Source: an uncultured Holophagales bacterium
GTDB taxonomy: Bacteria; Acidobacteriota; Thermoanaerobaculia; Multivoradales; UBA5704
Assembly (NCBI GenBank): GCA_963842525.1
Contig: CAWJGT010000009.1
Span: 992,001-1,056,000 of the forward strand
Length of the DNA stretch: 64,000 bases
Direction of reading: 5' to 3'
The position numbers were made by a program, and so were the translations under genes. A model generated the notes under the pieces. That model searched no databases, was not told the origin of the DNA, and saw nothing but the letters and a program-made list of their open reading frames with translations. Positions 1 through 64,000 of the stretch are shown piece after piece (within the stretch, counting starts at the first letter, position 1; each line of letters begins with the position of its first letter).

Positions 1-49
1 GCCCCATCACCGCCTCGCAGACCGCCGACACCGCCCGGAAGTCGGCCAT
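1..49 (-). CDS. N-terminus of a gene running off the window, possibly DUF4255/Pvc16-like (contractile injection system)
   Basis: ATG at 49 overlaps the upstream TGA (TGATG). Reads MADFRAVSAVCEAVMG, resembling DUF4255 N-termini; only 16 codons visible. Confidence 0.4.
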   Translation of the reverse strand, partial: MADFRAVSAVCEAVMG

Positions 50-337
50 CAGGCGTCCTCCCGCGCGGTGAGGAGCGACCGGACATCGTCCAGCCGTTCG
101 GGGTCGATCCGGTAGTGGAGCCGCGAGCTGCCGTTGCGCCGCTCGAGCAGAAGCCCGCGGGCGGTGAGCTCCCGAGATCGCCTCGCGGACCTTCTGCATC
201 TCGTCCGCGATGTAGCGCTCGAGCAGCCACCACTGGACGATCCCCTCCAGGGTGTCCTGGGCCGCGGGATTGTCGGCGAGGTAGGCGAGCACCTCGTAGG
301 CGAGCGGTGAGCGGAGCTTCGATCGGTCCATCGGCAC
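49..337 (-). CDS. Small winged-helix-like hypothetical protein with a +1 frameshift at 171-173
   Basis: GTG337/ATG331 MDRSKLRSPLAYEVLAYLADNPAAQDTLEGIVQWWLLERY...; removing one C at 171-173 gives ISELTARGLLLERR...YRIDPERL...EDA* ending at TGA 49-51. Confidence 0.65.
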
Positions 338-347
338 GGCGCTGGAA

Positions 348-363
348 AGCAACCGCGATGCCA
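348..363 (-). promoter_or_regulatory. Sigma54 (-24/-12) promoter
   Basis: Minus strand TGGCATCGCGGTTGCT matches TGGCACG-N4-TTGCW with exact GG-N10-GC spacing; lies next to a sigma54 activator gene. Confidence 0.75.
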
Positions 364-368
364 TGGCC

Positions 369-381
369 TAAGTCATTGAAA
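369..381 (-). promoter_or_regulatory. IHF-like binding site
   Basis: Minus strand TTTCAATGACTTA vs consensus WATCAANNNNTTR (1 mismatch), in an AT-rich patch just upstream of the sigma54 promoter. Confidence 0.5.
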
Positions 382-603
382 ATAAAGAACAATATCTCGC
401 AGGCTAGGATCTTTTCGTCCGCGTGGCCGGGGCGTGCTTCGGGGATTCCGCCAGTGCGGGCAGGGTGGACGAATTTGTCCTAGCCCTGAGGGGAAATGTC
501 CCTGAGGAAAATTCCCCTGCTCCTCGTTTACTTCGAATGTAGCGAACTTGCTCTGAGTGTCGCCTAAGCTTGTAGAGGATCTCTCGCCGGCGAGAGCCGT
601 CGA

Positions 604-1647
604 ATGCGGAGCGCAAGGATGGGGACCAGCACGCACAGCTCGCAACAGGAGATGGTGCAGCGGCTCAAGGAAACTCTGGGCTTGAAACGCCTGATCGGCG
701 AAAGCCCTGCCTTCCTCGAACAGATCCAGAAGCTGCCGGCCGTGGCGCGCTGCGACGCCGGTGTGCTGATCTCCGGCGAGACCGGCACCGGCAAGGAGCT
801 CATCGCCCGCGCCATCCACTACCTGAGCCCGCGCGCGAGCGGCCCCTTCATTCCCGTCAACTGCGGTGCGATCCCGGTCGACCTGCTGGAGAACGAGCTG
901 TTCGGGCACGAGCGTTCCGCCTTCACCGGCGCCCAGACCGCCCAGCCTGGCCTCATCGAGGAGGCGGACGGCGGCACCCTGTTCCTGGACGAGGTGGACT
1001 CGCTGCCGTTGCTCGCCCAGGTCAAGCTGCTGCGCTTCCTGCAGGAGAAGGAGTTCCGGCGTCTCGGCTCGACCCGGGTGCAGAAGAGCGATGCGCGGGT
1101 GATCGCGGCCACCAACGCCGACGTCGAAGCCGCCGTGGCCCAGGGGAAGATCCGCCGTGACCTCTACTACCGGCTGAACGTCATCCCCCTCGTCTTGCCG
1201 CCGCTGCGCGAGCGCAGGGAGGACATCTCCCTCCTTGCCCACCATTTCCTGCGCCGGTACGCCGAGGAGCTCGGGCAACCGTGCTGCGGCTTGACCGCCG
1301 AAGCGACGCAGATGCTCCAGGGGTACGACTGGCCGGGCAACGTCCGGGAGCTCGAGCACGTGATCGAGCGCGCGGTCGTGCTCTCCGGAGACCGGGAACA
1401 GATCGAGGCCGAGGCGATCGACCTCCCCCGGTCCGGGCCCGAGCCCGCGCTCCCGCGGTCCTTCCAGGAAGCCAAGGCCCTGGCGATTGCCCGCTTCGAG
1501 AGGAGCTACCTCGAAGAGCTGCTCGCCCTCTGCGGAGGCAACATCAGCCGCGCAGCCCGCACCGCCCAGAAGCACCGCCGCGCCTTCTGGGAGCTGATCC
1601 GCAAGCATTCGATCGACGCCCGGCGGTTCCGGTCGCCCGAGGTGTAG
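604..1647 (+). CDS. Sigma54-dependent enhancer-binding protein (AAA+ plus Fis-type HTH) without an N-terminal sensor domain
   Basis: GETGTGKE Walker A, ELFGHERSAFTGA, TLFLDEV Walker B, WPGNVRELE, C-terminal GNISRAAR HTH. Start may be 619 or 652. Confidence 0.92.
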   Translation: MRSARMGTSTHSSQQEMVQRLKETLGLKRLIGESPAFLEQIQKLPAVARCDAGVLISGETGTGKELIARAIHYLSPRASGPFIPVNCGAIPVDLLENELFGHERSAFTGAQTAQPGLIEEADGGTLFLDEVDSLPLLAQVKLLRFLQEKEFRRLGSTRVQKSDARVIAATNADVEAAVAQGKIRRDLYYRLNVIPLVLPPLRERREDISLLAHHFLRRYAEELGQPCCGLTAEATQMLQGYDWPGNVRELEHVIERAVVLSGDREQIEAEAIDLPRSGPEPALPRSFQEAKALAIARFERSYLEELLALCGGNISRAARTAQKHRRAFWELIRKHSIDARRFRSPEV

Positions 1648-1668
1648 ACCACCCGATCACTCCCTGCC

Positions 1669-1900
1669 GCTGGGACCGTGCTCCCTGTGACTGGGACCGC
1701 GAAACGCGCCTGGGACCCGCGGCCCGCGTTGCTGGGACCGCCAGACGCGTGAAGCGGAGCGTGGTCCCAATGGCAGGGAGGGTGCTCCCAGTGACAGGGA
1801 GAGTGGTCCCTGCAGCGCGGACCGCCAAGCTCGCTCCGGACCCGCCAGTCCAGTCGCAGGGACGGTGGTCCCTGTCGCGCGGACCGCGGTCCGGGTCACG
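1669..1900. repeat. Degenerate ~21-bp periodic tandem repeat
   Basis: About 11 units such as GCTGGGACCGTGCTCCCTGTG, GCAGGGAGGGTGCTCCCAGTG, ACAGGGAGAGTGGTCCCTGCA, GCAGGGACGGTGGTCCCTGTC. Confidence 0.65.
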
Positions 1901-2023
1901 CGTTTGGCAGGTCGGCTCGCAGGTTTTGTGCTCCCAGGGGGGGCGGATCTACAGGCCACAAGGCCACCGTTCCCCTCGACATGGACATCTCTCCTCTGTA
2001 ATATGTCCATCTGGGGAGCAGAC

Positions 2024-2314
2024 ATGAACTGGAAGATCGCCGAAGCCAAACAGAGATTCTCCGAGCTCGTCAAAGCGGCCGAGGACGAGCCGCAGTGGAT
2101 CTACAACCGGGACAAGCTGGTGGCTGCAGTCGTCCCTGCCGAGACCCTGCAAGAGTTCCTCGGCTGGCGCCAACAGAGCGAGGGGCGGACCCTTGGAGAG
2201 GCCTTCGCCGAGCTCCGCCGCATCTGCGAAGAAGAGGACTACACCCTGGAGATTCCGCCGCGGCAGGAGCGGCCCAATCCATTTCCCGATGCTCTCGACG
2301 AGCTTTCTCGCTGA
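2024..2314 (+). CDS. Phd/YefM family antitoxin
   Basis: MNWKIAEAKQRFSELVKAA... Phd signature; GGGAG RBS; overlaps the PIN gene. Confidence 0.85.
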   Translation: MNWKIAEAKQRFSELVKAAEDEPQWIYNRDKLVAAVVPAETLQEFLGWRQQSEGRTLGEAFAELRRICEEEDYTLEIPPRQERPNPFPDALDELSR

Positions 2315-2696
2315 CACCAACATCCTCAGCGAGCTGGTGAGGAAAAGACCCGATCCGGGCGTCCTCCAATGGGCGCAGGAGGTCAGGCGCGTGGCGATCA
2401 GCACCATCACTGTGGAGGAGGTGTACTTCGGGCTCTCCTGGAAACCGAATGCGCGAATCCTGCTCTGGTTCGAAGGATTCCTCGAGACCAACTGCGACAT
2501 CCTGCCAGTGACTGCCGAGATTGCGAAGCGGTCCGGAGAGATCAGGGGACAGCTCCAGGCGCGCGGTAAGACTCGGTCCTCGTGGGACATGATCATCGCC
2601 TCGACAGCGCAAGAGCACGACCTGACTCTCGTCACCCGCAACGTGAGGCACTTCGAGGACTGCGGAATCCCACTCCTCAATCCCTTTCAGGAGTAG
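2289..2696 (+). CDS. vapC: VapC PIN-domain toxin
   Basis: FLADTNILSEL, TVEEV, DMIIASTA, VTRNVRHF PIN motifs. Confidence 0.88.
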   Translation: MLSTSFLADTNILSELVRKRPDPGVLQWAQEVRRVAISTITVEEVYFGLSWKPNARILLWFEGFLETNCDILPVTAEIAKRSGEIRGQLQARGKTRSSWDMIIASTAQEHDLTLVTRNVRHFEDCGIPLLNPFQE

Positions 2697-2755
2697 GAGC
2701 AAAGCCCGTCCATGCCGCCCTGCCGTGCTAGAGTGCCTGGTTGGAGGAGCGGTGT

Positions 2756-2992
2756 ATGACCGTGATTTCGATCGAAGAGGCTCAAGCGAAGCTACCGGAT
2801 TTGATCCACCGTCTGCATTCGGGCGGCGAAGTCGTCATCACGGAGAATAATCAGCCGGTCGCTTGGCTGGTTCCCACTACCAGTGAGCCACAGCAGAAGC
2901 CTCGCCGTCCAGGAACGCTGCGGGGATCGGTTCTGTACATGGCTCCGGACTTCGACGCGCCTCTGGAGGATTTCAAGGACTACATGGAATGA
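2756..2992 (+). CDS. Phd/YefM family antitoxin
   Basis: MTVISIEEAQAKLPDLI...GGEVVITENNQPVA...DFDAPLEDFKDY; GGAGGAG RBS. Confidence 0.85.
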   Translation: MTVISIEEAQAKLPDLIHRLHSGGEVVITENNQPVAWLVPTTSEPQQKPRRPGTLRGSVLYMAPDFDAPLEDFKDYME

Positions 2993-3018
2993 GGGTCCTG
3001 CTCGATACCCACGCGGTG
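2989..3018 (+). pseudogene. VapC toxin stub (first ~9 codons only)
   Basis: ATGA overlap with the antitoxin stop; MRVLLDTHA is a classic PIN start, then the sequence becomes the antisense of a convergent gene. Confidence 0.7.
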
Positions 3019-3228
3019 TCAGGCGCGTTGTGCCCGCAGCTTCAGGAGCGACAGGAACTCGGCCAGATCGACGAGACCCTTGGCTTCCCTCCTCTCATCA
3101 GGAGTCAGCTCCTCGCCTCGGTCTTGACGGTCGAGCAGACCTTGCAGACGGTCGTCGACCCCCCGCGGAAGACGGAAGTGTGCCAGATCTTCGGGCAGCT
3201 CGAGCTTGACGAGAACCTGTTGAGACAT
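3019..3228 (-). CDS. Small hypothetical, antitoxin-like protein
   Basis: MSQQVLVKLELPEDLAHFRLPRGVDDRLQGLLDRQDRGEELTPDERREAKGLVDLAEFLSLLKLRA; AAGGA RBS; coding-like composition. Confidence 0.65.
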   Translation of the reverse strand: MSQQVLVKLELPEDLAHFRLPRGVDDRLQGLLDRQDRGEELTPDERREAKGLVDLAEFLSLLKLRAQRA

Positions 3229-3387
3229 GCAGATCCTTTCGAGGGCCGTCTGCCGGACCTTCATTCTACACGGCCTACACGGCCTCCCGGTCTGCGCCGT
3301 CCCTGGGCGTCGTCATAGACTACTGTCCTCCGAGCTGCGCATTCGACCGCAACGGCGGTGGCGCGTATGTCGGGGTAGGGTGAAGAG

Positions 3388-3684
3388 CTACGCGTGGATG
3401 ACGGAATGAATGGCAAGGAAACGTGGCCCGATGCTGGCTTCGGCGGCTTTCAGGTCGTAGTCGGCCTGCAGGTTGAGCCAGTATTGCGGCGACTGGTCAA
3501 GTGCCCGCCCAAACAGCAGGGCCAGCTCAGCCGTCACGGGACGCGAACCCTTGATCACATGCGAAATCCGCATTGACGACACTCCGAGGACGCGTGCGAA
3601 CGCGGCTTGGGAGACGCCTAGCTCCTCCAGTGTTTCCGCCAGGAATGCGCCCGGATGAATGGCAGGCAAGCCCTTCTTGGTCAT
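3388..3684 (-). CDS. higA: HigA family antitoxin (no higB adjacent)
   Basis: IHPGAFLAE, XRE HTH, YWLNLQADYDL. Confidence 0.9.
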   Translation of the reverse strand: MTKKGLPAIHPGAFLAETLEELGVSQAAFARVLGVSSMRISHVIKGSRPVTAELALLFGRALDQSPQYWLNLQADYDLKAAEASIGPRFLAIHSVIHA

Positions 3685-3719
3685 GATGCTGTCCTCAGTG
3701 GTAATCCAGGTAAAACATT

Positions 3720-4937
3720 CTATTTATGGCTGTCAAGTGAAGCACCGCATCGCTCCCGCAGCCCCGCCAGCGCCGGCAGCGCCTCCAGGATCGACTGCGT
3801 GTCCGCCCCGAAGTCGATCAGGCAGGCGGCCTCGTCGGCGCCGATGGCGCGCAGGCGGTCGATCATCTGGGCGCATTTGTCCGGATGGCCGAGGAGCGAC
3901 AGGCTGGCGTAATAGTTCTCGAACGCCACGCCCAGCACCGTGTCCACGTCCTCCCGTCGCACCTCTCCTGTTGCTCCTCCGGCGAGGAAGCTGTACTGGT
4001 CGAGATAGGTGCGCAGGTAGGCGATCATCGGGGCGCGGACCTTCTCGCGCACGGCGTTCTCGTCGTCTCCCACATAGGTGTGGAGCATCACCGCGACCTG
4101 TCCGGCTTCGGGGTCCAGGCCCGCCGCGGCGCGGGCTGCGCGGTAGCGGGCGATCTGCGCGGCGAGCACCGGCAGCGGCTGCACGATGGTGAGGACATGG
4201 GCGCCGATGGCGCCAGCCCGGTCCCAGGTCGCCGGGCTCGTCGAGGCGGTCACCCAGAACGGCAGCTCCGCCTGCACCGGCCGCGGCAGCACCCGCACGT
4301 CGATCTCGCGGCCGTCCACACCGGTCTGGCGGACGGCCTCGCCGCGCCAGAGCCGGCGGATGGTCTCGATCCCCTCGAACATCCGCTCCTTGCGGTCCGC
4401 GAACGCCTCCGGATTGAGGGCGAAATCGGTGGGGTGCCATCCCGAGGCGAAGGAGACTCCGGCGCGGCCGTGCGAGATGTTGTCCACCACGGCCCACTCC
4501 TCGGCCACCCGCAGGGGATTGTGCAGGGGGAGGACGACGCTGCCGGCGCGGATGCCGATGTGCTGCGTCATGGCGGCGAGATGGGCACCGAGCACCGAGG
4601 GGTTGGGGTAGAAGCCGCCGAACTGGCCGAAGTGCCGCTCCGGGGTCCAGACCGCGTCGAAGCCGTGCTCGTCGCCAAAGCGCGCGGTCGCCAGGAGCAG
4701 CTCGTAGCTTTCGGCAGGGGTCTTCGATTCCCCCTCGGAAAAGAAGAACAGGCTGAAGCGGATCGGCCGGTCGGAGCCTGCGGGCTCGGCGAGGCCGGGC
4801 GCCGGTGGGGAAGGCTGTGGAGCCGTCCCTGCCGGCGGGACGACGGCGTCAAGCCCTTTCTTCTTGAGCCGCCGGAGGAGGAGCTCGCGCTGCTCGGGGC
4901 TCAGGCCGGCCAGGCGCTTGGAGAGGTCATCCGCCAT
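3720..4937 (-). CDS. Luciferase-like flavin monooxygenase (natural-product MupA/Atu3671 type) with docking-like N-terminus
   Basis: [47 protein letters not shown]; N-term MADDLSKRLAGLSPEQRELLLRRL; overlaps the PKS stop. Confidence 0.9.
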   Translation of the reverse strand: MADDLSKRLAGLSPEQRELLLRRLKKKGLDAVVPPAGTAPQPSPPAPGLAEPAGSDRPIRFSLFFFSEGESKTPAESYELLLATARFGDEHGFDAVWTPERHFGQFGGFYPNPSVLGAHLAAMTQHIGIRAGSVVLPLHNPLRVAEEWAVVDNISHGRAGVSFASGWHPTDFALNPEAFADRKERMFEGIETIRRLWRGEAVRQTGVDGREIDVRVLPRPVQAELPFWVTASTSPATWDRAGAIGAHVLTIVQPLPVLAAQIARYRAARAAAGLDPEAGQVAVMLHTYVGDDENAVREKVRAPMIAYLRTYLDQYSFLAGGATGEVRREDVDTVLGVAFENYYASLSLLGHPDKCAQMIDRLRAIGADEAACLIDFGADTQSILEALPALAGLRERCGASLDSHK

Positions 4938-7900
4938 GAGCGCCTTCTTCCAGCTCCATCTCTTCGGCGAGGAGGCGTTCCAGCTCCGCGGGGGAGAGGC
5001 CCTCGATCTCGTCCAGGATGTGGTCCACTTCGGCGAGCGCCTCCGCGCCCAGCCGCTGTGCCTCCACCCCGCGGGCGAGCCCGGCCACGGTCGGTGCCTC
5101 GAAGATCGCGCTCATCGAGAGGTCGACGTCGAACGCCTTGCGGATACGGGTGACGATCTGGATGGCCGTCAACGAGTTGCCCGCCAGCTCGAAGAAGTTG
5201 TCGTCGACGCCCACGGGCTCGATCCCCAGCAGCTCCTGCCAGATGCGGGCGATACCCGCCTCGACGTCGCTGTTCGGCGCGGTGTAGGGCGTCGAGAGCG
5301 CCGGCCGCGGATGGCCGCCCATGCCTGCGTCCGGCTGCTGGGCGAGCAGGTTGGCGGTCAGCGAGTTGTGGTGGGCGATGACGGTCACGAGGTCGCCGGT
5401 CGAGACGATGACCCGCGGCGCACCGGTGGCGAGAGCCCGCGCGAAAGCCTCCAGGGCCTCGCTTTCGTCGATGCCGAAGAGCTCCAGGGACCGCTTGAGC
5501 TCGGCCTGCATGCCGGCCGGGCCGCCGCCGAGCTGCTCCTGCCATTCCTCCCAACGGAACGAGCCCCAATCGATCGCCACGACCGGCAGGCCGCCCGTTG
5601 CCCGCTGTCCGGCGGCGAAGGCGTCGAGGAAGTTGTTGGCGGCGCAGAAGTCCACCTGCCCGAGGCCGCCGGTCACCGCGATGGTCGACGAGAACAGGGC
5701 GACGAAGTCCAGAGGGATGCCGTCCAATGCCGCGGCCAGCGCCCGGGTGCCCTCGACCTTGGGACGGAGGACCGGCGCCGAAGCCTCCGGGGTCTTGAGC
5801 TGGATCAGGCCCGCGCCCGGGACCATGTCGACGTGGAGCACGCCGTGAATGTCGCCGAACCGTTCGAGCGTCCGGGCGACAGCCTCCCGCGCGCCCTCCT
5901 CGTCCGCTGTGTCGGCTGGAACGAGCAGCACCTCGCCGCCTGTCGCCTCGATCTCACGTACGGTCCCCACGGCCCGCGCCACCGGGTCGTGAGAGCCGTT
6001 GCCGGCCGAAGCGGCGAGCAGGTCGTCCCAGCGTTCGCGGTCCGGGAAGGCGGGCGGCACGGCCAGGGCGATGCGAGCGCCGAGGTTGCGGACCAGGAGC
6101 CGCGCGAAGACCTGGCTCGTGAGATCGAGCCCGCCGGTGATGAGGTAGACGCCGCCCTGGCGGAGGGCCGCCGGCCGCGAGAACCGCTCGTCGAGCGGCA
6201 CGGCTTCCCACCCCTGCACCCAGCGGTGCCGGCCCCGGAAAGCCACGATCGGATCGGTGGCTCCGCCGGCCAGCTCGGCGATCAGGCGGTCGGCCAGCTC
6301 TCGTTCCAGCGTAGAAGACGAAGGCGGCGTCACCTCGAAGGAGCGGAAGGCGACCTGGGCCTGCTCCTGGGGCACCACCCGGCAGAGGCCGAGAGCCAGG
6401 GCCTTGTCGGGATCGATCGCCTCGTCGCCGGTCACGGGATGGAGCCGGTCCGCCACCGCGCCGATCTGCACCCCCCCGGCAGGAGCCTCCTCAGCCATCG
6501 CCTGGGTCAGATAGAGCAGGGACCAGAAGGAGCGCTCGCGGTCGACAGAACTTCCTGAGGTGATCCCCCAGAGGTGGAGCGCGCGGAGGCCCTCACCCCC
6601 CTGGCCCCCCTCTCCCATCCGCACTCCCGATCCCCCGGGAGAGGGGGGAAAAGACGCGGCAAGAGAGCTTTCGGGTTGGGGGCTCCCCTCTCCCGGCGGT
6701 TGGGAGTGCGGATGGGAGAGGGGTCGGGGGTGAGGGCTCCGCAGCAACGCATCGTAGTCCTTGCGCTCGCCGGGGCGCAGCGCAATCGTCCCATCCTCAC
6801 GGACCTCGAAACGCTCGCCAGGGATTACGGCGAGGGCCGTCGCTCCCCGCTCCCGCAGCCGCTCGACGATCCGCCGGCCCAGGCCGTCCTCATCCAGGAA
6901 GACCAGCCAGGACGAGCCCGCGATGTCGGCCGGCGGCTCGATCCGTTCCTCCTGCCGCCAGGAAGGGAGATAGAACCATTTTTCGAGCGGCTCCTTAGTC
7001 AACCCGCCCGTCGGCGCCGTGCCGAGCGGGTCGGCCAGAGGAGCGCCTGGAGCCGCCTGGTGCGATGTGCCGGGCTCGATCCAATAGCGCTGCCGCTCGA
7101 AGGGATAGGTAGGGAGCGTCACGCGCCGCCGGCGCTCGGTCGAGGAGGAGAACGCCTGCCAGTCCACGGCTGCACCGGCATTCCACAGCCGGCCGAGAGC
7201 GTGGAGCACGCGCGAGAGGTCCGAGACCTCCTCGGCCGACTCTCGCGGCCGGCGCAGCGACGGCACCGCGACCCGGGCCGTTCGGTCCCCCGGCATCTGC
7301 CCGGCGAGCGTCGTCAGCGCCTGCCCGGGCCCGACCTCCAGCAGCACCCGGTCGGGATCGGAGAGCAGCTCGGCGAGGCCGTCGCCGAAGCGGACCGTCT
7401 GCCGGATGTGCCGCACCCAGTAGGCCGGATCGGTCGCCTCCTCGGGCCGGATCCATGTCCCGGTCACGTTCGAGAGATACGGGATCTGCGGCGGCCGGAG
7501 CGCGACCCGGCCAACCCGTCCGGTGAAGGGTCCCAGGATCGGGTCCATCATCGCGGAGTGGAAGGCGTGCGACGTGTGGAGACGGGTGCACTCGACCCCC
7601 TCCGCATCGAGCCGCACGCGTAGCGCCTCGACCGCCGTTTCAGGGCCGGATACCACGCAGAATTCCGGGCCGTTGACTGCGGCAAGCGCGAGCCCTTCGC
7701 CGACCTCCGCCAGCTTCGCCGCCACCTCGGCTTCGGGCTGCGGAACCGCCAGCATCGCGCCGCCTGGCAGGCCCTGGATCAGCCGGCCGCGCGCCGCCAC
7801 CAGGGCAAGGGCATCCTCCAGCGAGAAGACCCCGGCCAGGCAGGCAGCCACGTATTCGCCGACGCTGTGGCCGAGCATCGCCGCCGGCCGCACCCCCCAG

Positions 7901-9805
7901 GACATCCAGAGCCGGGCGAGCGCGTATTCGACGACGAAGAGCGCCGGCTGGGTCAGCTCCGTCCGTTCCAGCCGCTGTGCCGCCGACTCCCGGTCCGCAG
8001 AGGGATAGAGCACCTCCCGCAGGTCGAGGCCGAGATGCGGCCGAAGGATCTCCGCGCAGCGGTCGACCTCAGCGCGGAAGACCGCCTCGCCCCGGTAGAG
8101 CTCCAGCGCCATGTCCGGATGCTGCGATCCCTGGCCCGGGAAGAGAAAGACGACCGGCCGCTCGTGGTCGCCTGCCGCCGCCGTCGCCGTCCGCGCCGGA
8201 TCGAGCGAGCGCAGAGCGGCCACGACCTCGGCGGCATCGCGGCCGACCACGATCTGCCGGTGCGGAAATGAGCGCCGTCCCGTCTGCAGGGTCCAGGCAA
8301 TATCCGCGAGAGTGCTTTCCCCCCTCTCCCGGGGGGTTGGGAGTGAGGATGGGAGAGGGGGGCTAGGGGGGTGAGGGTCCAAAAACGCCGCCAGATTCGC
8401 CGTCATCGCCTCCAGCGCCGCCGAAGTCTTCGCGGACAGTGGGAGCACCTGCCACGGCCGCGAGGCTCCCAACGGTGCGGAGGGCGCGGGAGCCTCCTCC
8501 AGCACCACATGCGCATTGCTGCCGCCGACCCCGAACGAGCTCACACCGGCCCGCCGCGGCCCACCGCCTTCCGGCCACTCGCGGAGCCTGGTGTTGACGA
8601 AGAACGGGCTTACCGCGAAATCGATCTCCGGATTGGGCTTTTCGAAGCCGAGGCTCGGAGGGATCAGCCCGTTCTCCAGGGAGAGCACCGCTTTGATCAA
8701 CCCGGCGACGCCGGCCGCGGCGTCCAGATGGCCGATGTTGGTCTTGACCGACCCCAGGGCGCAGAACCCCCGGCGCGCTGCTCCCCGGGAGCGGAAGGCG
8801 CGGGTCAGCGCGGCCACCTCGATCGGATCGCCCAGGCGGGTGCCCGTGCCGTGGGCCTCCACATAGCCGATCGTCTCGGGCTCCACCCCGGCGACCCCCA
8901 GGGCTTCGGCGATCACCTCGGCCTGGCTGTCCAGGCTGGGTGCGGTATAACCGACCTTGCCGGAGCCGTCGTTGTTGGTGGCCGAGCCGCGGATCACCGC
9001 GCGGATGCGGTCGCCGTCCCGCAGAGCGTCGGCGAGCCGCTTCAGGGCCACGATCCCCACGCCGTCGCCGAGCACCGTGCCGCGCGCCTCGGCGTCGAAA
9101 GCACGGCAGTGGCCGTCCGGCGAGTAGATGCTCCCCTCCTGGTAGAAATAGCCGACCTTCTGCGGCAGATTGACCCCGACCCCGCCGGCCAGGGCCATGT
9201 CGCACTCGCCGTCGAGCAGCCCCTGGCACGCCACATGGACGGCCACCAGAGACGTCGAGCAGGCGGTCTGCACCGCGAAGCTCGGCCCCCGCAGGTTGAG
9301 GCGGTAGGAAACCTGGGTGGTGAGGAAGTCCTTGTCGACGCTGATCCGCCCCTGGATGCCGCCGACCGACATCATCAGGTCGTGGTTGGACAGCAGGTTG
9401 TAGAGCAGATACGAGCTCAGGTTGGCGCCGCCGTAAACGCCAATCCGGCCGGCGAAGCGCTCCGGGTCGCAACCCGCGCCCTCCAGGGCCTCCCAGGCGC
9501 ACTCCAGGAACAGCCGGTGCTGCGGGTCCATGAGCGCCGCCTCGCGCGGCGTCAGGCCGAAGAAGGATGCGTCGAACAGCTCGATCCTCTCCAGGTACGG
9601 CTTGGCGCGCACATACGCGGGGTCTCGCCATACCGTCTCTGGGACGCCGGAGGCTGCGAGCTCCTCGTCGCTGAAGAAGGTGATGGACTCGACGCCGTCG
9701 CGCAGGTTCTCCCAGAACCGCTCGAGGCTGGGAGCGCCGGGGAAGCGGCCCGCCATGCCGACGATGGCGATCGCGTTGGGATAAAGGTCGTTCGAACTCG
9801 CTCAT
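4927..9805 (-). CDS. Type I PKS module KS-AT(malonyl)-KR(inactive)-ACP; +1 frameshift near 9795
   Basis: TACSTS, HGTGT, NIGH; AT GHSVG and HAFH; KR GQVDFCAAN (Tyr replaced by Phe); ACP AGNSL. True start ATG 9805 (GGGAG RBS) is one base out of frame with DLYPNAIAIVGMAGRFPG. Confidence 0.92.
6590..6736. repeat. Family A palindromic element (full, 147 bp), in-frame in the PKS KR structural region
   Basis: CCCTCACCCC..CCTCTCCCATCCGCACTCCC...GGGAGTGCGGATGGGAGAGGGG..GGGGTGAGGG; translated SPHPRPLSHPHSQPPGEG...GVRMGEGGQGGEG. Confidence 0.9.
8319..8377. repeat. Family A palindromic element (half), in-frame in the KS-AT linker
   Basis: CCCCCCTCTCCCGG..GGGAGTGAGGATGGGAGAGGGGGGCTAGGGGGGTGAGGG; translated PHPPSPPLPSSLPTPRERGE. 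Confidence 0.88.
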
Positions 9806-9919
9806 GCCGTGCTCCCTGCAGGGGGTCTGCGAACCCGACCAGACAACGACCGGGGGATCGGAAACCCTCGCGCCGGACCGGGTGTGCGATTCTACCCGTG
9901 GTAGCCTCCTGCGCAGGAG

Positions 9920-10462
9920 GTGTCCACGATGCCGCAGACCGGCCGTCCCCAGGCGGGGGAATACGCCCCGTACTTCGACCGCTATCTCTCGCTGATCGAG
10001 GGAGAGGACCCTCTGCAGCCCCTGGAGGCCCAGGTGGCGTCCTTCCAGGCCCTGGCCGGATTGCCGGAGGACCAGGCCGGGCACCGGTATGCCGAGGGGA
10101 AGTGGACGGTGCGCGAGGTCCTCGGCCACGTGATCGACACAGAGCGCATCTTCGGCTACCGGGCGTTGCGCATTGCCCGCGGCGACCAGACTCCGCTACC
10201 CGGGTTCGACGAGAACTCCTACGCCGAGGCTGCGGGCCACGACGCCTGTCCGCTCGCCGAACTGGTGGAGGAGCTCGTCCTCGTCCGCCGCGGCCACCTC
10301 CTGCTCTTCCGCCATCTCCCCCCCGAGGCGTGGACCCGCCAGGGGGTGACCAATGCGAATCCTGCCTCCACCCGCGCCCTCGCCTTCATGATGGCTGGCC
10401 ATGCGGCCCACCACCTGGCCATTCTCCGCGACCGGTACGGGATCGCGGCAGCTCCCCGCTGA
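9920..10462 (+). CDS. DinB family protein
   Basis: GEYAPYFDRY, YAEGKWTVREVLGHVIDTERIF, GHAAHH. Confidence 0.88.
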   Translation: MSTMPQTGRPQAGEYAPYFDRYLSLIEGEDPLQPLEAQVASFQALAGLPEDQAGHRYAEGKWTVREVLGHVIDTERIFGYRALRIARGDQTPLPGFDENSYAEAAGHDACPLAELVEELVLVRRGHLLLFRHLPPEAWTRQGVTNANPASTRALAFMMAGHAAHHLAILRDRYGIAAAPR

Positions 10463-10480
10463 GAGGTGGGCGGCAGAGGA

Positions 10481-12592
10481 ATGGAGACGCATTTCGAATC
10501 GAGGACAGCGGTTACCGACGTCAGCACGACCGCCAGAGCACTCGAGCTCCTCCGCCTTGGGACGGGCCTTCAGCAAGCCAACTTTCGTGAAGGTCAAGAG
10601 GAAGCGATTCGTCATGTCGTAGAAGGTCGTGGCCGGCTGCTGGTGGTGCAGAAAACCGGCTGGGGCAAGAGCTTCGTTTACTTCATTGCCACCAAGCTGC
10701 TGCGCGAAGCAGGAGCAGGACCGGCGCTGCTCGTTTCGCCCTTGCTGGCGTTGATGCGCAACCAGATCGCGGCGGCCGAGCGGATGGGAGCGCGGGCGGT
10801 CACCATCAATTCCGACAATCAGGACGATTGGGCCGCCGTCGAGGAGGCGGTCCAACGCGACGAGGTGGATATCCTTCTCATCTCACCCGAGCGATTGGCC
10901 AACGAGCGCTTTCGGAATGAGGTGCTGGCAGGCATCGCGGGGAGGATCTCCTTGCTGGTGATCGACGAAGCGCACTGCATCTCGGATTGGGGGCACGATT
11001 TCCGGCCCCACTATCGTCTCCTGGAGCGCATTGTCCGCACGTTACCCACGAACCTGCGGCTGCTCGCTACGACGGCCACGGCGAACAACCGGGTGATGGA
11101 CGATCTGCAGAACGTGCTCGGGCCGAATCTCGCCGTCTCCCACGGCGATCTGCACCGGCCGTCGCTCGTGCTCCAGACGATTCGCCTGCCGAGCCAGGCG
11201 GAGCGTCTGGCTTGGCTGGCCGGGCAGTTGGCCATGCTGCCGGGCCACGGGATCATCTACACCTTGACGGTCCGCGATGCGGTCCAGGTGGCGGAGTGGC
11301 TCCGGTCCCGCGGCTTCAACGTGGCTTCCTATACGGGGGAGACAGGCGAAGAACGGCCCAGGCTGGAGCAGGCTTTGCTGGACAATCAAGTCAAGGCGCT
11401 GGTGGCCACGACGGCGCTGGGCATGGGGTTCGACAAGCCCGACCTGGCCTTCGTGATCCATTACCAGGCTCCAGGTTCGGTGGTGGCCTATTACCAGCAG
11501 GTCGGGAGGGCGGGCCGGGCCATCAAAGCGGCTTACGGGATATTGCTCAGCGGGGTCGAAGAGAAGGATATCATCGACTACTTCATCGATAGTGCGTTTC
11601 CGACGCGCGCTGAAGCCTCCAGTGTCATCGCAGCCCTGGAAGCGGCGCCAGAAGGCCTTTCGATTCCCGAGCTGCTGGGAAAAATCAATCTCAGCTATGG
11701 CCGTATCGAGAAGACCCTTGCTCTGTTGTCGCTGGAATCTCCGGCGCCGATCGTCAAACAGGGCACGAAGTGGCGGTTGACAGCGGTGAATCTGAGTGAG
11801 GCGTTCTGGCAGCGAGCGGAGCGGCTGACCGATGTACGGCGCGCCGAGCATCGGCAGATGCAGGATTATGTGAGCCTGACCTCGGGACATATGGAATTTC
11901 TCATCCGGGCGCTGGATGGGGATCCGGGCACGATCGGCCCGCCCGCGTTACCGCCGCTGCCGACGATCGCAGACCCTGCGCTGGTGCGTGAGGCCCTTAT
12001 GTTTCTTCGCCGGACCAGCTTGCCGATCGAGCCGCGCAAGGCGTGGCCGCAAGGAGGAATGCCCCGGTACGGGCTCAAAGGCAAAATTCCTGAGGGGCTT
12101 CAGGCACAGCCCGGCAAGGTGCTCTGCGTCTGGGGGGATGCCGGATGGGGTGGTCTGGTGCGCCATGGCAAATATCGGGACCGGTGCTTTGCCGATGAGC
12201 TGGTAGAAGCCTGTGCCAATCTGGTCCGAGAGTGGAGCCCGCAACCCCCGCCCGTCTGGGTGGCGTGCATTCCGTCCCTTCGATTCCCTGATCTGGTGCC
12301 GGACTTTGCCCGACGGCTGGCTGCGGCTTTGCAACTACCTTTTCATATGATTTTGGAGAAGACGGATGCCCGGCCGGAACAGAAGGCCATGGCCAACAGC
12401 ACCCAGCAGGCGCGCAACATCGACGGTTCCCTGGCGATCTGTGCTGAGCCGCTTCCCTCCGGCCCGGTCCTGCTCGTGGATGACATGGTGGACTCGCGTT
12501 GGACGTTGACGGTTGCGGCCTGGTTGCTGCGCTCCAACGGCAGCGGAGAGGTGTTCCCCTTGGCTCTTGCTCTGGCAGGACATGAAAAATGA
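10481..12592 (+). CDS. RecQ-family helicase fused to a C-terminal phosphoribosyltransferase (ComF-like) domain
   Basis: [43 protein letters not shown]; C-term [17 protein letters not shown]-binding loop. Confidence 0.9.
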
Positions 12593-13578
12593 GCATTTCA
12601 CTTTCTCCCAATACGCAGGCAATCCTGTTGCTGACGGCGCCGCTCATTGCGGGGCGCAATGAGCCTTCAGCCGATCTATTGACCCCGAGCGAGTACAAGC
12701 AGTTGGCGCGATTCCTCCGCGAAGAGCAACAGCAGCCGGCCGATCTGCTCGAGCTCGATGTATGGAAGCTGCTTGAGGAGCGGCAACGGCTTGTCGACTG
12801 CGACCGCCTCAAGCGCCTGCTGGCTCGCGGTTTTCTCCTGAGCCAGGCGATCGAGCGCTGGCAGGCACGATCGATCTGGGTCCTGAGCCGCGCCGATGCC
12901 GAGTATCCGAAGCGATTGAAAATGCGTCTCAAGGAGGACGCGCCTCCAGTTCTCTACGGCTGCGGGGACGCCGCGATCCTGGAGTCGGGCGGGTTGGCCG
13001 TCGTGGGCTCACGGCATGTGGATGAGGAGCTGATTGCCCAGACCGAAGACGTCGGCCGGCTTGCCGCCCGGGCGCGGCGTACCCTGGTCTCCGGCGGTGC
13101 GCGCGGTATCGACCAGGCCGCCATGCGCGGCGCGCTGGAAGCCGGCGGCCGGGTGACGGCGGTCCTGGCCGACAGCTTGGAACGGGCAGCCCTGAACCGC
13201 GGGCACCGGAGCTTCCTGATGGATGGTCAACTGGTCCTGATTTCGCCTTATGATCCCACGGCCGGTTTCAATGTGGGGCATGCCATGCAGCGGAACAAGC
13301 TGATCTATGCACTGGCAGATGCGGCGCTCGTCGTCAGCTCGGACTATGAAAAGGGCGGAACCTGGGCTGGTGCCGTCGAGCAACTCGACAAGCTGCGGCT
13401 CGTACCGGTCTACGTCCGTTCCAACGGGCAGACCAGCAAGGGGCTGGAGGCCCTCCAGAAAAAGGGTGCATTGCCCTGGCCCGATCCAGGGACTCCAGAA
13501 GCCTTGTCCGAGGTGCTCGCGGCGGAGGTGAGCCCGGGGCAGGACGCACCCAGCCAAGGCCACCTCTTTTCCTCCTGA
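12589..13578 (+). CDS. DprA/SMF (SLOG) family protein
   Basis: [45 protein letters not shown]; ATGA overlap with the helicase. Confidence 0.9.
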
Positions 13579-13789
13579 GCTTTCGAACGGCGAGGCGGCT
13601 CCCGGGCCGCCCCGCCGGGATCACCTCACGGCATCACGTCGAGGGCGTCGACGACGCCCATCGTGCCCGGCCGGCCCTCCGCGAGAGGTCGTGGAACGGT
13701 CAGAAAAGGGTCAAGAAACGGTCAAGGCCGCGGCCCCTGGCCTGATGGTCTGGGAGCGGGGCGGCCGGATCGCCGCGGCGCCGCCGAAT

Positions 13790-14209
13790 TCAGAGCCCTG
13801 CCAGCTCGAGGCACTCCTCGGCGCTCACAATGGCGATCTTCGAGGCCTTGTAGTCGCGCCGATTGCGGGTGACGATGGCTTCGAGATTCCACTCCGCTGC
13901 TGCGAAGTATTGGATCGCGTCCTCGAAATCGGTGAAGGTGGAGGCGAGAGCCAGATCGATGATCTTCTCGTTGACCGTGAGGACGCGGGTGACCAGCCTC
14001 AGTGTCCGGAGAATGGCGATCGCTTCCGCCCCGCCGCTCTCCTTCCGGAGGAGGTAAAAGAGGTTGGCAAAGGCCAGAGAGGAGACGTGTCCCTCCAGGT
14101 GCCCATCCTGAAAGGCAACGAACAGCCGGCTTGCCGAAGGGAAGAAGGGCTGTCGGCCGAGAAGCAGGTCGAGGATGACGTCCGTATCGACCAGGACGCG
14201 CCGGAACAT
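13790..14209 (-). CDS. PIN-domain toxin
   Basis: VLVDTDVILDLL, DFEDAIQY, IVTRNRRDY. Confidence 0.88.
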   Translation of the reverse strand: MFRRVLVDTDVILDLLLGRQPFFPSASRLFVAFQDGHLEGHVSSLAFANLFYLLRKESGGAEAIAILRTLRLVTRVLTVNEKIIDLALASTFTDFEDAIQYFAAAEWNLEAIVTRNRRDYKASKIAIVSAEECLELAGL

Positions 14210-14212
14210 GGC

Positions 14213-14461
14213 TCAGGAGTACTTCTTCCGCAGGTACTCGGTGTACTCCTCTCTGGGTTCACCGGTCTCCCTTCCCTTCAGCACGCCCGCCAACTCGGCC
14301 ACGACGCCTGTCAGCTTCTTCCGAGGCGGCTGCTCCGACTCCGCCAGCCTGAGGAAATAACTCTCGACAACTCTGGACAAGCTCAGGCCTCGGCGTTCGG
14401 CGTAGCGCTTCGCCTGTTCGATGGCCTCCTTGTCGAGCTTGAGCGTGAGCTTTGAGTCCAT
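14213..14461 (-). CDS. DUF6364-like ribbon-helix-helix antitoxin
   Basis: MDSKLTLKLDKEAIEQAKRYA...SLSRVVESYF...YLRKKY, directly upstream of the PIN gene. Confidence 0.85.
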   Translation of the reverse strand: MDSKLTLKLDKEAIEQAKRYAERRGLSLSRVVESYFLRLAESEQPPRKKLTGVVAELAGVLKGRETGEPREEYTEYLRKKYS

Positions 14462-14521
14462 TGAGCGTCTCCATCCTTGGCGAGTACGTACGATTCTATC
14501 GGTAACGTACGTCCAGTGCAA

Positions 14522-16171
14522 TCAATCGCCTGCCTGGAAGCGGGCGATCAGGTGGTCTGCGATCCGGAAGCTGTTGGCCAGGATGGTGAGGGTCGGCGAG
14601 GCGCCACCCGAGGTCGGCAGGAAGCTGCCGTCCACAACGTAGAGGTTGGGCACCTCGTGAGTCCGGCACCAGGGATCGAGCACCGAGGTCCGGGGATCGA
14701 GGCCGGCGCGGCAGGTGCCGTGGACGAGGTAGGACGAGGTGCCGCCCAGGCTCAGGGTCTGGAAGTCCTCGGCCCCCAGGTCGTCGAGGACCTCGCAGGC
14801 CCGCTGGAAGAGCCAGCCGCCCGCGGCCCGGTGGTGGGGCGGCACGTCCAGATGAATGCGCGCGACCGGAAGGCCCCACTTGTCGCGCACCTCGGGGTCG
14901 AGCTCGACGAACGTCCGGTCGTTGGGCAGGAAGTCGTGGAAGGCCTCGAAGAAGACGGCCCGCCGGTCCTGGACCTCCTCGCGCAGGCGCCGCTTGAGCT
15001 CCATCCCCCAGAGCGGCGGACCGGAGCCGGCGATCCGGCCGTAGGCGGCGAGCGGGTTTGCCGGGCTCATGTCAAACCGCAGGACGCCTCCCTTGGGAAA
15101 GTCGCTCACCCCTGCCGGCAGGAAGTAGTGGTCCATGACCGACACGCCCAGGAACGGATGCCAGGGACGCAGGGGTAGGCCGGGGTGGCGGTCGATGCGG
15201 AAGCTCGCCTGCCCCATGGTGACCCCATGGAACTGGAGGTGGCGCCCGACGAGGCCACTGCCGTTCGCCAGGCCGTCCGGGAAGCGGGCGGAGCGCGACA
15301 CGAGGAGCAGGCGCGCCGATTCGATCGCGGAGCAGCAGACGAGCACGACCCGCGCCCGCGCCTCGTGCTCCGCGCCGGAGGCATCGAGATAGACGCAGCC
15401 GGTCGCCCGGCCGTGGCGATCGACGAGGATCTCTTTCGCCATGCACCCCGTGCGGACCTCGCAACGGCCGGTCTGCTCGGCGCGCGGGATCAGCGCCTCC
15501 TGGACGCTCCCCTTGGCGCCCGTGCGGCAGCCGAATCCACCGCAGTTGTCGCAGTAGGCGCAGGCCGGCCGGTCCTGGTAGGGCAGGGAGTTGATCGCCC
15601 GCGGCGTGGGGAAGGGGTGGAGACCCCGCCGCCGGCACGCCTCCTCGATGTGCCGGGCCAGAGGATGGCTGTCGAGCGGCGGCAGGGGATAGGGCGCCGA
15701 GCGCGGCCCTTCGAACGGCGTGGCGCCACCCTGCCCGGCCACGCCCACCTCGCGCTCGGCCCGGACGTAGTAGGGCTCGATGTCGTCATAGCCGAAGGGC
15801 CAGTCGGCGATCTCCTCGTAGGGGCCGAAACGGCTGCGCAGGCGGAAGTCGTCGGGGTGGAAGCGGTAGAGATAGGACCCCATGTGAACCGTGCCGCCGC
15901 CCAGGCAGACGGCGATCCAGCCAAGCTCGGTGGGGATGGGGGTGGTCGTCCTGGGCGTGACGACGGTGTGCGGCTCGTCGGCGAGCCTGGGGACGAACGG
16001 CCGCCGCCGGGCATGCTCGATCTCGTCGGCGGGGTAGTCCTCGCGGCAATAGCGCGGTCCCTTTTCGAGGACCAGGATGTCGAGACCCGCCTGCGCGAGG
16101 GCCAGGGCGAGCGGGCCACCGCCGGCGCCGCTGCCGAGGATCAGGGCATCTCGCGGACCGGCACGCGGCAT
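14522..16171 (-). CDS. GMC family FAD oxidoreductase
   Basis: ILGSGAGGG FAD motif, LGGGTVH, CAYCDNCGGFGC, ESARLLL, HGTCRAG, NLYVVDGS, PTLTILAN. Confidence 0.9.
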   Translation of the reverse strand: MPRAGPRDALILGSGAGGGPLALALAQAGLDILVLEKGPRYCREDYPADEIEHARRRPFVPRLADEPHTVVTPRTTTPIPTELGWIAVCLGGGTVHMGSYLYRFHPDDFRLRSRFGPYEEIADWPFGYDDIEPYYVRAEREVGVAGQGGATPFEGPRSAPYPLPPLDSHPLARHIEEACRRRGLHPFPTPRAINSLPYQDRPACAYCDNCGGFGCRTGAKGSVQEALIPRAEQTGRCEVRTGCMAKEILVDRHGRATGCVYLDASGAEHEARARVVLVCCSAIESARLLLVSRSARFPDGLANGSGLVGRHLQFHGVTMGQASFRIDRHPGLPLRPWHPFLGVSVMDHYFLPAGVSDFPKGGVLRFDMSPANPLAAYGRIAGSGPPLWGMELKRRLREEVQDRRAVFFEAFHDFLPNDRTFVELDPEVRDKWGLPVARIHLDVPPHHRAAGGWLFQRACEVLDDLGAEDFQTLSLGGTSSYLVHGTCRAGLDPRTSVLDPWCRTHEVPNLYVVDGSFLPTSGGASPTLTILANSFRIADHLIARFQAGD

Positions 16172-16566
16172 CCGTCGCCTTTCATCTCGTCCGGCGGATA
16201 CCCGAGATAGCTCCATCCCGGGCCGGGAGACCCCGCAAAACCCTCGACGCAGAGGCGGACGAGCCGCGTAAAGAAGTGGCGGAGGGCCGGATCGGGGAGG
16301 GCCTGGAGCCGCCGGAGGACCTCATCCTGCTGCTCCGGGCCTGCCGCGGCAAAGCCGGTCCCGAATGCCGCGCCGGCGACCTCCTCGATGCGATCGAGGC
16401 CGTGGCAGAACAGCGGGTGCCAGCCCAGCAGCCGCTCTTCGTCGAGCGCCGTGGCGACATAGTCAGCGGCTCCGGTCTCCACGGCGCCGGGTCCGTCGTC
16501 CGAGGGCAGGATCCGCCCGGCTGCGGCGGCGAGGGTGCGGCGTTGGAGGTCGGTCAGCTCAGGCAT
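16141..16566 (-). CDS. Gluconate 2-dehydrogenase subunit 3 family protein
   Basis: RILPSDDGPGAVETGAADYV, QQDEVL, FFTRL, GWSYLGYP; overlaps the GMC start. Confidence 0.8.
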   Translation of the reverse strand: MPELTDLQRRTLAAAAGRILPSDDGPGAVETGAADYVATALDEERLLGWHPLFCHGLDRIEEVAGAAFGTGFAAAGPEQQDEVLRRLQALPDPALRHFFTRLVRLCVEGFAGSPGPGWSYLGYPPDEMKGDGCRVPVREMP

Positions 16567-16671
16567 TGCTTGGGGGTCAGGTGTCGAGATCACATCACAG
16601 CGACTTTCCAGGGGCAACCCGGGCGGAAGCGGCGGGGTGGTTGGGTCCACCCCGCCGGCAGGACGACGGGC

Positions 16672-16902
16672 TCAGAGGCAATGATGGGGTGGGCAGGGAG
16701 TACAGATAGCGGTCCCGTTGCAGCTCGGGCCAGTGCAGTAATCCACGGTACAGCAGCCACCCGTGATCGACTTCAAGACCTCGTCGTCCAGAGGAGCGGC
16801 GCCGGCCGGATGTGCACCCAGGCTGGCGCGCTCTTCCTCAGTGAGGCTCAAGTAATAGTCCTCGTCTCTCCAGGCGCGGGCTACATCGATGTTTTTCTTC
16901 AT
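16672..16902 (-). CDS. lanA: Class II lanthipeptide precursor (mersacidin/lichenicidin-type leader)
   Basis: Leader MKKNIDVARAWRDEDYYLSLTEEERASLGAHPAG...ITGG; core CCTVDYCTGPSCNGTAICTPCPPHHCL; GAGGAG RBS; directly downstream of lanM. Confidence 0.92.
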   Translation of the reverse strand: MKKNIDVARAWRDEDYYLSLTEEERASLGAHPAGAAPLDDEVLKSITGGCCTVDYCTGPSCNGTAICTPCPPHHCL

Positions 16903-16966
16903 CTTTCGACTCCTCTCTTCTACACCGCGCGGGAACCGTTCCCGCAACGGATCCGAAATCCGACTG

Positions 16967-19900
16967 TCAACGCGGTCCCTCCAGGATGAGCACGGAGGGT
17001 ACGCGGTGCGGAGCGGCCAGCCGCAGCAGCCCATAACCGATCCCGGCGAGGCCGACCATCAGGCCGGGCGGCTCGGTGCGGCCGGGAATCCCGAACAGCC
17101 AGCCGTGCTCCCGGATGCTCGCCAGAATCCCGCCGGCGATCGCCCCGGACCGCTCCGCCCAGTCCGGCCGCCCCAGGCGCTCCGCCGCCAGGGTCACAAC
17201 CTCCAGGTTGCCCAGGTCCCCATGGCAGAGGCAGTGATTGCGGCCGAAGCCCCTTTCGAGCGTCGATTCGACGGCCGTCTCGATCTCGCCGCGGACAGCG
17301 GGGTCGTCCAGCCAGGGGAGGCCGGCAAGCCGCCCGAGGCCGATGCCGGGCGCGCCGTGGCACCAGGCCCACATGAAATGCGGCTCCGGGGCCCCTTCCA
17401 GGGTGGCCCCCTCCCGCAGGTCGGGCCAGTTGCGCCGTGCAGGATTGTAGAGCGACCGCTCGTATTCGATTCCCTGGAGGGCGGCCTCGCGGAAGCGCTC
17501 GTCGCCGGTCAGCGCGGCCAGGCGGAGCAGCGGCCAGGCGATCCCCGCAACTCCGTGCGAGAGGCCGGCGAGCGGCGTCGGTCCGGCGATCTCCAGAAGC
17601 CAGCCGAGGCCTTGTTCCATAGGAAGGGCGCGCGCCAGGAGCCTCTCGCCGCACTGGACGGCGGTCTCGGCCAGACGGTCCGAGGGGCGGATATCGTGGA
17701 GCGTCAGAAGGCTGATCAGGCAGCCCGCCGCGCCGGCGATCAGGTCGCTGCTCATGTCCTTGGGGATCAGCGGCGGGATCACCTCCAGGGCGATGCGCTC
17801 GGCTTCGGCCTGGAGCGGCTCCTCACCCCATTTCTCACCCCATTTCTCACCCCATAAGGCGCCCAGGTGCGTGAGCGTCCAGACGACGCCGCCCCAACCC
17901 GAGAAGGCGCCGATGCCGGAGCCGAGCTTCTGCCGGATCTGCTCGCGCATCGTGACCACGGAGGCGCGGGCCAGGTCGGTATAGCGCGGCTCGCCCGTGA
18001 GCTCGCCGAGCCAGGCAAGGAACAGGGCGATTCCCGGCAGTCCGAGGTGGAGGTCGAGCCGCGCGGGCTGCAGCACCCAACTCGTCGAGCCAGCCATCTG
18101 CGGCGCGAGCCAGTGTGCGTCCCGCGGGCCGCGCAGCGCCAGGATCTCCAGCCGGTCGCCCACCTCCACGGCCGCCGCCAGGAGATCCTCACGGGACGGG
18201 GGATCGGCCGTGCGGAAGGCGTACTCGGCGTGGTGTCCGGACTGCAGATCGAGCGCCGCCAGCGAGTTGTGAACCAGCCAGGCCTGTCGGATCGTCTCCC
18301 GTTCGTCGAGCCCGGCGAGCCGCCGCACGACCCGTTCCAGGCCGGCGTCGGGCTGCAGGTCCGCGAAGCGCTGGCCGTCCGAGCTCCAGACGTCCCGTGT
18401 GCCGGGCTGGGTGGTGAACATGGGGATGTCCCCGCGCAGCAGGTCGTGGCGTTCGGCCGCGATCAGCCGTTCGGCCACCGGGTGCTCGGCCGCCGCCAGC
18501 CAGAGGCGATCGAGCAGGCGGTCGCGGTCCAGGGCGTCGCCCAGCACATAGGGATGGAAGCTCTCGGAGAACAGGAGGGCATAGGTGCGGGTGGGTCGGA
18601 CGATGACCCGCACCTCGGCCTCCGCGAAGGCCGCGAGCGGCCCGTCCGGCGCGGCCATCTCCTCCCGGTGCTCGCGGAACAGGCGGACCATGCGAGTGAA
18701 GCCGTCGACCACCTCGTCGAGATAGAGGGAGACAGGGGCCGCCTCGCCGCCAAGGGTCGGCAGGTTGTCTCCGGCCGGGATCTCCACCGGCCGGAGCGCG
18801 AAGTGCATCTCGTCCGTGCCCGCATTCTCCGTGCGCAGGACGGGCGGCGTGGTCTGTCCGCTGGTCCCCGCGAGGCCGCTCAGGTCGACCCCCGCGCCGT
18901 CCCTGTCCGCCCAGACGCGGGTGGGGAGAAGGCCGGTGGAGAGGACGGTCTTTTCCAGCACACGGCCGACCCGTGCGTCGTCCAGTTCCCTGCCGAGCTC
19001 ATGCGGCCGGGGCTCGAACAGGGCCTCCAGGTCCACCAGGATCGGATGCTCGCCCGACGCGATCAGGTTCTCCCAGTGGACGTCCGCGGCCTCCAGGAGC
19101 CAGAGCAGGGCCAGGGATCCGCCCTGGCGCCGGTAGAAGCGGCGCACCGCCTCCACATCGGCGCAGGGGCCGGCCACCACGAATTCGATCCAGCCGTAGA
19201 GGCCCTGGTCGAGCAGGCGCAGGGTGCGGAAGCGAGGCTCGAAACCCTTCCGGCCGAGCCATTCCAGGAGGCCCTGGAAGGCGGTCTCGACCCCCAGGGG
19301 CTTCGGCTTGTAGATCAGGCGCAACCCGGAGGCGAAACGGAAAAGGGCCACTGTACGTCCGCCGCGGTGCGAGTCCCCGAGGCCGGTCCGCAGCTCGACC
19401 AGCGCGCCGGGCAAGGTGTCTGTTGCGAAGAGGGCGTGCAGATCCATCCAGTCGGCGGCGAGGCGCTCCAGAAGCTCCCGGCTCACCTCCTGCCAACGGT
19501 CCACCGTTTCGACCGCGGCCCGGGCGAGGACCGGATACTGGCGCAGGATGGCCAGCGCGACCTCCGGGGTCCGCAGGCTCTCGACGAAGCTCTGGAAGCG
19601 CTCCTCGGGCGTCTCGCCGGCGAGACGCCCCTCCTGGCGGGCGAGCTGCAGCTCCAGCACCATCGTTCGGTTCATCACGAGTTGTAGGGAGGAGGGGAGG
19701 TGCGCGGCCAGAAGAGGGCCCGCCGTGGCCGCGTCGAACGGGGCGCCCGGGTGGCGCCTCTCGATCTCACGAATCCTCGCCAGCAGCCGCGAGTACGCGG
19801 TATCGAGGAGAGGCCGGACGGCATGGAGAAAACCGATCGAGGGGCTCTCCGAGGGCACCGGGGGGAACATGTCCGGCGCCGGCCGTCGGAACGCTTCCTC

Positions 19901-20191
19901 CAGGGCCTTCAGCCAGGCAGGGGATGTGGCCTCACGCTCCCGCATTGCCTCCGCCGGTTCGCCCAGGAGGGCGCGGAGCCCGGCCTCGGTCAGGCCGTCG
20001 AGGGCGAGCCGCCGCGCGAAGAAGCCGTCGCGAGGAAAAGGCTCCTGCGCACGCCATCGGGCAAATCGCCTCTCGGCGAGAGCCTCGTCCGTCGCGGCGG
20101 CGTTGCGCGCGGAACGGCCGCACACCGCCGCGCGCTCGCTCAGGGTCAGGGCCCTGTACCAGCCGGACGACGCGAAGACCGATCCATCCAT
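16967..20191 (-). CDS. lanM: Class II lanthipeptide synthetase LanM
   Basis: GDSHRGG, IYKPK, DVHWENLIA, VDLE, RPTRTY, GDIP; cyclase GLSHG, WCHG, CLCHG, GLMVG. Confidence 0.95.
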   Translation of the reverse strand: MDGSVFASSGWYRALTLSERAAVCGRSARNAAATDEALAERRFARWRAQEPFPRDGFFARRLALDGLTEAGLRALLGEPAEAMREREATSPAWLKALEEAFRRPAPDMFPPVPSESPSIGFLHAVRPLLDTAYSRLLARIREIERRHPGAPFDAATAGPLLAAHLPSSLQLVMNRTMVLELQLARQEGRLAGETPEERFQSFVESLRTPEVALAILRQYPVLARAAVETVDRWQEVSRELLERLAADWMDLHALFATDTLPGALVELRTGLGDSHRGGRTVALFRFASGLRLIYKPKPLGVETAFQGLLEWLGRKGFEPRFRTLRLLDQGLYGWIEFVVAGPCADVEAVRRFYRRQGGSLALLWLLEAADVHWENLIASGEHPILVDLEALFEPRPHELGRELDDARVGRVLEKTVLSTGLLPTRVWADRDGAGVDLSGLAGTSGQTTPPVLRTENAGTDEMHFALRPVEIPAGDNLPTLGGEAAPVSLYLDEVVDGFTRMVRLFREHREEMAAPDGPLAAFAEAEVRVIVRPTRTYALLFSESFHPYVLGDALDRDRLLDRLWLAAAEHPVAERLIAAERHDLLRGDIPMFTTQPGTRDVWSSDGQRFADLQPDAGLERVVRRLAGLDERETIRQAWLVHNSLAALDLQSGHHAEYAFRTADPPSREDLLAAAVEVGDRLEILALRGPRDAHWLAPQMAGSTSWVLQPARLDLHLGLPGIALFLAWLGELTGEPRYTDLARASVVTMREQIRQKLGSGIGAFSGWGGVVWTLTHLGALWGEKWGEKWGEEPLQAEAERIALEVIPPLIPKDMSSDLIAGAAGCLISLLTLHDIRPSDRLAETAVQCGERLLARALPMEQGLGWLLEIAGPTPLAGLSHGVAGIAWPLLRLAALTGDERFREAALQGIEYERSLYNPARRNWPDLREGATLEGAPEPHFMWAWCHGAPGIGLGRLAGLPWLDDPAVRGEIETAVESTLERGFGRNHCLCHGDLGNLEVVTLAAERLGRPDWAERSGAIAGGILASIREHGWLFGIPGRTEPPGLMVGLAGIGYGLLRLAAPHRVPSVLILEGPR

Positions 20192-20310
20192 GCGCGAGGT
20201 AATCCGAGTCGAGGCCCGCGAGAGGGCCTCCTACCCAAAGGAGTGCGCGAGGGTGGGAGGCGAGCCGCGCGGTCTTCCACTATCCTAATCCTAATGGCGG
20301 AGGAGCCTGC

Positions 20311-21333
20311 ATGGAAGCGTTCCGGACGACCGAGGGCGGTTTGGACGAAGGGCCGGTCGGCGGGGTCATCGACTGTGCCGGCTATGTCGGCGGCCGGCGG
20401 GTCGCCAGTCTCGAGATCGGCGGCGCGCGGGAGTTCATGGCCGGCGATCCGGCGCGCTTTGTCTGGATCGGCCTCTACGAGCCTGGCGAGGAGCTGCTGC
20501 GCGAGGTGCAGCTCGAGTTCGGGCTCCACGACCTCGCCATCGAAGACGCCCACAGCGCCCATCAGCGGCCCAAGGTCGAGCTCTACCAGGACTCTCTTTT
20601 CGTCGTCCTGAGGACCGCCCGGCTGGTGGAGGGGCGGCGGATCGATCTCGGCGAGACCCACATCTTCCTCGGTCCGCAGTACGTCGTCACCGTCCGGCAC
20701 GGGTCGCTGCGGTCGCACAGCGGCCTGCGGGCGCGCTGCGAAGCGGCGCCGCGGCTGCTCATCAAGGGACCGGCGTACGTCCTCTATGCGCTCATGGACT
20801 TCGTGGTCGACCAGTACCTGCCGATCCTGGAAGCCCTGGACGACCGCCTGGAGGCGCTCGAAGCGCGCATCTTCGGCGACGCCCCGCAGCGGGGTACGAC
20901 CGCCGAGATCTACGATCTGAAGCGGCAGGTCCTGGTGCTTGAGCGCGCCGTAGCGCCGCTTGCCGAGATGTGCGCGCGGCTGACCCGCTTCGACCTCGAC
21001 CTGGTGCCGGCCGACACCCAGCCCTACTTCCGCGACGTGTTGGACCAGGTGGTGCGCATCCAGGAGACCCTCGGCAACTTCCGTGAGCTTCTGACCTCGG
21101 CTCTGGACGCCAACCTGGCGCTGCTCTCCGTCTCCCAGAACGAGGACGTCAAGCGCCTCGCAGCCTGGGCGGCGATCCTGGCCGTGCCGACGATGGTGGC
21201 CGGCCTCTACGGCATGAACTTCCGCTTCATGCCCGAGCTCCAGTGGCAGTGGGGCTATCCGCTCGTCCTCGCCGGCATGGCGGCGGTCTGCACCGGGCTC
21301 TGGGTCGGCTTCCGCCGTTCCGGCTGGCTGTGA
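20311..21333 (+). CDS. corA: CorA Mg/Co transporter
   Basis: FGLHDLAIED, HQRPK, PTMVAGLYGMNF, MPEL. Confidence 0.93.
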   Translation: MEAFRTTEGGLDEGPVGGVIDCAGYVGGRRVASLEIGGAREFMAGDPARFVWIGLYEPGEELLREVQLEFGLHDLAIEDAHSAHQRPKVELYQDSLFVVLRTARLVEGRRIDLGETHIFLGPQYVVTVRHGSLRSHSGLRARCEAAPRLLIKGPAYVLYALMDFVVDQYLPILEALDDRLEALEARIFGDAPQRGTTAEIYDLKRQVLVLERAVAPLAEMCARLTRFDLDLVPADTQPYFRDVLDQVVRIQETLGNFRELLTSALDANLALLSVSQNEDVKRLAAWAAILAVPTMVAGLYGMNFRFMPELQWQWGYPLVLAGMAAVCTGLWVGFRRSGWL

Positions 21334-21497
21334 GCCGCGGAGCGGGCGTCCTCTGGAGAGGTCGCTCCTGTGCCGGTTCGTGGAGGCTTCCGAAGGGTTT
21401 TTCGAGCTGTCTCCCTCTATCCCGCGGCAGGCATTCCGCTTGCAATCCCGGCTCGCCAGCAGGTCCGGATCCTTTGAAAGGGTAAGGGAGGAAGGTC

Positions 21498-22244
21498 ATG
21501 AACAAAAAGGTTTTAGGATGGATAGTGACGAGTGGATTGATGGCGGCGGGCAGTCTGTCGGCTCAGCCTTTGAACGATCTGCAGGCGCGCCTCGCCGAGC
21601 TGCGCAACGACCGGCCGATCCGTCTCAACGTGGACGTCGTGCTGGAGCACAAGGGCAGGGCTCCTCTGCACGCGAATGACTCCAGGCAGCATGGAAAGGC
21701 CGTCGTCGTCTTTGGCCGGCACGGCGCGGAGGTGCGGGAGCAGAGGTGGACGAAGAGGTCGTCACGTTTTTCGCTCTGGCGCAAGGCGAAGAACGTCGAC
21801 ACGGAGACCTCGCTGGTCGACGAGTCCGAGGCCGGCGACCTGGTCGATCCGGTCGCCGCCATGGAGCTCCTCCTGCGCGACGCCACCCTGCTGTCCGACG
21901 AAGAGGTGACCTGGCAAGGGCAGCCGGCGCGCCTGCTGGTGATCCGGCCCGGCCTGCTCGCGTCCGAGCAGAAGGGGAAGAAGGATGACGGGGATGGCCC
22001 TGCGCGCTTCAACCTCGAAGCGAAGATCTGGCTGGACGGCGACGGCTCTCCCTTGGCTCTGGAGCGCTGGGTCGAAATCCGGCTCGGGCCAGTCCTGACG
22101 ACGACGACGCACCAGACCCTCACGTTCCAACAGGTCGACGGGCGCCTGCTCGTCGATGAAGCCGAAGAGAGCTTCTCCGGCAAGGCGCTGGCGATGCTGA
22201 ATGGCGAGGACGTGAAGAGGATGAAGGTCACCGTGGCCCGCTGA
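21498..22244 (+). CDS. Secreted hypothetical protein
   Basis: Signal peptide MNKKVLGWIVTSGLMAAGSLSAQ; GGAGG RBS. Confidence 0.75.
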   Translation: MNKKVLGWIVTSGLMAAGSLSAQPLNDLQARLAELRNDRPIRLNVDVVLEHKGRAPLHANDSRQHGKAVVVFGRHGAEVREQRWTKRSSRFSLWRKAKNVDTETSLVDESEAGDLVDPVAAMELLLRDATLLSDEEVTWQGQPARLLVIRPGLLASEQKGKKDDGDGPARFNLEAKIWLDGDGSPLALERWVEIRLGPVLTTTTHQTLTFQQVDGRLLVDEAEESFSGKALAMLNGEDVKRMKVTVAR

Positions 22245-22382
22245 CGAAGGCCCCCGGTCCCGCGACCCCCCTGTGCTATCCTTCCGTGCAAGGAAGGGGG
22301 CGGGGGTCGCGCTTCCTTCTTGCCTTTTGCCCGGGATGCGGAATAGGATTTTCCGGAGAAACGATCCGAAAGGGAGCATGCC

Positions 22383-23180
22383 ATGAGCCAGCCAGCCGTC
22401 GCGGCGCTCGCGCCTCTGCCCTTCGAGCTCGTCTACGACGACGGAGAGCCTTTGGAGACCGAATGGCATACCTGGGAGCTTCCCCTGCTCCGGGAGCTGA
22501 TCTGCCAGGTCATGGAGGAGCAGGGACGGACCGACTTCTATGCCGGCATGAACATGTTCGTCTACTACTCGGTGGAGCAGGCGCGGGAGGTGGCGTTGGA
22601 GGTGAGGGAGGGGAAGAAGCCGCGAACTGCCTTCCGGGGTCCGGACGTCTTCTGGGTGGGCGGCATCAGCCGGCGCAAGCGGCAGGCCTGGGTGTCGTGG
22701 GAGGAGGGGGGGCGCCTTCCGGACCTCATCGTCGAGATGGCGTCCCAATCGACCGCGGAGATCGACCGCACCGTCAAGAAGGATCTTTACGCGCGGGTCT
22801 TCCGGACGAAGGAGTACTTCATCTACGACCCGAAGGCGGGCGATCTGGAAGGCTTCGATCTGGCGCTCCGGGCCTATCAGCCGAAGGTTCCCGATGAGCA
22901 GGGGCGGCTCTGGAGCGCACAGCTCAGAGCCTTCGTGGGCGTCTGGCACGGTGCAGTGAAGGATAAGGAGTACGACTGGGTCCGGCTGTTCCGTCCTGAT
23001 GGGAGCTTGGTGCCCACGGCGGACGAACGTGCTGAGGCAGAACGCGAGCGTGCCAAGGCGGCGGAGCAACGGGCCGGGACCGCCGAGCAACGGGCCGAGG
23101 CGGAACGCGAGCGGGCCGAAGCTGCGGAGGCCGAGCTGGCCCGTCTGCGGGCGCTGCTGGAAGTGTCAAAAATCCCCTGA
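22383..23180 (+). CDS. Uma2 (DUF820) family endonuclease-like protein
   Basis: DGEPLETEWH, FRGPDVF, PDLIVEMAS, EYFIYDP; C-terminal AEAERERA coiled coil. Confidence 0.88.
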   Translation: MSQPAVAALAPLPFELVYDDGEPLETEWHTWELPLLRELICQVMEEQGRTDFYAGMNMFVYYSVEQAREVALEVREGKKPRTAFRGPDVFWVGGISRRKRQAWVSWEEGGRLPDLIVEMASQSTAEIDRTVKKDLYARVFRTKEYFIYDPKAGDLEGFDLALRAYQPKVPDEQGRLWSAQLRAFVGVWHGAVKDKEYDWVRLFRPDGSLVPTADERAEAERERAKAAEQRAGTAEQRAEAERERAEAAEAELARLRALLEVSKIP

Positions 23181-24288
23181 AGATTTCCTTCGCGGCTGCG
23201 AGCTCGTCGAGCAGCGTCTGTATGGTCTCCGCGTCTTTCCCAACGAGGACGAAGCCGTACACCCCGGGCGTGCGCTCGAAGGCATAAATGGCCTCTCCTT
23301 CGCGGTCCACCCGGGCGGCGAGCGCTTGCGCTTCCGCCGCCGGCAGGACGCCGTGGGCGGCGAGCTCTTCACGTTCTCGGGATGGACCAGGAAGAGAGCA
23401 TTCAGGCGCGGGTATCTGCGGTAATCGGCGAGGATTCCCGGCTCGCTCCAGGCGGCCTCCTCGGAGTACATCGAGGCGACGTGCAGTGTCCGGCGCACGG
23501 ACCACCGCAGGCCGGTTCCAAGCCGGGCGTCGGACATCAGGTACATCTCGCTGAGGAGGAGCTGCGGGGCGGCGAGCGACGGGCCGAACGCGCTCTCGAG
23601 CGTCCGGAGATAGGTGTCCACGAAAAGGTTATCGAACAGCGTCCTGCCCTCTGCGAGCCAGCCGTCGAGTATCGGTAGGAGGGCCTTGCCCGCGCGATCG
23701 ATGTTTGGGTTGTTGTAGAAGGAGCCCTCTTTCGCTTGCCAGGCCGCGAAGCGTTCCGGCGCCATGACGGCGCGGCCGATCATGCCGTTGCCGAGAGCCG
23801 TGGCGAGCGCTTCGTTGAGCAGGTTGTAGGCGGCGATCGACGAGGCATGTCCCCTGACGAGGAAGCGCTTCTGGAGCTCGGCGAAGGCGGCGTCCGAGGG
23901 GCTGTCGAAGAGGAAATGGCAGAGCTCGTGGATCACCACATCGATCCGGTCTTCCGGCCGCTCGTCCGGCAGGAACTCGACGACCGACGTGCCCTCGACC
24001 TGCTGCCCGGAGGTGCTCGCTTCGCCCAGCCCCGGCCGCGCCATGAGAGAGATGCGGAGCAGTGAGCCGTCGAGCTCCGGGGCATAGAAACGCTCGATGC
24101 GTGCCAGCGCATTGGCGACTGCCGGAGCAGCGAGGAGCGCTTCGATGCTGCGGGCGAAAGGTGTCCCTCGGGGAAGGGCCTGGGACTTCCACCAGGTGTC
24201 GAAGGCGGCGGAGGTCGGCATGGGCAGCCTCGCTGGCCAGCACCAGGAGCATGAGAAGGATCAGGGCTCGAACGGCTCGCTGCGGCAT
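23166..24288 (-). pseudogene. Secreted HExxH metallopeptidase-like gene, frame-broken
   Basis: Signal peptide (MPQRAVRALILLMLLVLASEAAHA) in one frame, VIHELCH...NEALA in a second, and the tail (ELAAHGVL...) out of frame again after ~23370. Confidence 0.55.
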
Positions 24289-24368
24289 GGTGTTCCTCGT
24301 CTGGTTTCTTCCGAGAAGCGCACGATGATACCGCCCCGGCAACCGGCACGTTCGGCGGACCACTGGGA

Positions 24369-24756
24369 GCCACCGCAGTGAGCGTCCATGGTCCTGTGGT
24401 GGCTCCTGCCGGTGCCGCGGGACCGTTGCGCGCCACCGCAGTGAGCGTCTATGGTCCCGTGGTGGCTCCTGCCGGTCCCGCGGGACCGTTGCGCGCCACC
24501 GCAGTGAGCGTCTATGGTCCCGTGGTGGCTCCTGCCGGTCCCGCGGGACCACTGCGCGCCACCGCAGTGAGCGTCTATGGTCCCGTGGTGACTCCTGCCG
24601 GTCCCGCGGGACCGTTGCGCGCCACCGCAGTGAGCGTCCATGGTCCTGTGGTGAATCCCGCCGGTCCCGCGGGACCGCTGCGCGCCACCGCAGGGAGCAT
24701 CCATGGTCCCGTGGTGAATCCTGTCGGTCCCGCGGGACCACTGCGTGCCACCGCAG
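24369..24756. repeat. 63-bp tandem repeat, 6 copies plus a partial
   Basis: Unit GCCACCGCAGTGAGCGTCYATGGTCCYGTGGTGGCTCCTGCCGGTCCCGCGGGACCGTTGCGC starting at 24369, 24432, 24495, 24558, 24621, 24684. Confidence 0.95.
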
Positions 24757-24799
24757 GTGTGGAGGTAACGCCCCCGGGGTGGGCGGCGAGCGCGGCGCC

Positions 24800-24905
24800 C
24801 CGCCCGGCGATGAATCGCCGGGCTAGGAATGGCGCCCCATGAATGGGGCTTTGAAGCCGGGTTTACCCGGCGCTGTTCCTAGCCCGGGCATTCATGCCCG
24901 GGCGG
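24800..24905. repeat. Family B-like REP doublet overlapping the NRPS stop codon
   Basis: CCGCCCGGCGATGAATCGCCGGGCTAGGAA ... TTCCTAGCCCGGGCATTCATGCCCGGGCGG inverted pair with inner hairpin GCCCCATGAATGGGGC. Confidence 0.75.
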
Positions 24906-27900
24906 CAGGGCGCCACCGGCGTCGCTCCCGCGCCTCCCGCCGCGTCTGGATGCGCTGGTCGATCGACGCGGAAGGCTCTTCACCGCCCTCGCCGGCGGCC
25001 AGGTGACGGGCGAGGGCGCCGACGGTGGGGTGGCGGAAGAGGTCGACCATGGAGAGGTCGCGGCCGAGGACGGCACGCAGACGGCTGTGGACCTGGGCGA
25101 CGGCGAGCGAGGTGCCACCCAATTCGAAGAAGTTGTCCTGGACGCCCACGCGCTCGGCGTTCAGGACCTCCTGCCAGACGGCGGCGATCTTCCGTTCGAT
25201 CTCGTTGCGGGGCGGGACCCAGGCTGCTCCCGTGGCCAGGCGGCCGGCCTCTGGAGCGGGCAGGGCGCGGCGGTCGAGCTTGCCGTTCGGGGTGAGCGGC
25301 AGCCGCTCCAGGGGGACGAAGGCGGAGGGGACCATGGGCTCGGGCAGCCGGTCCAGGAGGAAGGCGCGCAGGTCTCCCACCGAGGGGACGGCGGAATCCC
25401 GTGGCACGAGCCAGGCGATCAGGCGGTCCTCTCCCGCAGCGCGCCGGACGGCCACGGCGCAGTCGGCGACCGCGGGATGGAGACGCAGCGCCTCTTCGAC
25501 CTCGCCGGGCTCGATGCGCACCCCGCGGACCTTGACCTGCTGGTCGAGACGGCCGCGGAACTCCAGAGTCCCGTCCGCCAGGTGCCGGCCCAGGTCGCCC
25601 GTGCGATAGAGGCGCGCGCCGGGAATCTCCGAGAAAGGATCGGGGACGAACCGCTCGGCGGTCAGCTCCGGACGGTCCAGGTAGCCGCGGGCCACCCCGG
25701 CGCCGCCGATCACCAGCTCGCCGAGGCTCCCGGCCGGCATCGGCCGCAGCTCCCGGTCCACGGCCTGGATGACAGTGTTGGCGATCGGCCGGCCGAGCGG
25801 CGCTGCACCACCAACCGTGCCAGGCGCCTCTCCCATCCAGGTCGCGGACCATACGGTCGTCTCCGTCGGCCCGTACATGTTGCTGACGCCGCCCGGAAGG
25901 CGGGGTAGCCTCTCCAGCAGGGCCGGCGGCAGCGCCTCGCCGCCGAGAAGGAGGGTGTGCAGGGAGCCGAGCGCAGCCAGCGACTCCGGGTCCGCCGCAA
26001 GCATCCCGGCCAGGGTCGGGGTGCATTGGAGGTGGGTGACGCCATGGCGGCGGATCTGCTCCGCGATGGTCACAGCCTCCTCGACCTCCTCCGCGGGATC
26101 TTCCTGCCGGGCCGTTGGCTCGGGCCGGCTGCGGCGGCGGACCTCGTCGAGGAGCTCCAGGCTGGCGAGCACGCGGCCGGTGTCGACGCCGAAATCGATC
26201 AGGCAGGCGACCTCGTCGACGCCGATCTCCGCCAGCCGGGCGACGGTCCGCAGGCAGCTCTCAGGGGTGCCCATCAGGCCGGCGGTCTCGAAGTAGCGCT
26301 CGAAGGCGTGCTCCAGCAGCGCGTCCATCTCCTCCGTGCCCAGCGCCTCCAGGTCCGTGCCCTGATTGCCGAGCGTGCGGGCAAGGTCGCGGATCAGCCC
26401 GAGCGAGCTGCGGAGATAGCGCTTCATCGGCGCGCGCACGGTCTCGCGCACCTCGTCGAGGCTCTCGCCGACGAACGTGTGGAGCATCAGGGAGACCGTC
26501 CCCGGCCCGCCGTCGCAGAGCCGACGGGCCTCGCGGTAGACCGCGATCTTCTCGGCCAGCTCCTCGAGGCTCTGCCCCAGGAGATGCGTGAGGAGGTTCG
26601 CCCCGGCCTCGCCGGCGGCCTGGAAGGTCTCGGGGCTTCCGGCCGCGGTCACCCAGACGGGGAGCTCCGGCTGGACCGGCCGGGGGAGGATCGAGACATC
26701 GACAGGGTTGCCGGCGCCGTCCGGCACCCGGACCGACTCGCCGCGCCACAGCCGCCGCACAATGTCGATGCCGCGGAGCATGGTGTCGCGGCGATCCTCA
26801 TAGCTCCCGGGCGCCAGGACGAAGTCGTTGGTGTGCCAGCCCGAAGCGAAAGAGATCCCCACCCGGCCGTGCGACAGGTTGTCGACCAGAGACCACTCCT
26901 CGGCCACCCGGATCGGGTTATGGAGGGGGAGGACGACGCTGCCGGCCCGGATCTGCACCCGCTCGGTGACTGCCGCGATGGCGGCCCCGGTCACCGACGG
27001 ATTGGGATAGAGGCCGCCAAAGGCATGGAAGTGCCGCTCCGGGGTCCAGACCGCGGTAAAGCCGCGGGCATCGGCGATTTTCGCCCCTTCGAGCAGCAGG
27101 CGGTAGAGGTCGCCGCTGCCGTTCTCGGCCGCCGCGAAGTAGAAGAGGCTGAAGTCGATCTCTCGCGCCGCGGCCTGCGAGACCGGTTGGATCGGCAGCG
27201 TGGGCGTTGCGGCCGGCCGGTCGGGATGGACCACGACGGTGAAGCCGCGGGTTAGGGTCCAGAGCAGCTCGAGGACCGAGATGTCGAAGGAGACGCTGGT
27301 CACGGCGAGCCACGTTCCAGGAGAGGTGCCAGGCGATTCGCGGCGACCCTCCGGACACAGCGCGGCGTCCATGCCGGCGAAGAAGCTGAGGACGTTCCGG
27401 TGGGTGACGGCGACGCCTTTGGGTCGCCCGGTGGAGCCGGAGGTGTAGAGGAGGTAGGCGGCGGTGGATCTCTCACCCCCCGGCCCTCCGATCGCCCCGG
27501 GTTTACACCCGGGGCTACCCAGTTCCGCCCTCCGGGCTCTCGAACCCTGGGCACTACGACCGCCATTCTCCTGAGCCCGGAGGGCGACATTCGGTAGCCC
27601 AGGGTGTGAACCCTGGGCGAGGGTTTCGGGGATCCCTGGAAATCTTCCCGCAGTCCGGGGATCAACCACGACGGCTGCCAGGCCGGCATCCTCCACCAGC
27701 CAGGCGAGCCTCTCGGCGGGCCAGGTCGGGTCGAGGGGGACGTAGGCGCCTCCGGCTTCGAGCACTCCGAGGAGGGCGACGACCAGGTCGGCCGAGCGGT
27801 GGAGCGAGATTCCGACCCGGCTCTCGGGTCCGATCCCCAAGGAGCGCAGGTGTGCGGCGAGAGCACGGGATCGGTCCAGCAGCTCCCGGTAGGTGAGGCG

Positions 27901-30900
27901 TGTGCTGCCGGCGATAATGGCCTCGACGTCGGGCGTGCGCGCTACCTGCTCCTCGACGAGGCGGTGGATCGTCGCCGCCTGCGTCTGTGTGGCGGCGGTG
28001 TCGTTCCATTCCAGGAGCCGCCGATGCCGCTCGGCCTCGGTCTCCAGGGGAAGATCCGCGACCGATTGCTCGGGAGTGGCGAGAATCCCCGCGATCAACG
28101 TCCGGAGCTGAAGCGCCCACCGCTGGACCGTCGGCGGGTCGAACAGGTCGGTGTTGTATTCGAAGCGCCCGCCGATCTCCTCCGTTCCCTCGACGAGGTC
28201 GAGCGTCAGGTCGTAGCGCGCCGCGCCGCTTCCCACCTCCAGCGGACGCAGGCTCAGGCCCGGAAGGTCCAGGCTGCTGCGCGGGGTGTTCTGGAGGGAG
28301 AACATCACCTGGAACAGGGGCGGCCGGCTGAGGTCGCGCTCGGGCTTCAGCTCCTCGACCAGCCGTTCGAAGGGCAGCTCCTGGTGGAAGAGCGCGCCCA
28401 GGGTGACCTCGCGGACGCGGCGCAGGGCTTCGGCGAAACTCGGCCGCCCGGACAGATCTGTGCGTAGCACCAGCATGTTGGTGAAGAGCCCGATCAGCGG
28501 CTCGGCTTCGGCCGATCCGAGGCCGGCCACGGGGGAGCCGGCGGTCACGTCCTCGCGGCCGGTGAGACGGTGGAGAAGGATCTGGAAGGCCGCGAGGAGG
28601 GTCATGAAGAGCGTGGCCCCGGTGCGCTGGGCGAGCGCCCGCAGGCCTTCCGTCTCGTCGCGGCCGAGCGCGAAGGGGACCGAAGCGCCGCGCCAGGTCT
28701 GGACCGGCGGCCGAGGGCGGTCCGCCGGCAGGTCCAAAGGCGCGAGGTCGCCCGCGAGCTGGCGGCGCCAGTAGTCGAGCTGGGCTTCGAGGATGTCGCC
28801 CTGGAGCCAGCGGCGCTGCCAGGCGGAGAAATCGGCGTACTGGATCGGCAGATCCGGCAAGGGGGACGGCCGGCCTGCGGCGATGGCGGGGTAGAGAGCG
28901 CCAAGCTCGCGAAGCAGGACCCCCATCGACCAGCCGTCGGCGACGATGTGATGGAAGGTGAGGAGGAAGACGGCGCCCCCCCGGCTCTGCACGACCAGCA
29001 GGGCCCTCCAGAGCGGACCGCCCGCCAGGTCGAACGGCCGGACAGACTCGATCGCTGCGAGGCGCCGCGATTCGGCTTCCCGCAGCTCCTCCGGGAGAAT
29101 GGAGAGATCGATTCGTGGAAGGGGCCGCTTCGACGGCGGATGGACCTCCTGGGTGGCTCGGCCGTCCACCGCCGGGAAGGTGGTGCGCAGCACCTCATGC
29201 CGGCGCTCGATCTCGCCGAGGGTGGCTTCCAGGACTGCGATGTTCAGGGTGCCGGTAAGCTGGACCGCGAGCGGTACGTTGTAGGCGGCGGTGCCGGGAT
29301 CGATCCGGTCGAGGAACCAGAGGCGCTGCTGGGCGAACGAGAGGAGGCGCTCCTCGCCGGGGGACACGGGCCGCAGCGGGGGAGGCGAGCCGGCGCCGGC
29401 CTCAGCGGCCTCGATGGCCTCCAGGATGCCCGCGAGCCCGGCCGGCGTAGGGCTCTCGAAGAGCTGCCGCAGCGGCAGAGGCACGGCGAATTTCTCGCGC
29501 AGGCGGGCGGCCAGGCGGCTGGCGAGGAGCGAGTGGCCGCCGAGCGCGAAGAAATCGTCATGGGCTCCCACCTGCTCGACGCCGAGGAGGTCGGCGAAGA
29601 GGCTGGCCACCGTCTCCTCGGCCGGCGTCCGCGGAGACACATACCCATGCCGTTCCATGGCCTCGCTGGGCTCCAGGCGGGCCAGCGCGCGGCGGTCCAC
29701 CTTGCCGTTCGGGGTGAGAGGCATCCGTTCTAGGAGAAGCCAGGCCGAAGGCACCATGGGCTCGGGGAGCCGTTCCTTCAAATGAGCGCGCAGGATCCCC
29801 GGGGTGGCGTCCGTGCCCTTCGGCACCACACAGGCCACCAGCCGCCGGTCGCCCGGTGAGACCTCGCGGGCCAGGACGGCGGCTTCGCGCACCGCGGGGT
29901 GGCTGGCGAGCGCCGCTTCGATCTCTCCCAGCTCGATCCGCACGCCGCGGACCTTCACCTGCTCGTCGAGCCCGGCCGAGGAAGTCGATCGCGCCGTCCG
30001 GCCGCCAGCGGGCGAGGTCGCCGGTCGCATAGAGCCGGCCTCCCGCGTCCTCCGGTCCGGCGAAAGGATCGGGGACGAAGCTCTCGGCCGTGAGGTCCGG
30101 CCGGCCGCGGTAGCCGCGTGCCAGCCCGATGCCGCCGACATGGAGCTTCTCCGGGGACGCCGATCGGGACCGGGTGCAGGGAGCGGTCCAGGAGCCGGAC
30201 CTGGAGGTTGGAGATCGGGCGGCCGATCGGCGGGTTGATCGCTCCAGTGGGAACGGGGCCGGCGGTGGTGACCACGGTGCTCTCGGTGGGGCCGTAGTGG
30301 TTGACCAGGTGGATGGGAAGGTCGGGGCCGCGGTGGAGGCGGTCGCCTCCGGTGAGGAGAACCTCACCCCCTGTCCCCCTCTCCCATCGCCCCCCCTGCC
30401 ACCGGGAGAGGGGGAACGCGGGCGATGCCATGAGGGCTTCGGCGAGCGGGGTGGGAATGAAGGCGTGGGTGATGCGCTTGCGGACCAGGAGATCGGCCAG
30501 GGCCTCGGGATCGAGAGAGACCTCGGTGGGGACGAGATGGACCTCGGCTCCGGCGGCGAGATAGGGCCAGATTTCCCAGACCGAGGCGTCGAAGCCCAGA
30601 CCGGCGAGCTGCGTGGCGCGATCGCCCGGCCTTACCTGGTAGGTCTGGAGGTGCCAGGTGATTAAATTGGCGAGGCCGGCGTGGGTGATCTCGACGCCTT
30701 TGGGCGTCCCGGTCGATCCGGAGGTGTAGATCACGTAGGCCAGGGAGCGGGGATCGAGATTGGTCTCTGATACCTGGCCTTCGAGCCCGTCCTCCAGGTC
30801 CGTCAGAACCGTGGCTGCGTCCGCATCCTCCAGAATGACCGCCGCCCGCTCATCCGGGGTGCCGGGATCGAGAGGCAGATACGCCGCTCCGGCCAGGAGC

Positions 30901-32609
30901 ACGCCGAGCAGGCTGCAGACCATCTCCGGCGACCGCTCCATGCGGATGGCGACGACCGACTCGGGGCCGATCCCTGTACCGCGCAGGTGCTGCGCCAGGG
31001 CCGAGGCCCGCTGGTACAGCTCGGCATAGGTGAGCGAGCGGCCATCCATCGCCACCGCAGTGGCCCCGGGGGTCCGGGCCGCCCAGACCGCGACACGCTG
31101 GTGGACGAGAAGCGTCCCAGGCTCGCGAATCGTGTCGTTCCACTCCACCCGGACCTGCTGCTCTTCCGCCTCGCTCTGCAGAGCCAGGTCCGAGAGGCGT
31201 CGATCGGCGCTGGCGTCCGCAAGCAGAGTCTCGAGATAGCCGAGCATCCGTTGCACCGTCGCCCGTTCGAACAGGCCGGCGCTGCCATCGAAGGAAAGGA
31301 AGAGCCCATCGGCGGTCTCGGCGGCCGTGAGGGTGAGGTCATACATGGCGCCCACATCGCCGAACGGGACCTCTTCCAGGGGGAGCGCCGGGCCTTGTGA
31401 TGAGGGGCCGGGGACGTTCTGGAACGCGAGCATCACCTGGAACAGCGGGGTCCGGGAGAGGTCCCTCTCCGGATGCAGCTCCTCGACCAGGCGCTCGAAG
31501 GGGACGTCCTGGTGCTCGAAAGCCCCGACCGCCGCCTCCCGCACGCGGCCGAGGAGCTCGCCGAACACGGGGTCGCCCGCCAGATCGGCGCGGACCGGCA
31601 GGCTGTTGACGAAGAACCCGATCAGCCGCTCGGTCTCTACCCGCTTGCGACCGGCCACCGGGGTGCCGACCGCGAATCCGGTCTGGCCGGTGATCCGGTG
31701 AAGCAGGGCCTGGAACGCGGCCATGAGAACCATGAAGAGCGTGGCGTCCGCCGCGTACCCCAGGGTCTTCAACCGTTCGAGGATCTCCGGCGAGACCGTG
31801 CCGGAGGCCCGGACCCCGCGATGATCCGGGACGGGCGGGCGCGGCAGATCGGTGGCCAGCTCCAGGACCGGCGGAGCCTCCCCCAGCCGTTGGCGCCACC
31901 AGGAGAGCTGAGACGCGAGGGTCTGTCCCTCCAGGGCCTGCCGTTGCCACTGCGCGAAATCAGCGTACTGGACCGGCAGCTCTGGAAGCGGCGAGGGGAG
32001 CCCCTGTGAGAAGGCACCGTAGAGGGCCGCGACCTCCTCTACCAGAAGGTTCATGGACCAGGCGTCCGACACGATGTGATGCATGGTGACGAGGAGCACC
32101 TGATCGTCCAGCCCCAGGCGGAGCAGCCGTACCCGGAGCAGCGGCCCCTGGGCCAGATCGAACGGAGCCCACGCCTCCTCGGCCGCGAGCCGCCGTACCT
32201 CATCCTCGGTCTCGGCCAGGCCCGAGAGGTCCACCAAGAGGATCGGCATCGGGCAGGGAGGCGCGATCCTCTGGGCCGCCTCCTGACCTTCCATCGCGAA
32301 CGTGGTCCGAAGCGTTTCGTGCCGCCGTGCAATGTCCGAGAACACCCGTGCCAGCACCGCCGGATCGAGGGCCGTCCGGATCCGCACCGCGATCGGCAGG
32401 TTCCAGGCCGTATTGCCGGGAGCGAGCTGATCCAGGAACCACAGCCGCTCCTGGGCGAACGAGAGGGGATAGGACGATGCATCCCGCGGCACCGGCACGA
32501 TCGGCGTCCGCGAAAGATCGATCCCTCCCTTGCGGGCTAGCAGGGCGAGAAGCTCGCGCTTTTTCGGATCGAGAGCGGCGAGGGTCTGGGCGAGATGAGA
32601 TTCAGACAC
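24892..32609 (-). CDS. NRPS C-A(Leu-like)-T-C-A(Gly, interrupted by a luciferase-like monooxygenase)-T; two +1 frameshifts (~30147, ~29972)
   Basis: HHIVSD and HHIVADG C domains; A codes read by eye as DAWFLGHVVK and DILQLGMVWK; T motifs GGHSL and GGTSL; LLM at ~26130-27160. Removing one base at each break restores PGELHVGG and FLGRLDEQVK. Confidence 0.9.
27494..27618. repeat. Family B palindromic element, in-frame just before the A3 motif of the Gly A domain
   Basis: GCCCCGGGTTTACACCCGGGGC..CGCCCTCCGGGCTC...GAGCCCGGAGGGCG..GCCCAGGGTGTGAACCCTGGGC; translated [16 protein letters not shown]...[10 protein letters not shown]. Confidence 0.8.
30362..30414. repeat. Family A palindromic element (half), in-frame within an A domain
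   Basis: CCTCACCCCCTGTCCCCCTCTCCCATC..CCGGGAGAGGGGG; translated [18 protein letters not shown] immediately before LLTGGD. Confidence 0.85.
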
Positions 32610-32734
32610 GGTGAGTCAGCAAGGGAGAAGCGCCAGAATATATACCGCGGTGACGTAGAGTCGGCAAACGGCCACCTACTCCGCAAGGGGGAACGCTACG
32701 CGGGGTCGCGCACGCCGTGCTCAGGGTCGCGCCG

Positions 32735-35700
32735 CTAGCTTCCCCGCAGCTCCGCCAGCATCCTTTCAACCTCCTCGGGCGAGGTCTCCCGCAGCTCCGC
32801 CAGCATCCTTTCAACCTCCTCGGGCGAGGCCTCCCGCAGCTCCTCCGCCAGCATCCTTTCAACCTCCTCGGGCGAGGCCTCCCGCAGCTGTGCGGCGAGG
32901 CGGGCGAGCTCCTCGGTCTCGGACTCGTCTTCGGTCCGCGCTCGGTCCGCGGCTTCGGCCAGGGCCTGGACCGTCACGGCTTCGAAGAAGGTCGGGAGCG
33001 AGAGGCGCACGCCCAGGACGTCGTGGACGCGGACCATGATCTTCGTGGCGAGGATGGAGTCGCCTCGCAGCTCATAAAAGTTGTCGTCCAGCCCGATCTG
33101 CTCGACGGGCACGCCGAGGACCTCGGACCAGATGCGCGCGATCGCTTGCTCGGTGCCGGTCTGCGGCGGCCGGTGCTCGCGCGAACATAGCGCCAGAGCC
33201 TCCTCGGGCGCGGGCAGGGCGCGGCGGTCGACCTTTCCATTGGGTCCCAGCGGCAGCGCCGCGAGCGGCACGAAGAGCGGAGGCACCATGTAGTCCGGTA
33301 ATCTCTCGCGCAGAAAGGCGCGGAGGTTTTCCGGGTCCTGGTCCGGCACGACGTAGGCGACCAGGTGCTTGCTGCCGAGCCTCTCTCCGAGGGCCACGAC
33401 CACGGCGGCGTGGACGGACGGGTGCTCGGCGAGAGCGGCTTCGATCTCTCCCAGCTCGATCCGGTAGCCCTGGACCTTGACCTGGAAGTCTTCGCGGCCC
33501 TGGAACTCGATCGTACCGTCCGGGAAATACCTTCCAAGATCGCCGGTGCGGTACAGGCGCTCGCCGGTCTCGGGATGGCTCACGAAGCTCGCGGCCGTCT
33601 TGTCCGGATCGCGCCAATAGCCCTGCGCCAAGCCGATGCCGCCGATCCAGAGCTGGCCCGGGACCCCATCCGGCCGCGGCTCGAAACGGCTGTCCAAAAC
33701 GTGGAAGGTCTGGTTCGCCATGGGCCGGCCGTAGGGGATGCTCTTCCAGGCGGGATCGACCTCGCCGATCGGATACCAGATGGACCAGATCGACGCCTCT
33801 GTGGCGCCGCCCAGGCTGACCACCCGGGTCTGCGGGCTCAAGGCGCGGACGCGGCCGGGGAGGTCGAGAGGGATCCAGTCGCCGGAGAGGAGCGCCAGCC
33901 GCAGCGGGCTTTCCAGGCTGCCTTCGGCACTGCTGGTCTCCAGGAAATCGATCAGCATCTGGAGCAGGGCCGGCACCGAATTCCAGACCGTCACACGCTC
34001 GCTCCAGATCCGCTCCGCCCAGTGCGCCGGATCGCGTTGCGCATCGGCGCGCGGGATGACGACGGCGCCGCCGGCTGCCAGGGTGCCGAAGATGTCGTAG
34101 ACCGACAGGTCGAACGAGAGGGAGGACAGGGCGAGCACCCGGTCGTCAGGACCGATCCCATAGGCCCGGTTCACATCGAGCACCGTGTTGACCGCGCCTC
34201 GGTGATCGATCATGACCCCCTTGGGTTGGCCCGTCGAGCCGGAGGTGAAGATCACATAGGCAAGATCGGTGACCTGCTGGACCGGGTCGAGCGGCGCGCC
34301 GTCCGCGGACAGGCCGGTCCCCTCGTGGTCCAGGACCACGCGGTGGACCTCGGGCGGCCAGTCGAGGGCGGCATCCACCGCCGGGGTGGTGACGGCGATC
34401 CGCACCTCGCCGCGTTCCAGGAGTTGGTGGAGGCGCTCGCGGGGGAGGCCGGGCTCCAGTGGCAGGTATGCGGCGCCCGCGGCGAGGACCCCCAGCACCG
34501 AGACGACCTGTTCCCAGCCCTTTTCCTGGACCACCGCGACCAGGGTGTTCGGTTGCGCTCCGAGCGCGCGGAGGTGCCGGCCCAGGCGGCTCGACAGGCG
34601 GTGCAGCTCGCCGTAGGTGAGGGTCCGGCCCGGCGCCAGCACCGCCGGCCGGCCGGGCTCCGCGGCGGCCTGCCTGGCGAACAGGATGTGGAGATGCTCG
34701 CCGGAGACGGGCGCAGCGGTGGCGTTGACCTGTGCTCGGACGGCGAGTTGCTCCGCAGGTAGGAGGTGGAGGCGCTCGGCGGTCCAGGTCGCCTCGTCCT
34801 CGACGAGGCGGTGGAGCAGGGCGCCGTAGGCGTCCCAGACAGCGTCAATCAGCCCCGCGGGGAAGAGCTCGACGACGACGTCCCAGTTGAAGGTCAGCGC
34901 GCCATCCGTCTCGGCCACCTGATGGTCGAGCCAGACCTGCGGTGTCTGGCTGACCCCGTAGACCCACTCCATCCGCGGGCCGACGGCCTCGACGTCCTCC
35001 GCCGGCGCGGTGCCCTGCGTGACGTTGAGGGTGCTGGTGAAGACGACCGGCTGGAGAACGTGATGCCCGTGGACGCGCGCCAGCTCGCGTAGGACGCGCA
35101 CGCCGGACACGGCGCGGTGCTCCAGGTCCTGCCAGAGCCGTTCCTGGACGGACCGCGCGCGTGTTTCGAACCCACCGGCGCCCGACACATCCACGCCTAG
35201 CAGGGTCAAAGAGGTGAAATCGCCGAGGATCTCGTCGGCCTGCGGGTGGACCGGCAGGCGGTTGAACAGGGTCAGCGTGATGGTGAAGCGCGGGCTCTTG
35301 CTCCAGGCGGCGAGGACCTCGGAGAAAGCGGCCAGCAGCAGGCCGGACGGCGTCAGCCCGGCGCGGGCGCCACGCTCCTTGAGGCGCTGCCATGAGGCGG
35401 CCTCGAGCCCGCCGCTCCAACGCCGGAAGCGGGGCTTGTCCAGTGACGCCGGGGCCTTGGCAAGTGGCAGCTCGGGCGCGGGCGGCAGATCCTGCACGCG
35501 CTGCCGCCAATAGTCGAGGGAACGCTGCCAGTCCTCGGTCTCCTGCAGGGCCGCCTCGGCGAGCACATAGTCGCGGAACGACAGTGTGAGCGGCGGCAAG
35601 ACCGCGTCGGGCTCGCGGTAGAGGCGGGCGAGCTCGCGGGACAGGATCTCGAAGCTCCACCCGTCGCCGATCAGGACGTCCAGGCTAATGTAGAGCCGGG

Positions 35701-38700
35701 TCCGTTGCGCGTCGACCCGGGCGGCCCGGATGTCGAAGAGCGGCCAGCGGTCGGGCCGCAGGACCTGGTGCGACATGCCGGTCCGGATCTCCTGGAGCGC
35801 GGTCTCCTTCTTCACGGGATCGAGGCCGGCGAGGTCGACGGCGGCGATCTCATAGGGCGGAACCTCTGGGAGGATGCGCTGCCGGCCGTCGGGCAGGAAG
35901 ACCGCGCGCAGCATCTCGTGCCGGTCGATGGCCCGCCGCAATGCCTGGGTCAGCCGCCCGAGGTCGAGGCCGTCCGCGTCGAATTCGAAATAGATGTGGG
36001 AGCCGACGCCGCCCAGCTCGAAGGCCTCGCTACGGCCGAGCCAGTAGGCCTGCTGGATGTCGGTCAGCGGGAAGGGCTCGAAGCGGTGCTTGGGGTCCGG
36101 CACGACGACCGGCAGGGCCGCGCCTGTCGAGACGCCGAGGTCTCCCTCGCTGCGCCGCCGGGTGACGAGGGCTGCCAGCTCCGCGATCGTCGGATTTTCG
36201 AACAGCGCCGCGATGGGCAGCGCGACGCCGAAGCTCTCGCGCACCCGGCTCATGAGCGAGGTGGCGAGCAGCGAATGGCCACCCATCTCGAAGAAGCTGT
36301 CGTGCCGGCCCACGGCCTCGATGCCCAGGAGTGCCTGCCACGTCCCGGCGATGGAGCGTTCCAGGTCCCCTTCGGGAGGCACGTAGGCGTTCCGCAGGTT
36401 GGGCCGCGCATGGCCGGCGAACGGACCCCGGGTCGCCCCGGCTTCGAGCGCCGGGCTTGTGCTGACGACCGGGGCGGCGCCCCGTCCCGCGGGCCGTCGC
36501 ATCCACCGCTCCTCGCTGCGCCACGCGATTGCCGGTTCCTCACCGTGCAGGGCCTCCGCAAGCAGCCGGCCTGCCATGGCCTCGGCCCAGGCCTCGCGAT
36601 CTGACGAAGGAGGCCGGAGATCAATCGCGCGGCAGAGCAGGCCCTCCTTGGAGGCTGCCTCGCAGAGACCGGGAAGGGATGCCTTGCCGGGGTCAGTCTC
36701 TTCGTCGTCCCGTACGGCGAAGAGACCGTCTGCCACCACCAGCAGGCGCGTAGGCGATCCGTTGCGTGAGCTCAACTCGCGCAGGACGGGGAGGACGCTG
36801 CGGAAGCCCAGCTCTTCGCTGCGTTCCAGCCGGTCGAAGAGGGAGGCGTGTTCGCCGGTCGCCAGGCCCCAGAGGTGGAGGATGCGGGAGGGCGGCGTGC
36901 CGAGGGCGTCGAGCAGGACGGCGCAGTCCTCGCGGGAGCCTGGTCGGATGGTCCAGGTGCGGTCACCGGTGCGGGCGAAGGCTTCGCCGGGGATGACCAG
37001 GACGGCCTGGTGTTCAAGGTGGTGGGCGATGCGGGTCGCGAGGCCAAGGGTGTCGGCGAAGAGGACCCATCCTCCGTCCCATGCCGTCGCCCCTTCAGGG
37101 CTTGAGCTGAAAAATGGGGTGCTACCTGGGGTTGAAACCCCAGGCTTTATGCCGTCGCCCCTTTGGGGCTCACCCACCTCGCCCCCTCTATGTTCCCCCT
37201 CTCCCGGGTGGTGGGGGGGCGATGGGAGAGGGGGCCAGGGGGTGAGGACCCACGGCCGCGGCTCGACTCGGTCGACCCGCTCGATCCAATACCGGTTCCG
37301 TTCGAACGCATACGCCGGCAGCGGCACCCGTTTCCGCTGCTCCCCGGCGTGCACCCCCTTCCAATCGATCTCGACGCCGGCAATCCACAGCTTCGCGAGC
37401 GACTCCAGCACGAAGGCGCGCTCGTCGCCGGTCTCGTGGACCGATGGCAGACTGCGCACCGCAGCACGATCCCCTTCGGCAAGCCCCTCCAGGGAAGCCA
37501 GATGCTGCAACGCCAGCGAGGTCAGGCTGCCGCCGGGGCCAACTTCGAGGAGGAGGCGATCGGGCTCGCGCCACAGCTCGGTGAGGCCTGCGGCGAAGCG
37601 GACCGGGCCGCAGAGATGGCGCGACCAGTACTCGGGATCGGTGGCGTCCGCAGCGGTCAGCCAGCCGCCGGTGACGTTGGAAAGGCATGGGATGCGCGGT
37701 GGCCGTCTCTCGATCTGGCGGACAAGCTCCGTCAGCCGCGGAGCCACTGGGAGCATCATCCGCGAGTGGAAGGCGTGCGAGGTCTCGACAGGTCGGCAGG
37801 CGATTCCGTGCGCCGCGAGCTGGGATTCCAGATCGGCTATGGCTTCGGGTGGACCGGCGACGACGCAGAGCGCCGGGCCGTTGACCGCAGCCAGGGAGAG
37901 AGCCTCGCCGAGCAGCGGCTCGACCTCGGCCTCGGGGAGAGCCACGGCCAGCATCGAGCCGGCCGGCAGCTCGTCGATCCAGCGTGCCCGTTCGGCCACC
38001 AGGAGCAGCGCGTCATCGAGCGAGAGGACTCCGGAGACGCAGGCGGCCACGTACTCGCCCAGGCTGTAGCCGAGCACCGCCTGCGGCCGGACGCCCCAGG
38101 ACATCCAGAGCTTCGCCAGGGCGTACTCCAATGCGAATACCGCCGGCTGGGCGATCGCGGTCCTGGACAGCTCGCCGGTGGTGCTCTCACCTCGGCCGAG
38201 CATGCGCCGCAGGTCGGGGCCACTACCGGTTTTTGTGCCCTCGTCCAGAAGCACCTCTCGAAGATCCCGGCCGAGGTGCGGGAGGAGGATTTCAGCGCAG
38301 CGGTCCAGCTCCTCACGGAAGACCGGCTCGTCGCGATAGAGGCCCGTTCCCATTCCCGGATACTGGTCTCCCAGGCCGGAGAAGACGAAGGTGGCAGGCC
38401 GGTCCTCCGGCCCGCGGGCGCCGGTGAGGAGCCGCCGGGGATCGCGTTCCGCCAGAGCTTGTGTCGCATCTCTGACCGAACGGCAGACCAGGGCGCGACG
38501 GTGCTCCCAGCCGCGGCGCCCGGCCTGGAGGGTCCAGGCGATATTCCCGATGTTCCCCAGGCTCTCGTCCGGATGGGTTTCGAGATGCCGGGCGAGCCGG
38601 TCGGTAGCGCGCTCCAGGGCGGCTTCGGTGCGCGCGGAGAGCACCAGGAGCTGCCAGGGCCGGGCGTCCGTCGTTTCGGACTCGGGCGCCTCCTCCAGGA

Positions 38701-41700
38701 CCACATGGACGTTGGTCCCGCCCAGGCCGAAGGAGCTGACTCCGGCACGGCGCGGCGAGCCATTGCGTGGCCAGGAGGTGAGCGCGGCATTGACCCGGAA
38801 CGGCCCCGCGGCGAAGTCGATCTGCGGGTTCGGGGTCTCGAAGTGCAGGCTCGGCGGGATCTCCCGGTGCTCCAGCGCCAGGACGGTTTTGATCAGGCCG
38901 GTGATCCCCGCCGCCGCATCGAGGTGCCCGACGTTGCTTTTGACACTGCCCAGCGCGCAGGTGCCCGGGCCGGCTCCCGGACCGAAGGCCTGGTGGAGCG
39001 CCGCGACCTCGATGGGGTCTCCCAACGGTGTGGCGCTGCCATGGGCCTCGACGTACTGGATCGTTGCGGGATCGACGCCGGCCGCGGCCTGCGCCTCGGC
39101 GATGGCGCGCGCCTGCCCTTCGATGCTGGGCGCCGTATAGCCCACCTTGCCCGCGCCGTCGTTGTTGATGGCGGAGCCGCGGATCACCGCATGGATGAAG
39201 TCGCCGTCGGCGAGCGCCGCCGCGAGGGGGCGCAGGACCACGACGCCGACGCCATCGCCGCCCACCGTGCCCTGTGCGCGGGCGTCGAACGAGCGGCAGT
39301 GGCCGTCCGGCGATTCGATGCCGGTCTCCATATAGAGGTAGCCGGCCTTCTGGGGGAAGTGGACCGATACGCCGCCGGCCAGGGCCATCTCGCACTCGCC
39401 GGCGAGCAGGCTGCGGCAGGCCTCGTGGACCGCCACCAGCGACGTCGAGCAGGCGGTTTGCACGGTCATTGCCGGACCGCGCAGGTCGAGCTTGTAGGCG
39501 GCCCGCGTCGCCAGAAAATCCTTGTCATTACCCACCATCAGCCCCAGGCCGCGCGCCGACGCCGGCAGGTCGGGGTTGGTGAAAAGGTTTCCAATGCCGT
39601 AGGTGCTGAGGCCTGTGCCGGCCCAGACGCCGGCGCGGAGGCCCTCGCGGCCCGGGTCGTGCCCGGCGTTCTCCAGCGCCTCCAGCGCACATTCCAGGAA
39701 CAGCCGCTGCTGGGGATCGGTCAGCTCGGCCTCGCGCGGGCTGTAGTCGAAGAGCCCGGCGTCGAACAGGTCGGCCCCGTCGAGGATGCCGCGCGCCGGT
39801 ACGTAGGCGGGGTCACGGAACAGCTCCTCGGGGACACCGGCCGCCCGCATCTCTTCCGCGGTGAAAAAAGAGATCGATTCGACCCCTGCGCGCAGGTTCT
39901 GCCAGAGCTCGTCGACGTTTGCGGCGCCCGGGAAGCGGCCTGCCATGCCGATGATGGCGATGTCCCGGGAAGCTTGGCGCGGAGCCGTCGTCACGACAGG
40001 CGTCGGCCGCTCGCTCGTCTCGCCGCGCAGCCGGCGGGCGAGGGAGGACACGTCCGGATGGCGGAAGAGGTCGACGAGGGAGAGGTCGGACCCCAGCTCG
40101 CGGCGCAAGCGGTCGTGGACTCGCATCAACAGGAGCGAGTGCCCGCCCAGGTCGAAGAAGTTGTCCCGCAGCCCTACCCGTTCGACGCCGAGGACGTCAC
40201 GCCAGATCGCAGCGATGGCGCGCTCGGTCTGGGTGCGTGGAGTTTCGTAGACAGCCGGGACGGCCTGGGTCCGCATCCTGTCCCGGGCCTCGGTCCAGCC
40301 GGCCGGGAGCACCTGCCGGCGCTCCTCCTCGGAGAGGACGTCGACCTCGCCCAGGGACCGCTCCGGGTCTGCCGCGAACGCCGCCAGGATATGGTCGAGC
40401 CAGCCCAGCAGGCGGCGTGCTGTAACCGCCTCGAAGCGGTGGTCGTACGTGAGCTGGAGCCGCAGTTGCGCACCGGGGAGGACCGACAAGGTCAGCGGAT
40501 AGCCGGTGCGCTCGACGATGCGGACCCCGGTTACCTCCAGGTCTTCGCTTGTCGCAGCGGCCAGGGAGGCGACCGGATAGCTCTCGAAGGCAAGAAGGGT
40601 CTGGAAGAGAGGCTCACGGGCGGACAGGCCGCTCCAGCGCTGGATTTCGGGAAGCGGCGTCTGCTCGTGCTGGCGCATCCCGGCCTGCCGGGATTGGAGG
40701 TCGGAGAGCCAGCCGGCGATCCGCACGTTGGGATCAACCTCGATCCGCACGGGCAGCGTATTGACGAACAGGCCGAGGGCGGATTCGACGCCGGGCAGCT
40801 CGGGCGGGCGGCCGGCCACCACGGCGCCGAAGACCACCTCGCGCTCGCCGGTCCAGCGGGCGAGGAGGAATCCCCAGGCACCTTGCACCAACGTGTTGAG
40901 GGTCAGTCCGAGCCCGCGGGCCAGCGTCTCCAGGCGGGTGGTGTCGTCCTCGGCCAGGATCACCTCCTCCTGCCCGAAGTCGGACGCCCGCTCGGGTGGC
41001 GGCAACGACCGGTCCCAGGGGAGCCTTGCCGAGGCCGTGAGATCGGCCAGCTCGTGCCGCCACCAACGCTCGGCCTCTTCGTGATCCCGGCTCGCCAGCC
41101 AGGCCACGAAGTCGCGGTAGGGAAGGGCGGGCGGGGGCAGCGGATCGGCCGCCTCGCCCCGCCGTTCGGCCTCGTACAGGGCGAAGACCTCGGCGAAGAC
41201 CCGAGGGAGGCTCCACCCGTCCAGCAGCAGGTGGTGGAAGCTCCAGACGAAGCGGTGCTCGTCCTCGCCGGTCCGCAGCAGCGCGCCGCGCAGCAGCGGC
41301 GCCCGGGAGACGTCGAAGCCGCGCCGGCGGTCCTCCGCGGCGAAGGCCTCCAGCCGTCCGTCCGGGTCCGCGTCCCCCCGCCAGTCCTCTTCGGTCCAGG
41401 GGATCTCGACGCCGCGGCGGACGACCTGGAGCGGCTCGTCGAGATCCTGCCAGACGAAGGCGGTGCGCAGGATGCCGTGCCGGTCCACCAGCCGCTGCCA
41501 GGCGAGGCGGAAGGCGTCGGCATCCAGGTCCCCGTGCAGGGTGCAGGAGAGCTGCTCGAAGTAGATCTCACCCGCCGGGCTGTAGACGGCATGGAAGAGC
41601 AACCCCTCCTGGAGCGGCGCCAGGGGATAGAGGTCCTCGACCGTCCGGTCGTTGTCCAGGAGACGGTCCAGGCCGGACTGGTCCAGCCGGGCCAGTGGGA

Positions 41701-44700
41701 AGTCGGATGGCGTCCAGCCGCCTGCTTCGGAGGACAGGCAGTGCGCGACGAGAGCCTCGAGCTCCTCGGCGAAGCCGTGGGCCAGCGTCTCGACCGTCTC
41801 CCGTTCGTGGAGGTTCTCGCTGTAGGCAAAATGGGCGCTCAGCCGGCCGTCGCGCACCTCGGCAACAACCTCCAGGAGGTGGCGCCGCCGCGCTCGCGGG
41901 CTGCGGGGCGGCCCCGGCGACTCGGCCGCGGGAGCAAGCCGGCCCGTCTCTTCCAGAACCAGGTCGAGGCGGCCCAGGTAGTTGAAGACCACCTCCGACG
42001 GCGGCAGGGCGGCGAGCGGCTCCGCGTCCTCGGGCTCGCCCAGGTAGCGTAGGAGCCCGAAGCCGAGCCCACGCGACGGCACCGCCCGGAGCTGCTCCTT
42101 GACTCTTCGGAGGGCCTGGCGGGGTGGGCCCTCACCCCCGGCCCCTCTCCCATCCGCACTCCCAACCACCGGGAGAGGGGAGCCCCCACCCAGGAGTATC
42201 CGAGGAGGTGCTTCTTCCCCCCTCTCCCGGTGGGTTGGGAGTGCGGATGGGAGAGGGGGGCCAGGGGGGTGAGGGTCCGCAAGATCGAGGACGATCGGAT
42301 AGAGGACCGTAAACCACCCGACAGTGCGCGAGAGGTCCGCCCCCGGAAGGATCAGCTCCTCTTCGCGGCCGTGCCCTTCGAGGTCCAGCCGCAGTCGTGG
42401 TGCGCCGGTCCAGCGCGCCAGGGTCTGGGCCAGGGCGGTCAGCAGCAGGTCTTCGGTCCGCGCGTGGTAAGCCCCGGGGGCCTCCTGGAGGAGCGCGCGG
42501 GTGACCTCGGGGGCAAGGGAGACATCGACCGTCGCCAGGGACGACTCGACGTTCTCGCCGCCCGGCCGGTCGACCGGAATTGGCGGTCCCGGGGGAAGCG
42601 CCAGCCACCAGCCCAGCTCATGGCGGAACCGGGCCGCGCCGGCAGCCTGCGCGATCCGCTCGGCCCACCGTTTCCAGGAGATGGTCTTCGGCGGGAGCTG
42701 GACCGGCTGGCCCGCCGCGGCCTGCTCCCAGGCGGCCTCCAAGTCTTCCAGGAGGATGCGCCACGAGACGCCGTCCACCACCAGGTGATGGATGGCGAGA
42801 AGCAGCCGCGCGCCCGACGGGCCGAGGCCGAAGAGCGCGAACCGCAGGAGAGGGCCGTCCTGGAGGTCGAGGCTCGCCTGGACCTGCGCCGCGGCTGATT
42901 CCAGGGCCGGCCGGCGGAGGGGCTTGGGGAGCGCCGAGAGGTCGACGTGGATGACTGGCGGCTCGGCCGAGGGCTCGCCAAAGGCTGCCCGCATCCCATC
43001 CCCTCCGAACCGGAGACGTAGCGCGTCATGGTGCTCCACCAGCGCGCCGACCGCCCGCCGCAGCGCTGACGCCTCTACATCGCCTCGGATGTCCAGAAGG
43101 ACGGCCTGGTTGAAGTGCCAGGGCTCTTCGGGGCGGCTGTCCAGGAACCAGCGTTGGACCGGGGTGAGCGGCGCGCTGCCGGTGACCCGTCCGGCCTCTT
43201 CCGGCAGGGTGGCCTCCGCACCGAGCTTCCCGGGCTACGGCGGCCAGCTCCGCCACGGTCTGCCGTTCGAAGACCTGCCGCGGGGTGACGGCGAGCCCCT
43301 CGCGGCGGGCGCGGGCAACCATCTGGATGCTCAGGATCGAATCGCCGCCGAGCCGGAAGAAGTTGTCACGGACCCCGACGCGGGGCACCCCCAGGACCTC
43401 GGCCCAGACTGCCGCCAAAGCCTCCTCCCTGGGTGTGCGCGGCGCCGCGTGTCCTTCGCCCCTCTCGACACCGGCGCGGGCATCCGGCGCCGGCAGGGCG
43501 CGCCGGTCGATCTTGCCGCTCGGCGTGAGCGGCAGGGCCGACAGGATCACCCAGAGTGCGGGCACCATGTACGCCGGCAGGCGCTCCGCCAGCCAGGAAC
43601 GCAGGTCCGCGATCGGGTGCTCGATCTCTGTCTCCAGCACCACATAGGCCGCGAGCCGGTCGTCGCGCGGCACCACGGCCGCCTCGCGCACGTGCGGATG
43701 GCCGGCCAGGACCGCCTCGATCTCCCCCGGCTCGATGCGAAACCCTCTTACCTTGACCTGGCGATCGATCCGTCCCAGCAGGTCGATCTCGCCCCAGGGC
43801 CGCCAGCGGACGAGGTCGCCGGTCCTGTAGAGACGGCCGCCCGGGATCTCTGCGAATGGATCAGGTGAGAACCGCTCTGCCGTCAGGTCCGGACGCCCGA
43901 GATACCCGCGGGCAAGCCCGTCGCCGGCCAGGCACAGCTCGCCGCGAGCGCCCAGCGGCACCGGCCGCAGCTCGCGGTCCAGCAGCCAGGCGCGGGTCCC
44001 TGCGACCGGCCGGCCGATCGAGGGCTCGCCGGCCGCGCCGGGAAGGAGCCGGCTGGCGGTGGAGTAGACCGTGTCCTCGGTCGGCCCGTAGAGGTTCCAG
44101 ACCCGCTCGACCGTCGGGATCTTGTGGAGGGCTTCAGCCAGCCGGAGCGGGAACGGCTCGCCGGCCAGATTGACCGTCCGCACCGACGGCGGGAGGCCCT
44201 CGATCCGCAGCAGCTCGGCCATGGCCGAGGGCACCGTGTTGACCAGCTCCACCTCGCCGGCTGCAGGGATCTCGGGAAAGACCAGGGCGTTCTCGGCCAG
44301 GATGACCGTCCCGCCGCACGCCAGGGGCGCGAAGATCTCGAACACCGAGATGTCGAAGCTGATCGAGGTGGACGCCAGGACGCCGCGGGCGAGCTCGCCG
44401 GCGAATTGTTCGATGGCCCAGCCGATGAGTGCCGCGGCGCTGCGGTGGGTCACCCCCACGGCCTTGGGAAGGCCGGTGGAGCCCGAGGTGTAGATGAGGT
44501 AGGCGAGGTGGTCGGGAGAAGGCGGGACCTCACCCCCTGGCCCCCTCTCCCATCTCCCACCCACCCATCCCCGGGAGAGGGGGGACGTTGTTGACGCCTC
44601 CGTGGCGAGCTCGCCGAACGGCTCCGGATGCGTTCCCCCTCTCCCGGCGGGGGGTGGAAGGAAGATGGGAGAGGGGGCCAGGGGGTGAGGTCCCGGCATC

Positions 44701-46568
44701 AACCGCCCCTCCAGCTCCGCCGTCGTCACCACCGCCGCGACCCCCGAGTCCTCCACGAGGAACGCGAGACGCTCGCGCGGATGCGACGGATCGAGGGGCA
44801 CGTAGGCGGCTCCCGCCTCCAGGATGCCCAGCAGCGAAGCGATCATCGAACCCGAGCGCGGCAGGCAGACGCCCACGCGGGCCTCGGGCCCGATCCCCAT
44901 CCGCCGCAGCCGGCTCGCCAGCTCGGCCGCCCTGTCGGCCAGCTCCCGGTAGGTCCAGCGTTCCGCGCCGTCCACCACGGCCACCGCCTGGGGTGTCCTC
45001 TTCGCCTGCTCCAGGAACCCGCTGTGGAGGAGCTCCAGGCGGCGCGAGGCCGGGCGGCCGGTGTCGTTCCATTCCACCCGGGCCAGATGGCGCGCCGCGG
45101 CGCTCTCGACCGGCAGGGCGGACAGCCGCGCATCCGGGTCGGCCAGGGCGGCGCCGGTCAGGGCTTCGAAGCCTTCAGCCAGGCGGGCGATGGTCGTGGC
45201 GTTGAACAGGTCGGTGCTGTATTCGAGGTACCCGCTGAAGCCGTCCTCCATGTCCCAGAGTGCCAGGGTCAGCTCGAACGCCGAAGCCTCCGGGTCCGGC
45301 GGCTCGAGCGGCGTCACCCGCAGGCCGGAAAGGTCCAGCGATCCTGACGAGCCCTCGCCCTCCAGCACCACGAGGTCCACCTGGGCGATGGGCGGCCGGC
45401 TCGTGTCCCGTTCCGGGCGTAGCGCCTCGACCAGCTTGCCGAACGGCAGGTCCTGGTGGGAGTAGGCGGCGACCGCCACCTGCCGCACCCGCCCCAGCAG
45501 CTCCCGGAACGTGGGGTCCCCTCCCAGATCGGTGGCGAAGACGAGCTGCGTCAGGAAGAACCCCAGCAGCTCCTCCAGCTCCCGCCGGCTGCGGTTCAGG
45601 TTGGGCGAGGCCACCACCACCGTCTCCTGGCCGGCGTGGCGGGACAGCAGCGTCTGGAAGAGCGCCAGCAGGACCATGAACGGCGTGGCCCGTTCCCGTT
45701 GGGCCAGCCCCTTGAGCGCCTCGGAGCTGGCGCGGGAGAGCCGCAGCGGGAGCCGCCGCCCGCGGGTGGTGGCATAGGCGGGCCGCGGCCGGTCCGTCGG
45801 CAGGTCCAGGGCCAGCGGCGCGTCCGCGAGCTGCTCGCGCCAGAACTCCACATGCTCCGCCAGGGTCTCGCCGTCGAGCTGCTCGCGCTGCCAGATGGCG
45901 AAGTCCGCATACTGCACCGCCAGCTCGGGCAGCGGTGAAGGCCGGCCGGTTGATCCCGTCGAAATCGTGAAGGCTCGGTAGAGCGCGGTCAGCTCACTCC
46001 AGAAGATATGGAGGGAGTAGGCGTCCGCCACGATGTGGTGGACTGTCAGCAGGCAGTCGTGGACGCCGGAAGACAGGCGCACCAGCCAGGCGCGCAGCAG
46101 CGGCCCGCGGGCGAGGTTGAACGGCAGGCGGACCGACGCGCGGGCCAGCCGGCGGGCCTCGGTCTCGCGGAGCGCCTCGCGCAGGCCGCTGAGGTCGATC
46201 ACCGGCAGCGGTGCGGGAATCGGCGGAGCGATGACCTGGACCGGCCGCCCCTCGAACGCGGGGAAGGTGGTGCGCCACGCCTCGTGCCGGCGGACGACTT
46301 CCGTGAGGCTGCCGGCCAGGGCGGGGACGTCCAGCGGTCCGGTCATCCGGGCCGCGGTACCGAGGTTGTAGGAGACGTCCGTGGGATCGAGCTGGAAGAG
46401 GAACCAGAGCCGCTCCTGGTCGATGGCCAGAGGCCAAGCGTCACCCGCCGGCCGGCGGGGGATCGACGCCGACGCCGGACGTTTCTGGGCGGCCTGCTTC
46501 TTCTGCAGCACCTCCAGCAGGGCCCGGTGCGTCGGGTTGAGGGCAGATATTCGTTCGGAAAGGCTCAC
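32735..46568 (-). CDS. Hybrid NRPS-PKS C-A(Ala)-T-E-C-T-KS-AT-(KR remnant)-T-Cy-A(Cys)-T; +1 frameshift at ~43230
   Basis: C HHIVAD; A code DIFNNALVYK; T GGDSI; E LTPVQRWF, HHLVVDGVSW, EGHGRE; C HHLLLDGWS; T GGHSL; KS TACSTS; AT GYSLG/HAFH; Cy FPLTDIQQAY, DVLIGD; A code DLYNLSLIWK. ORFs 43026-46568 and 32735-43039 join on removing one base at 43229-43231. Confidence 0.9.
32743..32889. repeat. 45/48-bp tandem triplication at the NRPS C-terminus
   Basis: CCCGCAGCTC(CTC)CGCCAGCATCCTTTCAACCTCCTCGGGCGAGGYCT x3, encoding LREASPEEVERMLAE(E) x3. Confidence 0.92.
37081..37170. repeat. Family B element, in-frame in the post-AT linker
   Basis: ATGCCGTCGCCCCTTCAGGGCT and ATGCCGTCGCCCCTTTGGGGCT direct pair around hairpin CCTGGGGTTGAAACCCCAGG. 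Confidence 0.8.
37195..37247. repeat. Family A palindromic element (half), in-frame in the post-AT linker
   Basis: CCCCCTCTCCCGG..GATGGGAGAGGGGGCCAGGGGGTGAGG; translated LTPWPPLPSPPHHPGEGE. Confidence 0.85.
42129..42275. repeat. Family A palindromic element (full, 147 bp), in-frame in the E domain
   Basis: CCCTCACCCCCGGCCCCTCTCCCATCCGCACTCCCAACC...GGTTGGGAGTGCGGATGGGAGAGGGGGGCCAGGGGGGTGAGGG; translated PHPPGPPLPSALPTHRERGE...GSADGRGAGGEG. Confidence 0.9.
44524..44694. repeat. Family A palindromic element (full), in-frame before the A3 motif of the Ala A domain
   Basis: Perfect terminal inverted repeat GGGACCTCACCCCCTGGCCCCCTCTCCCATCT / AGATGGGAGAGGGGGCCAGGGGGTGAGGTCCC; translated GPHPLAPSPIF...GRWERGPGGEVP. 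Confidence 0.9.
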
Positions 46569-46670
46569 GACGTCTCCCAGGGACCTCGGGGGGCCGAGGG
46601 ACGCGCCATCCTACCACCGGGTAGTTTCGTGTAGCATCTTGACCCCGCAGGGTCTGTTGACGGAGTGAGG

Positions 46671-49091
46671 ATGGCCATGGGAAATCTGACGAAGGATCTG
46701 CGCTACTCCTTGAGGACGTGGCGCAAGAGCCCCGGTTTTACGTTGGTGGTGCTGCTCACCGTGACGCTGTCGGTGGGCATGACCACCGCCATCTTCAGCG
46801 TGGTCAACGGCGTCCTCCTGAAGCCCTTGCCCTATCCGGAGCCCGACCGGGTGATCTTCTTCTGGAACAGCAACCTCGAGCTGGGGCTGCCCTTCTTCGG
46901 CATCACGACCTACGACTTCGCCGAATGGAAGGCCCAGTCCCGCTCCTTCCAGTACATGACGGCACGGCAGCCCGCGAGCTTCAACCTGACCGGCGATGGC
47001 ATCGAGCCCGAGCGCCTCTCGACCGAGAAGGTCAGCGAGGACTACTTCTCGGTCCTGGGCCTGCGGCCCCTGCGCGGACGCCTGCTCCTGCCCGCCGAGC
47101 AGGCGGGAGGCGGCGCCAAGGTGGTCGTCCTCAACCGCACCCTCTGGGAACGCCGCTTCAGCGCCGATCCCGACCTGCCCGGCAAGTCGATCCTCCTCAA
47201 TGGCGAGCCCTACACCGTGGTCGGCATCGTGGACGATCCGTACCGGGGCGCGGTGACCGAGATCTGGACCCCCCTCGGCTTGAACCTCGCCAACGAGACG
47301 CGGGGCATCCACACCATCGCCGTCCTCGGCCGTCTCCGCAAGGGGGGCTCTGTGGAACAGGCGCAGGCCGAGATGGATACCATCAACGAGCGCCTGGCGC
47401 AGCAATACCCCGACACCAACAAGGGCTGGCAGGTGGGTATCGGGAGGATGCACGACCTGATCGTCCAGGACGTCCGGCCGCGCCTCTACATCCTGCTTGG
47501 GGCCGTGCTCTGCGTCCTGTTGATCGCCTGCGCCAACCTGATGAACCTGTTCCTGGCGCGGATCTCGTCGCGCGAGCGGGAGATCGCCATCCGCGCCGCC
47601 CTCGGCGCCGGTCGCGGCCGGGTGGTGCGCCAGCTCCTGACCGAGACCCTGCTGCTCGCCGTGGTCGGCGGCGGCCTGGGCGTGCTCCTGGCAGGCTGGG
47701 GGACCAAAGCCCTCCTGGCCCTCAATACCAAGGCCGTGCCCCGCCCCGGCGAGATCACCGTCGACGGCCGCGTGCTCCTCTTCGCCCTCGGGGCCTCGGT
47801 CCTCACCGGCCTGATCGTCGGTCTGTGGCCCGCGCTGCGCGCCTCGCGGTCCGACCTGCACGAGCCCCTCAAGGAAGGGGGCCGGGGCCAGGCCGGCGGC
47901 CTGCGCGGCCGCCTCGTCCGCAACGGCCTGGTCCTCCTGGAAGTGGCCGTCGCCCTGGTGCTGCTCGTCGGCGCCGGGCTGCTGATCAAGAGCTTCGGCC
48001 GCCTGCAGGACATCGAGCTGGGCTTCAATCCCGACGGCGCCCTGACCGCCCGCCTCGTCCTGCCGGAGGCCAAGTATGCGGACGAGGCGCGACAGATCGC
48101 CCTCTACGACGAGATCCTGCAGCGCGTCCAGAACCTGCCCGGCGTGGCGGCGGCTGGATTCTTCGCCCGCATGCCTCTCGCCGACAACATGATCTTCAAA
48201 GGCGGCGCCTATCCGGTGGGGCAGCCCCCCGCCGATCCCAACGACCTGCCCATCGTCAACACCCGCATGGTCAGCCCCGGCACCTTCCGCGCCATGGGCA
48301 TGAAGGTCGTGGACGGCCGGCCGCTCCAGCCGCAGGACGGCCCGCGCTCGACCAAGGTGGTGGTGATCAACGAGACCCTGGCGCGGCGCCTGTGGCCCGG
48401 CCAGAGGGCGGTCGGCCAGCAGGCGGTCGTCGACATCGCCGGCAAGGAGCTGCAGGAGATGACCGTCGTCGGGGTGGTGGCCGACATCAAAAGCTCGACC
48501 ATCACCGCCGAGACCGACTCCGAGGTCTTTCTGCCCCACACCCAGCAGCCCGTGACCGACGCGACCCTGATCGTCCGCACCACCGCCTCCGACCCCGCCT
48601 CGATCGCGACCGCGGTGCGCTCCGTGGTCGCGTCGGTGGACCACGAGCTGCCCATCTCCGACGTCCAGACCCTGGACCGGATCGTGGCCACGGCGCTCTC
48701 GCCGGCGCGTTTCGGGATGATCCTGCTGAGCCTGTTCGCGGGCCTGGCGCTGGTGCTCGCCTCGGTCGGAGTCTACGGCGTCATGAGCTATTCAGTGACC
48801 CAGCGCACCCAGGAGATCGGCATCCGCATGGCCATGGGAGCGGACCGCCGGGACGTGCTGCGCATGATCCTGCAGCAGAGCCTGATCATCGCCCTGGTCG
48901 GAGTGTTCCTCGGCCTCGCCGGAGCCCTGGGCCTGACCCAATTCCTCGCCGGCCAGCTCTTCGGAGTGAGCGCCCGCGACCCCCTGGTCTTCGTCGCCGT
49001 CGCCAGCCTCCTCACCAGCGTAGCCCTGATCGCCAGCTACCTCCCCGCCCGCCGTGCCACAGGGGTCGATCCGCTGCTGGCGATGCGGTGA
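46671..49091 (+). CDS. ADOP-type (duplicated MacB/FtsX) ABC permease
   Basis: DLRYSLR..KSPGF, TAIFSVVNGVLLKPLPY, LLIACAN, REIAIRAALGA, RTQEIGIRMAMGA, YLPARRA; divergent from the NRPS. Confidence 0.92.
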   Translation: MAMGNLTKDLRYSLRTWRKSPGFTLVVLLTVTLSVGMTTAIFSVVNGVLLKPLPYPEPDRVIFFWNSNLELGLPFFGITTYDFAEWKAQSRSFQYMTARQPASFNLTGDGIEPERLSTEKVSEDYFSVLGLRPLRGRLLLPAEQAGGGAKVVVLNRTLWERRFSADPDLPGKSILLNGEPYTVVGIVDDPYRGAVTEIWTPLGLNLANETRGIHTIAVLGRLRKGGSVEQAQAEMDTINERLAQQYPDTNKGWQVGIGRMHDLIVQDVRPRLYILLGAVLCVLLIACANLMNLFLARISSREREIAIRAALGAGRGRVVRQLLTETLLLAVVGGGLGVLLAGWGTKALLALNTKAVPRPGEITVDGRVLLFALGASVLTGLIVGLWPALRASRSDLHEPLKEGGRGQAGGLRGRLVRNGLVLLEVAVALVLLVGAGLLIKSFGRLQDIELGFNPDGALTARLVLPEAKYADEARQIALYDEILQRVQNLPGVAAAGFFARMPLADNMIFKGGAYPVGQPPADPNDLPIVNTRMVSPGTFRAMGMKVVDGRPLQPQDGPRSTKVVVINETLARRLWPGQRAVGQQAVVDIAGKELQEMTVVGVVADIKSSTITAETDSEVFLPHTQQPVTDATLIVRTTASDPASIATAVRSVVASVDHELPISDVQTLDRIVATALSPARFGMILLSLFAGLALVLASVGVYGVMSYSVTQRTQEIGIRMAMGADRRDVLRMILQQSLIIALVGVFLGLAGALGLTQFLAGQLFGVSARDPLVFVAVASLLTSVALIASYLPARRATGVDPLLAMR

Positions 49092-49239
49092 CGTCGCGCA
49101 GTCTGGGAATCAGGCCTGGCCGCCGCTACAGCTTGGTCCTGCTCGACGTAGCGAGTGGCGAGATATCGCCACCTCTTGCAAGACAGCGTGTGAGTCGTTA
49201 CCATTCAACGCGACGCAGGTGGTGACTAGAGGAGACGTG

Positions 49240-49437
49240 GTGCCTCTCAAGGTACGAGACCTGGTGGCCGAGCTTGAACGGGCGGGTTTCGTCAACCGCG
49301 GCGGGAAGGGAAGCCATAGGAACTATGTTCATCCCAAGGTTGGGAAACCGATTACCATAGCAGGTGCTCTCGGCGACGACGCGAAGCGGTATCAGGTTCG
49401 CGCTGTCCAGTCTGCGATTAAGGAGTCGAAGTCATGA
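49240..49437 (+). CDS. hicA: HicA toxin
   Basis: LKVRDLVAELERAGF..GGKGSHRNYVHP; GAGGAG RBS. Confidence 0.88.
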   Translation: MPLKVRDLVAELERAGFVNRGGKGSHRNYVHPKVGKPITIAGALGDDAKRYQVRAVQSAIKESKS

Positions 49438-49673
49438 GAGAAAGCGCCAGGTACGCGAAGATCGTGGAGTGGTCGGAAGAGGACCAGTGCTTCGTCGGTA
49501 GCTCTCCTGGCCTGATCTTTGGGGGGTGCCACGGCTTGGACGAAAAAGAGGTCTTCGCCCAGTTGTGCGACATCGTGGAGGAAGCGATCGAGCTCTACAA
49601 ACAGGACGGCAAGCCGCTGCCTCCTCCTACCGCCGGGCGGGACTTCGCCAACAAGATGCAGAACGTCGCATAG
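49434..49673 (+). CDS. hicB: HicB family antitoxin
   Basis: VEWSEEDQCFVGSSPGL..GGCHG...DGKPLPPP; ATGA overlap with hicA. Confidence 0.85.
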   Translation: MRESARYAKIVEWSEEDQCFVGSSPGLIFGGCHGLDEKEVFAQLCDIVEEAIELYKQDGKPLPPPTAGRDFANKMQNVA

Positions 49674-49812
49674 GCCGCGTCGTCATAGTCCTGGTGGCTC
49701 CGCCAGTGGCGTAGGCCAAAAACTTCCGCCTTTGGTGCACGCATATACAAGCCGCAACTGGCCGAAGGCTTTGGCCCACAGGCTTTACGCCAGAAAACCT
49801 ATTACTTATCAG

Positions 49813-50262
49813 GTGACAAAGGTAACTGTCGAAAACTACCGCAATGACAATTACTACCCGAAAGTGGTTCGGGCAGTTGAGGCGATCCTGGCCAAGAGCG
49901 ATGTGGTGACCCCGCTCGACGTCTTCGTTCAATTGGAGCTGCTCAGCAAGGCCGATGTCGAATCGTGGCGCTTCGGACGTGTGCCCTATCTTGAGAAGGT
50001 CATGCACTGCAATTTGAGCAAGGCCAGCCGGATTCTCCGCATCCTCCTTCTGCATGTGCACGACTTGAACATGCGCCCGTCCCGCACGGCATACATGAAA
50101 TGGGGAAAGGGAACGCGGACGCCTCTACGCTTCTCCAAGACCGGCGATCCAAACCTTGAAGAAGCCTACTCTCGCCATTTCCTGACACCGGGGCTCGAGT
50201 CGAAGAAGAGGCGGTCTCCTGAGCAACCAGAGTCCCAAGACGGACTGGGAGCGCCGGAGTAG
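49813..50262 (+). CDS. Basic hypothetical protein
   Basis: GTG 49813 MTKVTVENYRNDNYYPKVVRAV...WRFGRVPYLEKV...LRFSKTGDPNLEEAYSRHF; coding-like, somewhat lower GC. Confidence 0.7.
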   Translation: MTKVTVENYRNDNYYPKVVRAVEAILAKSDVVTPLDVFVQLELLSKADVESWRFGRVPYLEKVMHCNLSKASRILRILLLHVHDLNMRPSRTAYMKWGKGTRTPLRFSKTGDPNLEEAYSRHFLTPGLESKKRRSPEQPESQDGLGAPE

Positions 50263-50311
50263 CTCAGGGCGTGAGGATGTCCGAAGCCATGACAGGACGA
50301 ACCGTCTCTCC

Positions 50312-50336
50312 CTGGGACCGCGGGCGTCCCGCCCGC
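50312..50336. repeat. REP-like hairpin
   Basis: CTGGGACCGCGGGCGTCCCGCCCGC (stem GCGGGCG/CGCCCGC); related CTGGGAGCGCC starts near 50245 and 58528. Confidence 0.45.
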
Positions 50337-50477
50337 CCTCCACGGGCTCGGGCCGGCCGAGAGGGCTTGTCACAGCGCCAGAGTTTTTAGCTGAAGCTTC
50401 ATTGCTGCGCGCATTGGAGAGTATACTTCGCGCAGCTCGAGCCTCCCCGGAGTGGAGGCCACTTGAGGGTAATCGCC

Positions 50478-50693
50478 ATGATATTTCACGTCACAATCGA
50501 AGAAGCCGAGGACGGCTGGTTTGTCGCCGAATGTCCTGCCCTTCCAGGCTGCGTGTCTCAGGGTCGAGACGAGAAGGAGACGCTGGAAAACATCCGAGAA
50601 GCCATCACGGCATGGCTGTGGGCTGAGGACCAGAAGGCCGTCGCCGCCTTACCCAATCGCGAAGGCCGCCCCCCCGTCGTGGTGGCAGTCTGA
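50478..50693 (+). CDS. hicB: HicB family antitoxin (orphan)
   Basis: IEEAEDGWFVAECPALPGCVSQG...LENIREAI. Confidence 0.88.
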   Translation: MIFHVTIEEAEDGWFVAECPALPGCVSQGRDEKETLENIREAITAWLWAEDQKAVAALPNREGRPPVVVAV

Positions 50694-51150
50694 TCCATGG
50701 GGGTGGGCCTTTCCTTCCCGGACCAGTTCGATGCGTCCGGCGAGGCGGAGGCGGCGGAGGTTCACCCCCACCGCGCGGACGTCCACCGCCCGGCGCAGCT
50801 TCTTGCCAAAACGGCGGTTGACTTCCCGGGCGATAGCGGTTGCGCCGAAAGCCTGCCCCGGCTGCTGCTCCTCCACCACCTTCGCGACGAGCCGGCTCAC
50901 CTTCGGCCTGCCTTGGCCGAGATCTTCCTCCTCTTCCCGCGCCGGCGCCGCAGCCTTGTGGAGAGCGGGAACGCGTCCGATCAGCTCGCCGGCCGACTCT
51001 GCGGCCCTCTTGACTCGAACCGCTCCAGGACCTTCGCGAGCTCTTCTGCAGCAACGGCACGCTGCTCGCGGTGGAACACTTCCCGCTGTGCGTGCATTGC
51101 CTCTTCATTCCGATAGTGCTCGACCTGCGCTTGCAGCTCGGCGATCATCT
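50694..51150 (-). pseudogene. Fragmented coiled-coil/wHTH-like hypothetical gene
   Basis: MIAELQAQVEHYRNEEAMHAQREVFH... in one frame, SRLVAKVVE...REVNRRFG..LRRLRLAGRIELVREGK in another; runs into the hicB 3' end. Confidence 0.5.
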
Positions 51151-51159
51151 CGGCGAACC

Positions 51160-52029
51160 GACGAGCCGGTCGAGCGGGTGCCGTTCGCGCGGCTGCGTGT
51201 CGATGCGCCCCTGGTGGCGCGCCGCATGGCGATGCTCGCCTGGTCCGCTGTGCCGCTTGCCCTGGCCCTGATGATCTTCCCCCGCGGCACGGGACACCGG
51301 CTGCTGACGGCGCCGCGCCGGCGCGGCCGTCGCCGCTTGGCGGACAATGAAGAGCCCGCCCTCGTCGCGGCGAGCCCGCTGTCCACGCCGGCGCCGGCCG
51401 TCTTCCACGCCCGCGCCGGGACGCCCACGTTCGCCCGGTCGGTGCTCGCCGACGGTCTCCTGATCTGGAGCACGGCTGCGTGGGCGAGGTGGCCGCTCCT
51501 GCTCGCCTCGGGGGTGACGCTCTTCCTGCCAGTGATCGCCGCAAAGGTTTCGATCGCCATCTTCCTGCTGCTGCTCGGCCTGGTGATCGCCGAGGCGGCT
51601 GCCCGCGAGCAGCTCGCCGGCACGGCAGCCACCGTCTTCGCGCAGCCGGGCGTGCCGCGCTCGGCCGTGCTGTGGAAGGTCGCTGCCATCGCGGCCTTCG
51701 TGGCTGTCGTCGGCGCGCCTGTCCTCGTACGCTCCGTCGTGCGCGGTCCCGCATACGGCCTGGCGATGGTGCTCGCTCTGCTGTTCGTGGCCACCGCCGC
51801 CGCCGGGCTCGGCTGGCTCTCGGGTGGCGGCAAGCTCTTCCTCGGCCTGTTCACCGCCCTCTGGTACATCGCCATCCAGCGCGACTCGCCGCTCGACTTC
51901 AGCGGCGCCTTCGCAAGCCGCCCGGACCTCGCCCTCTGCGCCGGTTTCGCGGTGGCGGGGATGGCGGCGGTGCTCGCCGCGTTGCTCTTCGAGCGTGCCC
52001 GCGCCGCCCGGGGGGACGCGGTCGGCTAG
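51160..52029 (+). pseudogene. 3' fragment of a multi-TM membrane protein (ABC permease-like)
   Basis: Several hydrophobic helices ending at TAG 52029; no credible start, 5' end abuts another gene fragment. Confidence 0.55.
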
Positions 52030-52106
52030 TAGACTATGGCGACGATGCGAAGCTGTTATCAGGTCGAAGTCGCTCCTCGTAGCTGTTATGCGGAAGGGCA
52101 ACACCC

Positions 52107-53360
52107 GTGACTCCTCGATACCTGACCAGGGCTTTTGCAGGCATTCGATCCGCTGTGACCTTGATGAACGAGATCACGCCAGCGCTTGCCTACGACCTCC
52201 GTGCCGACATGGACGACCTTGCAGGCGACTTCCGTCGAGCAGCGGCGGGCGACCCGCCCCTCGATGATTTTGACGACCACTTAAAGTCCGCCATCCGGTC
52301 CCTGTTTGGTCAAATGGAGGCTTTCGTCCACTCGCTAACAGTTGCGGTACTGAAGAGTGACACTGGAACCCTTCAAATCGGCAACTACGAACTGGCCGTG
52401 CTGAGTGAGCGAGACCATGATCCGGTCACTGATGTCATTTCCACTGAAACCCGCCACTACCCGCTTGCGCTTCGCCTCGAGGTGGCATCCCGGCACTTCT
52501 TGGGGATCTGCGGACTCACGACGATTGCGGACTGGGATCCAGATGTCAAGCGGTACCTCAAAGACTTGACGCGAACTCGCAACCACCTCACGCACCCCAC
52601 GCGCATCGAGCACCTAATCGTCGCTCCGGCCTTCGAGAGCTTCCGCCAGATCGCGATCTGGTTCCCGGCGTACGCCTCCCATGTGCTTAGCGTGGCGTCG
52701 CTCACCCTCGGTCTCCCCGCCCGGAAGGCCCTGCCTATCTCGCCGGTTCCTCCGCTTCCCGCAGCCATCCCGCGAGCCGAGCAGATATTTGATGATCACT
52801 TCTACCGTCGGATTTTCTCTGATCCCGGGTCTGCCATTCGATATATCAGCTTCTTCTCCAATCGCCTCGATGAAGAGATCAAACGCGCCTTCGATCACTC
52901 TCGCGATGCCCTATCTCCTCCCTACGACCCTGACCGCGTTGGCCGCGCAGTTCGACGGATGGTCCGAGCGATTACGACCAACCTGGAAGGCCTTATCGGC
53001 TTCACTTCTTTCTTCATGCGGGCAGTCCGAAGATCGAAGGTCAAGGTGGTTTGCCCTCAACCCATCAAGGATGAATCTCCACCAGACCGCGCAGTTCGTG
53101 TTCTTACCGCCTTCTCTAGCGCCTTTGGCGCCGATGTCTTGCCTAAGCGCGACGCCTCGTGGCGCGCCCTACGCACCGTGTTTGACATCCGAGATCGGCT
53201 CACTCACCCGAGAGCAGCTGGGCACGTTCTGCTCAAATTGGATCACCTCGACGCAACCATGAACGCCTTGGGATGGTTTCTGAATCAGGCCTTTCCCGCG
53301 ATACTGCTCGATCAAGAGAAGATCGCCGATTGCTTTGGCAGTCGAAAGCCTGCCCGCTAA
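52107..53360 (+). CDS. Hypothetical protein with two HEPN-like RxxxxH motifs
   Basis: RTRNHLTHP and IRDRLTHP near the end of each half; visibly lower GC and atypical codon use. Confidence 0.7.
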   Translation: MTPRYLTRAFAGIRSAVTLMNEITPALAYDLRADMDDLAGDFRRAAAGDPPLDDFDDHLKSAIRSLFGQMEAFVHSLTVAVLKSDTGTLQIGNYELAVLSERDHDPVTDVISTETRHYPLALRLEVASRHFLGICGLTTIADWDPDVKRYLKDLTRTRNHLTHPTRIEHLIVAPAFESFRQIAIWFPAYASHVLSVASLTLGLPARKALPISPVPPLPAAIPRAEQIFDDHFYRRIFSDPGSAIRYISFFSNRLDEEIKRAFDHSRDALSPPYDPDRVGRAVRRMVRAITTNLEGLIGFTSFFMRAVRRSKVKVVCPQPIKDESPPDRAVRVLTAFSSAFGADVLPKRDASWRALRTVFDIRDRLTHPRAAGHVLLKLDHLDATMNALGWFLNQAFPAILLDQEKIADCFGSRKPAR

Positions 53361-53415
53361 CCTCGTTGCAGCGGACAACACCAGGCGTTGCCGCTGAATT
53401 CAAGCGCCGTTCGGG
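53355..53415 (+). mobile_element. attC-like integron cassette recombination site
   Basis: CGCTAAC (contains the gene stop) - TTGCAGCGGACAAC / GTTGCCGCTGAA stem with two unpaired bases - GTTCGGG; about 61 bp. Confidence 0.55.
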
Positions 53416-53433
53416 CAGCGCAGGAGCGGAGCC

Positions 53434-53949
53434 ATGCTGTTCCACGTCAGCGAAGAATCCGGCATCGATCGGTTCGAGCCGCGGCCGTCGCCCTACACCG
53501 ACGAGCCCGTCGTGTGGGCTGTCGACGCCGACCGCCTCCGCAACTACCTGCTCCCTCGGGAGTGCCCCCGCGTTACGTACTACGCCGGGCCCGAGACCAC
53601 CGTAGCGGATGTGGAACGGTTCCTCGGAGCCAGCCCGGCAGTCATCGCGGTCGAGAGCGCCTGGTTGGAACGCCTGCGGTCCTGCCGGTTGTACTGCTAT
53701 CACCTGCCGCCGGAGACCTTCGGGTGTATGGACGAATGCGCCGGCTACTTCGTCAGCCGACGGCCCGTTGTGCCAACGCATGTCCAGGTCGTCGAGGACC
53801 TGCTGGCCGCGCTGCTGGGGCGCGGGGTTGAGCTGCGTTTCGTGCCGAACCTCTGGCCTCTCCGCGACGCGGTGGTCTCCTCCACGCTGTGGTTCTCTCT
53901 TATCCGCATGCGGAATGCCTTAGAGCGCCCCTGCTGGCTCAAGGCGTGA
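53434..53949 (+). CDS. DUF6886-like hypothetical protein
   Basis: MLFHVSEESGIDRFEPR, VWAVD, NYLLPRECPRV, FSLIRMRNA. Confidence 0.7.
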   Translation: MLFHVSEESGIDRFEPRPSPYTDEPVVWAVDADRLRNYLLPRECPRVTYYAGPETTVADVERFLGASPAVIAVESAWLERLRSCRLYCYHLPPETFGCMDECAGYFVSRRPVVPTHVQVVEDLLAALLGRGVELRFVPNLWPLRDAVVSSTLWFSLIRMRNALERPCWLKA

Positions 53950-54841
53950 GGACGTCCACCACTAGCCCCGTCTGCAGCCGTCCCTGCATCTCCGGGGTGG
54001 GCTCGAGGCGGGCTTCGACGAAGACCATCTGCGAGGCGGTGTCGACTTCCGGGGCGATGCGCTCGATGCGGCCGGGGACGGCGATTCCGAGGCCGCGCAC
54101 CCGGGCGGTCACCCGTGAGCCGGGGGAGAGGCGCCGCGCTTCCTCGGGTGGCACGGCGGTGCGGACCATCAGATCGCCGCCGCTGATCAGCCGCGCGATC
54201 GGCGTGCCGGGGCCGACCAGGGCGCCAGGATCGACGAAGCGCTCGGCCACCCGGCCGGCGAATGGGGCGCGGATCTCCGTCTGGCCCAGGGTCGTCTGGA
54301 GCTGGCGCACCCGGGCGCGCTGTTCGGACACCCGCGCCTGCGCCACTTCCAGCGCGGAGGCGGCGGTCTTGGCGCGCAGCTCCGCATCGGCCAGGTCCTC
54401 CTTGGAGAAGAAGTCGGGATTGGCCTGGCGCCGCTCGTGCCGTGCTCGCGCCTCCTTGAGCTCGGCATCGGCCCGCTCGGCGTCGGCCTCCGCCGCGCGT
54501 AGGGACGAGCGGGCCATCTCCAGATCCTGCTGGGCGAGGCGTGTGTCCAACGTCGCGATCCGGTCGCCGGGACGCACCGTGTCCCCGATTTGCACGTAGA
54601 CTGCCGAGAGCCGGCCCGGCGACTCCGCCGTCACGTCGACCGACTCGCGGGAGATGATCACGCCCACCCACCCCTTGCGAGGGGCGGGCACGGGGCGGGG
54701 CGGAGGGGCGTTCAGGGATGGTCCCGTCGAGGCCTGTGGCTCGGTAGGTGGCCCGGACGGCGCGCGGTCACGGCAGGCCCCAACTGCCCCCGCCAACAGG
54801 GCGAGAACGAGCAGGGTGCGGGTCGGATGGAGCGAACGCAT
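53939..54841 (-). CDS. Efflux periplasmic adaptor (HlyD/MFP)
   Basis: Lipoprotein-like signal (GAVGAC), GDTVRPGD, coiled-coil hairpin, IRAPFAGRV, GRIERIAP. Confidence 0.85.
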   Translation of the reverse strand: MRSLHPTRTLLVLALLAGAVGACRDRAPSGPPTEPQASTGPSLNAPPPRPVPAPRKGWVGVIISRESVDVTAESPGRLSAVYVQIGDTVRPGDRIATLDTRLAQQDLEMARSSLRAAEADAERADAELKEARARHERRQANPDFFSKEDLADAELRAKTAASALEVAQARVSEQRARVRQLQTTLGQTEIRAPFAGRVAERFVDPGALVGPGTPIARLISGGDLMVRTAVPPEEARRLSPGSRVTARVRGLGIAVPGRIERIAPEVDTASQMVFVEARLEPTPEMQGRLQTGLVVDVLTP

Positions 54842-54877
54842 CCGGAGCATCTTACAATCCCGGACAGGAGAAACCCG

Positions 54878-55789
54878 ATGCGACCGACCTGGATGACGCT
54901 TTTCTCGTTCCTGCTCCTCGTGTTTTCGCCTGCCGCCCGGGCGCAGGGTCCCGCGCCACTACCCCCCTCGTGCGAGCCTGCCGAGGGTCTCGCCCCTCTG
55001 CTCGGCACGAGGACCGTCCTGCTCCTCGGCGAGATGCACGGCACCGAGCAGAGCCCGCGATTCGTCGGCATGGCGGTCTGCCATGCGCTGCGCAAGGGAC
55101 TCCCGGTCACGGTCGCACTGGAGATCCCGCGCGGCGAGGAGCCGGCGGGGGAGGCATTCCTCGCTTCGGCAGGGACGGACCAGGACCGCGCCGCCCTCCT
55201 GACGTCGCCGTTCTGGAACCGCGACTACCAGGACGGCCGCTCCAGCCATGCCATGCTCGCCCTGATCGGCTATCTGCGCGGCCTCGTCCGCGCCGGCTTT
55301 CCGGTGCGGATGCGGTGGATTGACGTCGAGGAGCCGATGGAGCCCCGGCTGCGCGACCGCAAGATGGCGGAGCGGATCGTCGAGCTGACCGCCGAACGGG
55401 AAGGCTTCATCGTCGTGCTCACCGGCAACCTGCACAACCGGATGATCAAGGGGACCCCCTTCAATAAGGACTTCGAGCCCATGGGCTGGGCCCTCACGCA
55501 GCTCCGCCCCAGAGCCCGGATCATCTCGCTCGACGTGTCCTACTCCGATGGCCAGGCCTGGGCCTGCATGCAGACTGAGAAGGCGCCGCAAGGGGAGTGC
55601 GGCGTCTGGCCCATGCGCGCCTATGGCAAAGGCCAGGGCACGGCCCTGCGCGTCATCTTCGCCGATACGATGAGCGAGTCCGGACACCATGGGTATTACT
55701 ACATCGGTGCGATCACCGCGTCGTCGCCGGCTGTGCCGCCGAAAGAGAAGCCGGTGGAGCCGGCTGCAGGTGCGGTGCACCATGTCTGA
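54878..55789 (+). CDS. Secreted protein, EreA/ChaN/TIKI-like fold
   Basis: Signal peptide; LLLGEMHGT, ALEIP, RDRKMA, LTGNLH. Confidence 0.65.
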   Translation: MRPTWMTLFSFLLLVFSPAARAQGPAPLPPSCEPAEGLAPLLGTRTVLLLGEMHGTEQSPRFVGMAVCHALRKGLPVTVALEIPRGEEPAGEAFLASAGTDQDRAALLTSPFWNRDYQDGRSSHAMLALIGYLRGLVRAGFPVRMRWIDVEEPMEPRLRDRKMAERIVELTAEREGFIVVLTGNLHNRMIKGTPFNKDFEPMGWALTQLRPRARIISLDVSYSDGQAWACMQTEKAPQGECGVWPMRAYGKGQGTALRVIFADTMSESGHHGYYYIGAITASSPAVPPKEKPVEPAAGAVHHV

Positions 55790-58484
55790 TCCGCAATCGA
55801 CAAGCGCCGCGAGCCCTGAACAGCCACGGCAGATCCAGGTTGTCGTCACCGGCGACGTGACCATGGACTGGAATCTGGCCCGCATCTCGGAAACCGAGGC
55901 TGTCGGTCAGCCCTGGAAGGCCACTGACAGCATTCGGATCTATGGGCAAGCGGGAGGCGCGGCCCTTCTGGGGAGTCTCATCGAAGAGATCGCCGACGAG
56001 CTGAAGAGCCTGAACGTCTTTTCTGAGGTGCGGAGCGTAGAAGTCGCGCCGGTCCAGGGCGGTGATAAGCACCATTCTCATTCCTATGCGATCTGGAGGT
56101 TGTTCGACAGCGAGCGAGGAAAGAAGGGGGAGGCGGTCTGGCGCGTCGCGGACTTCATGGGGCTTGATCCACCCTCCGCGCCGGAGTGGCGGACCGTGGA
56201 GGACCTCGCCGGCCCCGACCTCGTGGTCCTTGACGACGCGAATCTGGGGTTTCGCTCGCAGGCCGCGGTTTGGCCACAAGCCGTGAAGTCCCCTGGGCAG
56301 AAGCGGCCGTGGGTGCTCCTCAAGATGGCTCATCCGGTTGCCCAGGGAGATCTCTGGAGCCGCCTCTACGACGACTTCGCGGATCGGCTGATCGTGGTCA
56401 TGGCGATCAACGATCTGCGCCAGCAAGAGGTTCATGTCAGCCGGGCGCTGTCGTGGGAAAAGACCGCGCAGGGCCTCGTCCAGGAGCTGCGCCGCAACCC
56501 GCCGATCAATGCCCTCTCCCGGTGCGCCCATGTGGTGATCTCCCTGGGAACCGAAGGAGCCTTCCTGCTCTCCAATCCGCGGACCGAGGGTCCCGCCCCC
56601 GCAGCGGCCGAGCTCGATGCCCGACTGTTCTTCGATCCCGAGGAGATCGAGGGGACCTGGGCGGAGAAACGGCCGGGCGGCGTCATCGGCTACACCTTGA
56701 CCTTGACCGCAGCCCTGGCCTGCCAGATCCTGCGCAACCCGGACAGCCCCAACCTGGGGAGGGGGGTCCAGCGCGGCCTCGCAGCCATCCGCAAGCTCCA
56801 TCTGGACGGCTATGGCCAGCCCGGCGCTGTCTCCTCCTCCCAAGCCAGGCTGGCCTTTCCCATCAAGGCCATCGCGGCCGAGGTGATCAAGGAGGATGAG
56901 CCCTTCCCGGTCGCGGAGGTCCCGGAGATCCCTTCCTCGCCGGCCCCGGGCGCGCAGCAATCCGGGGTATGGACGATCCTTGGCGATGCGTTTCCCGAAG
57001 GAATGGAGGCGCTGGCCGAGCAGATCGTCCTCGAGGGGGAGAGGCGGGCCTTGCGGAGCGTGCCCCTGGGGCGCTTTGGCGGCCTCCTGACCGTCGACCG
57101 TCAGGAGATCGAGGGGTACAGGAGCATCGGTGTCCTGATCGAGGAATATTGCCGCAACACCCGTCTCCAAACCCCTCTCTCGGTGGCGGTGTTCGGTGCT
57201 CCAGGGTCAGGCAAATCCTTCGGGATCACCGAAATGGCCAAGTCCCTGGCCTCGGCCAATATCGAGAAACGGACCTTCAACCTGTCCCAGTTCGAGCGCC
57301 CCGATCAGCTCCTGGGGGCCTTCCATCAGGTGCGCGATCTGGCGCTCTCCGGGAAGATGCCCCTCGTCTTCTGGGACGAGTTCGATAGCTCCCTTGGCCA
57401 ACAACCTCTGGGATGGCTGGCCTACTTTCTCTCGCCCATGCAGGACGGAACTTTTCAGGAGGGTCAGATCACCCACCCGATCGGTCGCGCGATCTTCGTC
57501 TTTGCCGGCGGCACCTGCGAGAGGATGGAGGATTTCGGCAACCCCAGGGAAGACTCCCAGCAGAGGATCAATTTCCGCGACGTCAAGGGTCCGGACTTCG
57601 TCAGCCGGCTCAAGGGGTACATCAATGTCCTGGGCCCCAACCCGTGCGGCAATGAAGCCGGAAGCGACCCATACTACGTGATTCGCCGCGCCCTCCTGCT
57701 GCGCTCGATGCTGCTTCGGCAGGCCTCCCGGCTCGTGCAAAAAACCGATGGGAGAGACGTCCTGGACATCGATCCCGGAGTGCTGCGGGCGTTTCTCTTC
57801 ACGCGAAAGTACAACCACGGAGCGCGCTCCATGGAAGCGATCACCGCCATGAGCTCGTTGGCGGGGAGAACACGGTTCGAACGTTCCTGCCTTCCGCCGA
57901 CGGCCCAACTTGCCCTGCACGTCGACGAAGTCGACTTCATGGATCGGGTGACGCGGACCGAGCTGGACCGGTCGCTTCTGGAGCAGTTGGCCCGGGCCAT
58001 TCACCAGGAGTTCTGTAACAATCTCCGCAGGCAGGTAAAGACAGAGCACAGCTCCCTCGTCGACTTCGATGATCTGCCCGAAGACGAGAAAGCACAAAAC
58101 CGCGGCAACGCCCGCGATCTGGTGAACAAGCTGGCTGCTGCTGGCTACCTGATGATCCGCGCCCGTACATCAGAACCGCCTTTTCGGTTCTCCCCGCAGG
58201 AAGTGGAGCCCCTCGCCGAGATGGAGCACGAGCGTTGGCTGCGCATGAAGCTGAATGCTGGATGGCGATGGGCCGAGAAGACCGATAAGCCGCGCAAGCG
58301 CCACAAGGATCTTGTTCTCTGGAAGGCGCTGTCTCCAGAAGAGAGGCTTCAAAAGTACAAGGGCGAGGCCGATCACATAGGGCCGGGAGAGCTCGCCGAG
58401 GAAGACAAGGAAAAGAACCGGGACATGATCCGGAGCAGTGCCAACGTCCTTGCCGGGATCAACTATACGGTGACTCGTGTCTGA
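55782..58484 (+). CDS. PfkB-like / P-loop ATPase / RyR-domain fusion protein
   Basis: VVVTGDVTMDW N-term; GAPGSGKS, LVFWDEFD, DFVSRL; C-term LVDFDDLPEDEKAQNR, LAEMEHERW..GWRW..HKDLVLW. Confidence 0.8.
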   Translation: MSDPQSTSAASPEQPRQIQVVVTGDVTMDWNLARISETEAVGQPWKATDSIRIYGQAGGAALLGSLIEEIADELKSLNVFSEVRSVEVAPVQGGDKHHSHSYAIWRLFDSERGKKGEAVWRVADFMGLDPPSAPEWRTVEDLAGPDLVVLDDANLGFRSQAAVWPQAVKSPGQKRPWVLLKMAHPVAQGDLWSRLYDDFADRLIVVMAINDLRQQEVHVSRALSWEKTAQGLVQELRRNPPINALSRCAHVVISLGTEGAFLLSNPRTEGPAPAAAELDARLFFDPEEIEGTWAEKRPGGVIGYTLTLTAALACQILRNPDSPNLGRGVQRGLAAIRKLHLDGYGQPGAVSSSQARLAFPIKAIAAEVIKEDEPFPVAEVPEIPSSPAPGAQQSGVWTILGDAFPEGMEALAEQIVLEGERRALRSVPLGRFGGLLTVDRQEIEGYRSIGVLIEEYCRNTRLQTPLSVAVFGAPGSGKSFGITEMAKSLASANIEKRTFNLSQFERPDQLLGAFHQVRDLALSGKMPLVFWDEFDSSLGQQPLGWLAYFLSPMQDGTFQEGQITHPIGRAIFVFAGGTCERMEDFGNPREDSQQRINFRDVKGPDFVSRLKGYINVLGPNPCGNEAGSDPYYVIRRALLLRSMLLRQASRLVQKTDGRDVLDIDPGVLRAFLFTRKYNHGARSMEAITAMSSLAGRTRFERSCLPPTAQLALHVDEVDFMDRVTRTELDRSLLEQLARAIHQEFCNNLRRQVKTEHSSLVDFDDLPEDEKAQNRGNARDLVNKLAAAGYLMIRARTSEPPFRFSPQEVEPLAEMEHERWLRMKLNAGWRWAEKTDKPRKRHKDLVLWKALSPEERLQKYKGEADHIGPGELAEEDKEKNRDMIRSSANVLAGINYTVTRV

Positions 58485-58729
58485 ATTCTACTTGCCAGAT
58501 TGCACAACGGCGTCTCTCGAGGATTTGCTGGGAGCGCCCCGCTGCTAAGGTCGCAGCAGCCCTGAAGGAGCCCGGCGCGGAGATCGGAGCGGACGGGTTG
58601 TTTCCTCCTACCGTCCCCGCCCCCGGCGCCTCCAGACCGGCGCTCCACACTTCCAAGCAAACCTCCGGCCCTTTCCTGCGTACAGAGTCGAAACGGCGTT
58701 CGACGCGCCCCCTCGCGAGGAGGAAATCC

Positions 58730-59881
58730 ATGCTGCGAAACCCGCTTCGTCTCCTGTCCCTCCTGGTCCTGACCGCATTGCTCGCCGCGCCGGCCGCAGC
58801 GCAGTGGCGCGGCATCGCCCTGCCCCCGGACGGCGACAACCAGCTCTCCTCGGTCACCCAGGGCATCGGCCCGGTGCGCGTGACCATCGAGTATCACAGC
58901 CCCGACGTCCACACCCCCGCGGGCGCGGACCGCCGGGGCAAGGTCTGGGGCGCCCTGGTGCCCTATGGGATGGCCAACCTCGGCTTCGGCACCTGCGGCG
59001 ACCAGTGCCCCTGGCGCGGCGGCGCCAACGAGAACACCGTGCTCACCACGAGCCACGACATCAAGGTCCAGGGACAGCCTCTGCCGGCGGGCACCTATGG
59101 CCTCCATTTCCTCCCCGGGGAACAGGAGTGGACGGTCATCTTCTCGAAGAACCACACTTCGTGGGGGAGCTTCACCTACGACGCGAAGGAGGACGCTCTG
59201 CGCGTCCAGGCGAAGCCCGAGAAGAGCGACTACCACGAGTGGCTGAGCTACGAGTTCACCGACCGCCGTCCGGACCGCGCCACGGTCGCCCTCAAGTGGG
59301 AGGACCTCCAGGTCCCCTTCACCCTCTCCGTCGACAACGTGACGGACCTCTACGTGGACAACCTGCGCAAGGACCTGCGTTCGGACCCTGGCTTCCCCTG
59401 GCAGAACTGGGTCGCGGCGGCGCGCTACTGCCTGGACAACAAGACGAACCTGCAGGAGGCCCTGGTCTGGGCCGATCACGCTGCCCACATGCCGGGCATC
59501 GGTGTGGAGAACTTCGCCACCCTCACCACCCTGGCCGATCTCCAGACCGCCAACGGCAAGGCCGACGATGCGCGCAAGACCATGGAGCAGGCGCTCAACC
59601 ACCGCACCGCCGGTCCCCTCGACATCCATCTCTATGGCCGCCAGCTCCAGCAGCAGCAGAAGAACGAAGAGGCCATGAAGGTCTTCGAGCTGAACGCGAA
59701 GCGGTTCCCGAACCAGTGGCCGGTGCATGTGGGCCTCGCCCGCGGCCACTTCGCTCTCGGCCACAAGCAGGAGGCGCTCGCCGAAGCCCGCCTCGCTCTC
59801 CCGCAGGCGCCGGACGAGCCCAACCGCAACTCGGTCCAGACCCTCATCCAGCAGATCGAGGCGTCCGGGGCTTCGAAGTAG
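58730..59881 (+). CDS. Secreted DUF2911-domain protein with C-terminal TPR-like helices
   Basis: VTIEYHSP, VWGALVPYG, WRGGANENT, LPAGTYGL. Confidence 0.85.
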   Translation: MLRNPLRLLSLLVLTALLAAPAAAQWRGIALPPDGDNQLSSVTQGIGPVRVTIEYHSPDVHTPAGADRRGKVWGALVPYGMANLGFGTCGDQCPWRGGANENTVLTTSHDIKVQGQPLPAGTYGLHFLPGEQEWTVIFSKNHTSWGSFTYDAKEDALRVQAKPEKSDYHEWLSYEFTDRRPDRATVALKWEDLQVPFTLSVDNVTDLYVDNLRKDLRSDPGFPWQNWVAAARYCLDNKTNLQEALVWADHAAHMPGIGVENFATLTTLADLQTANGKADDARKTMEQALNHRTAGPLDIHLYGRQLQQQQKNEEAMKVFELNAKRFPNQWPVHVGLARGHFALGHKQEALAEARLALPQAPDEPNRNSVQTLIQQIEASGASK

Positions 59882-59935
59882 CGGGGAGAAGGCTGCAGCA
59901 GGACGGGACGGTCGGCGGGGATAGAATCGCGGGAC

Positions 59936-60496
59936 ATGATCTCCGCCGACCGCCTGCCGACCCTCACCGCGTCCCGGGTCTGCCTGCGGTGGCTGACCGA
60001 GGACGACGTGGAGGCGCTCTTCGCGATCTTTTCCGATCCCGAGGTGATGCGCTTCTGGAGCTCGCCGCCGCTTGCCGAGGTGAGCGGCGCCCGAGAGCTC
60101 CTCGATCACATCCACGCATGCTTCCTGCGGCGGGAGCTCTTCCAGTGGGGCGTCGCGCGCCGCAGCGACGACCTGGTGATCGGGACCTGCACGCTGTACC
60201 ACCTCGACGCCGGCAACGGCCGCGCCGAGATCGGCTTCGCGCTCGGCCGTGAGCACTGGGGGAACGGCTACATCGGCGAGGCCCTGCGGACCCTGCTCGA
60301 CTTCGCGTTCGGAGAGCTCGGCCTCTACCGGCTCGAAGCCGACGTGGATCCCCGGAATGAAGCTTCGATCCGAACCCTGGAGCGCCTCGGTTTTCAGAAG
60401 GAAGGCCTGCTGCGGGAGCGGTGGCGGGTCGACGGAGGGGTCCAGGACTCCCTCTTCCTGGGCCTGTTGCGACGAGAGTGGGCCGGCAGGGCCTGA
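59936..60496 (+). CDS. RimJ/RimL GNAT N-acetyltransferase
   Basis: AEIGFAL..HWGNGY, DPRNEASIRTLERLGFQKEG. Confidence 0.9.
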   Translation: MISADRLPTLTASRVCLRWLTEDDVEALFAIFSDPEVMRFWSSPPLAEVSGARELLDHIHACFLRRELFQWGVARRSDDLVIGTCTLYHLDAGNGRAEIGFALGREHWGNGYIGEALRTLLDFAFGELGLYRLEADVDPRNEASIRTLERLGFQKEGLLRERWRVDGGVQDSLFLGLLRREWAGRA

Positions 60497-60554
60497 GCCG
60501 ATTTCTCGGAGAATTCAGGTTCGCGGCCGTCTAACTTCTGCTGGGAGGATCTCT

Positions 60555-61714
60555 ATGAAACTACGCAGCCGCTGGTTCCTGAAGCAGACGTCGGGGAGGA
60601 AGGAGGAGTCTTCCGCGGAAATCGTGGCCCAGGCTCGCCGGAAGTCCGTCGCGGACGCTCCCGGCGATGCGAAGTGGGAGCTGGCCGGCCCTACCAACGT
60701 CGGCGGTCGTATGACCTGCCTCGTGTGCCATCCCGACAAGCCGGACGTGATCTGGGCCGGATCGGCGGCAGGCGGGGTCTGGAAGAGTGAGACCGCGGGA
60801 GCGGATTGGAGGATGTGCTGGGACGACCAGGAGAAGAGCCTCAACATCGGCGCGCTCGCTCTCGATCCCGGCAATCCGGACCTCCTGTACTGCGGGACGG
60901 GGGAGGCCAACCTGACGTTCGACTCCTATCCGGGAGTCGGCCTGTACCGGTCGCTGGACGGAGGACTATGCTGGAAGCGCCTGGCCTTCGCGCAAAAAGG
61001 AGAGGTTCCGCCCCGGATCGGAGTCATAGCGATCGATCCCTTTGACTCCAAACGTCTCCTGGTCGGCGGAGTAGGCTCCAAGCCTGAGGAGCCTCAGAAA
61101 GCCCTGGGAGGCTTGTACGTATCCACCGATTCTGGCGCCACATGGGTGCGGGACGTTTCATTCTTCCCCGACGGCGACTACCAGTGCCACTCGATCGTCT
61201 TCCACCCGAGCCAGCAGGGAGTGGTGACCTCGACATCGCCCCCGATCCGCGGTACGTCTATGCCGCCACCGAGGCCGGAGGTTTCTACCGGAGCCGGAAT
61301 GGGGGGGATACCTGGACTGAGAACCTTGCGGGTGCGAAACTCCCGAACCAGATGATCACACGGATCGAGACGAGCCCGGACAGTGCGGACGACCTGTTCG
61401 TCACGGTGGCGGGCTTCGGGCATCACCATGTCTTCCGCTCTTCCAATGGGGGCTGGTCTTGGGAGGACGCGGACCGCGGCGGCCTGCCGGATGTGCCCTT
61501 CAATGCCGCGGTGATCCCGCCCAACAATACGAAGACGGTCTACGTCTGTGGGGATGCCGGAGTTTTCGTCTCGTTCGATCGGGGCGGCACATGGATGAAC
61601 CTGACACGGAATCTTCCCAATGTGAGGATCACGGACCTCGTCTACGTCGAAAACGAGAACACCCTCTTCGCGGCTACGTATGGACGAAGTCTCTGGCGGC
61701 TCCGGCTCGCTTGA
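60555..61714 (+). pseudogene. BNR/Asp-box beta-propeller protein, frame-broken and probably internally deleted near 61222
   Basis: WELAGPTNVGGR, GTGE, GLYRSLDGG, STDSGATW in one frame; YRSRNGGDTW, SFDRGGTW, AATYGRSLW in another. Confidence 0.7.
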
Positions 61715-61825
61715 GCCGTGCTCCTCTCGTCTCGCCCTGGGGCCTGATGGGGGCTGTGTGCCTGTTGTATCCTCATTTCGTGCGATTGTTCGCCTCAGGA
61801 GCGCGACCTCTTCCTGGAGACTTCG

Positions 61826-62050
61826 ATGATCACGGAATACTACGTGTGCTACGGGACCACCACGGCCGAGCTGATCGAGGCCGTCAATGCGGCGATCCAG
61901 AATGGCTGGCAGCCTCTGGGGGGTATTGCGATGAGCACTCGCTGGAGCGACAACCTCGGGCACGGTGTCCCGCGAGGGGAGCTTCTGGTGCAGGCCGTCG
62001 TGCGCACGCGGAACCCCGAGGGACCCGCCGGCCCGGAGACCGTCCCATGA
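61826..62050 (+). CDS. DUF1737-like small protein
   Basis: ELIEAVNAAIQNGWQPLGGI...LVQAVVR; GGAG RBS. Confidence 0.65.
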   Translation: MITEYYVCYGTTTAELIEAVNAAIQNGWQPLGGIAMSTRWSDNLGHGVPRGELLVQAVVRTRNPEGPAGPETVP

Positions 62051-63882
62051 GCGAGCGGCTCGCCACCGGCTCCCTGGTCCTGCTCTTCCTGGTCCTGGGC
62101 GCGGCTAGCGGCTGGGCTGGCGAGGACGTGCCCGCGGCCCGCTTCGCCGACCCGGCGCGGCGCGAGAAGCTCGGCCGGGCTCTCCCGGTGATCGAAGCCA
62201 AGATGGAGGAAACGGTGCGGGAGCTGGGCCTTCCGGGGGCGTCCTATGGCTTGGTGATCGACGGCGAGGTGGTTCTGGTCAAGGGCGTGGGGCAGCGCGA
62301 TGTGGCTTCGAAGGCGCCGGCCGACGCGGACACCGTGTTCCGCATCGCCTCGATGACCAAGAGCTTCACCGCGCTCGCGACTCTCAAGCTGCGCGATGAC
62401 GGCAAGCTCGCCCTGGACGATCCGGTCGCCCGCTACATCCCCGAGCTGGCGGCGTGGCCGCCGCCGACGAAGGACTCGGGGCCGATCACGATCCGCCAGC
62501 TCCTGAGCCACACCGCCGGCTTCCCCGAGGACAACCCCTGGGGCGACCGGCAGCTCGACACCCCGGACGAGGAGCTCGCGGCCTGGCTGCGCGCGGGGCT
62601 CCCGTTTTCGACGGCCAGCGGCACCACGTTCGAATACTCGAACTATGGATTCGCCCTCCTCGGGCAGGTCGTTGCGCGCGTCTCCGGGATGCGCTACCAG
62701 GACTACATCAGCCGCGAGATCCTGCAGCCGCTGGGCATGACCTCGACGTATTGGGAGCCGCGGGCGGCCCCCGGCGAGCGGCTCGCCACCGGCTACCAGG
62801 GCGATGGGAGCACGGTCGAGGTGCCGCTCGCCGACGGGACCTTCGGAGCCATGGGCGGCCTGCTGACCACGGCCCGCGACCTGGGCCGTTGGGTGGCGCT
62901 GATGCTCTCGGCCTGGCCGCCGCGCGACGATCCCGAGCAGCCGCCGGCCCTGCGCCGGACCCTCCGGGAGATGCAACAGGGATCGGGGGTCTCGACGTTT
63001 TTCATGGACCGGGGCGTGCCCGGTGCGCCGCTGAACGTCCGCAATGGCAACTACGCCTTCGGCCTGGCCTCCGCCCAGGACTGCCGTGTCCGCTTCGAGG
63101 TGAGCCATGGGGGCGGCCTGCCCGGTTTCGGCTCCGACATGCGTTGGCTCCCTGAATACGGGGTCGGGATCTTCTCGATGTCCAATGTGACCTACGGCCC
63201 GGCGCGGCGCCTCACCCGCGACATGATGGCGGCGCTCGTCGAGACCGGCGGTCTCGAGCCCCGGCGCCCCACGCCAGCCCCGGCGCTGCTCCAGGCGGTG
63301 GCCGACACCGCGCGCCTCCTCGATGCCTGGGACGACGGCCGCGCGCAGGCCCTGGCGGCGGAGAACCTCTTCCTCGACCGCTCCCTGGAGGCGCGCCGTG
63401 ACGATGTCGCGAAGCTCCGCGAAGGGCTGGGGGCGTGCCGCGCCGGCGAGGTCGAAGCGGAGAACGCTCTGCGCGGCAGTTTCCGGATGACCTGCGACAA
63501 GGGCTGGCTCGACGTCGATCTCACCCTCGCGCCCACCCAGCCACCCCGGGTGCAGCAGTTGGACGTCGCCGGCGGCCGGCCGCTGTCCGACGACATGCGC
63601 CGCGCGGTGGATGCGATCGTGGCGTCGATCGTCCGTGGCAACCAGGGGCTGCGCTTGGCGCCGGGCGTGAACGCGGCCGCTCTCGGAGCTCTCCTCGAGA
63701 ACGCGCGCCTGCGCTACGGCACCTGCCGGGCCGGCGAGCCCTTGCGAGGTGACGGGTCCACGCGGACCTTCGTGAAGCTGGACTGCGACCGCGGCGCCGC
63801 GGAAATGCTCGTGAGCCTCGAGCAGGGGAAGCTGAAAGAGGTGCGCTTCGCTCCGGCGGCAGGCACGGTCTGCCCGCCCTGA
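62047..63882 (+). CDS. Serine hydrolase (class C beta-lactamase/PBP family), secreted
   Basis: FRIASMTK (SxxK), LLSHTAG, YSN, HGG. Confidence 0.9.
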   Translation: MSERLATGSLVLLFLVLGAASGWAGEDVPAARFADPARREKLGRALPVIEAKMEETVRELGLPGASYGLVIDGEVVLVKGVGQRDVASKAPADADTVFRIASMTKSFTALATLKLRDDGKLALDDPVARYIPELAAWPPPTKDSGPITIRQLLSHTAGFPEDNPWGDRQLDTPDEELAAWLRAGLPFSTASGTTFEYSNYGFALLGQVVARVSGMRYQDYISREILQPLGMTSTYWEPRAAPGERLATGYQGDGSTVEVPLADGTFGAMGGLLTTARDLGRWVALMLSAWPPRDDPEQPPALRRTLREMQQGSGVSTFFMDRGVPGAPLNVRNGNYAFGLASAQDCRVRFEVSHGGGLPGFGSDMRWLPEYGVGIFSMSNVTYGPARRLTRDMMAALVETGGLEPRRPTPAPALLQAVADTARLLDAWDDGRAQALAAENLFLDRSLEARRDDVAKLREGLGACRAGEVEAENALRGSFRMTCDKGWLDVDLTLAPTQPPRVQQLDVAGGRPLSDDMRRAVDAIVASIVRGNQGLRLAPGVNAAALGALLENARLRYGTCRAGEPLRGDGSTRTFVKLDCDRGAAEMLVSLEQGKLKEVRFAPAAGTVCPP

Positions 63883-63912
63883 CGCGGTCTCTACGTAGGG
63901 GAACGGTTGGAG

Positions 63913-64000
63913 ATGAATATGCAAATCAAGCTAGAAGTGCCGGAGCAATACCTGATCGACTGCGATCCCGACGAGCTAGGCAAGCGCCTCAAGCTATATG
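63913..64000 (+). CDS. Partial UPF0175-like (antitoxin-type) gene
   Basis: MNMQIKLEVPEQYLIDCDPDELGKRLKLY, cut by the window edge. Confidence 0.45.
   Translation, partial: MNMQIKLEVPEQYLIDCDPDELGKRLKLY

Follow-up and report, generated by a model that had tools for sequence, protein, structure and literature searches.

The palindromic repeat family described here lies mostly between the genes of an uncultured Holophagales bacterium, and its intragenic copies are concentrated in NRPS and PKS (megasynthase) genes, where they preserve the reading frame. On the best reading, its behaviour resembles that of the Rickettsia palindromic elements (RPEs); the lineage and the host-gene bias are new. The family is probably a REP/MITE-like selfish repeat whose copies in coding regions are survivors filtered by selection. 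Such a hairpin repeat, residing mainly outside genes, would add floppy loops to giant antibiotic-type synthetases at tolerant spots.

The DNA comes from assembly GCA_963842525.1 (contig CAWJGT010000009.1, positions 992,001-1,056,000 of the forward strand), and this whole stretch of 64,000 nt is the window. Copies were located by an nhmmer search with a half-unit profile made from the genome's own copies.

Structure and copy number of the element

The half-unit of about 56-60 nt consists of a hairpin (CCCCTCTCCC / GGGAGAGGGG) with a stem of 11-13 bp and a loop of 18-22 nt, followed by a conserved ..GGGGGTGAGG terminus, and every half has this hairpin form. A full copy places a variable spacer between two inverted halves, reaches a total of 120-300 bp and folds into a single long hairpin (RNA dG -117 to -155 kcal/mol). 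Arms of different window copies are 91-95% complementary. The window has 12 occurrences of the core 14-mer at up to 2 mismatches against 1.98 expected, a count that none of 100 shuffles reaches, and 609 exact core 13-mers are present in the genome.

The genome contains 788 half-units, arranged as 261 inverted pairs and 266 solos, which together make up 527 loci. Close pairs face outward in 260 cases and take the opposite orientation in 1. The multi-copy palindromic family with half-unit hairpins that the initial annotation had described from the window is therefore real. It is small, has terminal inverted repeats, lacks a transposase gene and exists in many copies, which are the features of a MITE; it also consists of short imperfect palindromes found as singlets and as inverted doublets that form a single hairpin, which are those of REP/REPIN repeats. 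The element matches no Rfam family at gathering score, Acido-Lenti-1 included.

Copies in the window

The window contains three full elements and three solo half-units, all in frame within minus-strand NRPS/PKS ORFs. These are the six copies that had been listed for it, and nhmmer recovers each in its place. E1 and E2 lie in a PKS module ORF (4927..9756, minus strand, KS-AT-KR-ACP, 1609 aa as listed), whose true start may be upstream because the KS match begins at residue 1. E1, a full element (6587..6739; nhmmer pair 6591-6735) of 145 nt plus 4 conserved nt per side, is read as residues 1007-1057, between the Pfam AT (536-836) and KR (1202-1400) matches. E2, a solo half-unit (8317..8376), encodes residues 460-481 in the KS-AT linker.

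E3 is a solo half-unit (30361..30417) read as residues 731-751 of an NRPS C-A ORF (29955..32609, minus strand, 884 aa). Its position in the A domain is between regions a4 and a5, right before the ...LTGGD... stretch, and the ORF is separated from the next by two frameshifts within the A domain. E4 and E5 share a hybrid NRPS/PKS ORF of 3434 aa (32735..43039, minus strand; E/C, C, KS, AT, ..., A, PCP). The solo half-unit E4 (37191..37248) provides residues 1930-1951 in the post-AT linker and adjoins a copy of another repeat family. The full element E5 (42126..42278; nhmmer pair 42130-42274) provides residues 255-305 in the N-terminal epimerisation/condensation-type domain, at about position 305 of the Pfam Condensation profile. 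E6, a full element with a 165 nt core (44523..44695; nhmmer pair 44527-44691), is read in frame as residues 625-682 of an NRPS C-A-PCP ORF (43026..46568, minus strand, 1180 aa), in the a2-a3 loop of its A domain.

The initial annotation had placed copies in KR, A and E domains and in linkers; the A, E/C and linker positions hold, whereas E1 falls outside the catalytic KR match. It had also given two copies a length of exactly 147 bp. Two window copies are indeed of equal length, at 145 nt from CCTCAC to GTGAGG, and conservation reaches 4 nt beyond each side, so 147 bp is one convention among several. The peptides quoted in support of differing frames and orientations occur in E3 to E6: DPHPPGPPLPS in E5, LTPWPPLPS in E4, and GGRWERG.GGEV in both E3 and E6.

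Genome-wide location and bias toward megasynthase genes

With gene calls from a crude in-house ORF caller, 279 of the 527 loci are intergenic, 120 lie at an ORF edge and 128 lie within an ORF. Random intervals fall within an ORF in 13,784 of 20,000 cases, so about 31% of loci would be expected outside ORFs or at their edges, against 399 of 527 observed. The family is thus mainly extragenic, in the manner of REP/REPIN repeats. None of these 399 loci has megasynthase ORFs on both flanks.

Megasynthase genes hold 60 of the 128 intragenic copies, yet they make up 13.5% of coding DNA. Density per Mb is 58 in megasynthase coding DNA, 14-19 in other coding DNA and 153-190 in non-coding DNA, which gives megasynthase genes a roughly 4- to 12-fold excess over other coding DNA. 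Non-coding DNA near the clusters shows no excess of elements, and the bias is therefore a property of the megasynthase genes themselves. This enrichment bears out the claim that the element colonises NRPS/PKS coding sequence, but not as a specific association: most loci are extragenic or at ORF edges, and at least 31 copies occupy ordinary genes in frame, with coding signal to either side, among them copies in the activation loop of a kinase, in ABC transporter linkers and at gene-gene junctions. The family behaves likewise in public MAGs of Thermoanaerobaculia and Holophagales, where 33 of 131 motif matches fall in long ORFs that read through them; 6 of those ORFs are NRPS/PKS-like.

Preservation of the reading frame

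All six window copies keep the frame inside megasynthase ORFs, as had been claimed for them. An independent test based on flank homology covers 63 copies in megasynthase coding territory and finds 58 in frame and open, a count read against an assembly with frameshifts in megasynthase genes. The other five comprise 4 with a phase change and 1 with a stop; one of these five is a natural gene boundary, and another has its shift about 170 nt upstream. The family thus shares with RPEs the functional hallmark of a palindromic repeat carried within coding genes with the frame kept. Intergenic pairs have on average 2.16 of six frames open, so by chance about one insertion in eight would keep the ORF; megasynthase copies have 3.09. 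All six frames and both orientations are in use among the megasynthase copies, and the residues encoded by the element are 20% Gly and 20% Pro.

These counts weigh heavily on the idea that the host clusters are decaying pseudogenes in which elements pile up as in any dead DNA. Megasynthase genes in the assembly do carry frameshifts, two of them within one A domain of the window, and no RNA run is listed with the locus, which is not evidence of silence. However, dead DNA would accumulate frame-breaking copies at about 7 to 1, whereas at most 4 frame-changing copies are observed against 58 open ones. Among 143 frame changes in 1.27 Mb of megasynthase territory, none lies within 150 nt of an element, and host ORFs of 1180-3434 aa are still uninterrupted, with intact domains matched to either side of each copy. 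Decay of the clusters is accordingly a very improbable account.

Mobile GC-rich inserts are bypassed in yeast mitochondria, and the very stable hairpins of the present family would suit an untranslated element over which ribosomes hop or which is excised from the RNA. Were the elements skipped, nothing would favour an intact, stop-free frame, but 58 of the 63 copies have one, and more frames are open in coding copies than in intergenic ones. Such skipping is scarcely credible here, and we infer that the inserts are translated.

Sites within the enzymes

By the authors' reading of the coordinates, the 60 megasynthase copies are distributed as 25 in the a2-a3 loop, 9 elsewhere in A domains, 6 in C/E domains, 1 in an AT domain, 18 in linkers and 1 unassigned. 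Three copies lie at a8-a9 of the A domain. A motif search finds a copy at a2-a3 in 21 of 204 A domains. The a2-a3, a6-a7 and a8-a9 positions are described in PMC8341866 as sites at which methyltransferase domains interrupt A domains. The same structural sites thus take foreign sequence in both cases; the interruptions in that source are folded catalytic domains of 260-390 aa, whereas the present ones are low-complexity peptides of 18-57 aa.

Comparison with homologues qualifies the claim that the element adds loops. At E1, E2, E3 and E5, the extra residues are missing from domain paralogues and same-genus homologues: these sites have 49, 20, 20 and 49 residues against 9, 6, 7 and 4 in paralogues, respectively. 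In 4 of 5 same-genus genomes, the alignment of the E5-bearing E domain with its homologue breaks into two adjoining segments that leave E5 out. The E6 loop has 56 residues against 25 in paralogues, and at this a2-a3 site a related short-loop variant is present in the best homologues of its C-A-PCP gene, from two sister species. In variable regions, including several a2-a3 loops, the element instead replaces native sequence of similar length, as many copies do; a simple insertion model would not predict such replacement. Among the homologues compared, no orthologous empty site was found and no insertion event was caught.

The predicted structure of the E6-bearing A domain, modelled with AlphaFold2, has a mean pLDDT of 87.7, while residues 137-173 within the insert fall below 50. 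In this model, the E6 insert occupies a fold-compatible position, as the peptides of RPEs do. Pfam matches on both sides suggest that the other copies are similarly placed.

The distribution of sites also bears on whether megasynthase copies are kept for a function, as inter-module recombination sites that allow shuffling or deletion of domains and modules, or as mRNA hairpins that pause ribosomes for co-translational folding. Sequence and hairpin are no more decayed in coding than in intergenic copies (median 43.6 versus 43.5 bits; -0.84 versus -0.80 kcal/mol per nt), and this equal conservation and self-complementarity would likewise suit a function that has been retained. If elements landed in megasynthase genes at the non-coding density and about 12% of insertions left the ORF intact, fewer than 20 copies would be expected in 1.08 Mb, against 60 observed; the megasynthase excess may thus be larger than tolerance alone predicts. 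Domain boundaries hold 18 of the 60 copies. The solo half-unit C6:82053 marks the precise junction of a C-domain fragment with an A domain, just past the a2-a3 site, an arrangement that a deletion between two copies would produce. Of two paralogous genes, on C18 and C19, one has a solo and the other a pair at the same site. However, the commonest site, a2-a3, is mid-domain and not a boundary, unrelated ordinary genes also carry these elements in frame, intergenic DNA carries many more of them, and the use of six frames and both orientations speaks against a specific peptide or RNA function. Retention for function is therefore an unlikely explanation, and filtering of a selfish repeat by selection is preferred.

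Mobility and related systems

The claim of a non-autonomous mobile repeat agrees with the copy number and dispersal of the family, whereas no target duplication, transposase or orthologous empty site was found for it. Direct repeats of 2-9 nt show no excess in 252 pairs at five boundary offsets, and the only boundary signal in these pairs is a palindromic GGCC that is part of the element ends. A search of this genome for a parent insertion sequence gave 14 sites with facing solo halves 300-6000 nt apart, where no listed ORF was shown to be a transposase; the sole candidate scanned with Pfam, a single ORF between facing solo halves, is an AdoHcy hydrolase. To judge by its copy number and dispersal, the family is presumably mobile.

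Movement by a RAYT, an IS200-like Y1 HUH transposase, would make the family a REPIN-type population and not a DDE-derived MITE. The hairpin units, the inverted doublets, the singlets about as common as doublets and the lack of 2-9 nt duplications all agree with this. At least 8 full-length Y1_Tnp genes are present in the genome, and Y1_Tnp occurs in 11 of 13 relatives with at least 10 element matches versus 7 of 18 with fewer, although related genomes are not independent. No RAYT flanked by repeats was found, however: all 15 Y1_Tnp loci are free of half-units within 3 kb, and the 9 loci checked for the hairpin core within 1.2 kb have only stray 8-mers. Two relatives rich in the element, G008 and G021, yielded no Y1_Tnp match. 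A GTAG-type head is a feature of REPs; it is absent from the present half-units, which at 56-60 nt are larger than classical REPs. Mobilisation by a RAYT is accordingly possible but doubtful.

Among known systems, REP/REPIN repeats with RAYTs resemble the family in their hairpin units, doublets that form a single long hairpin, mostly extragenic location and lack of target duplication. They differ in that the present units flank no RAYT, are about twice the usual REP length and have a substantial in-frame genic presence. Bacterial MITEs, of which PMC10969869 gives examples from Anabaena, Coxiella and enterobacteria (ERIC), are likewise small, non-coding and numerous, with terminal inverted repeats and occasional in-frame fusions to host ORFs; the present family lacks target-site duplications, and no parent insertion sequence with matching ends was found in this genome. 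In a cyanobacterial NRPS/PKS cluster, MITE and IS insertions are reported to inactivate genes (PMC4766695), whereas the copies described here are read through.

The RPEs are described in PMC10969869 as multi-copy palindromic repeats of about 100-150 bp, many of which lie in frame in coding genes and encode fold-compatible peptides. The analogy drawn in the initial annotation fits functionally, since both are multi-copy palindromic repeats found in frame within genes. The likeness is one of behaviour and not of sequence: the present family belongs to another phylum and is very GC-rich, and this difference in composition makes homology to RPE sequence families unlikely. Its copies are also mostly extragenic, those within genes are concentrated in NRPS/PKS and often replace a native loop, and solo half-units are as common as full copies.

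Proposed explanation

In the preferred account, a family of small non-coding palindromic repeats would spread, or would have spread, in the manner of REP/REPIN or MITE-type selfish DNA and without duplicating the target, and most copies would end up between genes. Selection would purge coding copies unless the length changes by a multiple of three overall, the frame is free of stops and the loop or linker is tolerant of a peptide rich in Gly, Pro, Ser, Arg and Glu. The permissive places in megasynthases would be the a2-a3 loop, the a5-a6 and a8-a9 regions, and the KS-AT, PCP-C and AT-ACP linkers. Megasynthases would hold about half of the intragenic copies because they are long and full of such places. 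The elements would be translated as disordered excursions and, in variable loops, would often substitute for native sequence.

A more far-reaching and rather improbable idea is that the hairpin-plus-GGGGTGAGG unit is an ancient mobile module, carried across phyla by some enzyme, and a motor of megasynthase evolution in this acidobacterial lineage. If so, copies in a2-a3, C-domain loops and linkers would be portable homology on which recombination could delete, swap or fuse domains and genes, and parts of the encoded peptide might by now serve as structure, as with a predicted strand at residues 129-132 of the E6-bearing A domain, inside the insert.

A second palindromic repeat

The possible scrap of the element suspected near 27471 is a different inverted repeat (27492..27620), whose right arm matches Rfam Acido-Lenti-1 (RF01687) at gathering level (match 27574-27617). 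ORF 24892-30141 reads through this repeat in frame, in the a2-a3 loop of its A domain. A second Acido-Lenti-1 match (37125..37170, plus strand) is antisense to its host ORF and lies in a linker immediately next to E4. Acido-Lenti-1 is a separate sequence family, and like the focal element it is a palindromic repeat in the same genes, in frame at an a2-a3 loop and in a linker.

Copies in the window and their host cluster

A half-unit profile built from the genome's own copies locates all six palindromic elements that the initial annotation had named within NRPS/PKS coding sequence. E1 (6591-6735), E5 (42130-42274) and E6 (44527-44691) are full pairs of inverted halves, E2 (8317-8376), E3 (30361-30417) and E4 (37191-37248) are solo halves, and the profile detects no further half-unit in the window. 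All six are open in the host frame, with the peptides previously read from them confirmed. The core 14-mer, with up to two mismatches, occurs 12 times against 1.98 expected, a count reached in 0 of 100 shuffles, and arms of different window copies are 91-95% complementary. Half-units form hairpins with 11-13 bp stems, and full copies, as RNA, fold into a single long hairpin (-117 to -155 kcal/mol). A suspected scrap of the same family near 27471 is instead a different inverted repeat at 27492-27620.

The window (G000:C9:992001-1056000) belongs to an assembly of 9.95 Mb with 67.5% GC and 34 contigs, and its centre is occupied by an NRPS/PKS cluster on the minus strand. Domain matches identify minus-strand ORFs for KS-AT-KR-ACP (4927-9756), C-A (29955-32609), the continuation of that A domain plus PCP-C-A(monooxygenase)-PCP (24892-30141), a hybrid of 3434 aa (32735-43039), and C-A-PCP (43026-46568). 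The divided A domain reads from the frame of ORF 29955-32609 (…VPIGVPGE) into a third frame (…AIDFLGR) and then into the frame of ORF 24892-30141 (LDEQVKVRG…), through two single-base frameshifts at ~29965 and ~30144, about 180 nt apart. The two ORFs are therefore one gene, split by either assembly indels or real mutations.

Other features of the window are tandem repeats and a neighbouring gene. At the 3' end of the hybrid ORF, a 45-48-nt unit occurs three times in tandem (32750-32889, 98-100% identical) and may encode a repeated C-terminal helix or docking segment. A 63-nt tandem repeat at 24294-24797 comprises six overlapping 189-nt copies, about eight units, 75-100% identical to the reference copy, and one of its plus-strand frames encodes a 21-residue GPVVAPAGPAGPLRATAVSVY-like repeat. 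The cluster is adjoined by a 1074-aa ORF (16967-20191) with DUF4135 and LANC_like matches, an architecture that would fit a class II lanthipeptide synthetase.

Genome-wide distribution

The genome contains 609 exact core 13-mers and, at E below 0.001, 788 half-units, which form 261 pairs (120-300 bp) and 266 solos. Close half-unit neighbours have their CCTCAC/GTGAGG ends outward in 260 cases, versus one in the opposite arrangement and 12 in tandem. A purpose-written, simple codon-bias caller yields 6880 ORFs covering 80% of the genome, and by these calls the 527 element loci divide into 279 intergenic, 120 at an ORF edge and 128 intragenic. The family is mainly extragenic, since 399 of 527 loci are outside ORFs or at their edges and 69% of 20,000 randomly placed intervals fall inside one.

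ORFs classed as megasynthases from their resemblance to the domains of the window make up 1.08 Mb, or 13.5% of coding DNA, and carry 60 of the 128 intragenic copies, at least 53 of which are separate sites after removal of host duplications. The other 68 have coding signal on both flanks in only 31 cases. Megasynthase coding DNA holds 58 copies per Mb; other coding DNA has 14-19 and non-coding DNA 153-190. The proposal that the family colonises NRPS/PKS genes thus stands as an enrichment over other coding DNA; it does not extend to an enrichment of cluster coding regions over intergenic DNA, which is the denser of the two, and most loci are extragenic with ordinary genes also serving as hosts. 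Regional targeting of clusters is rejected, because non-coding DNA up to 15 kb from a megasynthase gene carries 153 copies per Mb versus 190 elsewhere. With no excess in non-coding DNA near clusters, the bias is a property of the megasynthase genes.

Reading frame and probable purifying selection

Of the 399 extragenic and ORF-edge loci, none has megasynthase ORFs on both flanks. Frame was also assessed independently of gene calls, by blastx of 750-nt flanks against the window's synthetases, where each flank had to show homology no more than 200 nt from the element and both had to match the same strand. Two-sided megasynthase homology is found for 63 elements and is missing on at least one side for 464. 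Within this coding territory, 58 of the 63 elements are in phase and stop-free, four show a phase change and one contains a stop. Of the five exceptions, one marks where two NRPS genes naturally meet, another carries its shift ~170 nt upstream of the element, a third is a rearranged remnant that fuses a C-domain fragment to an A domain immediately past a2-a3, and the last two show a frame change near the element. Frame changes are numerous in the assembly's megasynthase genes, which carry indels or real frameshifts; the count is 143 in 1.27 Mb of megasynthase territory, natural gene boundaries included, with none within 150 nt of an element.

Intergenic pairs have 2.16 of six frames open and phase is restored by a one-in-three chance, so about one-eighth of random insertions would preserve an ORF. 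Against this expectation, 58 of 63 in frame is a signature of purifying selection on working reading frames, and the preservation of frame claimed for the window holds for megasynthase copies across the genome. Megasynthase copies have 3.09 of six frames open and use all six frames in both orientations. In-frame status is not built into the element, since full coding copies show no single length class modulo 3.

Positions within the enzymes

Sixty megasynthase fragments were scanned against Pfam, and element positions were read against domain coordinates. The a2-a3 loop of the A domain holds 25 copies, including one contig-level duplicate; four copies lie at a5-a7, three at a8-a9, one (E3) at a4-a5 and one at the junction of an embedded monooxygenase. 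Six are inside C/E domains, among them E5 at Condensation profile position ~305, and one is inside an AT. Interdomain linkers account for 18, including E1 (AT-KR), E2 (KS-AT) and E4 (post-AT), and one copy is unassigned. A motif search recovers 204 A domains, with an element between A2 and A3 in 21 (about one in ten); the motif names follow usage in the NRPS literature. The loci C18:39545 and C19:531708 are identical, which suggests a contig-level duplicate.

Several repeat families use the one permissive a2-a3 loop, as other long a2-a3 loops (C9:1400977-1410417, C9:1316870-1326982, C14:102027-108845 and C9:942780-949391) carry different repeated peptides, for example …GISPGFQSRES…GLPFPGLKRA… and …GIKPGVSTPG…SPEGA…. 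Methyltransferase domains are reported to interrupt A domains at a2-a3, a6-a7 and a8-a9 (PMC8341866).

The E6-bearing A domain was modelled with AlphaFold2 from a 29-row alignment of A domains from the genome and its relatives, giving a mean pLDDT of 87.7 and a pTM of 0.84. Residues 137-173, all within the insert (121-178), have pLDDT below 50, and a short strand is predicted with moderate confidence at 129-132, within the element-coded part. Gly and Pro each make up 20% of element-coded residues, Ser 10%, Arg 9% and Glu 8%. As a practical warning, low-complexity Pro/Gly stretches in annotated synthetases of such MAGs can be repeat-derived. If tolerance of the element is true, the family constitutes a natural large insertion-tolerance screen on NRPS and PKS enzymes, whose ~60 sites in one genome, and more in relatives, would mark where 18-57 extra residues can be carried. 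Assembly-line engineering could then use these sites as places for tags, linkers or split points.

Probable insertion, replacement and conversion in place

Each window copy was compared over its interval with the five best element-free paralogues, in alignments that are uncertain in variable loops. Element residues number 49 versus 9 in paralogues for E1, 20 versus 6 for E2, 20 versus 7 for E3, 20 versus 18 for E4, 49 versus 4 for E5 and 56 versus 25 for E6. The earlier view that elements add loops fits the conserved cores, where they are net insertions; in variable loops the element often stands in for native sequence. Element-free A domains have an a2-a3 distance that peaks at 65-69 residues; the range is 49-85 with a solo and 70-138 with a pair.

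Neither an orthologous empty site nor an insertion event is seen among C-A-PCP and E-domain homologues in relatives. E-domain homologues in four of five same-genus genomes, which are not syntenic orthologues, lack the E5 residues and give alignments in two directly adjoining segments. For the C-A-PCP gene, the closest homologues, from two sister species and only 63% identical, carry a short-loop element variant at the same a2-a3 site, so this site has been hit, or converted, more than once. Element-free paralogues of C30:28959 and C30:22983 reach 85-86% identity at the DNA level, and because junction-adjacent sequence differs too, they do not fix exact element boundaries. An apparent empty site in C18 relative to C3:379988 still has the element's last 11 nt, which makes it a deletion derivative. 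Among sequencing runs, no RNA run is listed for the locus, and the DNA runs listed are three soil metagenomes of one study. Their contigs match repeat copies and a single 188-nt flank without bridging the element, a result that bears on neither expression nor empty sites.

Paralogous NRPS genes at C18:22775 and C19:508092, with flanks 84-89% identical, share one a2-a3 element site, occupied by a solo in one gene and by a full pair in the other; the two forms therefore interconvert in place. At C6:80714-84605, a solo half-unit lies exactly at the join between a C-domain fragment, which extends to about residue 394 of the reference module, and an A domain that begins just past the a2-a3 site, in a scrambled run of NRPS fragments. 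Judged from its arrangement, this junction is as expected after a deletion between two copies of the element. The repeats may also drive module shuffling.

Mobility and classification

Conservation extends four bases past GTGAGG and then falls to background. Neither sign of mobility proposed for follow-up was found: the 252 pairs with clear ends lack flanking direct repeats of 2-9 nt, and searches for a linked transposase gene gave nothing convincing. No half-unit lies within 3 kb of a Y1 transposase gene at the genome's Y1_Tnp loci, the sole single-ORF stretch between distant facing halves encodes AdoHcy hydrolase, and Y1_Tnp and the element do not convincingly co-occur across 31 genomes. Membership in a MITE family is rejected on the lack of a target-site duplication, and in a REPIN family on the lack of a link to a RAYT, the Y1 transposase tied to REPs.

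The element is most likely a REP/MITE-like selfish palindromic repeat, a candidate mobile sequence moving without target duplication. Survivors in coding regions would be those copies that are in frame, stop-free and within tolerant loops and linkers. Bolder readings than a tolerated selfish repeat are kept alive by a megasynthase excess greater than a naive tolerance estimate, by a hairpin undiminished in coding copies, by the solo copy at one deletion junction, and by recurrence of the core motif across phyla.

The tolerated selfish repeat works like the Rickettsia palindromic elements, the analogue named by the initial annotation, which behave alike as in-frame palindromic repeats in genes according to a 2024 MITE review (PMC10969869). 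The words "synthetase" and "polyketide" are absent from that review. The literature searched, on palindromic elements or MITEs with NRPS, PKS or adenylation domains, on acidobacterial clusters and on Acido-Lenti-1, yielded no report of in-frame repeats enriched in NRPS/PKS genes.

Other hosts, other repeats and relatives

Twenty non-megasynthase hosts were scanned against Pfam. One copy falls in the activation segment of a protein kinase; others separate a winged-helix domain from TPRs, or the membrane part of an ABC exporter from its ATPase part, and AcrB and DUF5682 have internal copies. Copies at gene-fusing junctions join the HisF C-terminus to HisIE, two ABC ATPase units, and a topoisomerase fragment to RecQ; the gene-fusing junction loci are C9:302219-303325 (L217), C34:82992-84968 (L225) and C25:156341-159259 (L231). 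An open in-frame element may act as a linker that fuses neighbouring genes. In-frame residence is general, and megasynthases are the richest hosts.

A second palindromic family matches Rfam Acido-Lenti-1 (RF01687) above the gathering score at 27492-27620, where it is read in phase within an A-domain a2-a3 loop, and at 37125-37170, antisense to its host ORF in the post-AT linker adjoining E4. As both matches are inside host ORFs, this "sRNA" motif acts here as a repeat within coding sequence, a warning that Rfam-type motifs of this kind can be such repeats. The focal element has no Rfam family at the gathering score, and its sub-threshold microRNA-precursor matches are dismissed as generic hairpin matches.

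The full element matches 17 of 31 genomes, G000 (the window's own) included; the matches cover 5 of 5 other genus members and 14 of 18 other family members, and many relatives carry dozens of matches. A search with the E1 peptide against longer proteins gives 8 matches among 67 candidates, mostly the genome's own proteins and two kinase clusters, a set from which prevalence is not inferable.

The 21-base core pattern occurs in at least 114 stretches in public genomes. Among the matches listed, the long-loop form is found in MAGs labelled Thermoanaerobaculia, Holophagales and Acidobacteriota, and the short-loop form, CCCCTCTCCC-loop-GGGAGAGGGG followed by a GGGGTGAGG tail, in records labelled Nostoc, Gloeomargarita, Bosea, Kolteria, Chloroflexota and others (loci L079-L158), which cover cyanobacteria, Chloroflexota, Alphaproteobacteria (several Bosea), a planctomycete and others. 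The short-loop hairpin, for which no covering Rfam family was found, is by these pattern matches an apparent cross-phylum recurrence of the 21-base pattern. This distribution and the Acido-Lenti-1 matches suggest an acidobacterium as the organism of the window. Among the matches listed, 33 of 131 pattern hits at the public loci sit in ORFs that stay open for 80 codons or more to either side; six of these ORFs resemble NRPS/PKS, at least five of them in Thermoanaerobaculia or Holophagales records.
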